A stretch of 64,000 nucleotides of DNA from Nitrosopumilus sp. (lineage in GTDB: Archaea; Thermoproteota; Nitrososphaeria; Nitrososphaerales; Nitrosopumilaceae): positions 448,001-512,000 of the forward strand of contig OZ244651.1 in NCBI GenBank assembly GCA_965218695.1, in the 5' to 3' direction. The notes beneath the pieces are model-generated. The model was not told where the DNA came from, did no database searches, and was given only the letters and a program-made list of their open reading frames with translations. Below, in pieces: positions 1 to 64,000 of this stretch (its first letter is position 1; each line of letters begins with the position of its first letter). Made by a program: the position numbers and the translations under genes.

Positions 1-74
1 CCCCTTTTGTCGACCACGCACACGTCACACTTTTTCTTTCCGATGTCTATTCCTATGCTTATGTTTGTGTTCAT
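1..74 (-). CDS. IS110-family (DEDD) recombinase/transposase, N-terminus only; runs off the window start
   Basis: Minus strand from ATG at 74 reads MNTNISIGIDIGKKKCDVCVVDKRG, matching the GIDxxK..xVxD start of the IS110 RuvC-like domain. Strong SD (GGAGGTGA) upstream. Confidence 0.8.
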   Translation of the reverse strand, partial: MNTNISIGIDIGKKKCDVCVVDKR

Positions 75-256
75 CCTTTTCTATCACCTCCTTTCGGATA
101 TCTTGGTAGACCGGAAGCTGCACTCACCTATCAGGGCGCGAGGCCCAATTATACAGCAGCTCGGATTGCCCCATTCATGATCAAGGGCGCGTAGCCCATA
201 CGGTACGAGGGGTCGATCCACCGCAGCACCTGCGCCGGGGTGGTTTACATGTATTC
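75..256 (-). ncRNA. Putative IS110 bridge/seek RNA in the element's non-coding end
   Basis: About 180 nt between the junction and the transposase ATG. On the minus strand: a 5' hairpin (218-243), then two internal-loop stem-loops (169-212, 116-161), both capped by GGGC-N5-GCCC. Confidence 0.7.
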
Positions 257-695
257 ATGATGCTGATCATCAGAGTCAAACGTGATGGAATAACCATGAG
301 GGATTCTGCAAAATCCCTGGGAAAGTCAGCCTCGTGGGGCTACAAGTGGCACGAGCGCTACCTGGAAGTCGGATTTGACAGGCTGGGAAACATGCCGCGC
401 TCCGGCAGGCCGACCAAGGCGAGCAAGGCAGACATGAAGAAGATCAGAAAGGCCGCATGCAGGAAACCTGTCTGGACTGGCATGGAGATGCAGCAATACA
501 TCCAACAGAAGACCGGAGTAAAGTACGAACTCGGATATGTGCGCCAGATACTGCGCGGGTGGGGCTATTCCCAAAAGGTTCCCGTAGGAAAACATGCAAG
601 AAGGGCGCCTGACGAGGAGATCAGGAAATTCCAAAAAGAGATGCCAGAGATTATAAAAAAAGAACAGTGAAGGAACAGTCGTCGCGATACAGGAC

Positions 696-1930
696 GGCGT
701 TGTCCACCTTTTGATAATCCTGCTCTATTTCACACTATTTTTGGTTCATTTTGGCATCCCAAACCTGGACTCTGAAGGGGTTTCTGGTGTCGGCAGGCTT
801 GCGGTTGGTCGTTTTTGAGCCGTTTTCATCTAGTGGTGCATGGCATCCGCTGGAACCGGAAACCGGCATTCTGCCCCTACCGGGACCCCTATGCTATCAG
901 GTTGTAGCAGATGCTTCGCAGGATTATCTGGAGTCTCTGCATGGGAAACGTCTTTGCGGCCACGACGGAACCGAACCTCTCCTTCATGGATGAGAACACG
1001 GACTCGACAAGACTGCGCTGGTGGTACACCTTCTCGAACCCTTCCCGATCCCGCCTGAACCAGCGGAGCATCTCTGCCCTGGGATTGAAGCCCTTTGCGG
1101 TGTGGTTCTTGCGGGGCCAGATCACCGGTTTTCTGCCGCTGTCGTAGATCATCTTGCAGTTTGCGTGCGCGTCATACGCCGAATCCAGCATGACGTGCCC
1201 GTCGCCGTCTGGCGTGCGGGCAAACATCTTCCGGAATATCGGCGAGTCGTGGGCAAGTCCGGGCGTCACCATGCATGCGGCGATCCTTCCGTGCGGGGCT
1301 ACCAGTATGTGCAGCTTGACGAACTGACGCCTGGGTATGATGCCCTTCTTGGCATCCTCCCAGTCGGCGTAGATGTTGATGGAAAATCCGCTTGCGTCCC
1401 CAAGGAGCGGACCGTGAGCGTCACTCCCTGCCTGTCCCAGGATCACTTCCATCAGAATCTTCTGCTTTTCTGCCAGCCTCTTGGCTGCCGCATGCAGGCA
1501 CGATTTGGACGGAACGGCTTTTAAGCCGCAGACGTGCAGTGAACCTGGGTTTGCCTCGAGGTACGAGACGTGTTCCCGGTACGAGTTGCCGCGAAACTCC
1601 TTGTCCATGAGGCAGATCAAGTAGGAGATCATGCGCCGGTCCTTGTCGGACTTGGGCTTGCAGATCTCGTACAGGATGGTGGTAAGGGCGAGGATTCCGA
1701 TTGACACTCGTTTCCCCTCCCCACTCCTTCGCATCTCGTATTTTTTGCTGTAGCCTTTCGGGCGCACCCATTTCTTCTTGTCTTCCTTGTCTCTGTTCTT
1801 TGCTTTCCTCTTTTTTCTATTGGAATTCATTAATTGTGGGCAGGATCGGTGATCCAAAACTTTTCGGATGTCTGACGCTAATGATCTTTAAGCGTAACGC
1901 TGCTTTTTTGAGGAAGATGTGGACAACGCC
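696..1930 (-). mobile_element. IS5-family (IS903-like ends) insertion sequence
   Basis: TIR GGCGTTGTCCAC / GTGGACAACGCC; 10-bp TSD GATACAGGAC (686-695, 1931-1940). Confidence 0.9.
889..1857 (-). CDS. IS5-family DDE transposase
   Basis: DASGF, KLH, LDSAYD and YHQRSLVESVFS motifs. Confidence 0.9.
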   Translation of the reverse strand: MDHRSCPQLMNSNRKKRKAKNRDKEDKKKWVRPKGYSKKYEMRRSGEGKRVSIGILALTTILYEICKPKSDKDRRMISYLICLMDKEFRGNSYREHVSYLEANPGSLHVCGLKAVPSKSCLHAAAKRLAEKQKILMEVILGQAGSDAHGPLLGDASGFSINIYADWEDAKKGIIPRRQFVKLHILVAPHGRIAACMVTPGLAHDSPIFRKMFARTPDGDGHVMLDSAYDAHANCKMIYDSGRKPVIWPRKNHTAKGFNPRAEMLRWFRRDREGFEKVYHQRSLVESVFSSMKERFGSVVAAKTFPMQRLQIILRSICYNLIA

Positions 1931-2771
1931 GATACAGGACGAGTCCATAGTAATCTCCGATGCGCGGCCGCGAAGACGCGGCTACACCAGGAAGGGAATA
2001 CGGGCGTTTTTCACGTACACCGGCTCACACTCCAAGACGATAATCCATGGACTAATCACCACGGACGGCAGGGGCATGTTCCGGCAGTACGATGCGTTTA
2101 CCAAGGACACCTTTGAGGACTTTCTAAGGCAGGCGATGTACAGGTTCAAGAAGATCTGCCTGATCATGGACAAGGCCTCCTAGCACAGGGCATCAAACAT
2201 ACGCAAACTGCTTGATGGCACAGACGGCCTGGAGATAATCTTCCTGCCAACTGCAACCCCGGACCTGAGCGCCATAGAGACGTACTGGAGGGATCTCAAA
2301 CGGGCAGTGCTTGACGTGCCGTACACCAGCCTGAGCATGCTCCGCGAGGCGATCACCAGGTACGCGAGGTACAAAAAACCGAATCTGGTAGTCGAGAATT
2401 TTCTGTACAGGGCCATCTAGAACGACATCAAACCGCACCGGATCCACGCCGCCTAGCGTGTGCCATGCACGGCGCACCAGAGCATGCAATGTCTAATGTT
2501 TGGAGCGTCTTTTCTCGTCATTTGGGAATTCAACGCACCTCGTAATTTCCAGAGACGGCTGTTGCATCAAAAATTTATGAGCGATTTTGATATGAATTTT
2601 TCATTGCTGGTATATCCTCTGTGTTAACTGTATGCTCCGCATGGTTGGTACTTTGGATCTAAACGTGTAAGTCAAAGCTAAGACAGGCGCCGCAGTCTGG
2701 ACGTGGCGAATGCCCCGTAAATTATTTTTTGACCTGATGACTTCTGGGAAGCCCCATTTTTTGACAAAATG

Positions 2772-4243
2772 TCATATCTCCAGAATCCTATTTTTAATCA
2801 AGTCTGTGACCCTGCTATAGAATTCCGGCTTTACTTTCCCAACCCGTTTAACGACATCTGTTTTGAGTACTGTAAACATGTTGTCACAAACTACTTGGCT
2901 AGGTTTGGGAAGCGGGTTTTCTTCCAGATCGCTATTTTTTATTTTGATCATGTATGGATCTGTCGTATCTATGGATGTAACTGCCAAACAAATCAGGATT
3001 TTACTGGAAGGCTGAAGTGATGTCGAGGAAAATTTTGATACTATCATAATTGGCCTAGTTTTGACTTCTTTTCCAGGAAAAGCAATTTGAGCTAATAATA
3101 TTTCCCTTGGTTCGAATTTAATGCTATAGTGGCGATCAAAAGTTCCTGCAAAATAATTCGGCTTTTCTGTTAAGGAATTTGAACAAATCCAGATTGAATC
3201 TTGCAGTTCGATAATACTGGGAGACGGCACTGTGCATGTCCAAGAAGGTTTTGTAGTATTCTGAGACAAGCAGGTTCCGTTTTCCTTGGTGCCAGCATTC
3301 TTCCACGGCGTTGAGATACGGCGAGCCTTTTGGCAGGTATATGATCTTGATGTTCTTGTTCTCGCGCAGCAGCGTCCGGACGGCTTTTGCGCGGTGCGGG
3401 GACGCCCTGTCCACCATGACGGCCACCTTCCCAAAATGCCTCTGCAGGGCCTTGAGGTACGCAACAAATGTGGGCGCGTTAAACCCGCTGGCAGTCCTGA
3501 AGAACTGCCTGCCATCGGTCGTGACTGAACCGTACACGGCGATTCTTTTGTGGCTTCCCGTATATGGCACGGTTATTGGCACCCCCACAGGCGACCAATA
3601 CTTGCGACCCGATTTTACGTCGTGTATGAAGAACGCCTCGTCTTCCACGACTGGGACAAAATCGTCCTTTTCTAGGCGTGAAATTCTCTTTTTGAGGCGA
3701 TATTGCCAGCTTTTTACGGCCGTTTTGGTGGCCCTGTTGATGTGGATCCTTTGCGACCCCTTGGGAGACAGGCCGTATTTTTGCATGATTTTCCTGATAT
3801 TCGTTCTGTGCATCTTTGTTCCCGTTTCCCTGTGTATGACCTGCTGCAGTTCGGCAGGAGTGGTCTTGAACCGGTCCACTACCTTGTCCAGTATGCCGTC
3901 CATCGCTTCCGGCGAAATCTTGGGCGGCCTGCCGGATCTGGGAAGATCCCGGAGGCCTTCGAGGCCTCCTTCCTCGTATCTGCGCATCCAGCGGTATACC
4001 CACCGGTCAGCCTGCAAGAGAATGTCTGCGGCATCGCTTATGCTCATCTTGCGCACGTGTACCATGTGCACTGCAAGCATTCTGACACGCACCCTGCCGT
4101 CTTTTTCCTTTTTGTACGCCTTTTCGAGTTCTTCCTGTTTTGTTTCGTCCATGCTGCGTTCAAGGACCACGGATCTACATAGTTTTCGGGCAGAATTTGT
4201 CAAAACTTTTGCGCGTCACTATAGTAGTCTGTCCAGAACTCAT
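2772..4243 (-). pseudogene. PemK/MazF-family toxin split by IS630
   Basis: KTRPIMIVS..CLAVTS..LPKPSQVVCD motifs. Removing the IS and one TA restores MSSGQTTSIKFEPRE from ATG 4243. Confidence 0.8.
3127..4221 (-). mobile_element. IS630-family element with single-ORF transposase (3136-4203)
   Basis: TA duplication (3125-3126, 4222-4223); imperfect TIR TAGTGGCGATCAAAAGTT / TAGTGACGCGCAAAAGTT; HTH plus EDEA..DRA..LNAVE DDE motifs. Confidence 0.9.
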
Positions 4244-4487
4244 CTTCTTTGTTATCCCAAACCCTGCCCATAACTTTTTGAGACAGTCTTTGCAAGTCTG
4301 GATCTATGACCCTGATCTTGGATTCTGTTTGGGTTTTTGAATTATCATTCTCAAAAAATTTCGATCCCGCTGACGTAAACATGGCTTTTCTCCATCTGGT
4401 TGCATCCAAAAGTGCTTTGGTATCTATACCATCGGGCTTAAAATCTCGACGCCTTTGGGACACCGGTTCAAAGTTGCAAATCTTCAT
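4200..4487 (-). CDS. Putative antitoxin partner of the MazF-like toxin
   Basis: Directly upstream of and overlapping the toxin start; acidic C-terminus VWDNKEDEFW. Native TAG disrupted by the IS. Confidence 0.6.
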   Translation of the reverse strand: MKICNFEPVSQRRRDFKPDGIDTKALLDATRWRKAMFTSAGSKFFENDNSKTQTESKIRVIDPDLQRLSQKVMGRVWDNKEDEFWTDYYSDAQKF

Positions 4488-4500
4488 CTAGGTTCTGTTA

Positions 4501-4710
4501 ACTTATAGGCACCTGAGCGCAAGTGTTAACCGTCGGCACCTGCCACGCTACGTCAACGAATTCGCCGGGAGGCACAACGTCAGAAGCATGGATGCCATCC
4601 GCATGATGGCGGCACTGGCGCGCGGCATGGCAGGCAGGCGGCATGGCAGGCAGGCAGGCAGGCGGCATGGCAGGCAGGCAGGCAGGCGGCCTTTTCGCGT
4701 TATTTGCCAT
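4501..4710 (+). pseudogene. IS1595-family transposase C-terminal remnant
   Basis: Reads TYRHLS..RHLPRYVNEFAGRHNVR..MAGRR, resembling the IS1595 HL.RY..EF..R.N motif; contains an expanded GGCA microsatellite. Confidence 0.65.
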
Positions 4711-4791
4711 CTTCTTACGGTCCATAGTTTCCTAATAAGGAGCCCAAAAATGAGGGCTAAGATTCATATCTAAAATTTTCTGCTACACCAT

Positions 4792-5580
4792 GTGGACAAG
4801 ATAAGACATGGCACCCCGGTGCTATTCTACTTTAACCGCTCCAAGAAGTGGCTTGTAAGGATATCCAAAAACGAGTCCCTTCACACCCACATCGGGGTGA
4901 TAAGACACGCAGACGCCATCGGAAAGGAGTTCGGATCCCGCGTCATCACAAACAAGGACAAGTACGTCTACCTGATAAGGCCCACCACGTACGACTACGT
5001 CATGAAGATCCAGCACGGGACCCAGATAGTATACCCCAAGGATCTCGGCTACATCGTGGCAAGGGCGGGCATCCAGAGCGGCCAGAAGATACTGGAGGTC
5101 GGCACGGGCAGCGGCGCCCTTACCTCCTTTATTGCAAGCATCGTAAAGTCGTACGGGCACGTGTACACCTTTGACGTAAACGAGGACTTTATCAAGATAG
5201 CAGCAAAGAACATCCAAAAGGCCGGGGTCTCAAAGTACGTCACCCAGTACAACATGGATCTCAAGACCGCAGAGGAGGTGCCCCCCCTGCCAGAGATGGA
5301 TGTTGCGCTGATTGATCTGGGGGATCCCTGGGAGGTGATCCCGCAGGTGCGGCAGATGCTCAAGGGGAGCGGCGCAGTCTTTGCCATATGCCCCACGATG
5401 AACCAGCTGGAGCGGCTCACCGCGTGCCTGGTCCAAAACGAGTTTACCGACATAGAGTCCACCGAGCACATAATCAGGACGATCGAGGCAAGGGAGGGAA
5501 AGACGAGGCACGCCTTCCAGGGAATAGGCCACACCACGTACCTGTGCTTTGCGCGAAAGGCCTTCTTTGGGAGAAGTTAA
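4792..5580 (+). CDS. trmI: tRNA (adenine-N1)-methyltransferase
   Basis: TQIVYPKD, EVGTGSGALT and DLGDPW motifs. Confidence 0.92.
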   Translation: MDKIRHGTPVLFYFNRSKKWLVRISKNESLHTHIGVIRHADAIGKEFGSRVITNKDKYVYLIRPTTYDYVMKIQHGTQIVYPKDLGYIVARAGIQSGQKILEVGTGSGALTSFIASIVKSYGHVYTFDVNEDFIKIAAKNIQKAGVSKYVTQYNMDLKTAEEVPPLPEMDVALIDLGDPWEVIPQVRQMLKGSGAVFAICPTMNQLERLTACLVQNEFTDIESTEHIIRTIEAREGKTRHAFQGIGHTTYLCFARKAFFGRS

Positions 5581-5620
5581 GACAAGATTTATTCGATCAT
5601 CGCACCCCTATAACACCATA

Positions 5621-6478
5621 TTGAAAAGACTGACTGCCTCTGCCGTGAGACGGTTCGTTCCTGCGCGCAGCAGCACCTCGCGCAAGGGCCAGAACGGGAC
5701 GGTCCTGATAGTGGGCGGGAGCCACGTGTACCATGGGGCGCCGATCCTGGCATCGCTTGCCTCGCTCCGAAGCGGCACCGACCTGGTATACACTGCCGTC
5801 CCCAAGATCAACGTGGCGCCCACCCGGGCAGCCTCGCCTGACCTGATAGTAATTCCGCTAGCGGATCAAAAGATCACGCGTGGCGCCGTAAACAAGCTTG
5901 TCGGGGCCCTGCCCCTGGGCCTGGACTCGGCTGCAATCGGCATGGGCCTTGCAGTGCATGACAGAGGCGCCCTCGTCCACCTCGTAAAGTCGCTTCTGGA
6001 CCGGGACGTCCGGCTGTCCCTGGATGCAGGGGCGCTGCTCCCCGAGGTCCTGCCGATCTTGGCAGGACGCAACGTGGTGGTCACCCCCCATGCAGGCGAG
6101 TTTGGGAGGCTCTTTGGGCAGGCCGCGCCGGAGTCAGGAGGCGGCAGGGTCATGCTGGCAGAGGAGATGGCCAAAAGGCACGGCATCACAGTCCTGCTAA
6201 AGGGGCCCACCGACATCATATCTGACGGGGCCGCCACGTATCTCCACTCCAAGAGGACCCCTGCCATGACCGTCGGAGGGACAGGGGACGTCCTGTCGGG
6301 ACTGGTTGCAGGGATGCTGGCACGAAACCGCAGCCCGCTTGAATCCGCGTCGGCTGCCGTATTCATCAACGGGCTGGCAGGAGCAGACGTGCAGAAGAGC
6401 CTCGGACTCCACATGGCCGCCACCGATCTGCTGGATGCCATTCCGCGCGTGATGAGGCCGTTTGACAGGATAGGGTGA
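5621..6478 (+). CDS. nnrD: ADP-dependent NAD(P)H-hydrate dehydratase
   Basis: KGQNGTVLIVGGS, TPHAGEF, LKG and GGTGDVLSG motifs; TTG start chosen. Confidence 0.9.
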   Translation: MKRLTASAVRRFVPARSSTSRKGQNGTVLIVGGSHVYHGAPILASLASLRSGTDLVYTAVPKINVAPTRAASPDLIVIPLADQKITRGAVNKLVGALPLGLDSAAIGMGLAVHDRGALVHLVKSLLDRDVRLSLDAGALLPEVLPILAGRNVVVTPHAGEFGRLFGQAAPESGGGRVMLAEEMAKRHGITVLLKGPTDIISDGAATYLHSKRTPAMTVGGTGDVLSGLVAGMLARNRSPLESASAAVFINGLAGADVQKSLGLHMAATDLLDAIPRVMRPFDRIG

Positions 6479-6482
6479 CTGG

Positions 6483-7850
6483 ATGGACGTATTCAAGCAA
6501 GTGGATTTGGGCATGGAGCACCTCATCTCGGATCTGCAGACGCTGATAAGGCAGCCAAGCGTCTCTGCCACGGGCCAGGGAATCCAAGAGTGCGCCGGAC
6601 TGGTGCACAAGATGATGACATCTGCAGGCATTCCATCCAAGATCCTGCACCTGGAAGACGAGGGGGTGGCAGCGCCGATAGTGTTTGGCCACGTAAAGTC
6701 CAGGCAGAACCCCCGCCGGACCCTGATGTTTTACAACCACTACGACGTGCAGCCTGCCGAGCCGCTTGGCCTCTGGGACGATCCGCCGTTTGGCGGAACC
6801 CGGAGGGGCAACCGGATATTTGGCAGGGGGGCCACAGACGACAAGGGGGAGCTGATCACCCGAATCAAGGCAGTCGAGGCGTTCTTGCAGGAGACCGGGG
6901 ACGTCCCGTGCAACATCAAGTTTGTCGTCGAAGGCGAGGAGGAGACCGGAAGCGACCACATCGCCTTGTACCTGAAGAGATACCGGGACATCCTTGCGTG
7001 CGACGGCGTAATCTGGGAGTTTGGGTACGTTGACGCGCAGGACAGGGCCGTCATCGGCCTCGGAATGAAGGGCCTCCTGTTTGTGGAGCTGCACGCAAAA
7101 GAGTCCGTGCAGGACGCGCATTCAAGCCTGGCAGCGCTGATAAAGAACCCTGCGTGGCACCTGATCGGGGCCCTGGCAACGCTGCGCGACCCCGACGGGC
7201 GGATTCTCATACGGGACTGGTACCGGGACGCGATACCGTTCTCTGCAGGGGAGCTGGACCTGATACGCGACGAGCCCTTTGACGAGGACGCGCTCAAAGA
7301 CGAGTTCGGGGTGGACTCTTTTGTGGGCGGCGTGAGCGGGTTCGAGGCAAGAAAGGCCCTGGCCGGGGGCGCCACATGCAACATAGCAGGACTGGCCTCG
7401 GGATACGCCGGGGACGGAGCAAAGACCGTCCTGCCGGGGCACGCCACTGCAAAGATCGACTTTCGGCTGGTCCCGGGGATGGACCCGCAGAGACAGGCCG
7501 AACGGCTGAGGAGCCACCTAAAATCCAAGGGGTTTGGCGACATAGGGGTGAGGGTGTTTCACGGGGTGGCTGCTGCAAGGACCAGCCCGTCTGATCCGTT
7601 CGTGAGGGACGTAAAGGATGCAGCAGACTCTTTCTTTGCCGGCTCCATCCTGAACGTCTCAAATGCCGGAACCGGCCCCATGGACTCGTTTGCAGGCATC
7701 CTGGGCGCCCCGTGCATCTCGATAGGAAGCACGTACGTCTTCTCTCGGATGCACTCCCCCAACGAGTTTGCCAGGATCGACCTGCTAAACAAGACCACAA
7801 AATGCATCTGCAGCATCATGCAAAACTTCGGCAGGACTCGGGGGCAGTAG
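6483..7850 (+). CDS. M20/M25/M40 metallopeptidase (ArgE/DapE-like)
   Basis: YNHYDVQP, GRGATDDKG, EGEEE and HSPNE motifs. Confidence 0.9.
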   Translation: MDVFKQVDLGMEHLISDLQTLIRQPSVSATGQGIQECAGLVHKMMTSAGIPSKILHLEDEGVAAPIVFGHVKSRQNPRRTLMFYNHYDVQPAEPLGLWDDPPFGGTRRGNRIFGRGATDDKGELITRIKAVEAFLQETGDVPCNIKFVVEGEEETGSDHIALYLKRYRDILACDGVIWEFGYVDAQDRAVIGLGMKGLLFVELHAKESVQDAHSSLAALIKNPAWHLIGALATLRDPDGRILIRDWYRDAIPFSAGELDLIRDEPFDEDALKDEFGVDSFVGGVSGFEARKALAGGATCNIAGLASGYAGDGAKTVLPGHATAKIDFRLVPGMDPQRQAERLRSHLKSKGFGDIGVRVFHGVAAARTSPSDPFVRDVKDAADSFFAGSILNVSNAGTGPMDSFAGILGAPCISIGSTYVFSRMHSPNEFARIDLLNKTTKCICSIMQNFGRTRGQ

Positions 7851-7887
7851 TAGTCCACAACCCCCCTGGGGATGCCAAAAAAAAGAT

Positions 7888-8304
7888 CTAGTGGAGGATT
7901 CTTGGAATCTTCTTGACTGCGTGCACCAGCGATATCCTTCCTGGCCCTGCAATCACGATCACGAGCGCTGCTGCCAGCAGAATCAAGTCAAGCTCGATTC
8001 CGCGCTCGCCTGTTATGCTCCCGGCGCCCTTTACGTGGAATATTGCCCCCAGCATCACTATCGACAGCATCGCTGCCGAAAACCTGTTGAGCACGCCTAT
8101 GATCAGCAGTATTCCTGGAACCGTCTCTGCCAGCGCTATCGGTATCTGCATCTCTGCCGGAATTCCAAGGCTCCCCAGAAAGCCTGCAAACCCGGGGTTG
8201 AACTTTCCAACGCCGTGCAGGATGAAGATTACGCCTATGGAGGATCTCAAGCCCATGAATACGGCATCGTTTAGGATCCATCCTCTTATCTCTGCTGTTG
8301 CCAT
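7888..8304 (-). CDS. DoxX family membrane protein
   Basis: FILHGVGK motif, four hydrophobic segments, GPGRISL end. Confidence 0.85.
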   Translation of the reverse strand: MATAEIRGWILNDAVFMGLRSSIGVIFILHGVGKFNPGFAGFLGSLGIPAEMQIPIALAETVPGILLIIGVLNRFSAAMLSIVMLGAIFHVKGAGSITGERGIELDLILLAAALVIVIAGPGRISLVHAVKKIPRILH

Positions 8305-8453
8305 GCCGCAAATTGCCCACTCTGGTATATTATCATGTCGTTTCCGGCGGCAGCCTGTTCCATGGTACAAGAATCATGGTTTTGGACAACAACAACGGGA
8401 GACACCTGCCTTGTTTAGAAAACCCTTTATTATGCAGACGGATTTTCTCAATC

Positions 8454-9053
8454 ATGTCCATGTACATGCCGGGCGCCACCGCCGTTGGAGTCACCTTCGA
8501 GGGCGGCGTGGTGTTTGCAAGCGAAAAGCGCATCGCCTTTGGAAACTTTCTGGTAAGCAAGTCCACAAAAAAGACCTTCCCCCTCACGCCCAAGGTGGGC
8601 GCGACCTGCGCCGGCCTCGTAGCCGACATGCAGATCCTGTCACTGCAGATATCAGCACTTGCAAAGATCAGAAAGATGGATCTGAGGCGTGATGTTCCGC
8701 CCAACACCGTGGCCAAGATGATGTCAAACATGATGTACGAGCGGAGATACTTTCCGCTGCTCACGCAGGTGATAGTGGGCGGGGTAGTCGGCAAGCCGGC
8801 CATGTACACGCTGGATCCCCTGGGCTCTGTCCTTCCGGATCAGTACGCCGCGGTGGGAACCGGGGCCGAGATGGCGCTGGGAGTGCTGGACCCGCAGTTC
8901 CGTCCGGGCATGACCCGCGACGAGGCAGTGGATCTGGTAAAGCGCGCGGTGCGCTCTGCGTCCCTGAGGGACTCTGCAAGCGGCGACGGCATAGACGTCA
9001 TGGTAATCACCGGCGACGGACTCGAGGAGTTCACCGAATCCATAAACAACTAG
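8454..9053 (+). CDS. psmB: Proteasome beta subunit
   Basis: GVVFASEKR, AGLVADMQ, LDPLGS, AVGTG and RDSASGDG motifs. Confidence 0.92.
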   Translation: MSMYMPGATAVGVTFEGGVVFASEKRIAFGNFLVSKSTKKTFPLTPKVGATCAGLVADMQILSLQISALAKIRKMDLRRDVPPNTVAKMMSNMMYERRYFPLLTQVIVGGVVGKPAMYTLDPLGSVLPDQYAAVGTGAEMALGVLDPQFRPGMTRDEAVDLVKRAVRSASLRDSASGDGIDVMVITGDGLEEFTESINN

Positions 9054-9514
9054 TCGTGGATGGTCTTGCCGGTCTCCCAGAACCTGTCTGAGATGTAGTG
9101 AAGGTTCTCCAGCACCTCTCCCCTCTCCATGGATTCTGCCTCTCTGCTTGAAACCAATGCCCTTCCGACCGCCAAAAACTTGTGCCTGGACTCCTCTGCT
9201 ATGCACACTATGGAGTCCTTTTCAAACTCGGTAAACGACGTGATTCCGGGCCTCATCAGGTTTGCCCCGTTGCACATGAACCTGACTGCCCCCATGTCCA
9301 CCGTGACGCTTGGAAACTTCTTTAGTACCTCAGTCTCTGAGAGAAACGGCAGGTAGCCCTTGTCAGTCTTTAGTATCTTTACGCCGCCTCCGGTGATCAT
9401 CTGCGCGCCGTCTGATATGCTGTGGACAGTCATGTTTCTGACCCTTGGAAACTCGACGCCCCACTGCTCGGACACGGTCTTGAGGATTGCAGACGTCTGG
9501 CTCTTTGAGATCAT
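9050..9514 (-). CDS. PUA-domain RNA-binding protein (MCT-1/Tma20-like)
   Basis: VDMGAVRFMCNGANLMRPGI and LHYISD motifs. Confidence 0.88.
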   Translation of the reverse strand: MISKSQTSAILKTVSEQWGVEFPRVRNMTVHSISDGAQMITGGGVKILKTDKGYLPFLSETEVLKKFPSVTVDMGAVRFMCNGANLMRPGITSFTEFEKDSIVCIAEESRHKFLAVGRALVSSREAESMERGEVLENLHYISDRFWETGKTIHD

Positions 9515-9556
9515 GTTGGATTTTATGCCCCTGTCATCTCCTGCATGATGATGCTG

Positions 9557-10612
9557 CTAAACAGATCCCTCAACCCTATGACTGGCCTGGATGGAGCGTG
9601 TAACCGTCCTTGGCATCTCCTGCCTGATGTCCAGAAGATCCCTCAGTATGGAGCTGGCAGTCTCGATGCCGCCGGCACCCCTCCCTATGATGGTCTGGGT
9701 TCCGGAGTGCTCGGATGTGAACGATATCGCATTGAGGGTACCGTTGACGCACAGCGGATCCTTGCTTGGAATCTCCCTTGGCTCCACCGTCAGGCTCTTG
9801 TTGCACGAGGCGATCAGTTTTACGGCGCGGCCCTGCGATGCGGCCTTTTTGATGTCTGCTGACGTGACGTTTCGGATTCCGGTCCTGGCGATGTCCGGCA
9901 TCGTCACCTTCATGCCGGCTATCCAGTTGGCCAGAATCACGAGCTTTGCTGCTGCGTCCAGTCCGTCAAGATCCAAAGACTCGTCTGCCTCCACGTATCC
10001 CCTCTCCTTTGCGTCCCGGAGCGCATCCTCAAAGGAGAGCCCCGATGTCATGTTTGAGAGGATGTAGTTTGTGGTGCCGTTGAGTATTCCTGCAAATGAC
10101 GTGATCCTCTCGCCCCTCAGGCTGTTCTTTGCGTAGTCCAGAATCGGCGTCCCTCCCCCGACTGTCCCGCTGAACTTGAACATGACCTGGTTGTACACTG
10201 CAAGCTCCACGAGGGACGGAAACGCCAGCGCAAGCGGGCCCTTGTTGACAGATATCACGTGCATCCCCTTCTTCATGGCCGACGTTATGTGGGTCATTCC
10301 GGGCTCTGCGTCGGCGTAGTTGCTGGCAGTGGTCTCGATGAGCACGTCTGCCTCGACGTTGTCTATCATCTTGATTCCGGACATGGAGTTTTTGGTGCGC
10401 GAATAGTTTCTTACCGTCCCGGACTGCTTCTTTACCTCTGCGAGCCTGTCAAACCTGAGCCCTGACGGGTCCACTGCGCTGCCGCGGCTGTCAACCACTC
10501 CGACGACCCTTGGCTTCAGCCCGTACTTTGCGTAGAGATCCTCTGCTCTAGAGTCAAAAAGCCTTATCAGGCTCTGCCCGACTACGCCAAATCCGCACAG
10601 TATTATCCTCAA
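9557..10612 (-). CDS. hom: Homoserine dehydrogenase
   Basis: GFGVVG, NKGPLA, TVGGGTP, GILNGTTNYIL and GRGAG motifs. Confidence 0.93.
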   Translation of the reverse strand: MRIILCGFGVVGQSLIRLFDSRAEDLYAKYGLKPRVVGVVDSRGSAVDPSGLRFDRLAEVKKQSGTVRNYSRTKNSMSGIKMIDNVEADVLIETTASNYADAEPGMTHITSAMKKGMHVISVNKGPLALAFPSLVELAVYNQVMFKFSGTVGGGTPILDYAKNSLRGERITSFAGILNGTTNYILSNMTSGLSFEDALRDAKERGYVEADESLDLDGLDAAAKLVILANWIAGMKVTMPDIARTGIRNVTSADIKKAASQGRAVKLIASCNKSLTVEPREIPSKDPLCVNGTLNAISFTSEHSGTQTIIGRGAGGIETASSILRDLLDIRQEMPRTVTRSIQASHRVEGSV

Positions 10613-10709
10613 GTATATCGCCTCTGTCTGTCAGGCTGTACTCTCTTAATTTTCTTGCCATTGCAATTGGCGCGGATTTCTCTTCCTGCTGCTGCTCCTG
10701 TGGCTACTA

Positions 10710-11114
10710 CTACTGCTGCTCCTTTGCCTCGTCGTGCTCAAGGGAGACGGAGTTTATGCAGTACCTCTGGTTTGTGGGCTTTGGCCCGTCATCAAAGACG
10801 TGCCCCAGGTGGGCCCCGCACCTGCCGCAGTTGACCTCCGTTCTAGTCATCCCGTAAGACGTGTCTGAGACGTACTCTATGCTGTCCTCGTCTACGGGCT
10901 TCCAGAAGCTGGGCCAGCCCGAACCCGAGTCAAACTTTGCCTCCGACGAGAAGAGCCTCTCCCGGCAGCACACGCACCTGTAGGTTCCGTCGGGGCTGCT
11001 GTATGCATACTTTCCCGAAAACGGCGGCTCCGTACCGTGATTGACACACACCTCGTACTGCTCGGGCGTCAGCCGGTCTCTGAGATCCTCCGGATTCTTT
11101 GTGATCTTTGCCAC
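10710..11114 (-). CDS. msrB: Peptide-methionine (R)-S-oxide reductase
   Basis: GTEPPFSG, SGSGWPSF, HLGHVFDDGP and RYCINS motifs; GTG start. Confidence 0.95.
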   Translation of the reverse strand: MAKITKNPEDLRDRLTPEQYEVCVNHGTEPPFSGKYAYSSPDGTYRCVCCRERLFSSEAKFDSGSGWPSFWKPVDEDSIEYVSDTSYGMTRTEVNCGRCGAHLGHVFDDGPKPTNQRYCINSVSLEHDEAKEQQ

Positions 11115-11146
11115 GGCATGGAGATGGCGTCTGGATGTTATTAATT

Positions 11147-11187
11147 TGTTGATTGATTGACTGATTGATTGACTGATTGATTGATTG
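11147..11187. repeat. TGAT/TGAC tetranucleotide microsatellite
   Basis: ttgattgattgactgattgattgactgattgattgattg upstream of msrB. Confidence 0.9.
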
Positions 11188-11261
11188 TTCCAACCAGAAT
11201 CCCAAGCATGGTGAGCCTCAAATCCGGCAGCACAATCCATGATGGATTCTGGTTGTGTGAC

Positions 11262-12954
<1,693 letters not shown>

Positions 12955-13062
12955 ATTCAGGATTGTGGCCTATTTTTGTCAATCTCGATTCAGGTGATAT
13001 CCCAAGAATCAAGTCACATCCACCATACGGCACAAAACCGCTACATGTGCAATGGCGCGCGA

Positions 13063-13362
13063 CTACTTCTTTCTTCCAATCTGTATGAGGTCCGGACCCT
13101 TGTCCTTGTCCTTGTCCTTATCGCGCCCCTTGGACTGCCACCTCAGCAGAACCTCCTTGAACGATGCAGCGTCTGCCTCGTTTTCAGTATACATCAGGGT
13201 CGTAACCCAGAATCCGCCCTTTGCAGTCTTTCCGCCAATGGAGTTCATCCAAAAGTCGCTTGGCAGGCCTTCCAGGGGCTTGCTGTTCGGATCCCTGGTC
13301 TCTGCGACCCACCTGTTTGCTACAAAGTTCAGGATCTGCTCAACCTCTTCTCTCTGAATCAT
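13063..13362 (-). CDS. Hypothetical protein with DK-repeat tail
   Basis: Plausible 99-aa ORF; CCTTGT repeat at 13097-13118 encodes DKDKDK. Confidence 0.6.
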   Translation of the reverse strand: MIQREEVEQILNFVANRWVAETRDPNSKPLEGLPSDFWMNSIGGKTAKGGFWVTTLMYTENEADAASFKEVLLRWQSKGRDKDKDKDKGPDLIQIGRKK

Positions 13363-13707
13363 ACGTGTCCTGATACGGCTCTAAATTTTAAAATTCCGCT
13401 TGCCGGGGGGGAGGGAGGGGGAGAAAGTACATGGCATGTGGGCAATGGGCTCGAGCAGGGTTGAGCATCTTCATCATATTCTGTGTCGTATCGGCTACAA
13501 GGGCTGCAGGGATATTGATTTTGAGATGAGCGCCCGATGCCCCTGCTGCAATCCGAAGACGTGGCTCGGTAAACGTGCATCGTCTCCGGAATCCCGGTTC
13601 GTGCATGAATGCGTACCGCGTCTGCGGCATGTTGTAAAATTAATCTCACAAAAACTCAAAACATTTCTTACACGTTATTGGTTATACAATTACATCAAGC
13701 ATTACAC

Positions 13708-14595
13708 ATGACACATGACAACGTCGAGATTATTGGCAAAAACGTCAAGGACATGTACGGGTCATTCATGGGCAATGTAGTAGGGACCATAACTGACATA
13801 GACGGCAGCATTCAGTCAGCCGGCGTCGATTACGGCTCCTACGGACTGCAGCAGATCCCATACGAGCAGATGGTGGTTCAGGACGAGGTGGTCATCTTCA
13901 TTCCGAGATGGAGGCTTGACTCACAGAGACTCATCCGTGAAAAACAGCTTACGCTGCGCCGCCTCAAGGCCCTGATGGACATTGTTGCTGAAAACGATGA
14001 CATGAAGGATGACGCTGAGATCATCCATGAGAAGTACAAGTCAAAACTTGCATCTCTGGATGAGGCAGAGGCTGAAATCAAGGTCAAACTTGAGACAAGA
14101 CTCTCCGAGATCACCGAACAGCAAACGTCTGCCAAGACACTGCTCTTTGATGCCAAGGTGCAGTACAAGAGCGATGAGATCTCCGAGGCCACCTTTGAGA
14201 TTGTAAAATCATCAACCAGTGGCGTACTCGAGCACATCGCACACGAATCCGCAGAGATCTCAAACATCAAGAACCGCATCGTCGATCTTGAACACGAATC
14301 CGAGCGGATCGAAGCACCGGCACACCCGATACAGGAGTCGGCCGTAACGTACCTGGAGGCTGCCATCACGTCACAACAGATGACGCAGACGATGCTTCCG
14401 GAGGCACCGACAGAACCCGTACCGGAGCAGCAGCAGATGCCAGAGCAGACGCCCGAGCCCGTAGAAGCACCGACAGAACCAAAGAATCTCAACCAATCTG
14501 CAGTTCCATTCGCATTCCCAAAGCCGTCTGTACAGACAGCTTCGGAGCCTGCAGACGATGACCAAGACTGGCTTGCCCGAATGGAGGCACAGTAA
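13708..14595 (+). CDS. cdvA: Cell division protein CdvA
   Basis: IGKNVKDMYG PRC-barrel N-terminus, coiled coil, WLARMEAQ tail. Confidence 0.85.
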   Translation: MTHDNVEIIGKNVKDMYGSFMGNVVGTITDIDGSIQSAGVDYGSYGLQQIPYEQMVVQDEVVIFIPRWRLDSQRLIREKQLTLRRLKALMDIVAENDDMKDDAEIIHEKYKSKLASLDEAEAEIKVKLETRLSEITEQQTSAKTLLFDAKVQYKSDEISEATFEIVKSSTSGVLEHIAHESAEISNIKNRIVDLEHESERIEAPAHPIQESAVTYLEAAITSQQMTQTMLPEAPTEPVPEQQQMPEQTPEPVEAPTEPKNLNQSAVPFAFPKPSVQTASEPADDDQDWLARMEAQ

Positions 14596-14638
14596 TTTTT
14601 TTAACTCCTGAATTACGTCTGGACAGTGACTAATCAAT

Positions 14639-16519
14639 ATGACGACCAATTCAGGACGCGTCGGCCTGAGGGAGAGGGCCGGATCCGACTATGTATCCTT
14701 CTGGGACGACCAGGCAAGGCACCTGTCGTGGTTTGCCCCGTGGGGCAAGACGCTTGACTGGCAGCCTCCTTTTGCCAGGTGGTTTGTGGGGGGGAAGATC
14801 AACGCATCACACAACGCGCTGGATGTCCACCAGAAGGACAGGCCTGACAAGCCTGCGATCCTCTGGGAGGGAGAGGACGGCCAGTCGCGGACCGTCTCGT
14901 ACCGCGACCTGTTCATTCTGGTAAAAAAATTCTCAAACGCCCTAAAGTCACTCGGGGTCCGAGAAGGGGACCGCGTAACGCTTTACCTTCCGATGGTTCC
15001 CGAGACCGTGGTTGCGATGCTGGCGTGCGCAAGAATCGGCGCCGTCCACAACGTGATCTTCTCCGGATTCAGCGCAGCCTCCGTCAAAAGCAGGATCGAG
15101 GACTGCGGCTCCAAGGTGGTGATCACTGCAGACGGGGGGTTCAGGAGGGGGGACGTGATCAGGCTCAAGGACATAATCGACGAGGCAGTAGCCGGCCTCG
15201 ACTTTGTAGAGCACGTGGTGGTGCTTGAGCGGGCAAAAAACACGATATCGCCTGCGCCCCGGGACGTGCTCTGGCGCGACCTGATGGACGGGGCATCTGA
15301 GGAGTGTGATGCGGCGCGGCTTGACAGTGCCCACCCGCTCTACATCCTGTACACCTCCGGAACCACCGGAAAACCCAAGGGGGTGCTTCACGGAACCGGG
15401 GGATACCTCACACACATCCACTCGACATTCGGGTGGGCCTTTGGCATCCGAGACTCTGACGTCTTTTTTTGCACCGCCGACGTAGGCTGGGTCACGGGCC
15501 ACAGCTACGTGGTGTATGCTCCCCTGCTTCACGGGGCCACGGTGGTGCTGTACGAGGGCGCCCCGGACTATCCCGACGTCTCCCGCATGTGGGGCATCAT
15601 CCAACGGTACGGCGTCACGATATTTTATACTGCCCCCACGGCACTTCGGATGTTCATGCGGTTTGGCGACGGCATCCCGGACTCGTTTGATCTCTCGTCG
15701 CTGAGGCTGCTTGGGACCGTGGGCGAGCCCATCAACCCCGAGGTGTGGACGTGGTACCATTCCGTGATTGGAAAGGGCAGGTGCCCCGTCATCGACACCT
15801 GGTGGCAGACCGAGACCGGGGGCATGATGATCTCGGCGCTGCCGGGGCTGGAGACGATTCCGCTCAAGCCCGGCTCCGGGACGTTTCCCATCCCGGGGGT
15901 GGACATCGACGTGGTGGACGGGAACGGCGCATCCCTTCCCCCCGACACCAAGGGCCACCTCGTCATCAGGAATCCGTGGCCGGGGATGCTCCTCACCCTG
16001 TGGAACAACGACGAAAAGTACCGCGAGGCGTACTGGTCAAAGTATCCCGGGTGCTATTATTCAGGCGACTATGCCCTGAGGGATGCTGACGGATACCTCT
16101 GGCTGCTTGGAAGGGCAGACGACGTGCTCAACGTAGCAGGGCACCGGATTGGAACCGCAGAGCTTGAGAGCTGCCTGGTATCCCACGACGATGTCGCAGA
16201 GTCTGCCGTGTGCGGCGTGCCAGACGAGATACGGGGCGAGGCGATCATCGCGTTTGTGGTGCTCACCGCCGGCTCCACTGCGGGCCATGACTCTCTGCGA
16301 GAGGCCCTTGCCGGCAGGGTGCGCGACGAGATCAGCGCCATTGCAGTTCCCGGCAGGATTCATTTCGTCTCAAAGCTTCCCAAGACGCGCAGCGGCAAGA
16401 TCATGAGGCGGCTGATCAAGGACATTGCAGGCGGCGGCAGCCCGAAAGGCGATCTCAGCACGCTTGAGGATTACACTGCCGTATCAGAGATGCAGGACGC
16501 CCTCAGGCCAAGTCCCTGA
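14639..16519 (+). CDS. acs: Acetate--CoA ligase (AMP-forming)
   Basis: YTSGTTGKPKG, DTWWQTETG, GRADD and PKTRSGK motifs. Confidence 0.93.
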   Translation: MTTNSGRVGLRERAGSDYVSFWDDQARHLSWFAPWGKTLDWQPPFARWFVGGKINASHNALDVHQKDRPDKPAILWEGEDGQSRTVSYRDLFILVKKFSNALKSLGVREGDRVTLYLPMVPETVVAMLACARIGAVHNVIFSGFSAASVKSRIEDCGSKVVITADGGFRRGDVIRLKDIIDEAVAGLDFVEHVVVLERAKNTISPAPRDVLWRDLMDGASEECDAARLDSAHPLYILYTSGTTGKPKGVLHGTGGYLTHIHSTFGWAFGIRDSDVFFCTADVGWVTGHSYVVYAPLLHGATVVLYEGAPDYPDVSRMWGIIQRYGVTIFYTAPTALRMFMRFGDGIPDSFDLSSLRLLGTVGEPINPEVWTWYHSVIGKGRCPVIDTWWQTETGGMMISALPGLETIPLKPGSGTFPIPGVDIDVVDGNGASLPPDTKGHLVIRNPWPGMLLTLWNNDEKYREAYWSKYPGCYYSGDYALRDADGYLWLLGRADDVLNVAGHRIGTAELESCLVSHDDVAESAVCGVPDEIRGEAIIAFVVLTAGSTAGHDSLREALAGRVRDEISAIAVPGRIHFVSKLPKTRSGKIMRRLIKDIAGGGSPKGDLSTLEDYTAVSEMQDALRPSP

Positions 16520-16598
16520 CGACTCCCAACAGGTGTGTGTATTGCTGCACCATCATAACCGCCACCACCACCGGCACGGCCGCCGAGCCATCCCCTGG

Positions 16599-17186
16599 TC
16601 ACTCCAGCCTGCCCAGGTCCAAAGACAAAAGCATGTCGAACATCTCCCTGAGCCCGTCGTACTCTGACCTTGAGTGATCGTCAAACCTGTCATACTGCTC
16701 CTGCCTTATCTCGTCAAGCCTGCAGCTTGCGTCGGTGAAGAACTTTTCATACCCTGCGATGTTCTCCCGGGTCATCTGGGCCATGTCAAAGATCACCGTG
16801 TTGCTGCCAAGCAGTTCTGAATTCTCGTCATACAGGCTGGTTGCCTGCAGCAGTCCCAGAAACGTGCTCTTGTCGTGCCTCTGGAACGTGATCCTGATGT
16901 TTGTGACTGCCCCCGTCTCAAACCACGTCTTCAGGGAGTCGTTCATGGCATGCCATGAATCCTTTGGCACGTGCTCAAAGATCGACTTGCCAAGAATCTC
17001 CGACTTTGCGTATCCAAGATTTGCAGCATACGTGGAGTTGCAGTCAAGGATTATCCCTATCGAGTTGATCCTTCTCCACATTATCGGGGCATCCTTGAGA
17101 GTCCTTCTGGCCTCGGTCTGGTGCATTTTCACATGATAGTTTGGTTTGGTTCCTAATAATGCTTGAAGATATGCCGTGGTAGTCAT
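16599..17186 (-). CDS. PAS-domain sensor protein
   Basis: GIILDCN..LGYAKSEILGKSIFEHV PAS signature. Confidence 0.8.
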   Translation of the reverse strand: MTTTAYLQALLGTKPNYHVKMHQTEARRTLKDAPIMWRRINSIGIILDCNSTYAANLGYAKSEILGKSIFEHVPKDSWHAMNDSLKTWFETGAVTNIRITFQRHDKSTFLGLLQATSLYDENSELLGSNTVIFDMAQMTRENIAGYEKFFTDASCRLDEIRQEQYDRFDDHSRSEYDGLREMFDMLLSLDLGRLE

Positions 17187-17280
17187 AGTCGTCACGCCTG
17201 CCAGGATGCTGCCCTTGGACGGATACCCCCCTGTCAGGACAACCCCGCATTGTGCCGATCCAGACGGGTCCCTGTGTGGG

Positions 17281-17350
17281 TGCCTGCCTGCCGGCCTGCC
17301 TGCCGGCCTGCCTGCCGGCCTGCCTGCCGGCCTGCCTGCCGGCCTGCCTG
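17281..17350. repeat. 12-bp tandem repeat (CTGCCTGCCGGC), about 5.5 copies
   Basis: Read directly; intergenic. Confidence 0.9.
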
Positions 17351-17430
17351 GCACGTCACCGTTCCCGTGCTGCACCGCCCATGCGGCAGTCCTTCGGGCC
17401 GTTGACAAAATCATTCGCCAACAGATGTCG

Positions 17431-18450
17431 TCAAAACCACTGATCCAGGTTCTGGCTTCTCTTCTCGACTGACCTGCGCAGCCTGTTCAGCGTCGAGCGG
17501 ACCCTCTCCTCTGAAAAGCTCCTCTCTGAGAGATAGTCCGTTATGCCCTCGTAATCCACCTGGCCAAACGTTATGTCGCCAACATCAGCCACGTCCGGAT
17601 TCAAGAAGATCTTGCGTATCCGCTCAAAGTCGATCTCCTGCAGCTGCTCCTGAATCTGCGGAATGTCCTCCAGCCTCGAATGCTGCCTTATCATCTTTAA
17701 TGCCGTCTTTGGGCCTATCCTCTCAAACCCCTTTGGATTAAAGTCGGTTCCAATCAGGATGCCCACGTCCACCAGCTGCTCCCTTTTTAGTCCTAATGAG
17801 TCCAGGGTCTTTTGCGTCCTGATGATCTCCGGCACCACGTCCACGTATGCGTTCCTGTTTGGAATCTTCCTCCTTCCGCTGTTTGTAAAGTTTCTTACCA
17901 GTATCTTTGCGCCGCACAGGATGGAATCAAAGTCCTGGCTTGCGCAGGCGTATGCCTGCCCCGTGTTTGTCAGGTGTGCCGCAGTCGCCTCGCCCTCTGA
18001 TGCGGCCTCCACGTACGGAATCCCAAACAGTCCCAGGATGTGCTTTGAGTCCCTGACCATCCCGTCCTTCATGGCAGTAGTCTGCTGTGCGTATTTTCTT
18101 GCATCCTCCATCTTTCCTTCCCTGACTGCCTTTTCGTACTTTATGGTGGCATCCTTTTTGATCTGCTTCCTCCTTTCGATCTCTGCGGCCTTGAGGGACG
18201 GAGGCTTTCCGTCAAAGATGTAGACTGGCCTTATCCCAAGGGACAGGAAGTTGACGTTCCTGTAGAGCAGCCCGCTCAGGTGGCTGGTCACCCTTCCCTC
18301 GGAATCGGACAGCTGCTGCCCGTCCGGCCCCCTGATGCTTGCCAGAAACTGGTAGATGGCATTGTATGCGTCAATGGCGACCACCTTGGCAGAAAACGCA
18401 TCAAGGCTGGTCTTCTCCCTCTCCACCAGTTCCTTCAGGTTCAGCCCCAT
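17431..18450 (-). CDS. fen: Flap endonuclease 1
   Basis: [31 protein letters not shown] and C-terminal PIP box QNLDQWF. Confidence 0.96.
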
Positions 18451-18648
18451 GGAATATCATGGAACGGTGCGCTATTTTGTGTTTGTCCTTTTCCATACGT
18501 CACACGTACCGCTCCAAACGCCAGTTCCTGCATGCCCCTCTCTACTGCCTGGCCGCAGCCGGTGTAGGAGATCTGTCCGGGAACCTGCCTGTCTGCCTGC
18601 TTGCCTGTCAGGAACCGGTTTTAATATGGACGCACTCCCGTATTTGGC

Positions 18649-18912
18649 ATGAAGGCGCCGTCCCCGCTCAGACCATGCCTGGAGGATCGTATATTTGAGA
18701 TCAGGCACGCTACTGACGGCACGGCATCTCGAATCACGTCCTACTTTCCGCTTGGCGAATCCGAGATACGGGAGATCTTCCTGGCCACCGGCGCCAAACC
18801 CGAGATACGCTCCATATTCACCGACGAGATCAGCGACGAGGATTGGGAGCGCACCCGGACGCAGATCAAAAAAAGGTTCAACGACGAACTGATCGGCATT
18901 GGGCAGGGCTAA
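18649..18912 (+). CDS. Hypothetical protein
   Basis: Compact 87-aa ORF with TTTTAATAT upstream. Confidence 0.65.
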   Translation: MKAPSPLRPCLEDRIFEIRHATDGTASRITSYFPLGESEIREIFLATGAKPEIRSIFTDEISDEDWERTRTQIKKRFNDELIGIGQG

Positions 18913-18919
18913 CCTGCAT

Positions 18920-19186
18920 TCAGGATTGTTTTTTACAAGCCTGTGAGCGATGTCTTGCCTTGACTACATGTAAAACCAGTTTGTCATTGACGGTATTCAC
19001 AATTCCCCGATAGCCTCCCATTCTAAATTTGTAAAACGGCGAGTTTACCATCTTTTCAAGCAATCTGTAAGGATCCAAAGCAATCTCATCCATCAACAAA
19101 ATGATTTTTTTGGCAAGATCTTCTCCAAGACCATCAAGATCTCTTTGAGCCCGGGCGAAATAAACCACCCTCCAGCCACGTGCCAA
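18920..19186 (-). CDS. RelE/ParE-family toxin
   Basis: W.V.Y...AQRDL..L, YKFRMGGYR and HR motifs. Confidence 0.85.
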   Translation of the reverse strand: MARGWRVVYFARAQRDLDGLGEDLAKKIILLMDEIALDPYRLLEKMVNSPFYKFRMGGYRGIVNTVNDKLVLHVVKARHRSQACKKQS

Positions 19187-19188
19187 AT

Positions 19189-19423
19189 TTATAGCCCATA
19201 CTTTTTTTTCATTTGAGACTGAGTTTGGTAGTCGCCTTTTTCAATCTCCAAAATCGATGCCTTAATCTCTAGAATGTCTTTTTCTGTAAGCAGGTCTGCA
19301 TCTTCCTCAGCTTTGGATTTTAAGATCCTATTAATCATGGTTTCCATGGATTCGCTTGGGTGGTTTTTAAACTGTTCCCATTCTTCTTTGGATTTTTGAG
19401 ACCGCAATACTTGACTGTTCCAT
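19189..19423 (-). pseudogene. Antitoxin of the RelE pair, apparently frameshifted
   Basis: ATG 19423 gives MEQSSIAVSK; the body SKEEWEQFKNHPSES..LTEKDI..KKKYGL is out of frame at an A5 run. Confidence 0.65.
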
Positions 19424-19430
19424 AGATGCC

Positions 19431-20643
19431 GGGTGTGTCCTAGAGAGATATACTCTAGGATGACAAAAGATATGGATCGGCGGATCACGGCATCGCCTAA
19501 TGACTACAAAGAAACGCGACCAACGACAGTACGATCTGGTTCAGCAGTACATGCCGGGCCTCATGCTGAATACCGTGCTGGGGATAATCAAAGAGCTTGG
19601 GGATCCGTACGCCGTCTGGCCCGGTCTGGGTGGCATGACGGCATACCCGCCTGGCGCCATGGCAGCTGTCTGCATCATGCTTGAGGCACAGCGCACGACC
19701 TACCGCAAGATGGTCGGCATTCTCCGAAGTAACGGCGTCATGGCAGCCAGGATGGGCCTGGACAGAATTCCCTCCAAGAGCACGATAGCACGCGCCTACG
19801 GCCTGATCCCGGAATGGTATCTGGCAGAGGCACACCGGATTGCCATCAGGGAGGTGGGGACAGGCTCCTTGGCAGCAGACAGCACCGGGTACTCGTACCT
19901 GCGGTTTGTCAGGTGGTTTAACGTCAGGACCGACAGTTTTCGTACCAGAAAGGGATGGGTCAAGCTGCACGCAATCGTGGACATACGCACCAGGGTGATA
20001 ATCGACTGCATGACAACTGACAGCGCGGTGGCAGACATAAACGGGCTGTACGCGATGCTCGGCAGGCTCGGCCTAGGCACCGGTGACTTTTGCCTGGATT
20101 CTGCATACCTGGCAAGGCTCATGTGCAACATGATATCTGCGATGGGAATGGTGCCCCGCATCAAGCCAAAATCCAACACCATACGCAACGCCAGGGGAAG
20201 TCAGTCGTGGCGCGAGATGGTAAGCCTGTACATGGATGACAAGGACAGGTTTGATTCGCAATACCACCAGCGCAGCATCATCGAGGCAGTCTTTGCAGCC
20301 CTCAAGAAGATGTACGGGGACAGCACCAGGTGCCGAAAACACGAGAACCGGACAAGGGAGACTGCGATCCGTGTCATGTGCTACAACGTCGAGCTCGTGG
20401 CCAGATTGCAGGCAAAAGACGGCAGGCTCACACAGGATCAAATCGCGACACTTGCAGCGTAACCGGCGCGTCTTGACACGCGCCTCCTAGCGGAGCCTCC
20501 GCACAGTGTCTTGGATTTGGGGGATTTTATGGGTTGTGGGGGATTAATGGTGCGGCACTGTTGGTGTCGACGGGTTCTGGCACCAATCATGTCTTTGGCA
20601 TCCTGGCACATGAAATGGCATTTTTTATTACTAGGACACACCC
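19431..20643 (+). mobile_element. IS5-family element (transposase 19500-20462)
   Basis: TIR GGGTGTGTCCTAG / CTAGGACACACCC; 9-bp TSD ATAGATGCC; DSTG, KLH, LDSAY and YHQRSIIE motifs. Confidence 0.9.
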
Positions 20644-20868
20644 ATAGATGCCTATAGGTGTCTATAATATTCAACGATTCACCTACACCCCAGTGGCAGG
20701 AAGGGTAGGTGAATTCATACCACCCCAGATAAACCAAACGTGATCACGGCGCGGCAGGATCGAGTGGTGGCTCAGGTGATGTGATGATTAGCAAGAGACT
20801 CCAGGGGCGAGAAGCAACGTAGGTGGGAATCCATCAAGGAGAAGTACTTCAACCTTGACGGCGGCTAT

Positions 20869-23060
20869 GTACGCGTTCACCTCCCCCCTCCATTTGGTGC
20901 GACACTGTTGAGCCTTTTGGCACATATGACAATTGGATGGGTCAGAATTTACAAACAAAATTAGATTTTTTAGATTAGGTGATTAAAACGGCTGCACGTG
21001 AGATGTGAATTACCATGACCCACACGCACGTGCGCCAATATACACACGCAGAATCCGTATTTAAGAATGCAAACTGCACGGCGTCGCGGCGGATGCAGGT
21101 GCAGTCCTGAATGGTTGTCCCGAAATCCGAAAGGATCATACTGCAGGCAGAGCTGCGCCGCGTGTGGGGAATCGTGGAGATCCTGCTGGGCCTGGTCGCA
21201 GCCTCTCTGGGAACCACCGGAAAGACGCTGGCTGTCGTTATCGAGGAGACGGCGCACCAGGCAGAGGAGATCCGGACCCTGAAGGCAGAGAAGAAGCAGC
21301 TGGCCCGGGAACTTTCAGTCCACGAGAGTTGGAACCATTCATCCAGGGGCGCCGTGCTGTTTACCCGGAAGCGAAGAGCCTTCAAAAGTGATCCGCAGGT
21401 AAGGGCAGACACGGGCGATGCCCCAGATACGGGCAAAAAGCCCGGACACCGGCCGGGTCAGCCGGGAGTCTCCCACGGCCGCAGGCCGGCTGACATCAGG
21501 ATGTGCAGTGCGCCCATGTGCAAAAACTGCGGCGGCACCTACATGCTGCCCGAGGATGCCTTTTGGAAGACGGTGATAGATGTCACCGAATCCGGCAAGC
21601 CAGTCTGTTATGCCGAGATGATCGCGCCCGGGTACTGCCTCACGTGCCAGGCAGTCACGTATCCTGACGCGGACTCGATTCCCGGAACGTGGTTTGGCCC
21701 CAACCTGAGAAAGAAGATTGCCAACATGCACAGGGTATCGGTTTCGCTCAGAAGCATGCAGTACCTGCTGGCATCAAACCACGGCATCAGGGCATCACTG
21801 GGGTGCATATCCCACGCCCTAGAGGCAATAGCAACGCGCGGCAGCCTCGGAGACGCCCCGAGGCTGCCGGAGCCAAAGGAGGACATGCCGTCTCCCTTGT
21901 TCGGGGCGCCGTTCCCCACGCCTGCGCGCCCCGAACCCGACGCCGGCGGCCATACCGCATGGAACGGCCTGATGAGGCGGCCGCTCATCACGCAGATAAC
22001 AGAAAAGATGAGCATGGCGCCAAGCGTGTCCGAAGACGAGTCCGGCGAAAAGGTCGCAGGAAAGAACGTGCAGGCCATACTACTGATCTCAAAATACTGC
22101 GTGCTGGTATGCATCAGGCCTGACAAGACCAAGGAGACCATGAGGGACGTGCTTTGGATGGTGCTGAACAGGCCGTTCGTGGCAGACATGTACCGTGCCG
22201 GCAACGCCCTTGAGGGGGACTTTCAGACGTGCTTTGTCCACGTGGTTCGCAAGTGCGAGGGCCTGGCCATACGCCACGGAGTCAATTCCTTCGAGTATGC
22301 GTGGTACGTGACGCTGCTCAAGATATATCGGGACGCCAAGACCGCCGCAAGGAATGCACTCGAGATGGCCGGCAGGGCAGAAGAGTCGGCCTGCGACGCA
22401 GGCCGACTCGTCAAAAACACCCCGGGACTGGAAGAATACGTCAAATCAAGCCAGGATTCCCTGCAAAAACGCATCCTGACGCTCGTCGATGCCTGCCGCA
22501 ACGGATGCGTCTCAGACGAGAAGAGCCGCGATTTTGCAGGCTCGCTTGAACGCGCCGCGCCATACCTTACAGAGTTTATCAGGCATCCTGGAATGGACGG
22601 CAACAACAACGCGTGCGAGAGGGCCGTACGAACGCACATCGTAAGGCCGCGCGACATACACCACGCGTTTCCCAACTGGAAGGCAGCCGACACTTTTGCC
22701 AAACTCCAGACGATTCACGCCACGGCAGAAAAGCTTGGAATGTTCTCGGGGGACGCGGTGACTGCCGATGCCTCGCAGGACATGTTCGGGTCCGGAATAC
22801 CGCCCCCGATATTTCCGAATCTCAAATAACCGTGCCACGACATCCCGCAGATCCGGATCGTTGCCGCACCATTTGGCTTAGGCAGGATGCATCGCAGATC
22901 ATGCCGCAAAAAGCCTCAGGCCTGCCTGCAGGATGGCATTGCCATACATTTTCACACCGACGTGTCTTCTGGTGGATGATTCCATGATGGAGTCAATCAC
23001 ATGCCCATGTATGACATCCCGACTAGCGTGGAATTGGCAAGGGGGGAGGTGAACGCGTAC
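20869..23060 (+). mobile_element. IS66-family single-ORF (ISBst12-like) element (transposase 21111-22829)
   Basis: TIR GTACGCGTTCACCTCCCCCC; 8-bp TSD GCGGCTAT; GQPG, Zn finger, DES, QTCFVH and NNACER motifs. Confidence 0.9.
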
Positions 23061-23490
23061 GCGGCTATTACCGGACGGGATGCGTGTTCAGATAAAAGGC
23101 GGTCCCTGTGCCTCTAAGGACACGTAGCCAGCGACCACTGACGGGAACCGTACTTGTGTTACGCCAAGATCATATTTAGGCGTTTTGAACGCCATTTTTG
23201 GCACTGTTCAAAAATGTGGATCATGCCCAAACCTCATTCGAATAGAACCGTCAGATCGCCCAATTTGAACAGTGCCTCCACACCCCCAAGCTATTCCGCC
23301 TTACCCCGCCCGGGTTCAGGTGCCCAAGATTACACAGAACCTACCAAAGAAAGCCTAAGAATCGACGGGGCATAAGGCATGCAGATCGAAAGCCAGTTGG
23401 AATAGGCAGTCTGGCGGGAACGGATGTTGGCATAGGTGGGTTATTTGAGGATCTAACCTGATTTATTTTGGGGTACATCCCAGCCTAGTT

Positions 23491-23575
23491 GCCGGGATAG
23501 CCAAGCGGTAAGGCGGCCGTCTCGAAAACGGCTATGTGAAAGCATGCAGGGGTTCGAATCCCTTTCCCGGCGCCA
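23491..23575 (+). tRNA. tRNA-Ser(CGA)
   Basis: Acceptor GCCGGGA/TCCCGGC, anticodon arm GCCGT-CTCGAAA-ACGGC, long variable arm, GGTTCGAATCC, G73 followed by CCA. Confidence 0.95.
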
Positions 23576-23843
23576 CCACAATCACCCTCATGGAATGTAA
23601 AAGCAGTGGTTTCCGTATATCCTGTAGCAGTTGGTGAATAGCAGGTAGAACGTTATGATCGACAGCGGCCCGAATATCAGAAACAGCGTACGGTGACTCA
23701 TCCGGTTCAGCCAGTCAAATATCCCCATGACTCGTGTATCCGCAGCGCGCAATAATAGTTTGACACCCCGGGACCGACCGACCGACCGCCCGCCCGCCTG
23801 GCACCAGATACCCCCAAAACGCCCTCAAAATCTTTAAAGTCGC

Positions 23844-24047
23844 ATGACTGCAAGACCTGCCATGGCCGGAGAGATCGAATCCCGCATACTGGCATCGGGA
23901 ATTCCCCTGGACAGGCTGATCCTCCACTTTCGGGAGAGGTGCAGGGTGTGCGGGCACCACCGGATAATGCACGACGAGGCCGGCCGTTGCGAGGGCGTGA
24001 TGAACAAGCCGTGCAACTCCGGATGCGACGGCTTTGAGGCAGAATGA
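23844..24047 (+). CDS. Small Cys/His (Zn-binding) protein
   Basis: CxxCGH..H..C..C..C pattern; TTTAAA upstream. Confidence 0.65.
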   Translation: MTARPAMAGEIESRILASGIPLDRLILHFRERCRVCGHHRIMHDEAGRCEGVMNKPCNSGCDGFEAE

Positions 24048-24059
24048 TCACAACGCCTC

Positions 24060-25308
24060 GGCGTTGTCCACATTTTGATAATTAGGTCTCATTTCACGAT
24101 ATTTTGGATTCGTGCAGGTGTCCTAAATCGTAACCCTGGAGGGGTTTTTGACACTGCCATGCCTACGATTTGTCATTTTTGAACTGTTTTCATCATGTGG
24201 TGCATGGCATCCGCTGGAACCGGAAACCGGCATTCTGCCCCTGCCGGAGCCCTATGCTATCAGATTGTAGCAGATGCTTCTCAGGATGACTTGGAGCCTT
24301 TGCATGGGAAACGTCTTTGCTGCCACGACGGAACCGAACCTCTCCTTCATGGACGAGAACACGGACTCGACGAGGTTGCGTTGGTGGTACACCTTCTCGA
24401 ATCCTTCCCGATCCCGCCTGAACCAGCGGAGCATCTCTGCCCTGGGATTGAAGCCCTTTGCGGTGTGGTTTTTGCGGGGCCAGATCACCGGTTTTCTGCC
24501 GCTGTCGTAGATCATCTTGCAGTTGGCGTGCGCGTCATACGCCGAATCCAGCATGACATGCCCGTCGCCGTCTGGCGTGCGGGCAAACATCTTTCTGAAT
24601 ATAGGCGAGTCGTGGGCAAGTCCGGGCGTCACCATGCATGCGGCGATCCTTCCGTGCGGGGCTACCAGTATGTGCAGCTTGACGAACTGACGCCTGGGTA
24701 TGATGCCCTTCTTGGCATCCTCCCAGTCGGCGTAGATGTTGATGGAAAACCCGCTTGCGTCCCCAAGGAGCGGACCGCATGCGTCGCCTCCTGCCTGTCT
24801 TGGCATCACCCCCATCAGCATCTCCTGTTGCTCTGCCAGATGTTTGGCTGCTGCATGCAGGCATGATTTGGACGGAACGGCTTTTAAGCCGCAGACGTGC
24901 AGTGAACCCGGGTTTGCCTCAAGGTACGAGACGTGTTCCCGGTACGAGTTGCCGCGAAACTCCTTGTCCACGAGGCAGATCAAGTAGGAGATTCTGCGCC
25001 GGTCCTTGTCGGACTCGGGTTTGCAGATCTCGTACAGGGTGGTGGTAAGGGAACGGATGCTGTGAATCACACGCTTCCCCTCTCCACTTCTTCGTATCTC
25101 GTATTCCTTGCTGTAGCCTTTCGGCCGTACCCATTTCTTCTTGTTTTCCTTGTCGCTGTTTTCCTTGTCTCTGTTCTTTGCCTTCCTCTTTTTCCTGTTG
25201 GAATTCATTAATTGTGGACGGGATCGGTGATCCAAAACCTTTCTGATGCCTGACGCTGATGATCTTTAAGCTTATCGATGGTTTTTTGACGAAGGTGTGG
25301 ACAACGCC
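24060..25308 (-). mobile_element. IS5-family element, second copy of 696-1930 (transposase 24252-25235)
   Basis: Same TIRs; 10-bp TSD ACAACGCCTC at 24050-24059, recovered at 26862-26871 beyond the nested IS66. Confidence 0.9.
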
Positions 25309-25313
25309 ACAAC

Positions 25314-26858
25314 GTATGAATTCACCTGCCCCTTATATCAGTCGACCAACTTCTTCGGCCACGCTCTTGCCATGTGCCCTCCACGTGAGGACGCACGTGA
25401 CAAAATCTGCAAGGCGCTTCATGGCCTTGGAGCCGCCCTTGGTCTGCCCGCTTATCTTGCGGAACACCACCAGGTAGCGCAGCGCCCTCTCGCTGGCGTT
25501 GTTTGTAGGCTCGACGCCGGGATGCTCCAGGAACGCAAACATGCGGTGCAGGTGCCTCTCGAGCTTGTCCAGCACCTTTTGCATGTCGTCATCGTTACCA
25601 CCACCACCGGCATCGCGGTACCGGTCAAGCACGTCCTGCATGGTGCGGTTCATCGTATGCCGCAGCTGTGGCGAGCGCGCCTCCTGCGCGGCCAGCAGTT
25701 TTGCCCTCTCAAACACCCACTTGTGGTCCTCGTGGAGCTGCTGCCGCCGCCGCCGGACACGTTTGGTCTCGGGAGGCACGGCGCAGTATTTTTCTGCCAG
25801 GTGCCTTGTCTGCCGGAGGTCGTGCGCCCAGCACGACTGGTGCATGCCGTCCTTGTCAAACCTGTCATATCCGGTGTACCCGTCAGTTATCGCCACCCCG
25901 TCAAATTTGTCCATGGCATCGAGCATGAGCGTGGCCCTGCTCTGGCTGATGTTTATTGCGATGTTTTTGCCCGACTGTGCCACGTTTGCGTGTACCTTCT
26001 GGCCGTCGTTTCGCCAGCTGGTTTCGTCAAACCCGGCACAGTCAGAAGCCTCCACTTCCCCGAGGATCCTGCCTGCCTCGTGGCCCGAGGCGTCCCCGAC
26101 GCGTGCCATGATGTTGTTGACGGTGGATCCTGCAAGCATAATGCCCGTTATGGAGCGCACCGCGACCGAGATTCCCTTGAGCGGCACCCGTGCCGCGCGC
26201 AGTTCTGAGACGAGTCCGACCATGCCCTTGCCGAAGTTGCCCCGCCGCGGCAGGTCGTTTGGAGCATCTTCCCTGCGGCCGCATGAGCCGCATACTGCAG
26301 TCTCCACGCGGTGCCGCGTCTCGCACGCAGTCACCCTGATGTCCGTGATGTCCCGCACGCGCGGACTGCCAATCGCCATCCGGCCGCCGCCGCCGCCGCA
26401 CCCGCATTCCGGGAGCACCGGCACCCGCCTCCTGCCCGACTTCCTGCGCCCGAACCTGTGGGATACGGTCCTTTCCGGGTCGTGGGGGCGCGACGCCCCC
26501 GCGTGTCCCTTTCTTCCCCCGCGCTTGGATTTGCCCTCCTTTTCCTGTTTTTTTGCCCGCTCCCTCTTCTGGGCCTTCCATTCCAGGGATTCAGATGAGG
26601 GCGGCGTGTTGGGGTTTGTATAGTATGTCATGAGGCGTTCGCTGTACCCCAAGGCCCTTTCAAGACGTTCTATCCTGCCAAGTGCCTTCTCAAGATCGGA
26701 TTTGAGGGTGGCAATCTCCCGGTTCCGTGCTAGGAGTTCCTCTTTTAGCTGGTCCCTGCTCATGTGCCGTGAATTTACCATGTAAAGTGATGTGTATTGC
26801 CAGCATATGGATCAGTATGATCATTTTTTTGTGACAGGAAGGACAGGTGAATTCATAC
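25314..26858 (-). mobile_element. IS66-family single-ORF element (transposase 25333-26781)
   Basis: TIR GTATGAATTCACCTG; 8-bp TSD GCCACAAC; PPSS, DETSW, TDGY, QSCWAH and TNNASER motifs. Confidence 0.92.
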
Positions 26859-26903
26859 GCCACAACGCCTCCAATCCTTTAATAGGTCACGCCATACCTG
26901 TGT

Positions 26904-27554
26904 ATGTTGAGCCCGGATGATGTCCAGGAGAGAATATATCCGCTCGGTTACGAGCCCAAGGACGTTCCAGACCCGCATGATCAGGACACCCGGAACAAGC
27001 TTCTCAACTTCATTCTCGCATCCCAAGTCTCCGAGGTCGTAGACACCGATCTCTTCGCGGTGATGGCAAAGAGGCGCTCCACAAGGCGGTTTCTTGACAG
27101 GCCAGTCGATGCAACCAAGGTGGACAAGATCATCGCGGCTGCAGACACGGCCCCCACTGCGGGAAACTATCAGGGGTTTGAGATATTCTACGTCCGTAGC
27201 CCCGAAAAGAAGGTGCGCCTGGTGGAGGCATGCAACAACCAGCCGTACGTCCACGCGCCGGTGGTCCTTGCCTTCTGCAAGAATCCCTCCCGGGTAAAGT
27301 TTGACTTTTCTGAGTACATCCTCAAAAAGTTTGCAATCCAGGACGCCACCCTGGCCGCAGGCTACTCGCAGCTTGCAGCGCAGGCGCTGGGGCTGAGCTC
27401 CATCTGGATAGGCATGTTTGACGAGAAGAAGGTGATGGCCGTGCTGGGGACCGATCTTGTCCCGTCATCGATCCTGTGCATCGGATACCCCAAGCAGACA
27501 AAGTTCCCAAAGTCCCGACGGAACCTAAAGGATCTGGTCCATGTCGTCTGGTGA
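26904..27554 (+). CDS. Nitroreductase family protein
   Basis: RRSTRRF, APTAGNYQ and GLSSIWIG motifs. Confidence 0.88.
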   Translation: MLSPDDVQERIYPLGYEPKDVPDPHDQDTRNKLLNFILASQVSEVVDTDLFAVMAKRRSTRRFLDRPVDATKVDKIIAAADTAPTAGNYQGFEIFYVRSPEKKVRLVEACNNQPYVHAPVVLAFCKNPSRVKFDFSEYILKKFAIQDATLAAGYSQLAAQALGLSSIWIGMFDEKKVMAVLGTDLVPSSILCIGYPKQTKFPKSRRNLKDLVHVVW

Positions 27555-27611
27555 TCCTGCCGGCCCAGCCAATCGCCCATCTTTAAATAATCATGGCTTC
27601 CTGTGTAGTTT

Positions 27612-27854
27612 ATGGTTACCGCGTATGTCATGCTGAACTGTGATCTGGGGGCAGAATCCGAGGTCATCAAGGCGCTGCATGAGATAGAGCAGACAGTGGA
27701 CGTCTTTGAGACCATCGGGACGCATGACGTGATGGTGAAGATCCAGGCAGAGAACTTTGAGAAGATCAGGGAGGTCGTATCCTGGAACATCCAGAAGATG
27801 AAGAAGATCCGCTCCACTGTCACCCTGATAAAGAAAGAGACCGCCGCCGCCTGA
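27612..27854 (+). CDS. Lrp/AsnC ligand-binding-domain protein
   Basis: AYVMLN, GTHDV and IRSTVTLI motifs. Confidence 0.85.
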   Translation: MVTAYVMLNCDLGAESEVIKALHEIEQTVDVFETIGTHDVMVKIQAENFEKIREVVSWNIQKMKKIRSTVTLIKKETAAA

Positions 27855-27905
27855 ATTCGTGCAGATCCCCAAACCCCTAATAACGCGCGTGCCAGACGTG
27901 GTGGC

Positions 27906-28418
27906 ATGACCACGATATACCTTGCAAGCCCGTACGGCTTTACCTCTGCAGGCGTGGAGTACCTGGCAAAGATCGTCCCGTTCCTGCAGGAGAAGAACCT
28001 GACGGTGCTGGACCCGTGGAGAAGCCTGCCAGAGGTTGCGCAGAAGATCAAAGACATCCAAAGGCTTCCCCTGGAGTCCCAGAACCGGCACCTCGGGCGC
28101 CTCAACGACTCCGTGGCAGACCAGAACACCCGGGACATAGACCAATCCGACGTGGTCGTAGCCGTGCTTGACGGCACGGATGTCGACAGCGGGGTCGCAG
28201 CCGAGATCGGGTACGCGTTTGCACAAAGAAAGAGGATCTACGGGTACAGGAGCGACTTTAGGCTTGCAGGGGACAATTCTGCTGCCCTGGTAAACCTGCA
28301 GGTGGAGTACTTTATAACCAGGTCGGGGGGCGCGATATTCGACACTCTGGAGAACCTCGGGGACGCACTGTCCGGAGAATCCGGCCGGCCGTTGCCGCCG
28401 CCGCCGGCTGCCCCATAA
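27906..28418 (+). CDS. Nucleoside 2-deoxyribosyltransferase
   Basis: IYLASP and DVDSGVAAEIGYA motifs. Confidence 0.88.
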   Translation: MTTIYLASPYGFTSAGVEYLAKIVPFLQEKNLTVLDPWRSLPEVAQKIKDIQRLPLESQNRHLGRLNDSVADQNTRDIDQSDVVVAVLDGTDVDSGVAAEIGYAFAQRKRIYGYRSDFRLAGDNSAALVNLQVEYFITRSGGAIFDTLENLGDALSGESGRPLPPPPAAP

Positions 28419-28425
28419 CCTTTGA

Positions 28426-28827
28426 TCACTTGGAATCGCCCGGACTCTCCCTTCTGCCCGGCCCCACTATGTCCTCGGGCCTCACCCTGCTGTCCCAGTC
28501 TCCCCTCATCCCCTTGACGAGTGCGACTGCCCCTGCGCCGATGATCCCGATCACCAGGGACAGGAACAGCACCTCGGCTCGAATCTTGTCTGCGCAGTCG
28601 ACCTCCCGGGGCGGAATCTCCTCTCGGACCCCCTCCCCCCATGGCGGCAGCAGCGCATCCTCGCGGGGGCCCTCCACGTACGTGCTCTCATCTGCGTACT
28701 CGTAGCATGTCCCAAACTCGCCTGATTCCACAAACGCGCCACTGTACCTGTCTCCGAGAACCCCCAGTACCACAAACCCTGCAAAGATCAGTGCGACACC
28801 GGCCAGGATGAATCGCATGTCGCTCAT
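28426..28827 (-). CDS. Hypothetical two-TM membrane protein
   Basis: Two hydrophobic helices; KGMRGDWD tail. Confidence 0.7.
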   Translation of the reverse strand: MSDMRFILAGVALIFAGFVVLGVLGDRYSGAFVESGEFGTCYEYADESTYVEGPREDALLPPWGEGVREEIPPREVDCADKIRAEVLFLSLVIGIIGAGAVALVKGMRGDWDSRVRPEDIVGPGRRESPGDSK

Positions 28828-28878
28828 GCCGGTTTTAGGCAGCCAGTCTATTTACGCCTTGGTTTCGTCATCATATCG

Positions 28879-29331
28879 TCATCCCTCAAGCAGCCTCTTC
28901 AGATTGCCAAGGGACTTTTCATAGAACGAGCCCATGGACTCCACAAACGCAAGAAACTCCGCCTCTGCCATTCTCTGGCTGTTCATGTACGACCTCCACG
29001 CTATCCTTGTCTTCCCTGCCGGTGCCGGGCTGAGCGATATCGTGGCAATATAGGCCCGCAGCGGCAGGCCGTCTGTTGCAGCATACGTAAAGTGCTCCCC
29101 GTTCTTCCAGTCGACTATGTGTTCCTCGACTTTGTCCCCGTTTGCAAACGTGAGCAGCCTGACTGCGCCGACGCCCCTCCTCTTCTTTGACAGGTATGCC
29201 GCATCCTGCACCCCTTCGGCCCATGCAGGCAGCCCCACGATGTTGCCAAGCACCCTCCACGCCCTTTCTGCAGGCGCCCCGACCGTGGCGGTCCTCTTCA
29301 GAGTTCCCGTGTGGAATGACCCTGGCCCCAT
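28879..29331 (-). CDS. SRPBCC/polyketide-cyclase family protein
   Basis: APAERAW, GVGAVR and LGNLKRLLE motifs. Confidence 0.82.
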   Translation of the reverse strand: MGPGSFHTGTLKRTATVGAPAERAWRVLGNIVGLPAWAEGVQDAAYLSKKRRGVGAVRLLTFANGDKVEEHIVDWKNGEHFTYAATDGLPLRAYIATISLSPAPAGKTRIAWRSYMNSQRMAEAEFLAFVESMGSFYEKSLGNLKRLLEG

Positions 29332-29488
29332 GCTGGCTTGCGCGCGATGCGGGATTTAAAACTTGCACGACAGGCAGCAGGAACCGCTCACGCCATCGGC
29401 CCTTGGAGTTACCCGCAGGCCCTTTCCCGCTCCGGCAAGGCACCCAAAAGTCCAACGATTTTTAATCCCCAAATACCAATATACTGGG

Positions 29489-30766
29489 ATGGTGTTTGGC
29501 TGGGGCAGAAAGAAGCGGGAGGACGAGCCTGTCCGGGAGGTTCCGCAGCGCAGCGAGATCGGCCTGCATGACGTGCCCAGTGTACTTGCCGAACTGAACC
29601 AGACAAAGGCCGCACGTGCAGTCCATGACATAATCTACCTGCGCGACGCGATCGCGCCGCTTGTCGATGACATGATGAGGATTGGGAACCTGCTGGAGAG
29701 GGACAGCCTCAACGTTGACGACATAGACAAGCATCTTGCAGTGATAGTAGTCCGTGGAAAGAAGCAGGTCATTGAGGTCATCAAGAGGGAGGTGGCCCAC
29801 CTGCAGCCGGTATCGTCCATTCGGGACGTGCCTGCCTTCGAGTCCACCCTGAACCAGCTCCTCAAGAAGGTCGGATCCGTCCTTGGACGGCAGTCCAAGG
29901 TGATACACATATTTGCAAAAAAGTACGCCGGACGCCTAAAGAGCAACCTTGAGATGATGACTACCCACCACAAGAGGATCCGCGAGCTGATCTCCGAGTA
30001 CGACTCTGTGGTGGCCAAGTCCGACGAGATAACCGGCATGATCGACCAGATCGGTGCCCTGGGAACCTCCAGGCAGGAGGGATCCCAGAGGATCGGGGAG
30101 CTGCGCAAAGACATCGAGGAGAGGGATGCTGCAATAGCGTTCATCCGGAGCCTGATTGCCAAGATAAAGTCCTCTGACAGATACTGCAGGTATGTGGAAT
30201 TGAAGGACAACCTTGACGCGTTTGCAGGGCAAAAGGCCGAGATCCGGGCCAGGATAAACTCGCAGTTTGCCAAGATCTCAAGGCCCCTGGGCAGGTACGA
30301 GTACGGCTCGGCACTGGACAAGGACCAAAAGAGGGTCCTTTCGGGGCTCATCGCAGACCCGTTCGGCGTGCTTGTGGCGCCAAACCTGGCGCCCATCGGC
30401 GAGATACTGGCAAACGTCAAGCGGGGAATATCGTCCGGCTCCATCTCGGTCAAGGACGTTCCAAAGACGCTTTCATACCTGGCAGAGACTGCAGGGTCAG
30501 TCGGTGCGTTTGCAAGGCAGATCTCCGAGCATCATGCAGAGTACCATAGACTTGAAGAGGAGATGAACGCCGTAAGATCAGACGACCTGCAGACCACAGA
30601 GGAGGATCTTGCCAAGAGCATCGCATTCAAGGAGAGCGCCGAGGAGAGGATCCAGGTGATCCAAGACGACATGGACGCTGCCGCATCAAGGATCGTCCTG
30701 CTGAAGTCCCAGATTGGCGACGCGCTGGGGCAGTCCACAAAGTTCCAATACGTATTGAAATCCTAA
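29489..30766 (+). CDS. Coiled-coil hypothetical protein
   Basis: Long helical heptad-rich ORF starting MVFGWG. Confidence 0.7.
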   Translation: MVFGWGRKKREDEPVREVPQRSEIGLHDVPSVLAELNQTKAARAVHDIIYLRDAIAPLVDDMMRIGNLLERDSLNVDDIDKHLAVIVVRGKKQVIEVIKREVAHLQPVSSIRDVPAFESTLNQLLKKVGSVLGRQSKVIHIFAKKYAGRLKSNLEMMTTHHKRIRELISEYDSVVAKSDEITGMIDQIGALGTSRQEGSQRIGELRKDIEERDAAIAFIRSLIAKIKSSDRYCRYVELKDNLDAFAGQKAEIRARINSQFAKISRPLGRYEYGSALDKDQKRVLSGLIADPFGVLVAPNLAPIGEILANVKRGISSGSISVKDVPKTLSYLAETAGSVGAFARQISEHHAEYHRLEEEMNAVRSDDLQTTEEDLAKSIAFKESAEERIQVIQDDMDAAASRIVLLKSQIGDALGQSTKFQYVLKS

Positions 30767-30793
30767 AATTGGCCAGGGCATGACATCATTGGT

Positions 30794-31198
30794 GTGATGA
30801 TATTCAAGACCAAAAAGATCGAGCGCAGCGTCGTGCTTCAAAGGGACGCGCTTGACAGCATACTGTCCTACTGCAAGATGAAGCATCCCAACGAGGCAGT
30901 CCTGATACTCAAGGGCAAGTCCAGGAAGGGGCAGATAAGGATTGACGGCCTTGTCATTCCGCCGTTCAGCGAGACGGGCCCCACGTTTGCCGGATTCCCG
31001 CACTCGTTTCTCCCCTTTGACATGAGCTATGTGGGGCTCGTCCACTCCCATCCAAGCGGCTCGGCCGAACCGTCAGTCACCGACCTGCACAACTTCTTTG
31101 GCCTGGTATCGCTGATAGTCAAGTTTCCATACGATGACGAGTCGGTATTTGCCTGGGACAGCGGCGGAAACCCCGTGCCACTGACTACGGCGGAGTGA
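30794..31198 (+). CDS. JAMM/MPN (Mov34) metalloprotease
   Basis: HPNE..HSHPSG..PS..D motif. Confidence 0.9.
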   Translation: MMIFKTKKIERSVVLQRDALDSILSYCKMKHPNEAVLILKGKSRKGQIRIDGLVIPPFSETGPTFAGFPHSFLPFDMSYVGLVHSHPSGSAEPSVTDLHNFFGLVSLIVKFPYDDESVFAWDSGGNPVPLTTAE

Positions 31199-31209
31199 TT
31201 CCGGGGCAA

Positions 31210-31241
31210 GAAATGAATCAATCGTTCATTTCATTTAAATA
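31210..31241 (+). promoter_or_regulatory. Palindrome plus TATA box of S-layer gene 1
   Basis: GAAATGAA-TCAATCG-TTCATTTC, then TTTAAATA 27 nt before ATG 31269. Confidence 0.6.
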
Positions 31242-31370
31242 CTGTTTTCCTGATTGAAATTCAATAACATGTTTAACATAAAAACACGTATTGCAAATAG
31301 CAATACACCAAAAAAACAATTTACAGAAAGAAACACAAACACAATAAAGAACGCAAACTTACGAAAAAAC

Positions 31371-32969
31371 GTAACTGTGTAGTTTTTTGATCAAATGCTG
31401 AATTCCATGTCTCCAAGAAACTATGTATTTTTTTGACATAGGACCAGACCCTCGCGCAGGACCGTGCCAAGATCATCTCCCCTTGCCTTGCATGTCTGCT
31501 TGATGCTCATCAGCGTGGCAATGGCGTCTGCGCCCTTCTTTGACCTGCTCCCGTTGCTGTTCTTGCGCAGGATGACGCACGGCCTGATGGCCCGCTCTGC
31601 CCGGTTGTTGTGGTATTCGACATCGTCTGTCTCCAGAAACGCAAACAGGTGATCCCTTTCCCGCACCAGCCTCTTGCGCATCCTGTTGCAGTGCTTGCAG
31701 TCGCGGTTCTTCTCGAGCCTGCCTATCATGGACGCGATGCGACGATCCAGCCTCTTCTTTGCGGCAAGCGCGTCTGCCCCTCCCGGAACGGCGCCGTCGA
31801 CGTGCGAGTCCCGCAGTATCGCGCGCAGCGTCCTTGCGTGCCGACGGTAGTCCTGGCCGGGATTCTTGTATCTCAGGGTGGCCTTGACGTCCCGGACGTA
31901 ATGCAGGTGGCACTTTTGGTGCATGGCTCCTATGACGTTCCACGCTCCCCACGAGTCAGACGTCACGCATCCCGGGTAGTCCTTGCCGAGCATCTTTTTT
32001 GGAACCTTCGAGTTCCTGCGGCGGTGCACCTCGTAGATTACGGCGTACCTTGTTACCACCGCCCACAGCCAGTAGTTCGTGCCGTCGACGCGCCAGACGG
32101 ACTCGTCCCCGTTTATCGCAGGCGAGTTTCTTACCTCCTCCTTGATCTTCTCGTACAGCGGCCCGAGCTCCCGGGCCATCCTGCACACCATACGGTTTAT
32201 CGCAGATTCCGTGATTCTTGCCGAGTACATCATCATGACAATATTGCATATTCTGAGGTCTGACATGCCGTGCAGCCTGAGGATGACCATCATTATCATA
32301 AAGTTGATCCCGTACCTGGAGTTTGGCAGTGCCAGCGGAGTCCTGCCGGACACGGTCTTCTTGCAGTTCCTGCAACGTCTTCTCTTTACTGTCACCTTGA
32401 TGTGCTTTAGTTCCGTCTTGGCAGCCTCCCTTACCACCTTTGTGTACGTGGATACGCACTCGGAGAGGTCGGAGCTGCCGCAGTTGTCGCACGTGTGGGG
32501 ATCTGCCGTCTCCTCTGCGTCTATTCTTTCAGGACGCGCAAGGCCCGTGCGCCTGTGGACGCTTGGCTTGCCCTTGGCCTTTGTGCGGCGTCTGGCACTG
32601 CCCGTCTTTTTGTCAGGTTTTGCGCCGATGCTCCTTGCAACGGCAGCCGATATGGTGCCCCTTGCTTCCTGCAACTCTGCCGTGAGGTCCTGGATCTGCC
32701 TGAGGGCGGCAGCGTAAAGATCAGTGAGTTTGGCTATCTGCTGGTCCTTTTTGGCCAGCTGCCCTGCCATCATCTCCACTTTTTCCTCCAGTTCTGCAAT
32801 CCTTGACTCGGAATTATCATCAGACATAATGCAAACCGTGGGAACTGATGATCTAAAAATTGGAATGGAGAGAAAAACTCGATCAAGTGATTAAAAATAG
32901 TTTCAAAAAAACTACACAGACGTTTGTAGGCATGGAATTCAACATTTGATCAAAAAACTACACAGTTAC
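31371..32969 (-). mobile_element. IS66-family single-ORF element (transposase 31421-32827)
   Basis: About 38-bp TIR GTAACTGTGTAGTTTTTTGATCAAATG..; 8-bp TSD GAAAAAAC; DESVW, QKCHLH and NNRAER motifs. Confidence 0.92.
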
Positions 32970-34891
32970 GAAAAAACTAGTTTAACACTGATGACGATAA
33001 TGGTGGCAGGCGGACTCACGTTTGCCATACCCGGCATGGAGCCGGCACAGGCAGCCCAGATAAACAGCAACCCGAACCTTCTGGTTTCAGCAGAGGGACA
33101 AAACGCAGGCAACGAGATTGCAGAAACCAACATAGTGGAGGTCATCGTAAATGACGAGGATATCAACGAGCTTGGTAATGCCGAACCACGTGTAACTGTG
33201 GGCGGTGATAAACTTACAATGTATCAGGCTGGTTCTGGTGCATGGTATGGATACTTTGCAGACGAGGACTTTGAAACCATTTTCGATCTTGCGTGTACTG
33301 CTGCTGCTCCACCTCTTGGTGCCCTCTGTGCTCCGGACGTTACCGGAAACTATCTCAGAGACACACCAGCTAGAGGATCAACTGATACTCTAGGCGGTAC
33401 GGAGGCAAATGTCTATCTCTTTGAACTCAGTGGCGAATTTGACATCGTCTACGAGAAGGCAGGAGGCGACCAGACCGTGACTCTGGATATTGATAATCCT
33501 GCATCTGGACTCAGTCTGGACAGGAACAACTACCCGCAGAATACCGGCGTGGTGGCTACCATCGAAGACCAGGCACTGAATGTGGATCCTACTGGTAAGG
33601 ATACATGGACATTTGGCACTGACGGGAACTCGCAGTTCTACGGGACTGCTACTGGCCTTGCAGGGCTTGTAACCGCTGCTCAAACCAGAAATACTGACAT
33701 CGATAACGCTAATACTGCATATGAAACGGCTATTGCTAATGTTCAATTCGATCGCGCAGAAGCAAAGCGAATACTGGACAACGCAATTGATCTTGCAGAC
33801 GAGGTTATTACTAACCCAATTGCAGCCACAACCGACAAAATAAGGCTTATTGCAGAATATGGGCAAGGCGATAGAGACACCGCCTCTGGCGTTGATGCCA
33901 TTGACGATGCCGCTCTAGCCAGTGTTACCGTTACCAGAAACGATGTTACCACTGCCACTCTCCCAGACTTTATTGCACCCGCGAACCTTGCTGACTTTGA
34001 TGAAGACTCCAAGGGTCTCAGACAATTGCTCTTCGAAAGCCTATATGGTACAGGAGACAGAGATTCCAATGATGCAGAAAGCGATGACTACAAGGGCAGT
34101 CTACTGGTAGACTACGAAGCAGTCGCTGGTACAGGAGACAGAGATTCCAATGATGCAGAAAGCGATGACTACAAGGGTACCGCACTGATAGCCTTAGAAA
34201 GGGTAGTTGGAAACGGAGACAGAGATGTTACTCCCGCCACTGAGCAGGAGATAACAAACATAACTGAGGGTACTGACCCAGTACCTGATGACTACAGGGG
34301 CTCAGCACAGATAGCCTATGATACTGCTCTTGACACCGCTGATATCGCCGGAACCGCCGTTACTACGGCTCTTGAGGCGTTTGACATTAGCGACCCAAGG
34401 AGCCTGCTCACGTGTGAGGGTGACACCTGTACTCAAGTCGGCAGTACCTTTTGGGTAACATTCACAGAAGACGGAGACAACGACTCCATATTCACTAACG
34501 CGCCAGACGACGAACCAAACATAAAGACTACATCCGATGCGAGACGGGGACTGTCATTTTCAATCGAATATGACAACTCCGTGACATCCGGCATAGAGTA
34601 CGCCACGACCAACATCGTAATAGATGCAGGAGACGAGTGGAACTCTGGCGAGGAGATCGCAATCACGCTGACAGACAGTGACGCCAACACCAACTCACTA
34701 TCAGAAGAAACCCTCGCAGTTGCAGATACAGACAGGGTCATTCCAACCATCAGGATTGGCGACCCGTTCACCTTGGCAGGGACAGTTTCAGTAGAACTGG
34801 AAACGGCTGACGGTGCTGATACGGACGAGCTACGTGATGTCAGGACTTACAGAGAACCCACAGTCACAGATGTCAGCGACATACTTGTGCT

Positions 34892-36183
34892 CAGTCTTCC
34901 CAGAAGTAGCTCAGGGTAGCACCGGCGGCGGGGGCTCCGGCGGCTCTTTGTAGCCAAATACGATCAGCAACAGCAGCATGTCCCTGAGATCCTGTTGGGT
35001 GATCGGGGGATCCGTGGGATAAATCCCGGTAACGTGCATCAGCGTTGCGTTTGCCATTACCCAAGCGTTAAAGACGGCTACAGAGTACACAAAGCACAAA
35101 AGTCGCGCCATCGGGTTCTTGCTGTGCGTCTTGGCCCTTGTGTTTTCTATCATCCGGTATCCAGTCTCTATGCCCCACCTGTTCCCGTACGAGTCCGGAT
35201 CCACGTCGGGGACGTTGGTGGCAAACCCGATGTATTTCTCGTGCGGCAGCAGCTCGTCGTCGTCCTTTCTTTTCTTCCTCTTCTTCCTTTCTGTGATGGT
35301 CATCGTATACGACACCTCCCTGCCATCTCCCCCGACGATGACGGATTTGGAGACGCGGCCGCGCCTGCCTGTAGCAAACTCTGCGATGGCATCCACCACA
35401 GTATCCGTATTCTTGCATGGTATCAGATATTTGATGCCCATGTCCCCAAGCGTCCCCATTACGTCTGCCGTAAAGAACCCCCTGTCCAGCATCGCCATTC
35501 CGATGCAGGCCCCCACGTCCCGTGCAGAGCCGATGATTTTACGCACGAAATCGGCAGTATCCTCAAGTGACGGCATGTTCAGGACGCCTAACACGAGGCG
35601 AAGGTTCTGAACCGTGGACTGTATCGTGATGTACCTCTCAAAGACGTGTGTCCCGTCCTTGGCCTTTGAGCGCACCAGTTCTGCCCCGTAGCTCTTGTCG
35701 TATCTGGGTATCAGGTGCATGTCGATTGCCAAGTCAATCTCCTGGTCTTTCTTGAGCAGTCTCATCTTGCGCATCTGGTCAAGCTGCAGGACGACTGTCT
35801 TGGCAAAGCATTTGTAGACGTCGCTGCCACGCGTCCGGGATGCCGCATCGCGCATCCACTCATCACTTGGGCGTGAGTCCCCGTCTGCACCGCCGATTCT
35901 CTTGGAGGACCTGGTGCATCCGGCCACCTGCCTGCCGTGCGCACATGCGCCTGCCATGCTTCTGTGAAAATCCTCGGTGCCGTAGATGGCATTGTGCCTG
36001 TGTGAGACCATGATGCACGGGGACATGCCTGCCCCTACCGTGTCCAGAACATCTTGATATATGCGTGGGTTGTTAAGCAAGTCGCGTCTCAGTTGGTTCA
36101 TTGGTAGTTCGATGACCTTCTGAGATTGCCCTAATTGATCTGTTTTGATTTTGGGCTGTTTTCAGGTACTTCTGGGAAGACTG
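34892..36183 (-). mobile_element. ISH3-family element (transposase 34911-36101)
   Basis: TIR CAGTCTTCCCAGAAGTA; 5-bp TSD GTGCT; AIDMH, LDRGFF and RWGIETGYR motifs. Confidence 0.92.
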
Positions 36184-39100
36184 GTGCTGGACGCTGGTAC
36201 ATATACGGGTAACTCCACACTAACCATTAACTTGGGTGAGTGGGCGGACGTCAACAACCATCTTCCACAAAACGAGAAATCCTTCAAAGGCACGCACATG
36301 CTAAACTATGATATCAGCGATCTTCCAGACGCAGGCACCGTCACCCTTAACATCGGGGATGATGACTACGATCTTGTGAACGTTGGCGACGACGGTGATG
36401 CTGGAACCAAGGTTCTTACTACACCCGCCTTCTCTCCTGGAGATCCTAATACGGATCCACAAAACTTTGGAGCCCTGTATGACGACGAGACTGGTGACAT
36501 AATCGACTCTAGTGAACAAACATCACTGGTAATCGAATTGTGGCCTCCTAATGCTGATGGTACAGTTACTGCTAACGCCGAGGCGACAGGTTCCCTATCT
36601 GACGCTGCAATCATAATCGACGTCTTCTCATTCGGCCTAGATGGCGGAAGTGAGACTGAAACAGATGATGGTGAAATTGAGACTGAATTCGGAAACGACA
36701 ATGTCAACAACGCTATCTACAGGCTTGAACTCGAAGAGGACGGCGACAGCAGCAGTGACTTTGTAGGCACTCTGGAGTACGTCGGACTCAACCAGATCAA
36801 CATACTGAAGCTAGGGACATACACCGGCATCGAGACAATCAGCGACGCAATCATACTGATATCTGACGACAGCTCCATCTCAGTCGAGTATCTCGACTTG
36901 GACTCCACCGGCGGCGAGACTCTGTTCACGGCCGAGGCAGACACCCCGACACACTCGGGCTCAGTGGCCCTCGACTCTGACGGATACAAGGTTACAGACA
37001 CTGTCACAGTAACAGTGGAAGATGCAGACCTGAACGTTGACAGCGGAAAGGCCGACATCTACACGACTTACGGCGACATGATCAGCGACGCGGATGCCGT
37101 TATGGAACTGCTCACCGTGTCAATTGACGGCCAAGATTGGAATGCAGGATGTGGCCTTGGTGGACTTGACGCCAGCCAGTTCACGCTCCGGGAGACCGGA
37201 AGTGACAGCGGCGTGTTTACCGGCACATTCGCGATTCCGGAAAACCACTGTCCCAGCGGAGAATCTAACGGAGAAGCAGCCACAGTCACCGGCACAGACG
37301 TCTCAGTCGAATATGTCGACTTTAGGGACGACTCTGGTGCGATCATATCTGTGAGCGCTTCTGCGGGCATACGATCCAGCACCGGATCCGTGAGCCTTGA
37401 CAGGACCGTCTACCCGGTACCGTTCAGCGCAACCTCCTTTGAGACTGCAGCAGGCGGTGACCTAGACCAGGGCGACCTGACCATCTATGTCAGCATCAAC
37501 GATTCTGACTATGACACGTCATCCAACGGAATAGACAACATTGACGACACATCCCTGGCGATAAGCGTGCTCCGAAGCGGTGTTGAGGACAAGGTATTTG
37601 ACACTGTCGGAAACGCAGCCAACCCAATCTCTGAGACTGCGCCTGATTCTGGCGTATTCGAGCACGAGATGACCATTTCATACGCCGATGGCCCAGATGG
37701 CAGCATCCAGCAGGGAGACATTCTCCATGTGCAATACACTGACCCATCTGACGCATCAGGCAGCGCAAACACGGTAACCGACTCTGCAACGTTTGACTTG
37801 CGAAACGGCGTACTCCAGTCCGACCAGACTGCGTACATCATCGGAAGCGACGCGATACTGACACTCATCGAACCCGACTTGAACCTTGACAGCGGCTCCA
37901 CAGAGACATACGACCTTGACCTGATCGAATGGGACTCTGATGCGGGCACAGAAACGCTCAATTATGGAGGCTTTGACGCAACACCGTCCAACCTCTTGGA
38001 GACTGGCCCCAACACTGGAATCTTCCAGGTTGTGATCAGCATTCCAAACGAGATAGACGATGACCGCCTCGAAAGAGGTGAGGAGATCACACTGGAGTAT
38101 ACAGACTGGGGACCATCCGGCGCTGACTATGTCGGCGACAAGGACGAGTCCATAACCGCGACCATCTACACGTCTAACTTTGGCGCAACCATCGAGCTGG
38201 ACCAGCGCGTCTACACGTGGACTGACAAGGTCTACGTAACAGTAGTCGCACCTGACCACAACATCGATAGCGACCAGGTAGACGAGATAGGAGGCGACAG
38301 CAACGACGACTACCCGGTCAGGATATCCACCCGTGGAAACGAGCTTGACAACTACAAGCTTGTCGAGACTGGTGCCGACACCGGCATCTTCACAGGCGAG
38401 GTAATCCTGACAGGATTCTCCTCCCATGACGCAGACGGCGACGGAAACGACGGCGATGCGACAGGAAGGACGGGCGGCGCAGGACCGACAGACGGCGAGA
38501 TAGAAACCGACAGTGAAAGCGGAATATCCGTATCATTCAAGTTCTCTGACGGCGAGACAGTAAGCAACTCTGCCCTAATCAGGTGGAACGTAGGAGAGGT
38601 CCAGTGGCTCGAGGCAAGTTATCCTGCCAGCGGATCAGGAATAGTGAGGATCATCGATCCTGACATGAACCTGAACCCAGAGGCAGTCGACAACTTTGAC
38701 GTGACCGTCTGGTCCGACTCTGACGGAGGCGGAATCGACCTCACCGTGACTGAGACCAATGCTGCAACCGGCATCTTTGAAGGCACCGTCTTCTTTGGTG
38801 TTGGAGTTGACACCAGCGGCCACAGGCTCAGGGTAGTAGAGGGCGACACAGTCACCGCGCAGTACTACGACAACACGCTGCCGGCACCGTTCAAGGAGAC
38901 AGAAAGGCTCCGAGTAGGCGCCACCACTCTGATCGGTACCATCGTACCACCACTGGAGAGGGCACCAATCTCTGACCTGCGCGCAGTCGATTCATTTGGC
39001 AACACCTTGGACACCGTATCCGTTGACACCCAGATTCAGCTAGAGTCTGACGTAACCAACGGACAGGACAAGGCACAGGAGTTTGCCTACCTCATACAGG

Positions 39101-39309
39101 TACAGGATGAAAACGGCGTCACGGTCTCACTTGACTGGATCAAGGGTTCGCTGACAGCAGAACAGTCACTCAGTCCGGCAGTCTCTTGGACTCCAGACGA
39201 GGCAGGCACGTACGACGTGACTGCGTTCGTGTGGGAATCCATCGACAACCCGACTGCACTCTCACCAACCGCAACGATAGCAATAACTGTAAACTAGAAC
39301 ACACACCCC

Positions 39310-39327
39310 TTTTCTTTTTTTTATTTT
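39310..39327 (+). terminator. T-tract terminator after S-layer gene 1
   Basis: Oligo-T run after TAG; similar tail after gene 2. Confidence 0.6.
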
Positions 39328-39420
39328 GAATATGGCCTAACGTGGGTTATGTGCTGACTGCTACCGTCCTCTCCTTATACCTAAGATTGCGGGACAGCCA
39401 AGACGGTTTACGGATTCTGG

Positions 39421-40089
39421 TTATGCCATAAAACTCACAATATGGCCGTGCGCGAGCAGCAGCATGAAAGCCGCAGCAGCCGTAAACAGCAAGAGCGGAC
39501 ACGCGCATTCCACGTATCTTGTAGTGCCTGTTCTGGCAAACTCTTGATCAGGCGGCTTCATTCCAAATTTCAGCCTGCGCCTGCCTACAACCGTCTCCTC
39601 TGCAAGAAACGTATTCCTTTCAAACCCCCTCTGCCTGTGCACAAGGAAGAAGGCCGCACACTTGCGCATCCTGCCATCTGATACTTCCAGAAACACGCCG
39701 CCATTCCTCATTACATCCGAGACGTTCAGTGACACGTTCCACGCTACTGCAGACACCAGCGACAGCACCCACCCTCCCATGAACGCCGGCAGCACGGTGG
39801 GCACGATGCCGTCATAAACCGGACATATGACCAAACCTGCAAACACGGCAAACAGGTCTCCGGTGCCAAACAACCTCATCCCCCACAACAGGGATGCTGC
39901 CGATGCGGATCCTGCCATCAAACACAGCACCAACAAGGTCACGTCCTGCCAGTCAAAGACATACAGTATTGCGCCAAGACCGCCAAACATCACAAACACC
40001 ACGTCGCTTGCCTCGCGAGTCCGAAGGTCAAGCCAGGCAAGGGTGGCAAACATTGCAAGGAACAGCGCGATGCGGACCTCCTCGATCAT
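39421..40089 (-). CDS. A24 prepilin/preflagellin peptidase-like membrane protease
   Basis: WLDLRTRE and GTGD aspartate motifs, multiple TM helices, C-terminal P-hydrophobic motif. Confidence 0.75.
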   Translation of the reverse strand: MIEEVRIALFLAMFATLAWLDLRTREASDVVFVMFGGLGAILYVFDWQDVTLLVLCLMAGSASAASLLWGMRLFGTGDLFAVFAGLVICPVYDGIVPTVLPAFMGGWVLSLVSAVAWNVSLNVSDVMRNGGVFLEVSDGRMRKCAAFFLVHRQRGFERNTFLAEETVVGRRRLKFGMKPPDQEFARTGTTRYVECACPLLLFTAAAAFMLLLAHGHIVSFMA

Positions 40090-40120
40090 CAAACGGTGTG
40101 TACCACGTGTTTTTAAGCCG

Positions 40121-40645
40121 TCACAGCAGCTGCGCGCGCACATAATTCCGCATTGCGTACACGTCGTAGTGGTACTCTCTGAGGCGGCCTGCCCCGCCCT
40201 CTGTGAGGGCGTACAGCCTTGGTGCCATCCTTTTGATGATCCCGCGTCTCTTGAGTCTCCATATCTTGTTCTGCACGGTCTTGACATCCAGCAGCCCCGT
40301 CAGCCTCTCTGCCATCGGCTGAAACGCGTACGGAAATGACGAGTCCCGCTGCCGCTGCCGCCTTCGCAGGTCGTACTCCACGTACATGTCAGATGCGATA
40401 AACATCTCCACCGGGCAGAGTTTCATCTTGCGCGCTATTGCCTGCCACCTGCCGACATCCGTAAGCACCAGGGATCCATCCGACTGCTTTATTATCCCGC
40501 GAGCCTGCAGCCTGAACTTCATTTGGGGCGTTATGCCGCCGGCATCCCCGTCATCTAGCATCCTGATCAGTGCCCTGCCCGTGGTGGCGCGGATAGCCAC
40601 GAGTCCAAGACGTCTTTTGGCCCTCTCTTGTGCGTGATTGCGCAT
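40121..40645 (-). CDS. Tandem winged-helix DNA-binding protein
   Basis: Two LxxRGII...LTxxG wing motifs. Confidence 0.65.
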   Translation of the reverse strand: MRNHAQERAKRRLGLVAIRATTGRALIRMLDDGDAGGITPQMKFRLQARGIIKQSDGSLVLTDVGRWQAIARKMKLCPVEMFIASDMYVEYDLRRRQRQRDSSFPYAFQPMAERLTGLLDVKTVQNKIWRLKRRGIIKRMAPRLYALTEGGAGRLREYHYDVYAMRNYVRAQLL

Positions 40646-40678
40646 AGACTGGCTGCACCCCGGAGGTTATTGGACGGT

Positions 40679-41749
40679 TCAGAGAAGCGAGAATTTGGTT
40701 CCGTCCCCGTCAATCGTCCTGACAAACCTGACAAGCGTTTTGGCATCGTTAAAGTCACGGGCATGCAGCGGCCGGTCCCCCAGTTCCAGATGCGCCTCGG
40801 ATCCCAACGGGACAAGGTATGCCGGCTTGGCAGTGTTTTCATGCAGCTTGAACGCCCTTCCGGCATCGGCCATGCTTACCTCCCTTACGGTATTGTCCTT
40901 TTTGTTGACGATAAATTTGGGTTCGCCGTCATCATCGGTGACTATCATGCAGTCCTTGGCGGTGCGCGAAAGATCTTCCAAAGCGTCGTGCTTCACCTGC
41001 CCCAGAATGCCTGGCTTTGCAGGCCTTGACCCCCCGGACCTTGTAATGCCCACAATCACGGGTTCGGCCTGCACTTCCGGTTTCGGAGTGTTCCGTATCA
41101 AGTAAACGATGGCGTCCGGAGCCGGCCACGCAAAATTCATCTCCGATTCTGGAATGGTGATCTCGGTTATCCTCTCGGCCATGTCCGTCTGCGCCACGGG
41201 ATCCAGGCGGGCTATCCTGAGCAGAATGTGCGTCGGCACCACCAAGAGTTCCGCCCTGAGCTTGCCGGAGAGTTTGGTTTCAATGAACTCTGCAAACACG
41301 CCAAGCGCCTCATCGGTGATATCGCACTTTACGACCTTCTCCAGGGACGTGCCCTGCAGGTTGATCCCCTGTATGGCCTCATCGGCTGACATCCCAAGCG
41401 CCCCAAGCTCGTCGATTATCCCCCTGATGCGGAGCGGATCTATGTGCTCCCCTGCAGAAACCCCCTTAATCTGGTCAATCATGAGGTCCAGTTTGGACTC
41501 ATACCTTCTGGCATCCATCCTGATCTCATGCACCGAGGCGAGATTGCACGCCTCCAGTATGTCCAGTCCGCCCATCGGATAACACCTGCCGTCAACCACT
41601 CCGACGCGCACCGGGGGCAGGTTTGCCGGATCCGAGCGCGCCGCCTTTTCCAGCCTTAAGACGTCGTGCCTGCTGCCGGCGGTGCATCGCACCAGCGGCT
41701 CTTCCAGTTCGTCGATTCCCATCGTCTGCATGTCTGCGTTTTGGCTCAT
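40679..41749 (-). CDS. ParB/Srx-like N-terminal domain protein
   Basis: PPVRV..VDGRCY..GG..LEA resembles a degenerate ParB fold; ATGA overlap with the upstream gene. Confidence 0.5.
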   Translation of the reverse strand: MSQNADMQTMGIDELEEPLVRCTAGSRHDVLRLEKAARSDPANLPPVRVGVVDGRCYPMGGLDILEACNLASVHEIRMDARRYESKLDLMIDQIKGVSAGEHIDPLRIRGIIDELGALGMSADEAIQGINLQGTSLEKVVKCDITDEALGVFAEFIETKLSGKLRAELLVVPTHILLRIARLDPVAQTDMAERITEITIPESEMNFAWPAPDAIVYLIRNTPKPEVQAEPVIVGITRSGGSRPAKPGILGQVKHDALEDLSRTAKDCMIVTDDDGEPKFIVNKKDNTVREVSMADAGRAFKLHENTAKPAYLVPLGSEAHLELGDRPLHARDFNDAKTLVRFVRTIDGDGTKFSLL

Positions 41750-42465
41750 CTCAGCTGCGCCCTCATCGCAGCCATCTTTACTGCCTCCTTGGCCCTCGTC
41801 TCGGCATTGCCCCTGGTCTTGCAGTTGAATATCTGCGTGGCCCTCTTGCACAGATAATCAAAGGATGCCTCCGGGTTTTCAGCGCAGACCTTCTGGATGT
41901 GCCTGCGCAGATAGAACAGTGGCGGGTTGGCCTCGGTGGTTGTAGGCATGCTCATTCCGGCGCGCTTGGCGTACCACGCGTCTCCTGTAATGTCACAAAT
42001 CTTGTTTACCTTGAAAAACACGCTTAGCATGGTCGGGGCGTTCCTGACGCCAAATGCCAGGCAGACTGCATCCATCGCATCCTTTTCATGGAATGGGACG
42101 CTTTCACTGCGGCAGGTGTAATATATCGCAAAGCACGCAGCCGCTGCCTTTGAGAGTTTCATGCTTAGCACGTTTCTGTAAATTCGCAGCACGTCGTGCT
42201 GCAGCGCGCCGTTGATTGCAAGCTTGCCGCAGATGTCAGATATTGCCCCCTTGTCGCTGCTGTGCAGGTGAAGTTTTTTTGTGCGGCCAGGAAGCCTGAC
42301 GGTACGGCCGCCGTTTTCGGTCCGGATGTACAGATTCGTCCTGCTGGCCCCTGCCTTTTCCCTGTATTGTTCGTATCCAAGCACCACGCCGCACCCGCGG
42401 CAGACTGCCTCGCTTTCGACAGTCACCGGCTTGGTGTTCCCGCAGATGCATCGTGCTGCTTTCAT
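41746..42465 (-). CDS. Divergent TFIIB/TFB-like protein
   Basis: N-terminal CxC..VCRGCGVVL Zn ribbon; cyclin-like ICGKL..AAACFAIYYTCR region. Confidence 0.7.
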   Translation of the reverse strand: MKAARCICGNTKPVTVESEAVCRGCGVVLGYEQYREKAGASRTNLYIRTENGGRTVRLPGRTKKLHLHSSDKGAISDICGKLAINGALQHDVLRIYRNVLSMKLSKAAAACFAIYYTCRSESVPFHEKDAMDAVCLAFGVRNAPTMLSVFFKVNKICDITGDAWYAKRAGMSMPTTTEANPPLFYLRRHIQKVCAENPEASFDYLCKRATQIFNCKTRGNAETRAKEAVKMAAMRAQLR

Positions 42466-42537
42466 ACAAGCACGAGCGAAAGTTCGTATTTATGCAGCAG
42501 TAATTGACTTTATAATAAATTCAAACCACCCGGAGGT

Positions 42538-43734
42538 GTGAAGCTCTCGCTAGAAGACGTCAAGCCAGTAATGGAATCCGATCCGCTGGTGCTGTTCCAC
42601 CAGGGGAACAGGTCGCCTGAGACCGACAGGATGTACACGCACATGCTCAAGCGCGTGCTGTGCGGCATCTGCGAGGACATGCTGGACGGGACGTTCGAGG
42701 AGAGGGCAAGCGAGTTCGTCTGGCGCAGCAGGGAGAATCCCACGTGGTGCCGCGACATGATGCTCGGCATATCGCGCCTCATGCGCGAGCGCACCGAGCT
42801 TCCCGCAGGCGACCCGGACCGCATGAGCCCTTCTACGATCCCCACGTATTTTGCGCCGGTCAAAAAACTGCTTGAAATGAACGACGTCAGCATACCGTGG
42901 AAGCGCGTACACATGACGTTTCCGGAAAGGAAAGCGCAATCGGACGCGCGCGGCTGGACGCGCGAGGAGATATCGCGCCTGTTGGTCATCGCCGAAAACG
43001 CAAAGTACCGCGCCGTCATACTGCTGCTGGCAAGCTCCGGCATGCGCAAGGGCGGGTTGAGACTTCTCTGGAAGGATTTCACGCCGATATGCCGCGACGG
43101 CGACGCGCTGTCCGAGTCGGGGAGCGGCAGCCCGGTCTGCGTGGCCGTGCGCGTGTACCGAGGGAGCGCCGAGGAATACACCACGTTTGTCACGCCGGAG
43201 GCGTGGGAAGCGATGCAGGAGTGGCGCACGGTGTGGGCATCAGAGGTCGGGCGCCCGCCAAACCCCGACGATCCGGTATTCAAGCGCGAAGGCATGTTTC
43301 CCATGATGGTGGGACATGGCGCGATAAATTCAGGTATCGAAAGGATAATAGGCAAATCCGGGCTGCGCGATGGCCACGACACGGACGGCAAGCGCTACTG
43401 CGTGCCGGCCATACACGGGTTCCGGAGGTTTTGGAACAAGACAGTCAAGGACGCGATGTCCGACGACTCGCCCGTGTCATCGCTGACCAAGAAGGAATAC
43501 ATGATGGGCCACACCGGCATGGCCCCGATGGACCGCAACTACTACCACACCAACACCCTGGAGCTTGCAAAAGAGTACCTCAACGCCGTTCCCGGCCTGA
43601 CGATCAACGGAGAACGGCGGCAACAGCATGAGAGCATGCCCATGGGTGAAAGAAAAGACTATGAAGCCAAGATAGACAGAATGGAGCAAATGATACTCAA
43701 ATTGTCGGCGCGCATGAACGCCTTAAATGCATAA
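42538..43734 (+). CDS. Tyrosine recombinase/integrase
   Basis: SSGMR, HGFRRF, MGH and RNYY catalytic motifs all present. Confidence 0.9.
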   Translation: MKLSLEDVKPVMESDPLVLFHQGNRSPETDRMYTHMLKRVLCGICEDMLDGTFEERASEFVWRSRENPTWCRDMMLGISRLMRERTELPAGDPDRMSPSTIPTYFAPVKKLLEMNDVSIPWKRVHMTFPERKAQSDARGWTREEISRLLVIAENAKYRAVILLLASSGMRKGGLRLLWKDFTPICRDGDALSESGSGSPVCVAVRVYRGSAEEYTTFVTPEAWEAMQEWRTVWASEVGRPPNPDDPVFKREGMFPMMVGHGAINSGIERIIGKSGLRDGHDTDGKRYCVPAIHGFRRFWNKTVKDAMSDDSPVSSLTKKEYMMGHTGMAPMDRNYYHTNTLELAKEYLNAVPGLTINGERRQQHESMPMGERKDYEAKIDRMEQMILKLSARMNALNA

Positions 43735-43749
43735 TGATCCCCCTATTGT

Positions 43750-43863
43750 ATGGACGACACGTGCGACATGTGCGAAAGAAAATTCAACGATCACAGCAAC
43801 AAGGAGTTGGCCGCGTGCGGGTTCGCGCTGGTAAACGAGATAAGGACCACGAGGGGCGCATAA
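43750..43863 (+). CDS. 37-aa Zn-finger microprotein
   Basis: MDDTCDMCERKFNDHSNKELAAC.. (CxxC..H..C); below the ORF-track cutoff. Confidence 0.55.
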   Translation: MDDTCDMCERKFNDHSNKELAACGFALVNEIRTTRGA

Positions 43864-43940
43864 TCGCCGATCTGCCGCGCCAGAATAAGCGGATCACGGC
43901 AATCCAGGATGGAGAAACGAACCGCGCGTTGCTGCCCATA

Positions 43941-45587
43941 TCAAGACAGGATCGGCCTGACTGCGTATATGCGCTGCCCGGAGGACTCGTTCAGTAATCC
44001 CAGATGTGCCATCTAGCACCTGATGCAAACAGATCAATGGGGGCACGCCCAGACGATCCTTATGTACCACCAAAAAGATCGCCTGAGACGCGATATGATG
44101 AACAATGGCAAAATATATGAATCTGTTGAGAAGGTGCTGAGAGAAAGCATCGTGCCGTCCGCCGAGGTCTCCAAAAGGTACAACGCGACATATGGCGCAA
44201 GCGACTTTAACGTTGGCATGCTGCATGCCGCGATGCTTGACACTTCGGTCGGCGGATGCAGCTTCGCCATGAGAGAAATCACGGCGCAGTCCATCGAGAA
44301 TCCAAGATATTCACGTCATTCTCCAAGCGACGAGTGGTTTCGCGATATCCTGTCCAAGACGGACGAGGGTAAGGCGCTTGAGACTTTTAACCAGGCGGTA
44401 AGGGCACAGCTGGATGAGCTTTACCTGTTTGGCAGGCTGCCTGATGTGCTTGATGTGGCCATCGACATGCACCTGATACCGTGCCACAGCAAGAAACTTG
44501 GCTCTGACCTGAGAGGCGGAGAGCGCAAGAGCGGCACCAACAGATTCGAGGCGTACATCACGGCGCAGTGCGTCAACTCCAAATCGCGGCTTATCCTTGC
44601 GGCCCTATACGTGGACAAGTCCTCATCCGTGCACGAATCCCTGCGTGAAATCCTCAATTCGTGCCTAGAAAACGTCTCCGCCGTCGGATCCAGGCTGGGA
44701 CTGATCCTGGTTGACAGGGGCTTCTTTTCAGTGAACTCAATATCCGAGATTGAGCGTCTTAGCCTTGAGTACCTGATGCCGTGCACCAGAACCAGTAGGG
44801 TGAAAGACTCGCTGCGCAAGTTCGTGGCCAAAACGCTCGGCCCCATCTCAAAATCCGACATGACGAATTCTGACAAGGCAACGGTTCAGTACCACATGAT
44901 CATAGCAGAGAAGAAGAGAGTAAGGAAGGAAAGTGAGGGGGCGAAGAACGGGGACAAGAAGGCAGGTGCGCCGGAAGATCGATACATTGCGTTTGCCACC
45001 AATGCCCCGTGGATGGATGTAGAGGAATATTCCAAAAGGTGGACCATCGAGACATGCTACAGACTGGTAGAGAATGCCAGGGCGAAATCGTTCGGCAGCA
45101 GTAGGCCTGCCCGGCTTTTCTGCTTTCTGTACTCGCTGATGCTATTCAATGCGTGGGTGCTGGTAAACGCGCAGCTGGCCAGCTTTCTGAAGCTGCGTGA
45201 CGGAGTCCTTCCGGTGACGCAGCTGTATATGAAAATTGTCACGCTAATAGCAATCTATCGGAATATTACGATTCAGCCCGAGCCACCGCCAGATCCCGTG
45301 GCTCCGTGAGCACATCTGGGATTACTGTCGTTTACGCCGTACGTCGATATACTGACAGACTTTGCGCCGCGTTCCTCCAGCATGGGAACGTACGCTTTCG
45401 CGTCGCAGGTCATCAGGTCGCATCCACGCTTAATGCAGAACGCGGCCAGCACCGAGTCAGAACTGCTTGCATTGACGTCCGGCGACTCGCCGACGCGGTG
45501 GATCGTGAGATAGTCCTTGAGTATTCGTGAATTGTTGACCCGGGCCCACCCAATCAATTGGTAGTCGATTAGCACGCTGTTGCCCAT
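43941..45587 (-). pseudogene. PIN-like protein split by ISH3
   Basis: VLID..D..CDLMTCD; removing the IS rejoins YGVN-ESSGQRIYAVRPILS*. Confidence 0.6.
43992..45327 (+). mobile_element. ISH3-family element (transposase 44023-45309)
   Basis: TIR CAGTAATCCCAGATGTGC; 5-bp TSD TCGTT; AIDMH, VDRGFF and RWTIETCYR motifs. Confidence 0.92.
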
Positions 45588-45721
45588 GACGGGTCGTCTG
45601 CAGGCAGGCTATTAATACGCATCTTGCAGAAACTCTGTTTCCTAACTCAGAATATTTCGTACTTTTGCGACGAATCTAGTCACAAACAACGTCAGACCAT
45701 ACGAAAGCCGCTCTTGTGGTA

Positions 45722-46969
45722 TACCAGCAATGAAAAATTCATATCAAAATTTCCCATAAATGTTTGACACGGCAACCATCTCTGGAAATCATGACGCATG
45801 TTGGATACCCAAACGACTGGGGATGCTCCGGGCATCTGATATCGTGGACATTTGAAGCATCGTGCATGGCATACGCTGGCTGTGTGTCCCATGCGATTTG
45901 ATGCCGTTAGATGGTTCTGTACAGAAAGTGCTCAACGACCAGATTCGGTTTTTTGTACCTCGTGTACCTGGTGATCGCCTCGCGAAGCATGCTCAGGCTG
46001 GTGTACGGCACGTCAAGCACTGCCCGTTTGAGATCCCTCCAGTACGTCTCTATGGCGCTCAGGTCCGGGGTCGCAGTCGGCAGGAAGATTATCTCCAGGC
46101 CGTCCGTGCCTTCGAGCAGTTTGCGTATGTTTGATGCCCTGTGCTGGGAAGCCTTGTCCATGATCAGGCAGATCTTCTTGAATTTGTATGCTGCCTGCTT
46201 TAGAAAGTCTTCAAAGGTGTCCTTGGTAAACGCGTCGTACTGCCGGAACATGCCCCTTCCGTCCGTGGTGATCAGTCCGTGGATTATGGTTTTGGAGTGC
46301 GAGCCGGCGTGCGTGAAAAACGCCCGTACCCCCTTCCTGGCGTGGCCGCGCCTTCGCGGCCGCGCATCGGAGATCACTATGGACTCGTCCTGTATCGCTA
46401 CGACTGTCCCTTCGCCGTTCTTTTTTTTATGAGCTCCGGCATTCCTTCCTGGAATTCCCTGATCTCCTCGTCGGGTGCCCTTTTTGCGTGCCTTCCCACC
46501 GGAACCTTCTGGGAGTAGCCCCACCCCCGCAGCATCTGGCGCACGTATCCGAGGTCGTACTTTATCCCCGTCTTCTGTTGGATGCGTTCCTGCATCTCCT
46601 TGCCCGTCCAGACAGGTTTCCTGCATGCGTCCTTTCTGATTTTTTTCAGGTCTGTCCTGCTCGCCTTGGACGGCCTGCCGGAGCGTGGCATGTCAGCCAG
46701 CCTGTCAAATCCGTCTGCCAGGTAGCGCTTATACCACTTGTAGCCCCACGAGGCCGACTTTCCCAATGATTTTGCAGAATCCCTCATGGTTATTCCGTCA
46801 CGTTGGACTCTGATGATCATCATCATGCGGTCCTTGACATCACAGTCTGTCTCAGCGGCGTATCTTTTCAGCATCGTCTTGGTCCTCATTGATTGTGTAG
46901 CGTGAAACGGGCATAACCCCACACGTGACAAAAAATATTTACAATCGCACTAATTTTTCACTTTTGGTA
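45722..46969 (-). mobile_element. IS630-family element with two ORFs joined by a probable -1 frameshift
   Basis: TA TSD; TIR TACCAGCAATGAAAAATT / TACCAAAAGTGAAAAATT; orfA 46398-46874, orfB ends 45907; A8 run at 46421-46428. Confidence 0.88.
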
Positions 46970-47100
46970 TAAACTGGATGGCATTCCGTGAGGCCCGGCA
47001 GGTACCGCCGAACAAAACCGTATTGTCGTTGTTCACGTCTCTTTGCAGTCATTAGACGGTGCCGTGATCTGCAGGCCCATATCTTTTCATCCAGAAGCAT

Positions 47101-48006
47101 ATGTCTCTAGGACATACCATCTACATGATCACATTTTTAACAAAACCCCCTCCATACTGCGTATTGAGACGATGCATCCAATGCGGAGACGAGTTTGAAC
47201 CGTCTGGCAGCCTCAACGCATTGTGCAGCAAGAAGTGCGCCCTGGCCAGACGGGCGCAGCAGACCCGGGGACGCAGGTTTAGCACAGAAAAGACGTGCGT
47301 CCAGTGCGGGAAGAGATTCGTGACGACGAACCCGAACAAACTGAACTGCAGCAAGGAATGCGCCCGCAAGAGCGACATCCTGAGAATACGGAAATGGCAC
47401 GAACGGCAAAAAGACGAGGCGTTAAGGCGACGCTGCGCCGAGATACTCGAGGCCGCCCCGCCGGGAACCATGACCGAGGAAGATGCCATGAAATACGCCA
47501 GGGACGAATCAGAATCCAAACGGCGACGAGGGCTGACACGCGAAGAACGGCGACGGACCAAAAAGACGTGCGTGCAGTGCGGCAAGACGTTCGTGACGTC
47601 CATCACGAGAAAGATAACGTGCAGCAAGGAGTGCGCCCGAGACCGCAATGCCGCACGAAGAAAGACGCTGTACGACTTGCATTACAGGAAGAAATTAGAA
47701 AAAGCGTGCATTCAGTGCGGCAAGACGTTCGAGGCGCCAGGCGCAAAGCGGATCTGCAGCAAGGAATGCACCCGGCTCAGGCTGAACAAGCAAGCCAACC
47801 AATCCTACAAACGGCACCGCGGGAAGGAAACAGAAAAGGAATGCGTCCAATGCGGGAAGACATTCAAGACTCCCAGAGATTGGAACGTGGTCTGCGGCAA
47901 GGCATGCGCCAGGCTCAGGAATAACGAGCGACGGCGCAAACCACCCCGTAAAAAAACACCTGAACACGTGGAAAAACATCCTAGTCGTGGCCGTGACCAT
48001 GGATAG
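47101..48006 (+). CDS. Basic protein with five CxxCG..F..CS..C Zn-finger repeats
   Basis: Five repeated (K)xCxQCG(K)xF-x(8-9)-C(S)KxC units. Confidence 0.75.
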   Translation: MSLGHTIYMITFLTKPPPYCVLRRCIQCGDEFEPSGSLNALCSKKCALARRAQQTRGRRFSTEKTCVQCGKRFVTTNPNKLNCSKECARKSDILRIRKWHERQKDEALRRRCAEILEAAPPGTMTEEDAMKYARDESESKRRRGLTREERRRTKKTCVQCGKTFVTSITRKITCSKECARDRNAARRKTLYDLHYRKKLEKACIQCGKTFEAPGAKRICSKECTRLRLNKQANQSYKRHRGKETEKECVQCGKTFKTPRDWNVVCGKACARLRNNERRRKPPRKKTPEHVEKHPSRGRDHG

Positions 48007-48130
48007 ACTCCTTGCTAAGCGTGGATTCGCGCACTTGCATTTGAATGGGGCAGCATTATCGGCGCCGTCCTTGTCGTCGTTTCTGCGATCGGAACCGCGG
48101 CCGCCCAGGCCACGCCACCGCCAAGAAAAA

Positions 48131-48160
48131 AAAGAACCAATGGTTCTTTAGTTTTAAATA
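48131..48160 (+). promoter_or_regulatory. Palindrome plus TATA box of S-layer gene 2
   Basis: AAAGAACCA-A-TGGTTCTTT, then TTTAAATA 28 nt before ATG 48189. Confidence 0.6.
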
Positions 48161-48188
48161 CAAAACCGGCTTTCAATAGCTTAATCAC

Positions 48189-51100
48189 ATGAATAATGAA
48201 AATACAACGGGCTCATATAGAGCCCACAACATAACTAGAAATACAGACACAATAACGAACACACACGTACGAAAACTTACAAGCATAGCACTGATGGCGA
48301 TAATGGTGGCAGGCGGACTCACGTTTGCCATACCCGGCATGGAGCCGGCACAAGCCGCACAGATAAACAGCAACCCGAACCTGCAGGTTTCAGCAGAGGG
48401 ACAAAACGCCGACAACGAGATAGCAGCAACCAACATCGTGGAAGTAATTGTCTCTGATGGCGACATAAACGAACGAACTGACGAACCGCCGATAGTGACG
48501 GTGGACGACACTAACTCCCTTACAATGACCTTTTACTCTGGGGCATGGTATGCATACTTTGCATCCACTACCATTGTAGACACTGGTTTAATTGATAAGG
48601 TTGAGCCCATACCTGCTAACGTTGGAGATGACCCTACCGACGAAGAGATCGCAGTGGCTGACGCCGCCAATCAGGTGTCCGTCAATAGACTTGTCAAGGG
48701 TTCACCGTTCGATCTTGCTAGCACTAGTGGTACTCCTGCCGATGAGACTGACGTAGACAACGATGATGCAATTAATGTCCACCTCTTTTCACTCGACGGA
48801 ACATTTGACGTCGTTTACGAAAGACCCGGACCCGACCAGACAGTATCTATGGAACTTGATGATCCTGACGTAAGCGTAAGCTTGGACAGGTCAACCTACC
48901 CGCAGAACACCGGCGTGGCAATTACGATTGACGACCAGGCAATGAACGTGGATCCTACAAGTGGGGATACGTGGTTCTTTAGCGATGGAGACATTGCCGC
49001 ATACTACGGAAACATTCCTGCTGTTGGAACGCAAGGAAATGCTGAGCAGGTAAAACAGGATGCTAATGACGCAGCTGAGGAAGTAAGACGCCTGGCAGTT
49101 GAAGCCGCTGAGGAAGTAAGACGCCTGGCAGTTGAAGCCGCTGAACCAGAGACGGTGATTGCCGCTCTGCTTCCAGCAACGGTGATTACAGCTGCTCAGG
49201 CAGAATACAACGAAATAACTGCCGCAGCCGACATTGCTTTGGAAGACCCGCTCGTATTTGGTAGTGAGAGGGCAAGAATCATAGCATACGCCGGACAAGG
49301 AGAGAGAAACGTTGTAACCGATAGCCCAACTCCAGATGACCCTACTACCTACGATGAAAATCACAAGGGTCAAGCATTGGTAAACTACGAAGAAATAGCC
49401 GGAAGTGGAGACAGAACATCTGACAACGAAAATGATGACCACTACAAGGGCACAGCAAAGATAGCCTACGAAGAAGCAGTCGGAGACAAAACTATTGAAG
49501 ACATGACCACCACTGCATACAAGGGTTCCGCACAGGTAGACTATGAAGGAATAGCTGGAAACCCAGAAGCCAGCGCAGGCACTGCTGAACGCAAGGGTAC
49601 TGCACAGGTACTCAAAGAAGAAACAACTGGAAACCCAGATGCTACTGAAGGCACTGCTGAGCGCAAGGGTACTGCACAGGTACTCAAAGAAGAAACAACT
49701 GGAGACCCAGATGCTAATGATGGGCCTGAAGGTCCACTCTTCAAGGGTACCTCACAGGTAGCCTACGAAGAGACGCTTGGCGATGCAGCAGTCCCCACAA
49801 ATGGCAACATTGCCAGTCTTGACGCATTCGTACTTGATATGAACAATCTACTCGAATGTGCCACAGAAGGATGTGATGTCATTGATACCGTAACCTGGGT
49901 GAAATTCGAAGAAGACAGCTCAAACGACTCCAAGTTCACCAACACGTCAGACGACGAACCAAACCTGAAGACCACCGCAAATGCACAGAGAGGACTATCA
50001 TTTTCAGTCACATATGACAACACCGTGACATCCGGCATCGGCTACAGCACGACCAACATCGTAATTGATGCTGGAGACGACTGGGGCTCTGGCGAGGAAA
50101 TCAGCATAACGCTGACTGACACTGATGCCAACACCAACTCACTGACCGAAGATGACCTTGACGTTACAAATTCAGACCAGATCATTCCAACCATACGGAT
50201 TGGAGAACCATTCACTCTGGCCCAAGCTGGTTCAGTAACACTGACTACTGTTGGTGCTATAGAATCTGAATCTGTTGATTCCGAACCTACAGCGGTCAGC
50301 GACATACTCGTGGTTACTTTACCAAGACTAGATGCCAATTCTGACCACATACTGAGCATTGACCTGGGCGACTGGGATGCATTCGCAGCAGACAATCTTC
50401 CGGCAGATCACGTGGCGTTCAAAGGCACGCACATGCTAAACTATGACATCAGCGACATTGGAGGAACGAGCATAAGCCTCGTTCTTGGCGATGGAGATCC
50501 AATTCCACTTGTAACCGGAACCGATGGCACTGAAATGCTTACAGGCCCTGACTTCATACCAGGAGATGCTGACACCACAGGAGGCGAGAAATTCGGCAGC
50601 CTTTACACCGAAGCCGGCCCCATAAGGTCGCTAGGCGTAGATGCGGCAGTTGAAATCGTCTTTACCGTCGGCGAGGATGACATGCCAGCAGGAGAATACT
50701 CGATCATAATCGACCTCTTCGCATTCGGTCTTGCAGACAAGGACGACCTGACTTCCAACGTCAACGACGCCATCTACAGGCTTGAACTCGAAGAGGACGG
50801 AAGCAACAGCAGTGACTTTACAGGCACGCTGGAGTACATCGGACTCAACCAGATCAACATAGCCGAGGAAGGCACGTATACAGGCATTCAGGCAATCAAT
50901 GACAACATCATACTGATATCTGACGACAGCTCCATCAGCGTAGAATACAACGACCTTACTTCCACAGGCGGAACAAAGCTGTTCACGGCCGAGGCAGACA
51001 CCCCGACACACTCTGGCGCGGTATCCCTCGACTCTGACGGCTATCAGGTTGCAGACATTGTCCTGGTAACGGTAACAGATGCAGACCTGAACGTTGATAG

Positions 51101-53393
51101 CGGAAAGGCCGACATCTACACCACCGTTGACGCCAACTCTGATTCAGAGTTCGCCGATGCCATCGGCAGTGAAAATGCTGTTGCAGTACTGCTCACCGTA
51201 TCAATCGATGGCGAGGAATGGGCTGCAGGATGTGGCCTTGGCGGACTTGACGCTTCTGACTTCACGCTCCGGGAGACCGAAAATGACAGCGGCGTGTTTA
51301 CCGGCACCTTTGCGATTCCGGAAAACCACTGTCCACGTGACAGTGCTAATGCCGTATCTGTTACAGGCACTGACATCTCAGTCGAATATACTGACTTCAG
51401 GGACGACTCCGGTTCAATCATAACCGTGAGTGCTTCTGCGGGCATACGATCCAACACCGGATCCGTAAGCCTTGACAGGACCGTCTACCCGGTACCGTTC
51501 AGTGCGGGCTCTTTCGAGACGCATGAAGGCGATCTTGGCGATGGCAGCCTGACAGTCTATGTCAGCATCAACGATCCTGACTACGACACGTCAGCCAACG
51601 GAATAGACACCATTGACGACGCATCTCTGATGATAAGCGTACTCCGCAGCGGCTCTCCAGACCTTGTATTTGATACTGTTGGAAACTCAGCAGCCAATGC
51701 AATCTCTGAGACTGCACCTGATTCCGGCGTGTTCGAGCACGAGATGACCATCACGGCTGCTGACGGCCCAGACGGCCGTATCCTGCAGGGAGACATTCTC
51801 CACGTAGTATACGAGGATCCATCTGACGCATCAGGCAGTGCAAACACCGTGACCGACTCTGCAACGTTTGACTTGCGAAACGGCGTACTCCAGTCCGACC
51901 AGACTGCGTACATCATCGGAAGCGACGCGATACTGACGCTCATCGAGCCAGACCTGAACCTTGACAGCGACTCCACAGAGACATACGACCTTGACCTGAT
52001 AGAATGGGACTCTGATGCAGGCACATGTACGCTTGCCGGCAACGGCGGTGACTGTGACGACATCAGCAATCCGTTCGCTCCAACGCCGTCCAACTTGCTG
52101 GAAACCGGAACCAACACTGGAATCTTCCAGGTAGTGGTCTCAATTCCAGCCGATATAGATCGTGAGAGCCTACAAAGAGGCGAGGAGATCACCCTGACGT
52201 ACAACGACTGGGGACCATCCGGCTCTGATTATGTCGGAGACAAGGACGAGTCAGTAACTGCCACCATCTACACGTCGAACTTTGGCGCAACCATCGAGCT
52301 GGACCAGCGCGTCTACACATGGACCGACAAGGTCTACGTGACAGTAGTCGCACCGGACCACAACATCGATAGTGACCAGATTGACGAGATAGGCAACAGT
52401 GACGACTACCCGGTAAGGGTATCAACACGCGGAGAAGCCATTGAGGAGTACAAGCTCGTCGAGACTGGTGCCGACACCGGCATCTTTACCGGCGAGGTAA
52501 TACTCACAGGATTCCCACATGACGCAGACGGCGACCAGAACAACGATGCAATAGGCGATACATCTGACGATGGCAGCGGACCTACTGACGGCCGAATAGG
52601 AGCAGAAAGCGAGAGCGGAATATCCGTCTCATTCAAGTTCTCTGACGGCGAGACTGTCAGCAGCTCCGCCCTAATCAGGTGGAACGTAGGAGAGGTCCAG
52701 TGGCTCGAGGCAAGTTATCCTGCCAGCGGATCAGGAATAGTCAGGGTAATAGACCCAGACATGAACCTGAACCCGGAGGCAGTCGACAACTTTGACGTGA
52801 CCGTCTGGTCCGACTCTGACGGAGGCGGAATCGACCTCACCGTGACTGAGACCAATGCTGCAACCGGCATCTTTGAAGGCACCGTCTTCTTTGGTGTTGG
52901 AGTTGACACATCTGGTCACAGGCTCAGGGTAGTTGAAGGCGACACAGTCACCGCACAGTACTACGACAACACGCTGCCGGCACCGTTCAAGGAGACAGAA
53001 AGGCTCCGAGTTGGCGCCACCACTCTGATCGGTACGATAGTACCGCCACTGGAGAGGGCACCAATCTCTGACCTGCGAGCAGTCGATTCGTTCGGCAACA
53101 CGCTTGACACCATATCCGTTGACACCCAGATTCAGCTAGAGTCTGACGTGACCAACGGACAGGACAAGACGCAAGAGTTTGCCTACCTCATACAGGTACA
53201 GGATGAAAACGGCGTCACGGTCTCACTGAACTGGATCACCGGTTCGCTGACAGAAGGACAGTCACTCAGTCCGGCGGTCTCATGGACACCATCCGAGGCA
53301 GGCACGTACGACGTGACTGCATTCGTCTGGGAATCCATCGAAAACCCGACAGCACTCTCACCAACCGCAACGATAGCAATAACTGTAAACTAG
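48189..53393 (+). CDS. S-layer protein gene 2 (intact, 1734 aa)
   Basis: Signal peptide, acidic Ig-like ETG..TG.F repeats; paralog of gene 1. Confidence 0.9.
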   Translation: MNNENTTGSYRAHNITRNTDTITNTHVRKLTSIALMAIMVAGGLTFAIPGMEPAQAAQINSNPNLQVSAEGQNADNEIAATNIVEVIVSDGDINERTDEPPIVTVDDTNSLTMTFYSGAWYAYFASTTIVDTGLIDKVEPIPANVGDDPTDEEIAVADAANQVSVNRLVKGSPFDLASTSGTPADETDVDNDDAINVHLFSLDGTFDVVYERPGPDQTVSMELDDPDVSVSLDRSTYPQNTGVAITIDDQAMNVDPTSGDTWFFSDGDIAAYYGNIPAVGTQGNAEQVKQDANDAAEEVRRLAVEAAEEVRRLAVEAAEPETVIAALLPATVITAAQAEYNEITAAADIALEDPLVFGSERARIIAYAGQGERNVVTDSPTPDDPTTYDENHKGQALVNYEEIAGSGDRTSDNENDDHYKGTAKIAYEEAVGDKTIEDMTTTAYKGSAQVDYEGIAGNPEASAGTAERKGTAQVLKEETTGNPDATEGTAERKGTAQVLKEETTGDPDANDGPEGPLFKGTSQVAYEETLGDAAVPTNGNIASLDAFVLDMNNLLECATEGCDVIDTVTWVKFEEDSSNDSKFTNTSDDEPNLKTTANAQRGLSFSVTYDNTVTSGIGYSTTNIVIDAGDDWGSGEEISITLTDTDANTNSLTEDDLDVTNSDQIIPTIRIGEPFTLAQAGSVTLTTVGAIESESVDSEPTAVSDILVVTLPRLDANSDHILSIDLGDWDAFAADNLPADHVAFKGTHMLNYDISDIGGTSISLVLGDGDPIPLVTGTDGTEMLTGPDFIPGDADTTGGEKFGSLYTEAGPIRSLGVDAAVEIVFTVGEDDMPAGEYSIIIDLFAFGLADKDDLTSNVNDAIYRLELEEDGSNSSDFTGTLEYIGLNQINIAEEGTYTGIQAINDNIILISDDSSISVEYNDLTSTGGTKLFTAEADTPTHSGAVSLDSDGYQVADIVLVTVTDADLNVDSGKADIYTTVDANSDSEFADAIGSENAVAVLLTVSIDGEEWAAGCGLGGLDASDFTLRETENDSGVFTGTFAIPENHCPRDSANAVSVTGTDISVEYTDFRDDSGSIITVSASAGIRSNTGSVSLDRTVYPVPFSAGSFETHEGDLGDGSLTVYVSINDPDYDTSANGIDTIDDASLMISVLRSGSPDLVFDTVGNSAANAISETAPDSGVFEHEMTITAADGPDGRILQGDILHVVYEDPSDASGSANTVTDSATFDLRNGVLQSDQTAYIIGSDAILTLIEPDLNLDSDSTETYDLDLIEWDSDAGTCTLAGNGGDCDDISNPFAPTPSNLLETGTNTGIFQVVVSIPADIDRESLQRGEEITLTYNDWGPSGSDYVGDKDESVTATIYTSNFGATIELDQRVYTWTDKVYVTVVAPDHNIDSDQIDEIGNSDDYPVRVSTRGEAIEEYKLVETGADTGIFTGEVILTGFPHDADGDQNNDAIGDTSDDGSGPTDGRIGAESESGISVSFKFSDGETVSSSALIRWNVGEVQWLEASYPASGSGIVRVIDPDMNLNPEAVDNFDVTVWSDSDGGGIDLTVTETNAATGIFEGTVFFGVGVDTSGHRLRVVEGDTVTAQYYDNTLPAPFKETERLRVGATTLIGTIVPPLERAPISDLRAVDSFGNTLDTISVDTQIQLESDVTNGQDKTQEFAYLIQVQDENGVTVSLNWITGSLTEGQSLSPAVSWTPSEAGTYDVTAFVWESIENPTALSPTATIAITVN
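49074..49144 (+). repeat. 33-bp in-frame tandem duplication (AEEVRRLAVEA)
   Basis: Two exact copies. Confidence 0.9.
49555..49715 (+). repeat. 72-bp in-frame tandem repeat (GNP..GTAERKGTAQVLKEETT)
   Basis: Two near-exact copies plus a partial third. Confidence 0.85.
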
Positions 53394-53564
53394 AAAACAC
53401 ACACCCCCTTTTCTTTTTTTTATTTTAGACACGGCCTAGCGAGAGCTGTACGCCGGCATGCATGGACCAGCCACGTTCGTACGCCTGTCAATTTTTATCA
53501 GTCATGACATGAAACGATCCATCACGTCTACTGGCCGTCTTGACTGGCATCGAAAACACGTCGC

Positions 53565-54218
53565 TTATGCTGCCATCCGTCGTGCCCGCGCCGCTTCCAG
53601 TTTTTTCACCGGCGCCCACCAGGTCCGCACGAAATCCGGCCATTCCGTGCCGGCGTTGTTCCACGCGCGCAGCCAGCGTTTCGTGGCAACATCGCCGCAG
53701 TTGCCCGAACCCGGGTGCATGCCGCCGACCATATACGCCGGATTCGTTTTTATCCAGTCCATCATGTTGACGTGCCCGCGCTTGGCCAATATGGAGGCCG
53801 CCCGTACCTCGACGTACTTGTCGTCGGCCTTCGTCCTGATTACAACCTCGCATTCCAGGCTGTCGGCATACCTGCGCATGGCAAACCCGACGCCGTAATC
53901 GTCCAACACCACGCGGTCGCCAGGCCCTGGGTTGAACGCTTTGATTATCCCGATGTACGCCGCGTCCATGGCGCCGGTGGTCCTTCCCTGCGGCACGTCT
54001 TTCGGGCGCACGTGGACCAACTGGTATTGCCGGCAATGCCTGCCAAGGAACGCGCCTGCCTTGTTCCAAACTTCAGCCGGCCTTTTGCGTTTAGTATTGT
54101 AAGACCAGACCATTTTGGAGACGTCGTCTGGAATGTCCGAATCCAACTCCACGCCGCACAGCACCATGTCGCCGAATATCTCGCCCTTTCCGGTCTCGTC
54201 AAGGCCTATTTGCCGCAT
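53565..54218 (-). CDS. Ribonuclease HII/HIII-family protein
   Basis: GLDETGKG..FG, DD, KADDKY..AASILAK and GSG motifs. Confidence 0.85.
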   Translation of the reverse strand: MRQIGLDETGKGEIFGDMVLCGVELDSDIPDDVSKMVWSYNTKRKRPAEVWNKAGAFLGRHCRQYQLVHVRPKDVPQGRTTGAMDAAYIGIIKAFNPGPGDRVVLDDYGVGFAMRRYADSLECEVVIRTKADDKYVEVRAASILAKRGHVNMMDWIKTNPAYMVGGMHPGSGNCGDVATKRWLRAWNNAGTEWPDFVRTWWAPVKKLEAARARRMAA

Positions 54219-54299
54219 GGCTTGAAGGATTGGCCAGTTTAAAACGGCTGCTTGCCGGCCTGCGCATCGCGTTTATAACAAAAATAATTAACCGTATTC

Positions 54300-54374
54300 A
54301 GCGACGTGGAGAAGCCAGGCCATCTCACCGGGCCCATAACCCGGAAATCGGCGGTTCAAATCCGCCCGTCGCTA
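54300..54374 (+). tRNA. tRNA-Met(CAT), initiator type
   Basis: A1:U72 acceptor AGCGACG/CGTCGCT, three G-C pairs in the anticodon stem, GGTTCAAATCC; TTTATAA box upstream. Confidence 0.9.
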
Positions 54375-54631
54375 TCCTACCTGCTTCAATCCGCAGAAAC
54401 TGATTTCAGATGAGGACACCCACCACACAAAGTTAACACCTGGCTGGATTCGGGGAAACCATCCAGAGAATTACCCTGTGTCGTTTCAACATACCTCGGA
54501 CCGTCATGTTCGATTAACGGTTTGTATAATTACGGACCGGCACATTATACCAAAACCGCGTTTTCTTTAATCGAGACGACTACCGGCATATCGTGCAAAG
54601 ACCGTCAGTTGTATCATCTGGAGAAACCGCA

Positions 54632-55687
54632 TGTATTGTAACGAAATTATGTCCACCTATTCTTCGACGCACCCTGCATGACTTCATTAGACTGCACCGA
54701 TCAGGACGACCAATGCCGACCAAACTTGATGATGCCAAAATCAAGTACGTCATCCGCGAGAAGAAGAAAGGGACATCCAACACAAAGATAGCAGACGGTG
54801 TGGGGATAAGCATCCGCCATGTGCGCCGCCTCTGGTCCCTGTACGAGGCGACAGGATCATTACCTGTCATCAAGAGCGCAGGCAGACCAGCTGCCAAGAT
54901 ATCCGACGAGGATGTCAGGCGGGTGCTGGATGCGTATGGGAACGAGGGTGCTGGTGTGGGACGTGTTGCCAAGGCACTGAGGCATCAAAACATAAGCGGG
55001 CGGACCGTATACAAGGTGATGAAGGAACACGGGTTGGTGGAACCGTGCCCCACCAAATCAAAGAAACGCAAGTGGGTAAGGTACGAACGCCTTCACTCAA
55101 ACTCCATGTGGCACACGGACTGGCACGTGATGAAAAACTACCGCATGAAGGATCTGAACCTGATCACGTACTTGGACGACGCCTCAAGATGCGTGACAGG
55201 GTTTGGCCTGTTTGATGAGGCTACCGGCCAGAACGCCGTGCAGGTGCTCAGGCAGGCCGTCCAAGCATTTGGCGTCCCGTCATCCATCCTGTCCGATAAC
55301 GGTTCGTGTTTTGTGGGAGTTCGAAGGGGCACGCCAAAGGGATCCTGGAGACCCACCATCTTTGAAAACGAGCTGTTGGATCTTGACATACACCTAATCA
55401 ACTCCAGGCCATACCACCCCCAGACCAACGGCAAGCTAGAGCGGTTCCACCGAACCATTGAGGACGAGGTAGGACGGCACGACAGCTTGGAAGATTTCAT
55501 CACATTCTACAACGAGAGACGATTGCACTGGTCACTTGACATAGATAATTGCCAGACGCCTCTCAAGGCGTTCCATGACAAGGCAGCAGACGAATCCACA
55601 AGAGCTACCAACCCAAACTGGATGGAGGCGGATGTCCATGGATAAACAGCCACCAAAAGGGGGCGGACATAATTTCGTTACAATACA
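54632..55687 (+). mobile_element. IS481-family element (transposase 54713-55645)
   Basis: TIR TGTATTGTAACGAAATTATGTCC; WHTD, SDNG and PQTNGKLER motifs; 17-bp flanking direct repeat. Confidence 0.92.
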
Positions 55688-55783
55688 CATCTGGAGAAAC
55701 CGCATCCAGATGAAGATATCCAACACACAAAGTTAACACCCGAACCATTTTTGTCCTTTTATCACTATCTGGGGCTAAATGCA

Positions 55784-55972
55784 ATGGGAGACACGCATCA
55801 CGTACCTCTTGGAAGTGAAGGACCATGTCTATACGATTCATGCGGGGAATGGCACGATGTCGTGGTATATTGTAGTGTGCCTGATTGCCGTGCTGACGAC
55901 CGCGCGCATCCGCCGTGCCACCCACACATGAAATTCGGCAAGACTGGTGAGCCAGCAGGAGTCAGTAATTGA
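55784..55972 (+). CDS. Small Cys/His-rich peptide (62 aa)
   Basis: Stop overlaps the TTG start of the ATP-grasp gene. Confidence 0.4.
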   Translation: MGDTHHVPLGSEGPCLYDSCGEWHDVVVYCSVPDCRADDRAHPPCHPHMKFGKTGEPAGVSN

Positions 55973-56982
55973 CCAACGCTGCCGCCATCGAGGCGCCCAC
56001 CGTGGGGATAATGCACGATGCGCGCGACGATTTACGGCACGCATCAGACGAACCATTTGATTTTGACGCAGAGTTTGAGGAATCCATGGCTGCAGGAGAC
56101 GTCATGAATGCCATAGAAGATCTGGGATTTCCCACGGTTCTGATAGGCAACACCGAGAGCTTGTTGAACGGGTTTTCAGAATACCGTAAGCAGGTCGACG
56201 TCGTGTTCAACGTCGTTAACGGAAAGATCAATCCAGTCAATCTGAGACAGGCACATGCCATATTGGAAGTTGGCGGGATTCCATACGTCGGCTCGACTCC
56301 AGAATCTCTCGCGATTGCCATGAACAAGATACAGGCCAAATACACAGCCACTGCATACCGTATCCGGACTCCGGAGTTTGCGGTGGTGTCGAACGTGGAC
56401 GACATGACGCAGGACGATATCCCGGAATACCCAGTGGTACTCAAACTTGAACGCGGACGGAGTCATATTGGAATCAACGAGAAATTCAAGATAGATAACT
56501 TTGGACAGTTAAAGCAGCATGTAGGATACATGATCAATACATACGGACAGGCCGTCTTGGTGGAGCGCTTCATCGAAGGCCGCGAGTTTGACGTGTCTAT
56601 TATTGGAGATGATGTGTTCGGCGTTACGGAAGTGACGATGAATGGCAAGCCAATGGGAAAAAACCACCTCATGTCAAGGATGGTGTACAAGGACGACTAC
56701 GGACTGGACGTGAAGAATGTAGACGGCGACTTTGCTGAATGCAAAAACATCGCGCTTGCAGCGCACAAATCATTGGGGTGCCGTGACTTTGGCAGGGCCG
56801 ATGTGAGGGTGGAGGGATCCACTGGCAAGCCATACTTTTTGGAGATAAACCCACATCCCTATATCGGCAAGCACGGTAGTTTCAACCACATAACGCGCAG
56901 CCGCGGGATGGAATACAAGGACATGCTTGGAACCATAATGAAAAGCGCACTGTCAAGACTCAACGCGCCGGTGGCAGCCTGA
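55969..56982 (+). CDS. ATP-grasp ligase (D-Ala-D-Ala ligase-like)
   Basis: IPYVGS, NK, VLK..S.GI, ERFIEGREF, RAD and LEINP motifs. Confidence 0.88.
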   Translation: MTNAAAIEAPTVGIMHDARDDLRHASDEPFDFDAEFEESMAAGDVMNAIEDLGFPTVLIGNTESLLNGFSEYRKQVDVVFNVVNGKINPVNLRQAHAILEVGGIPYVGSTPESLAIAMNKIQAKYTATAYRIRTPEFAVVSNVDDMTQDDIPEYPVVLKLERGRSHIGINEKFKIDNFGQLKQHVGYMINTYGQAVLVERFIEGREFDVSIIGDDVFGVTEVTMNGKPMGKNHLMSRMVYKDDYGLDVKNVDGDFAECKNIALAAHKSLGCRDFGRADVRVEGSTGKPYFLEINPHPYIGKHGSFNHITRSRGMEYKDMLGTIMKSALSRLNAPVAA

Positions 56983-57400
56983 TCATGATGAACCTGTCAG
57001 AATCATCGTAATAATGACCTACAGACAGTGCGTCTAGCACGAACCCGTGCTTCTTGTAGAACTCCACCAAGTACGGCCTATCTGTCTTGACGTCCAGTAT
57101 CATGGTGTCCTGCGTGGCCAACTCCTTCATCTTTTCCATAAGTTTGTCAGCTATGCCGAGTCGCCTGTATGCCGGATCCACGAACAATGAGTTCAGGTAC
57201 CACTTTCCCTCGAACGTCGGCATCGAGACCAGCCCGCCGACTATCTTTTTGTCATGCACCGCCTTGAGGCAGCACTGGTACTGCAGTATCGGCACCCAGT
57301 AGTATGTCGTGTCCTCGTTGTCTTCGTCCATATCGAAGCACTTGGCCTCGAGTCGGTAGAATTCCTGCGCGTCTGACCTGCCGGCTCTCGATATTTCCAT
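56960..57400 (-). CDS. GNAT N-acetyltransferase
   Basis: VDPAYRRLGIA and FYKKHGF motifs; TAATG coupling to the DUF5131 stop. Confidence 0.85.
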   Translation of the reverse strand: MEISRAGRSDAQEFYRLEAKCFDMDEDNEDTTYYWVPILQYQCCLKAVHDKKIVGGLVSMPTFEGKWYLNSLFVDPAYRRLGIADKLMEKMKELATQDTMILDVKTDRPYLVEFYKKHGFVLDALSVGHYYDDSDRFIMIRLPPAR

Positions 57401-59348
57401 TACTTGCGCTCCAGGTACGCCAGGATCTTGTCCCGGTCTGTGTCCGGCTTTTTGTCCGGGTACCCGTCGTACGTGCGCCCGTTGATGGTGCGGCCGCCGG
57501 ACTTTGGGCGCTGCCCGCCCCATTGCTTGAAGAACACCGCCACGCCCTGCGCGTTGCACTGGTCGATTAGCTCCTGTATCCATTCCTCCTTGACCGGCCT
57601 GTGCCCTGGACCACTCTCCCCGCCGATAATGGCCCAGTCAATCCCGGCTAAGTCAACCTGGCCGACCGGCCCTATGAGGGGTTCGAAACTGACGAACCTC
57701 ATGCCGCACCTGACTTTTCTCAAGTCGTCTATGCGTGACGCCACCATGGAGTCCTCGACGCTGGTTCCCATCCAGACGTGGTTTGGTATCTGAGACATCA
57801 TCCGTAATTGGGCATAATCACGAGATTGGACGCATTGCAGGACAAATCTGGCTGACTGCATGGAATTGCATGTCAATTCGAACTTGCCCGATGATCAAAA
57901 CTATACGTCAGCCGTGTTTTATTCTGATTGCCAATGTCAAAGCATGTCATTATACGACAGATTAGCAAAAAAGCCCAAACTGTTCATCCGGTGCACTGGA
58001 CTGACAGTCTCCGAATTTAATTTGGTGGCAGGGCGGCTGGCAAAAAAATACCCCAAGGCAGAGCAAAAGCGACTCGCCAAAAGAAGCAGGGTGCGCGGCA
58101 TTGGTGCCGGACGCAGGTGGAAACTGGATCTGAAAAACAGGTTTCTTCTGGTCCTGTTTTATTACAGGACATACGCTACGCAGGATCTTCTTGCCCTGAC
58201 GTTCCATGTGGGTCAGGCCAGTGTGTCCCGCAGCATGGGGGCACTGGAGCCGTCGATCCGGCAGTGCGTTCCGCTTCCGTCAAAGATCTACGCCAACATC
58301 AAGGCCACCAAGACGCTTGACGATCTTGAGGAGATCATTCCGGGCCTGACTGCCCTGATTGATGCCTCAGAGCAGCAGATACAACGTCCCGGACGCAAGG
58401 ACATGGAACGGTCCCACTACTCGGGCAAGGCACACAGGCACACGTCCAAGATCCAGTACACGTCGGCCACAGATGGCCTCATCATTCACAAGACCCGGCA
58501 TTCCCCGGGCAGGATCCACGACTTTGCAGTATTCAAGAAGAAACACCCGACATTCCCTGACAACCTTCCACGCAAGGACGGGAGCAAGGACAAGGAAAGG
58601 ATCAAAGTCAGAGAGATCCTGGACAACGGATACCAGGGGATCAACAAAGAATTTCCTGACCGGGATGCAGTAGTGCCGTACAAGAAGCAAAAAGGCGCAG
58701 AATTGTCCCCCGAGCAGAAGGAATTCAACAAAAAGCACTCAAAGGCACGGGTGTATGTGGAGCACGCCATCCGCAGGGTCAAACGGTTTCGCATAATGAG
58801 CGGTGTCTACCGAAACCGCCTGAAAAAATACGACACCGTCAATGACATCGTCTGCGGATTTGCCAACCTCAGGGTTCTCCTAGTCCGGGAAGCAACCTGA
58901 TAGGAGTCAAAAAACCTACACAGTATAGGAAAATATGTACAATTTCTAATTACGGATTATGTCTCTGGAACCCCGTGAACTTGGCAAACATCCCGGAGAA
59001 CTCGGCCATTCTCTTGGGGCGCTTCGTCAGTATCTGGTATACGTGGTGGTCTGCCCTCAGCATGACGTCGAAACACCGTGCCACAAACTCCATCTGCGCT
59101 TCCTCGTGGAACAGATCAGACATGCTGTTGACGAATATCTTCTGCGGCTTTTTCCATTTCAGCGGAATGCCGACGTCGTCAGGGTGCTGCGTGAACTTGA
59201 AGATGTTGCGGTATTTTTTCTTCCCCCATGCAAACAGGCGCTTTGACACGGTTTCAGCATAGCAGTTCTTGCAGCCTGCAGACACTTTGGTGCAGCCCGT
59301 CGTGGGGCTCCACGTCTTGTCCGTCCATTCGATTGCTGAATCTGTCAT
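57400..59348 (-). pseudogene. DUF5131 (phage Gp37/Gp68-like, radical-SAM-like) gene split by IS
   Basis: IEWTD..GCTKVSAGCKNCYA, NSMSDLFH, LTKR | VWMGTSVE, SFEPL, GGESG, FFKQWG; rejoins in frame as GFQIPNHVW. Confidence 0.9.
57793..58964 (+). mobile_element. IS5-family (DDE_Tnp_4-type) element (transposase 57944-58900)
   Basis: TIR AGACATCATCCGTAATT; 3-bp TSD CTG; IDASEQ, YSGK, LDNGYQG and RVYVEH motifs. Confidence 0.9.
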
Positions 59349-59390
59349 GTCGTTCTTGGACGGTTTTGATTTAAGGTTGCCATAGTGTGG

Positions 59391-59787
59391 TTAGTCCGCA
59401 CGCGTTGTAGGTACGGCAAAAATGGTATTCCTTATCATGTCAGCGGCCTGCCAAAGCGAGGTTATCCTGTATTCCGCGTCGATGCTCTTGTTGTATGGCG
59501 CGTCAAACAGTATGCACGGCTTCCCGGCTTCTTCAAAAGCCTGAAAATTTACAGGAGAGTCATCTATGAATATGTCGTAGTCGAGTTTTGCCTTGTCGCC
59601 GCCTGCCCGTACCTGGACCAGCCCGTCATATTCTATGCCGTGCAGTTTGAGCCATTTGGATTTCTGGTCGGGGAACCCCACCGTCACTATGTCGACGCGT
59701 CCCATTTTTCTGAGGTTTCGCACAATTGCTGCCTGTCCTGCCTCTACCGGCCTGATCTGGCCCCAGTGCCGCTCCCACGTGTTCCTG
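59391..59787 (-). pseudogene. 5'(3')-deoxyribonucleotidase (NT5C/HAD), N-terminally truncated
   Basis: DIVT, K, FIDDSP and LFDAPYN motifs; the DxD half is missing at the IS junction. Confidence 0.75.
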
Positions 59788-60960
59788 AGACATCATCCGT
59801 AATTGGGCATAACCACGCGATTAGACGCATTACCGGATTAAATCAGGCTGATTGCATGGAATTGCATGTCAATTCGAACTTGCCCGATGATCAAAACTAT
59901 ACGTCAGTCATGTTTTATTCTGATTTCCCGTCTCAAAGCATGTCATTATACGACAGATTGGCAAAAAAGCCCAATCTGTTCACCCGGTGCACTGGACTGA
60001 CAGTCTCCGAATTTGATTTGGTGGCAGGGCGGCTGGCAAAAAAATACCCCAAGGCAGAGCAAAGGCGACTCTCCAAAAGAAGCAGGGTGCGCGGCATGGG
60101 TGACGGACGCAGGTGGAAGCTGGATCTGAAAAACAGGTTTCTTCTGGTCCTGTTTTATTACAGGACATACGCCACGCAGGATCTTCTTGCCATGGTGTTT
60201 CAGATGGGCCAGGCTAGCGTGTCCCGCAGCATGGGGACACTGGAGCCGTCGATCCGGCAGTGCCTTCCGCTTCCATCAAAGATATACTTTGACATCAAGG
60301 CCACCAGGACGCTTGACGATCTTGAGGAGATCATTCCTGGCCTGACTGCCCTGATTGATGCCTCCGAGCAGCAGATACAACGTCCCGGACGCAAGGACAT
60401 GGAACGGTCCCACTACTCGGGCAAGGCACACAGGCACACGTCCAAGGTCCAGTACACGTCAGCCACGGACGGCCTCATCCTTCACAAGACCCGGCATTCC
60501 CCGGGCAGGATCCACGACTTTGCAGTATTCAAAAAGAGGCACCCGACGTTCCCTGAGAACCTTCCACGCAAGGACGGGGGCAGGGACAAGGAAAGAACCA
60601 AGGTCAGAGAGATCCTGGATGGCGGATACCAGGGGATCAACAAAGAATTTCCTGACCGGGATGCCGTAGTGCCGTACAAGAAGCAAAAAGGCGCAGAATT
60701 GTCCCCCGAGCAGAAGGAATTCAACAAAAAACACTCAAAGATGCGGGTGTATGTAGAGCATGCAATCCGCAGGGTCAAGCGGTTTCGCATCATGAGCGGC
60801 GTCTACAGAAATCGCCTGAAAAAGTACGACACCATCAATGACATCGTCTGTGGATTTGCCAACCTCAGGGTTCTCCTGGCTCGGGAAGCGGCAGGATAGG
60901 CAGCAAACAACCTACACAATATAGGATGATATGCACAATTTCTAATTACGGATTATGTCT
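59788..60960 (+). mobile_element. Second copy of the IS5/DDE_Tnp_4 element (transposase 59940-60899)
   Basis: Same TIRs; flanks CTG and CAG do not match. Confidence 0.9.
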
Positions 60961-60993
60961 CAGGCCCTTTTACGTCCGGCCGTCACGGAGTTC

Positions 60994-61152
60994 ATGGCAA
61001 ACTGTACCAAATGCGGCAAGCTCATTGCATGGCGCGACGGCAAGGTGTGCGACGACTGCGCGCGCAAGCATGGCATCTGCACCAACTGCGGGAAGAAGTG
61101 GGACGGCGCCCACACCATGTCGCTTACGTGCGACGGTTGCCCCGAACCATGA
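60994..61152 (+). CDS. Zn-finger microprotein (4x CxxC)
   Basis: CTKC, CDDC, CTNC, CDGC. Confidence 0.65.
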   Translation: MANCTKCGKLIAWRDGKVCDDCARKHGICTNCGKKWDGAHTMSLTCDGCPEP

Positions 61153-61232
61153 TGGATTAGTTCGTTCGGTGCGGCCGTGTCCGGTCTGACCAAAACCCGT
61201 TTCCCTTTTTACGTTGCCCAGACTTGCACTGC

Positions 61233-61451
61233 ATGGCATGCAAATACTGTGGCGGATCAGTCGAACGCTCCGGCAACCTGATGTGCAGGAAGTGCAGCGA
61301 CAAGAAAAACACCTGCATGCGCTGCGGGAAGGAACCGTATTACCGCGGACACGGCAGTTCGTACTACGGAGAACGGTGTATGCGTGGGTTGTTTGGCAAG
61401 TGCGGCAAGTGCGGCGCAACGTGGTGCAGGCACCGCGAGTTCGGCTCATGA
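61233..61451 (+). CDS. Zn-finger microprotein
   Basis: CKYC, CRKC, CMRC, CGKC. Confidence 0.65.
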   Translation: MACKYCGGSVERSGNLMCRKCSDKKNTCMRCGKEPYYRGHGSSYYGERCMRGLFGKCGKCGATWCRHREFGS

Positions 61452-61521
61452 CCCGCCAAACCGGCAACTGCAAGTACTTTTACGGCAAACAGTGCCGCGT
61501 TTTTGGAATGGAGATGTCAAA

Positions 61522-61689
61522 ATGAGGTTTGCCGTGTTGCTCAAGTGCGACAAATGCTCAAAAACCCACAGGCTGTTCGCGGCGTCAAGCAGCCCGCCAA
61601 AGGTCGGCGACATGCATAAAATGCACTTGTGTCCTGCATGCGGCGAATGTCGGATTTTTACGGTAAAGGGCGTGGACAAGTTGGGATAG
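61522..61689 (+). CDS. Zn-ribbon microprotein
   Basis: CDKC..CPAC; linked by ATGA overlaps via a 25-aa ORF at 61448-61525. Confidence 0.6.
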   Translation: MRFAVLLKCDKCSKTHRLFAASSSPPKVGDMHKMHLCPACGECRIFTVKGVDKLG

Positions 61690-61737
61690 GCTGTGCAAAA
61701 AAAAGAAAGCGAAGCGGTCCAAGACATTCGTTGACAA

Positions 61738-61874
61738 GGGCGCTATTAGGGGCGCTATTAGGGGCGCTATTAGGGGCGCTATTAGGGGCGCTATTAGGGG
61801 CGCTATTAGGGGCGCTATTAGGGGCGCTATTAGGGGCGCTATTAGGGGCGCTATTAGGGGCGCTATTAGGGGCG
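61738..61874. repeat. Perfect 12-bp tandem array (CGCTATTAGGGG)x11
   Basis: Counted directly: 11 full units at 61741-61872 plus partial flanks. Confidence 0.97.
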
Positions 61875-61897
61875 TGCAACACCCAGCCAGACTGCAG

Positions 61898-62470
61898 TCA
61901 GGCCGTACTGCCTGCCGGTTTGGAATAGCCAATGAACTTCGCCATCGTGCTCTTCGCCCACTTTAGTTTGTGTTTGGCCGGCATCTCTGCGGCATTGACC
62001 ACCCGGGTTGGCAGTATGACGTGTATTCCGACCATGTTCATGCAGTCGTCTTCAATGTGCCCGGCCATGTCATATTTCCCGTACCTGTGGAGGTCAAACA
62101 ACAGGTCGTCGGCCAAGTTGGTGATCATGCCGTCGATGTCGTGGGCGATCCACGTCTTTACCATATACCTGATGTATTGCTGCCTGCCGTTTCCAGGCAT
62201 GTCGGACGGATGGACCGTCAAGCCGTGCTCGAACCCGTACGGATAGTCTGGATCGCCGAGTTTCGGCAAAACGACGTCTGCAAAGACTTTGCAGTTCCCA
62301 AGCCACACGTGCGCGATGTCGCACCGGTACAGCCTCTCGGTTACCGCGTCGCACAATTCATCCAGATCAATCCTGTCGCTGGAATACCTGGCCGGCGCCG
62401 GAAAGTGCGACTTTGGCTGCTTCGCGAACGTGGGCACGATTACCGCACCGCTGTCATAGTCCACTAGCAT
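61898..62470 (-). CDS. Hypothetical protein
   Basis: 190-aa ORF divergent from the MTase across an AT-rich spacer. Confidence 0.6.
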   Translation of the reverse strand: MLVDYDSGAVIVPTFAKQPKSHFPAPARYSSDRIDLDELCDAVTERLYRCDIAHVWLGNCKVFADVVLPKLGDPDYPYGFEHGLTVHPSDMPGNGRQQYIRYMVKTWIAHDIDGMITNLADDLLFDLHRYGKYDMAGHIEDDCMNMVGIHVILPTRVVNAAEMPAKHKLKWAKSTMAKFIGYSKPAGSTA

Positions 62471-62527
62471 GGGTTACAGGTTAGTTTTCTTAATAAACGG
62501 CTTTTAACTGCACGGTGCGCTCAACGC

Positions 62528-63388
62528 ATGGAGCCGGACCAAATCGCCTGCGGGGACAACATAAACGTGCTGTCAAAGATTGGTGACGGCACGGTCGCTC
62601 TCACCACCACGTCACCGCCGTACAGGAACGCCATAGACTACGCGCAGCACGTGGCCGACCCGGAGCAGAATTACCGCGGGACGCTTGACGTGTCGGTGGA
62701 CGAGTACGTCAAGACGATGGGCAGGACGTTTGCCAAAATATACCGCGTGACCAAGCCGGGAGGGTATTGCTGCATCGTGATAGGCAACGAGACCAACCGC
62801 GGGACGCTGGAGCCGCTGCCGGCGTTGTTGGTGGCCAGGCTGAGAAACGACAATTGGTGCTTACATGAAGAAATAATCTGGCACAAGGTGACCGGCGGAA
62901 CCAACCGCGCGGGCAATTTTGTCAAGCGGCAGTACCCGTCGTATTATCGCGCCAACATCATGCATGAATCCATACTGGTGATGCGCAAGGGGGAAACCAG
63001 ACTGCGGCAGAAGAAGCGCGCCTTTGACGGGATCAACAAGGACATACTTTGGAAAGAGATAGCAAACTCCGTGTGGCATATCGCGCCAGTTCCCCCGGGG
63101 TTCCTGCAGCACCCGTGCCCGTTTCCCGAAGAGATCCCGTACAGGCTGATCAGTTTGTATTCTGATCCAGGTGATATCATCTTGGATCCGTTCAACGGAT
63201 CCGGCCAGGTAACAAAGGTAGCCAAGTACGCTGGAAGAAGATTTCTCGGGGTAGACATCCAGCAACAGTACGTGGATTACGCCATGTCGCGCCTGGACGA
63301 AAAGCCCCACATCCGCGACGAGTCCATAATGTTGGGATTCGAGGGTACCGGCATTCCAAAATGGGGAAAGGTGCCAACCACGGACTAG
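62528..63388 (+). CDS. Beta-class amino-DNA methyltransferase (m4C or m6A)
   Basis: TSPPY precedes HPCPFP and DPFNGSG. Confidence 0.92.
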   Translation: MEPDQIACGDNINVLSKIGDGTVALTTTSPPYRNAIDYAQHVADPEQNYRGTLDVSVDEYVKTMGRTFAKIYRVTKPGGYCCIVIGNETNRGTLEPLPALLVARLRNDNWCLHEEIIWHKVTGGTNRAGNFVKRQYPSYYRANIMHESILVMRKGETRLRQKKRAFDGINKDILWKEIANSVWHIAPVPPGFLQHPCPFPEEIPYRLISLYSDPGDIILDPFNGSGQVTKVAKYAGRRFLGVDIQQQYVDYAMSRLDEKPHIRDESIMLGFEGTGIPKWGKVPTTD

Positions 63389-63828
63389 CGTTTTTTGCCG
63401 AACCTGCATGTAACGCAGAAGATCTTCCCCGTCATACTATCTTGTACTATCGTGGTCGTGAGATCCAACCCGGTCTTGCATTTTGCGCAATGCAGCGTGC
63501 AGCGGTGCTCTCCGGCATCCAGGGAATCCTTGATGACGGACAGCATCGTTTTCCTGAGATCGCGCACGTTTCCTGCGGCCCCTTCGGCCAGCGCCTTGAA
63601 TGAGTCGCTGTCGTTGCAGACGTGGGAATACGCGCTGCACATGCCGTAGACCTGCGGCACCGACTGGTCGTCCATTTCCAAGACATGTTTGGAAAGCCAG
63701 TCGGCCCTGTCCTTGTCAGTCGTCTTGGCGCGTTCAGGATCAAGCACGTGGTACAGCAGCCGTATAATCAGGCCCATGCGGCACGCGCCCCGTTGTGTTG
63801 CTTCATGCCTGTCAGGAACGTTTTGCAT
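63385..63828 (-). CDS. Hypothetical protein with C-terminal Cys cluster
   Basis: CTLHCAKC..CVTC; start uncertain. Confidence 0.55.
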   Translation of the reverse strand: MQNVPDRHEATQRGACRMGLIIRLLYHVLDPERAKTTDKDRADWLSKHVLEMDDQSVPQVYGMCSAYSHVCNDSDSFKALAEGAAGNVRDLRKTMLSVIKDSLDAGEHRCTLHCAKCKTGLDLTTTIVQDSMTGKIFCVTCRFGKKR

Positions 63829-64000
63829 AAAAGATGTTACAAAACCTAACTTACAGCGAGTTTATAACAAACAAGGTCCAAGATTACGTGTTGCGTGGTA
63901 CTTTGTCTTTTTCAACGTGTGGCTGTTATCGACCTAAGAGGTTTTTTGGAACGGTTCGGGGAAACCGCCATGCCTTAATGAATATATATCGTATTTTCAG

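Follow-up and report, generated by a model that had tools for sequence, protein, structure and literature searches.

The window, the whole 64,000-nucleotide stretch analysed here, carries two of the four main S-layer protein genes of an ammonia-oxidising archaeon with a high G+C content, which belongs to the Nitrosopumilus/Cenarchaeum group and whose genome encodes an archaeal AmoA. The genes likely belong to an expanded four-member S-layer family with gene conversion limited to certain domains, in which one member (gene 1) was broken by insertion sequences and the integrase beside it is apparently a bystander.

Gene 2 (48153..53393, forward strand) begins with a TATA-like box at 48153-48160, followed by an ATG at 48189, and encodes an intact S-layer protein of 1734 amino acids. 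Its comparison with PDB 8c8k gave six matched stretches (residues 24-1732, E = 0), and the last 543 residues alone scored 805.6 bits. The PDB 8c8k chain is the Nitrosopumilus maritimus S-layer protein, with its N terminus outermost and its C terminus membrane-proximal (PMC11153153). A tblastn search with gene 2 recovered four full-length paralogues in the genome: gene 1, gene 2, copy 3 (C1:657980-662860; a single frame of 1627 amino acids, 170 kb from gene 1 and on the opposite strand) and copy 4 (C1:706382-712141), which is interrupted by a 1.1-kb insertion sequence. The assignment of both window genes to the S-layer was thereby upheld, gene 1 being homologous to gene 2. All four frames were open until recent insertion-sequence hits. 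Gene 2, intact and with a canonical promoter box, is probably the expressed coat gene, judged only by promoter boxes and open frames; none of the runs listed as containing the region is an RNA run.

A first-pass annotation had described gene 1 as disrupted, which was correct, and, in one of its two readings, had linked this to the entry of an integrative element. The damage was instead done by two ordinary multicopy insertion sequences with target-site duplications. The promoter and leader (31199..31370, forward strand) contain the TATA-like sequence TTTAAATA at 31234-31241 and an ATG at 31269-31271. In the leader lies an IS66-family element (31371..32969, reverse strand) encoding a 468-aa DDE_Tnp_IS66 transposase (Pfam E 1.5e-34). 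Its inverted ends are 65 nt long, and it is flanked by an 8-bp target duplication, GAAAAAAC, found at 31363-31370 and 32970-32977. Four other copies in the genome were 100% identical over 1599 nt, and all five carried an 8-bp target duplication. The first coding piece (32978..34891, forward strand), comprising the signal region and variable outer domains, ends at an IS4/IS5-type element (34892..36183, reverse strand) with a 396-aa DDE_Tnp_1 transposase. This element has CAGTCTTCCCAGAAGTA as its terminal inverted repeat, is bordered by a target duplication of 5 bp, GTGCT (34887-34891 and 36184-36188), and had 13 other full-length copies (≥99.6% identity). The second coding piece (36189..39297, forward strand) reads to the stop and is followed by a T-rich, terminator-like flank (39298..39355, forward strand), conserved after all four copies and also after those of the relatives G002 and G018. 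Removal of both elements and of one copy of each duplication yielded a single open frame of 1669 codons, from MTIMVAGG to the stop. Gene 1 would have been an intact paralogue until the two elements inserted in the course of a recent burst of insertion-sequence activity across the genome; copy 4 was likewise disrupted by an insertion sequence.

As noted at first, genes 1 and 2 are direct repeats with similar ends (window ~31.2-39.3 kb and 48.2-53.4 kb). The likeness of the ends was real, and only its degree was somewhat overstated as near identity, since it amounted to about 93% rather than 99-100%. The 5' blocks (32995-33135 and 48298-48438) agreed at 131/141 positions (92.9%) and the 3' blocks (38570-39297 and 52666-53393) at 682/728 (93.7%), the longest stretch of exact agreement being 134 nt. 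The similarity noted for ~45 bp past the stop was present as 48-51 nt with 80% identity, falling to 50% in the following 100 nt; the terminator-like flank of gene 2 (53394..53441, forward strand) is homologous to that of gene 1. Upstream, the likeness continues across the first insertion sequence, where 31318-31370 pairs with 48226-48278 (78-89%, windows). The middles were mosaic, as described, with 23% to 97% identity in 100-column windows (mostly 25-80% in the N-terminal half, mostly 70-97% from ~36686 and ~50751 onwards), and a region of ~55% identity enclosed a 38-nt island with 97% identity that is common to genes 1 and 2 only. In the N-terminal and middle parts these two genes were usually mutual best matches, which fits a local duplication, in which a mobile element may have taken part.

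The genome is repeat-rich (641,153 of 2,627,169 bases, or 24%, in 359 blocks of at least 700 bp), as might favour an assembler collapsing or duplicating one of the genes. Such an artefact is practically out of the question. Even at their closest the copies are ~6-7% apart, and elsewhere far more, so the similar ends are not an assembly collapse; moreover, contigs from independent public runs matched the copy-specific parts with 0 differences and bridged unique flanks into each gene.

The ends of genes 1 and 2 were compared with those of copies 3 and 4 and of relatives, among them G002A and G002B of the sister genome G002. In the last ~250 codons, all six within-genome pairs had a pS of 0.05-0.34 and a pN ≤0.08, whereas copy 3 and its orthologue G002B had a pS of 0.31-0.50 and a pN of 0.06-0.30. 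The N-terminal and middle parts gave a pS of mostly 0.12-0.5 for copy 3 against G002B and of 0.5-0.9 for copy 3 against genes 1, 2 and copy 4; because the N-terminal half aligns with many gaps and its synonymous sites are almost saturated, the orthology pairs depend chiefly on those blocks that align better. The segment trees were incongruent. Two pairings emerged in segment 530-690, copy 3 + G002B (100/99) and copy 4 + G002A (90/99), and the second recurred in segment 800-1090 (100/100). In segment 1440-1699 the two G002 genes, G002A and G002B, joined each other (100/100), and the genome's own four copies fell together on end branches of 0.007-0.045. For the last segment, AU tests on clades named after the trees had been seen rejected both pairings, copy 3 + G002B at p = 1e-5 and copy 4 + G002A at p = 7.5e-4. 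They also rejected a clade made up of the genome's four copies, at p = 5e-83 for segment 530-690 and p = 4e-6 for segment 800-1090. That the last third clusters by genome, in G002 as well as here, is the mark of concerted evolution through gene conversion within the whole family, as read from these sequence comparisons. Conversion tracts, predicted by the first-pass annotation, were thus found at the 3' end, yet gene 2 was not supported as the conversion partner of gene 1: the last 780 nt of gene 1 were nearest to copy 3 (97%), 170 kb away on the other strand, and neighbouring gene 2 reached 94%.

Purifying selection on the signal peptide and anchoring domains, acting alone and with no DNA exchange, could also keep ends similar. 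At the protein level, conservation of the signal peptide and of the C-terminal domains extends throughout the genus, and pN at the 3' end is very low. Selection of this kind would not homogenise synonymous sites as observed for the same codons, nor does it fit the clustering by genome that occurred in two genomes independently and with which the AU tests concur. As a full account it is very improbable; it was rejected for the 3' third and may hold for the short 5' block.

We therefore favour conversion within an old family, in which at least two lineages would already have existed when this genome and its nearest relative diverged. The N-terminal half, the outward-facing and glycosylated side in the solved homologue, is strongly divergent among the copies. 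Repeated homologous gene conversion among all copies, presumably by RadA-type homologous recombination, would together with purifying selection homogenise the last third (the membrane-proximal side), the signal region and the terminator.

The 8.9-kb interval between the genes (39298-48188) is a patchwork with no demonstrated role in S-layer variation: a conserved four-gene cluster and an isolated integrase are joined there by two insertion sequences and one gene for a zinc-finger protein. The reverse strand encodes a membrane protein with a GxGD-type motif (39421..40287), whose conserved part begins near residue 68 and whose homologues in other genomes match type IV leader peptidase family A24; a 174-aa frame (40121..40645) with a weak winged-helix match and no homologue elsewhere in the homologue search; a 390-aa protein (40679..41851), ParB-like as a lead only and patchily distributed (14 of 300 family genomes); and a 239-aa zinc-ribbon protein (41746..42465), weakly TFIIB-like, with whose gene the conserved cluster begins. 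This cluster, made up of four genes next to the integrase, occurred in 8/8 wider loci with neither an integrase of the same family nor an S-layer gene. Downstream of the integrase lie an IS4/IS5-type element (43987..45327, forward strand; 428-aa DDE_Tnp_1 transposase; five other full copies at ≥99.8%), which is polymorphic and missing in contigs of three public runs (43986 joined to 45328), and an IS630-type element (45841..46971, reverse strand) with a transposase split into two overlapping frames. The latter is only ~88% identical to its other copies and is therefore older or degenerate. A 301-aa basic protein with five CxxC...C..C zinc-ribbon repeats (47101..48006, forward strand) is unique in the genome.

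The recombinase reported between the genes proved to be a real tyrosine-recombinase-like gene with an open frame (42538..43734, forward strand; 398 aa; phrog_1 E 2.7e-9), although it had no Pfam Phage_integrase match at E ≤ 0.01. It had 204 homologues, some of them named site-specific integrase; Cenarchaeum and Nitrosopumilus labels occur among the homologues, and R170, R296, H325 and Y335 were invariant in 25/25 aligned sequences. Its supposed tie to S-layer genes did not hold up, as its relatives were unlinked to such genes everywhere examined, an outcome that the first-pass annotation had itself named as refuting its proposal. The two full-length paralogues in the genome lie >390 kb from the nearest S-layer copy. 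Among seven genus relatives with integrase matches, the nearest S-layer-family match was at least 83 kb away in all five that could be measured, and the two kinds of match were on separate contigs in the other two. Of the 19 integrase loci examined in other genomes, 261,325 bases in all, none contained an S-layer homologue or another gene of the interval. The integrase thus appears to be a bystander. Nor was a two-gene locus built around it supported, because the conserved ends and terminator-like flank are common to all four copies, G002 and G018.

This sharing also weighs against an integrative element of ~39.3-53.4 kb (cluster, integrase, zinc-finger gene and gene 2) that entered at or beside gene 1 with the conserved 3' end as its attachment site, which we regard as decidedly improbable. 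Direct repeats of ~770 nt plus ~45 nt do flank a 14.1-kb unit with an open integrase, a lineage-specific breakpoint lies directly upstream of gene 1, the 390-aa gene is patchy, and small Ig-like 'S-layer' genes are listed for thaumarchaeal integrated elements (PMC6563490: Fig. 6 and supplementary table, 11 rows). However, the att-like repeat is not specific to this unit, the 3' end of gene 1 is nearer to copy 3 than to gene 2, and neither short direct repeats (att) bounding the interval nor a tRNA target were found. The integrase and cluster loci of other genomes, with their separate contents, and the breakage of gene 1 by insertion sequences speak against it as well. No empty site was found in relatives, and the genome is so heavily rearranged that synteny cannot settle a past integration event.

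The switching locus originally proposed was rejected: there are four paralogues rather than two, conversion is family-wide, the integrase is unlinked, and the excised circle or chimeric gene that had been envisaged was not supported by the public contigs, in which no mosaic survived checking. A broader possibility, which we think unlikely, is cassette-type coat variation, in which the four copies, two of them silenced by insertion sequences, serve as an archive for homologous recombination into the expressed gene. Mosaic outer domains would then aid evasion of viruses or host recognition. In its favour, the copies do undergo conversion, recombination could be anchored by the conserved blocks at the 5' and 3' ends, the variable half is the outer, glycosylated one, and all frames stayed open until recently. 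The leader of gene 1 is homologous to that of gene 2 and closest to that of G002A, with which copy 4 pairs further in, so in gene 1 and copy 4 the leader and the body point to different closest counterparts within G002. Together with the 38-nt island of genes 1 and 2, this mismatch suggests that exchange may reach the variable part and leaves room for a variation function. Against such an archive, N. maritimus uses its second S-layer gene by regulation, with no DNA rearrangement (PMC12448741). The conversion demonstrated here homogenises the conserved third, whereas the variable half keeps its orthology with G002, unshuffled, and no chimeric contig was retained. Because each of genes 1 and 2 comes with a promoter box and a start codon of its own, they are not silent cassettes by design.

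In the Campylobacter fetus sap system, one promoter on an invertible segment serves promoterless cassettes with conserved 5' ends. The family described here resembles it in having several S-layer copies with conserved ends, variable middles and homologous recombination among copies. A sap-like mechanism is nevertheless not supported, since genes 1 and 2 carry separate TATA-like boxes and start codons; the homogenised block is mainly 3', the genes are direct repeats, and neither inversion nor chimera was seen. The interval shares a lone tyrosine-recombinase-type integrase and a few small genes of unknown function with the cryptic integrated elements of Thaumarchaeota (Krupovic et al. 2019, PMC6563490), some of which carry Ig-like 'S-layer' genes. 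It differs from the elements described there in that att repeats, a tRNA target and an empty site were not found and the neighbours of the integrase make up a cluster which other loci contain with no integrase.

The closest likeness by homology is to Nmar_1547 (NmSLP, PDB 8c8k), over the full length and most strongly in the last ~540 residues. N. maritimus likewise has more than one paralogue (Nmar_1547 and Nmar_1201, 91% identical), with the N terminus outward and glycosylated and the C terminus membrane-proximal (PMC11153153), and its secondary paralogue is used under other conditions, being up-regulated in biofilm (PMC12448741). Here there are four copies instead of two, with strongly diverged outer halves in place of an overall identity of 91%; insertion sequences have inactivated two of the copies, and domain-limited concerted evolution is evident from the sister-genome comparison. 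Many S-layer paralogues and transposase enrichment also characterise the sponge-associated ammonia oxidisers Ca. Nitrosospongia ianthellae and Cenarchaeum symbiosum (PMC6790972); the parts of that paper drawn on here give counts and expression rather than recombination between copies. The expansion of the family is of a kind already reported among ammonia oxidisers.

Gene 2, the downstream member of the direct-repeat pair, was an intact open frame of 1734 aa (48189–53393). Its product matched the PDB 8c8k chain, for which the annotation is cell surface protein, in six stretches (phmmer, E=0; query residues 24–1732 against chain residues 3–1732), and its last 543 residues scored 805.6 bits. This chain is the S-layer protein of Nitrosopumilus maritimus, which has ten Ig-like domains, the N-terminal ones outermost and glycosylated and the C terminus membrane-proximal (PMC11153153). 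With a match along the whole chain of the solved protein, gene 2 encodes, by homology, an NmSLP-type S-layer protein. Pfam gave no match to gene 2 above the cut-off (a PKD match was sub-threshold), and the NCBIfam match was to a distant S-layer family only. The hydrophobic stretch LMAIMVAGGLTFAIPGMEPAQA, common to the genus, is a candidate secretion signal, and it aligned with the solved chain at its N terminus. Since the genome encodes archaeal AmoA, ‘ammonia-oxidising archaeon’ is the correct label. Genes 1 and 2 each had their own TTTAAATA box approximately 28 nt upstream of the ATG; copy 3, a paralogue elsewhere in the genome, had an ATG and a diverged box. Because it is intact and preceded by the box, gene 2 is likely the working copy. 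Part of 36200–44000 occurred in ten public sequencing runs, none of which was recorded as RNA. The variable N-terminal regions also carried tandem peptide repeats around a DDYKG...YE motif with a period of 72–81 nt (gene 1: 34046–34324, three units; gene 2: 49361–49771, six units), and the repeat number is a further difference between the copies.

Gene 1, upstream of and related to gene 2, was found as two frame pieces (32946–34919 and 36145–39297). An IS66-family element with 65-nt inverted ends and an 8-bp duplication (GAAAAAAC) occupied its leader (31371–32969), and an IS4/IS5-type (DDE_Tnp_1) element with a 5-bp duplication (GTGCT) its coding region (34892–36183). Both had the transposase, terminal inverted repeats, target-site duplication and multiple copies that define an insertion sequence: near-identical genome copies numbered four at 100% for the IS66-family element and 13 at at least 99.6% for the IS4/IS5-type element, and the 8-bp target duplication was present in 5/5 IS66 copies examined. 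When the two elements were deleted in silico along with one copy of each duplication, a single open frame of 1669 codons resulted, which means that gene 1 was whole until recently. A likeness to ‘LSLPR’ at an insertion-sequence border was rejected as gene sequence, as other copies placed it in the terminal repeat of the element. The rejoined leader (31269–31370 plus 32970–33000, with a single 8-bp copy) contained an A6 tract and was out of frame with its upstream ATG; one A fewer would restore the frame, and the IS66 element was inserted exactly there. A true frameshift, slippage at the homopolymer or a sequencing error could each account for the offset. A low-depth contig (2.3) of the public run X6 joined the right end of the insertion sequence in the gene 1 coding region (joint at 34890–36183) back to its left end with four letters between them, as a circular or tandem form of the element would.

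Repeats of at least 400 bp at at least 88% identity covered 641,153 of the 2,627,169 bases of the genome (24.4%), with 359 blocks of at least 700 bp, and the window held 13 transposase-type frames. With such a load, no particular cause need be sought for two insertions in a 5-kb gene that is dispensable. The load is extreme for an ammonia-oxidising archaeon; thaumarchaeal genomes carried 0 to 83 insertion sequences each as given in a 2019 survey (PMC6563490). The case thus records an ammonia oxidiser with approximately one quarter of its genome in repeats and S-layer genes among those hit. A further insertion sequence between the two genes (43987–45327) was missing in contigs of runs X3, X5 and X6, in which 43986 was joined to 45328, while a contig of run X1 entered it; this points to a very recent transposition. 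Downstream of gene 2, a tRNA-Met (54300–54374) was followed, up to 55740, by a 52-nt direct repeat (54389–54440 and 55689–55740, 81% identity) around a gene for a 350-aa rve-type transposase/integrase. This arrangement may represent a small element that entered next to the tRNA gene.

A tblastn search of the whole genome with gene 2 returned four S-layer copies in all, plus one fragment and a distant 1057-aa relative. On the chromosome contig (C1), copy 3 (657980–662860, minus strand) was one frame of 1627 aa, and copy 4 (706382–712141, minus strand) was interrupted by an insertion sequence of 1.1 kb, seven copies of which occur elsewhere at no less than 99.8% identity. Copies 3 and 4 lay inside a segmental duplication (C1:702429–706500 against 646255–658097; one piece of at least 3.5 kb with 85% identity, and shorter ones), which takes in a gene for an 885-aa protein and the gene that follows the S-layer gene. 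The nearest relative (G002) had two convergent S-layer copies, one of them frameshifted; copy A was broken into frames of 464, 175 and 1013 aa. The S-layer gene of a second relative (G018) was broken as well, into frames of 981 and 544 aa; a transposase-like frame lay immediately before it, and its N-terminal part was not found.

The first-pass annotation had described genes 1 and 2 as nearly identical at both ends with mosaic middles, and had called for a sliding-window comparison. The mosaic was obtained, with identity mostly 25–80% in the N-terminal half and 70–97% in the C-terminal half. The look-alike ends were present too, at approximately 93% rather than near identity: 92.9% for 141 nt at the signal region and 93.7% for the final 728 nt, followed by 80% over approximately 50 nt past the stop, beyond which the likeness was lost. 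The signal region, the C terminus and a T-rich 3′ flank of approximately 55 nt were common to all four copies and to those of G002 and G018, and the features that make genes 1 and 2 look like a unit are therefore features of the family.

Codon-aligned comparisons and trees of four segments (in codons of gene 2, counted from MAIMVAGG), with G002 and G018 as relatives, gave different histories for the two parts of the gene. In segment 530–690, copy 3 grouped with G002 copy B (support 100/99) and copy 4 with G002 copy A (90/99), and the latter pair recurred in segment 800–1090 (100/100). In segments 1100–1400 and 1440–1699, the two G002 copies grouped with each other (100/100 in both), and in the last segment the four copies under study fell together, with G018, on end branches of 0.007–0.045. 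Over the last approximately 250 codons, synonymous differences were 0.05–0.34 among the paralogues, compared with 0.31–0.50 between copy 3 and its orthologue. In AU tests, for which the groups were named after the trees had been seen, p values of 1e-5 and 7.5e-4 rejected the orthologue pairs for the last segment, and p values of 5e-83 and 4e-6 rejected a within-genome clade for the earlier segments. As judged from these alignments, the membrane-proximal third is under concerted evolution, independently in two genomes. The nearest partner of the gene 1 3′ end was copy 3 (97%), not gene 2, so the exchange is genome-wide and not a property of the tandem pair. A full-text literature search found no article describing gene conversion between S-layer paralogues in archaea.

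We propose, as the preferred reading, that the family consists of alternative coat genes with divergent outer halves, that homologous recombination together with selection keeps the inner third uniform, and that two members were recently lost to insertion sequences. One lineage can carry multiple coat genes that differ greatly in their outer halves, and a uniform membrane-side third is the expectation if all copies have to make the same anchoring and lattice contacts. In ammonia oxidisers, S-layers are believed to concentrate ammonium; they are also the cell's face toward viruses and hosts. Alternatively, though improbably, the four copies, two of them silenced, might serve as an archive from which segments are moved by gene conversion into the expressed gene. 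In favour of such a true variation system, exchange may extend to the leader and to small islands within the variable half. Were it real, a host-associated ammonia-oxidising archaeon could vary the outward face of its coat while holding the anchoring third constant, an archaeal counterpart of bacterial variation of the pilE/pilS or vlsE type.

The proposed excised circles or chimeric genes were sought in the Logan contigs of public runs. Contigs of four runs, compared with 31000–50999, matched the copy-specific parts exactly. The sole circle-like joint, which went back from 50043 to 34607 (X1 and X3, its short side being 73 letters) as a junction of gene 2 with gene 1 would, belongs to a contig of copy 3, because the seven letters between its sides and the next 14 nt occur in that copy. 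Two joints that skipped forward, 31248 to 48237 (X6, 47 letters on the short side) and 33608 to 49742 (X5, 28 letters), came from runs of other studies at 90% likeness and were not counted.

The interval between the genes (39298–48188) encoded a 398-aa integrase (42538–43734, plus strand), four genes on the other strand, two insertion sequences and a zinc-finger repeat gene. The integrase matched phrog_1 (E 2.7e-9) and had 204 homologues, some labelled integrases of Nitrosopumilus or Cenarchaeum; it had no Pfam Phage_integrase match at E<=0.01 and no meaningful solved-structure relative at E<=1. Tyrosine recombinases share the catalytic set Arg...(His-x-x-)Arg...His...Tyr. R170, R296, H325 and Y335 were invariant in 25/25 aligned sequences and can be read as the putative catalytic residues; this set and the family-level match place the protein among the predicted tyrosine recombinases/integrases. 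A conserved cluster (39421–42465, minus strand) encoded a TFIIB-like zinc-ribbon protein, a ParB-like protein of 390 aa, a gap or small gene, and a membrane protein whose likeness to A24 peptidases (type IV leader peptidases) comes from a Pfam scan of its homologues. The ParB-like gene was present in 14/300 genomes of the family, and the cluster order was the same in 8/8 wider loci. A defence-system library gave no match for seven interval proteins. Directly upstream of gene 2 (47101–48006) lay the gene for a basic 301-aa protein with five CxxC...C..C zinc-ribbon repeats (DNA repeat spacing 135–273 nt), single in the genome and absent from all fetched loci, which weakly matched a phage ‘HNH endonuclease’ family (phrog_1271, E 1.8e-21).

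The first-pass annotation had described an integrase module within a candidate switching locus, and had named its occurrence apart from S-layer genes elsewhere among the observations that would refute the idea. This is how its parts occurred. The integrase paralogues of the genome (1.106 and 1.810 Mb; fragments at 0.750 and 2.439 Mb) were all far from the S-layer copies, and in seven genus relatives the nearest S-layer-family match was at least 83 kb from the integrase match (five) or on another contig (two). None of 19 integrase loci of other public genomes (261,325 bases) contained S-layer homologues or the interval neighbour genes, and in 8/8 cluster loci an integrase of this family and an S-layer gene were absent within 8–10 kb. 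Integrase and cargo were thus not found travelling together in other genomes (0/19 integrase loci, 0/8 cluster loci), and because integrase loci lack the cluster and cluster loci lack the integrase, the ‘module’ is a chance neighbourhood of separately travelling parts. The practical value of this result is corrective: the integrase is no evidence for a switching device.

A repeat search found no convincing direct repeats bounding 39250–48300, and no partial copies of tRNA-Met (54300–54374) or tRNA-Ser (23491–23575) were found near the interval, which does not appear to be an integrated mobile element with att-site ends. At C1:1106896–1106911, approximately 50 nt from the start of an integrase paralogue (C1:1105660–1106844), an exact 16-nt match to part of tRNA-Ser is possibly an att remnant (E 0.09, chance possible). 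The flanking genes of the locus were neighbours in 0/5 relatives searched, the genome under study being rearranged. The single S-layer gene of four typical relatives had a conserved neighbourhood, the two sides of which meet here at C1:342.16/342.30 kb with no S-layer gene between them. The JAB gene (30794–31198), which precedes gene 1, was directly followed in both G002 and G018 by a block that sits here at 698.8→688.8 kb. This is a lineage-specific rearrangement involving 31199 (C1:479.2 kb) and C1:698.8 kb, and its breakpoint is at most a few bases away from the promoter region of gene 1. Because the chromosome is so heavily rearranged, synteny decides neither way on an old integration event.

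The locus had been likened to the sap system of Campylobacter fetus, in which a single promoter serves alternative promoterless cassettes. That organisation was not borne out, since genes 1 and 2 each have their own TTTAAATA promoter box and ATG. Inversion or reciprocal exchange between copies, the other mark of sap-type switching, would show as alternative arrangements; in the contigs, the one joint that goes back traces to copy 3. Known parallels to the four-copy family are the two S-layer genes of N. maritimus (PMC11153153), one of them induced in biofilm (PMC12448741), and the expanded S-layer sets of sponge-associated ammonia oxidisers, which are described together with a transposase load (PMC6790972).
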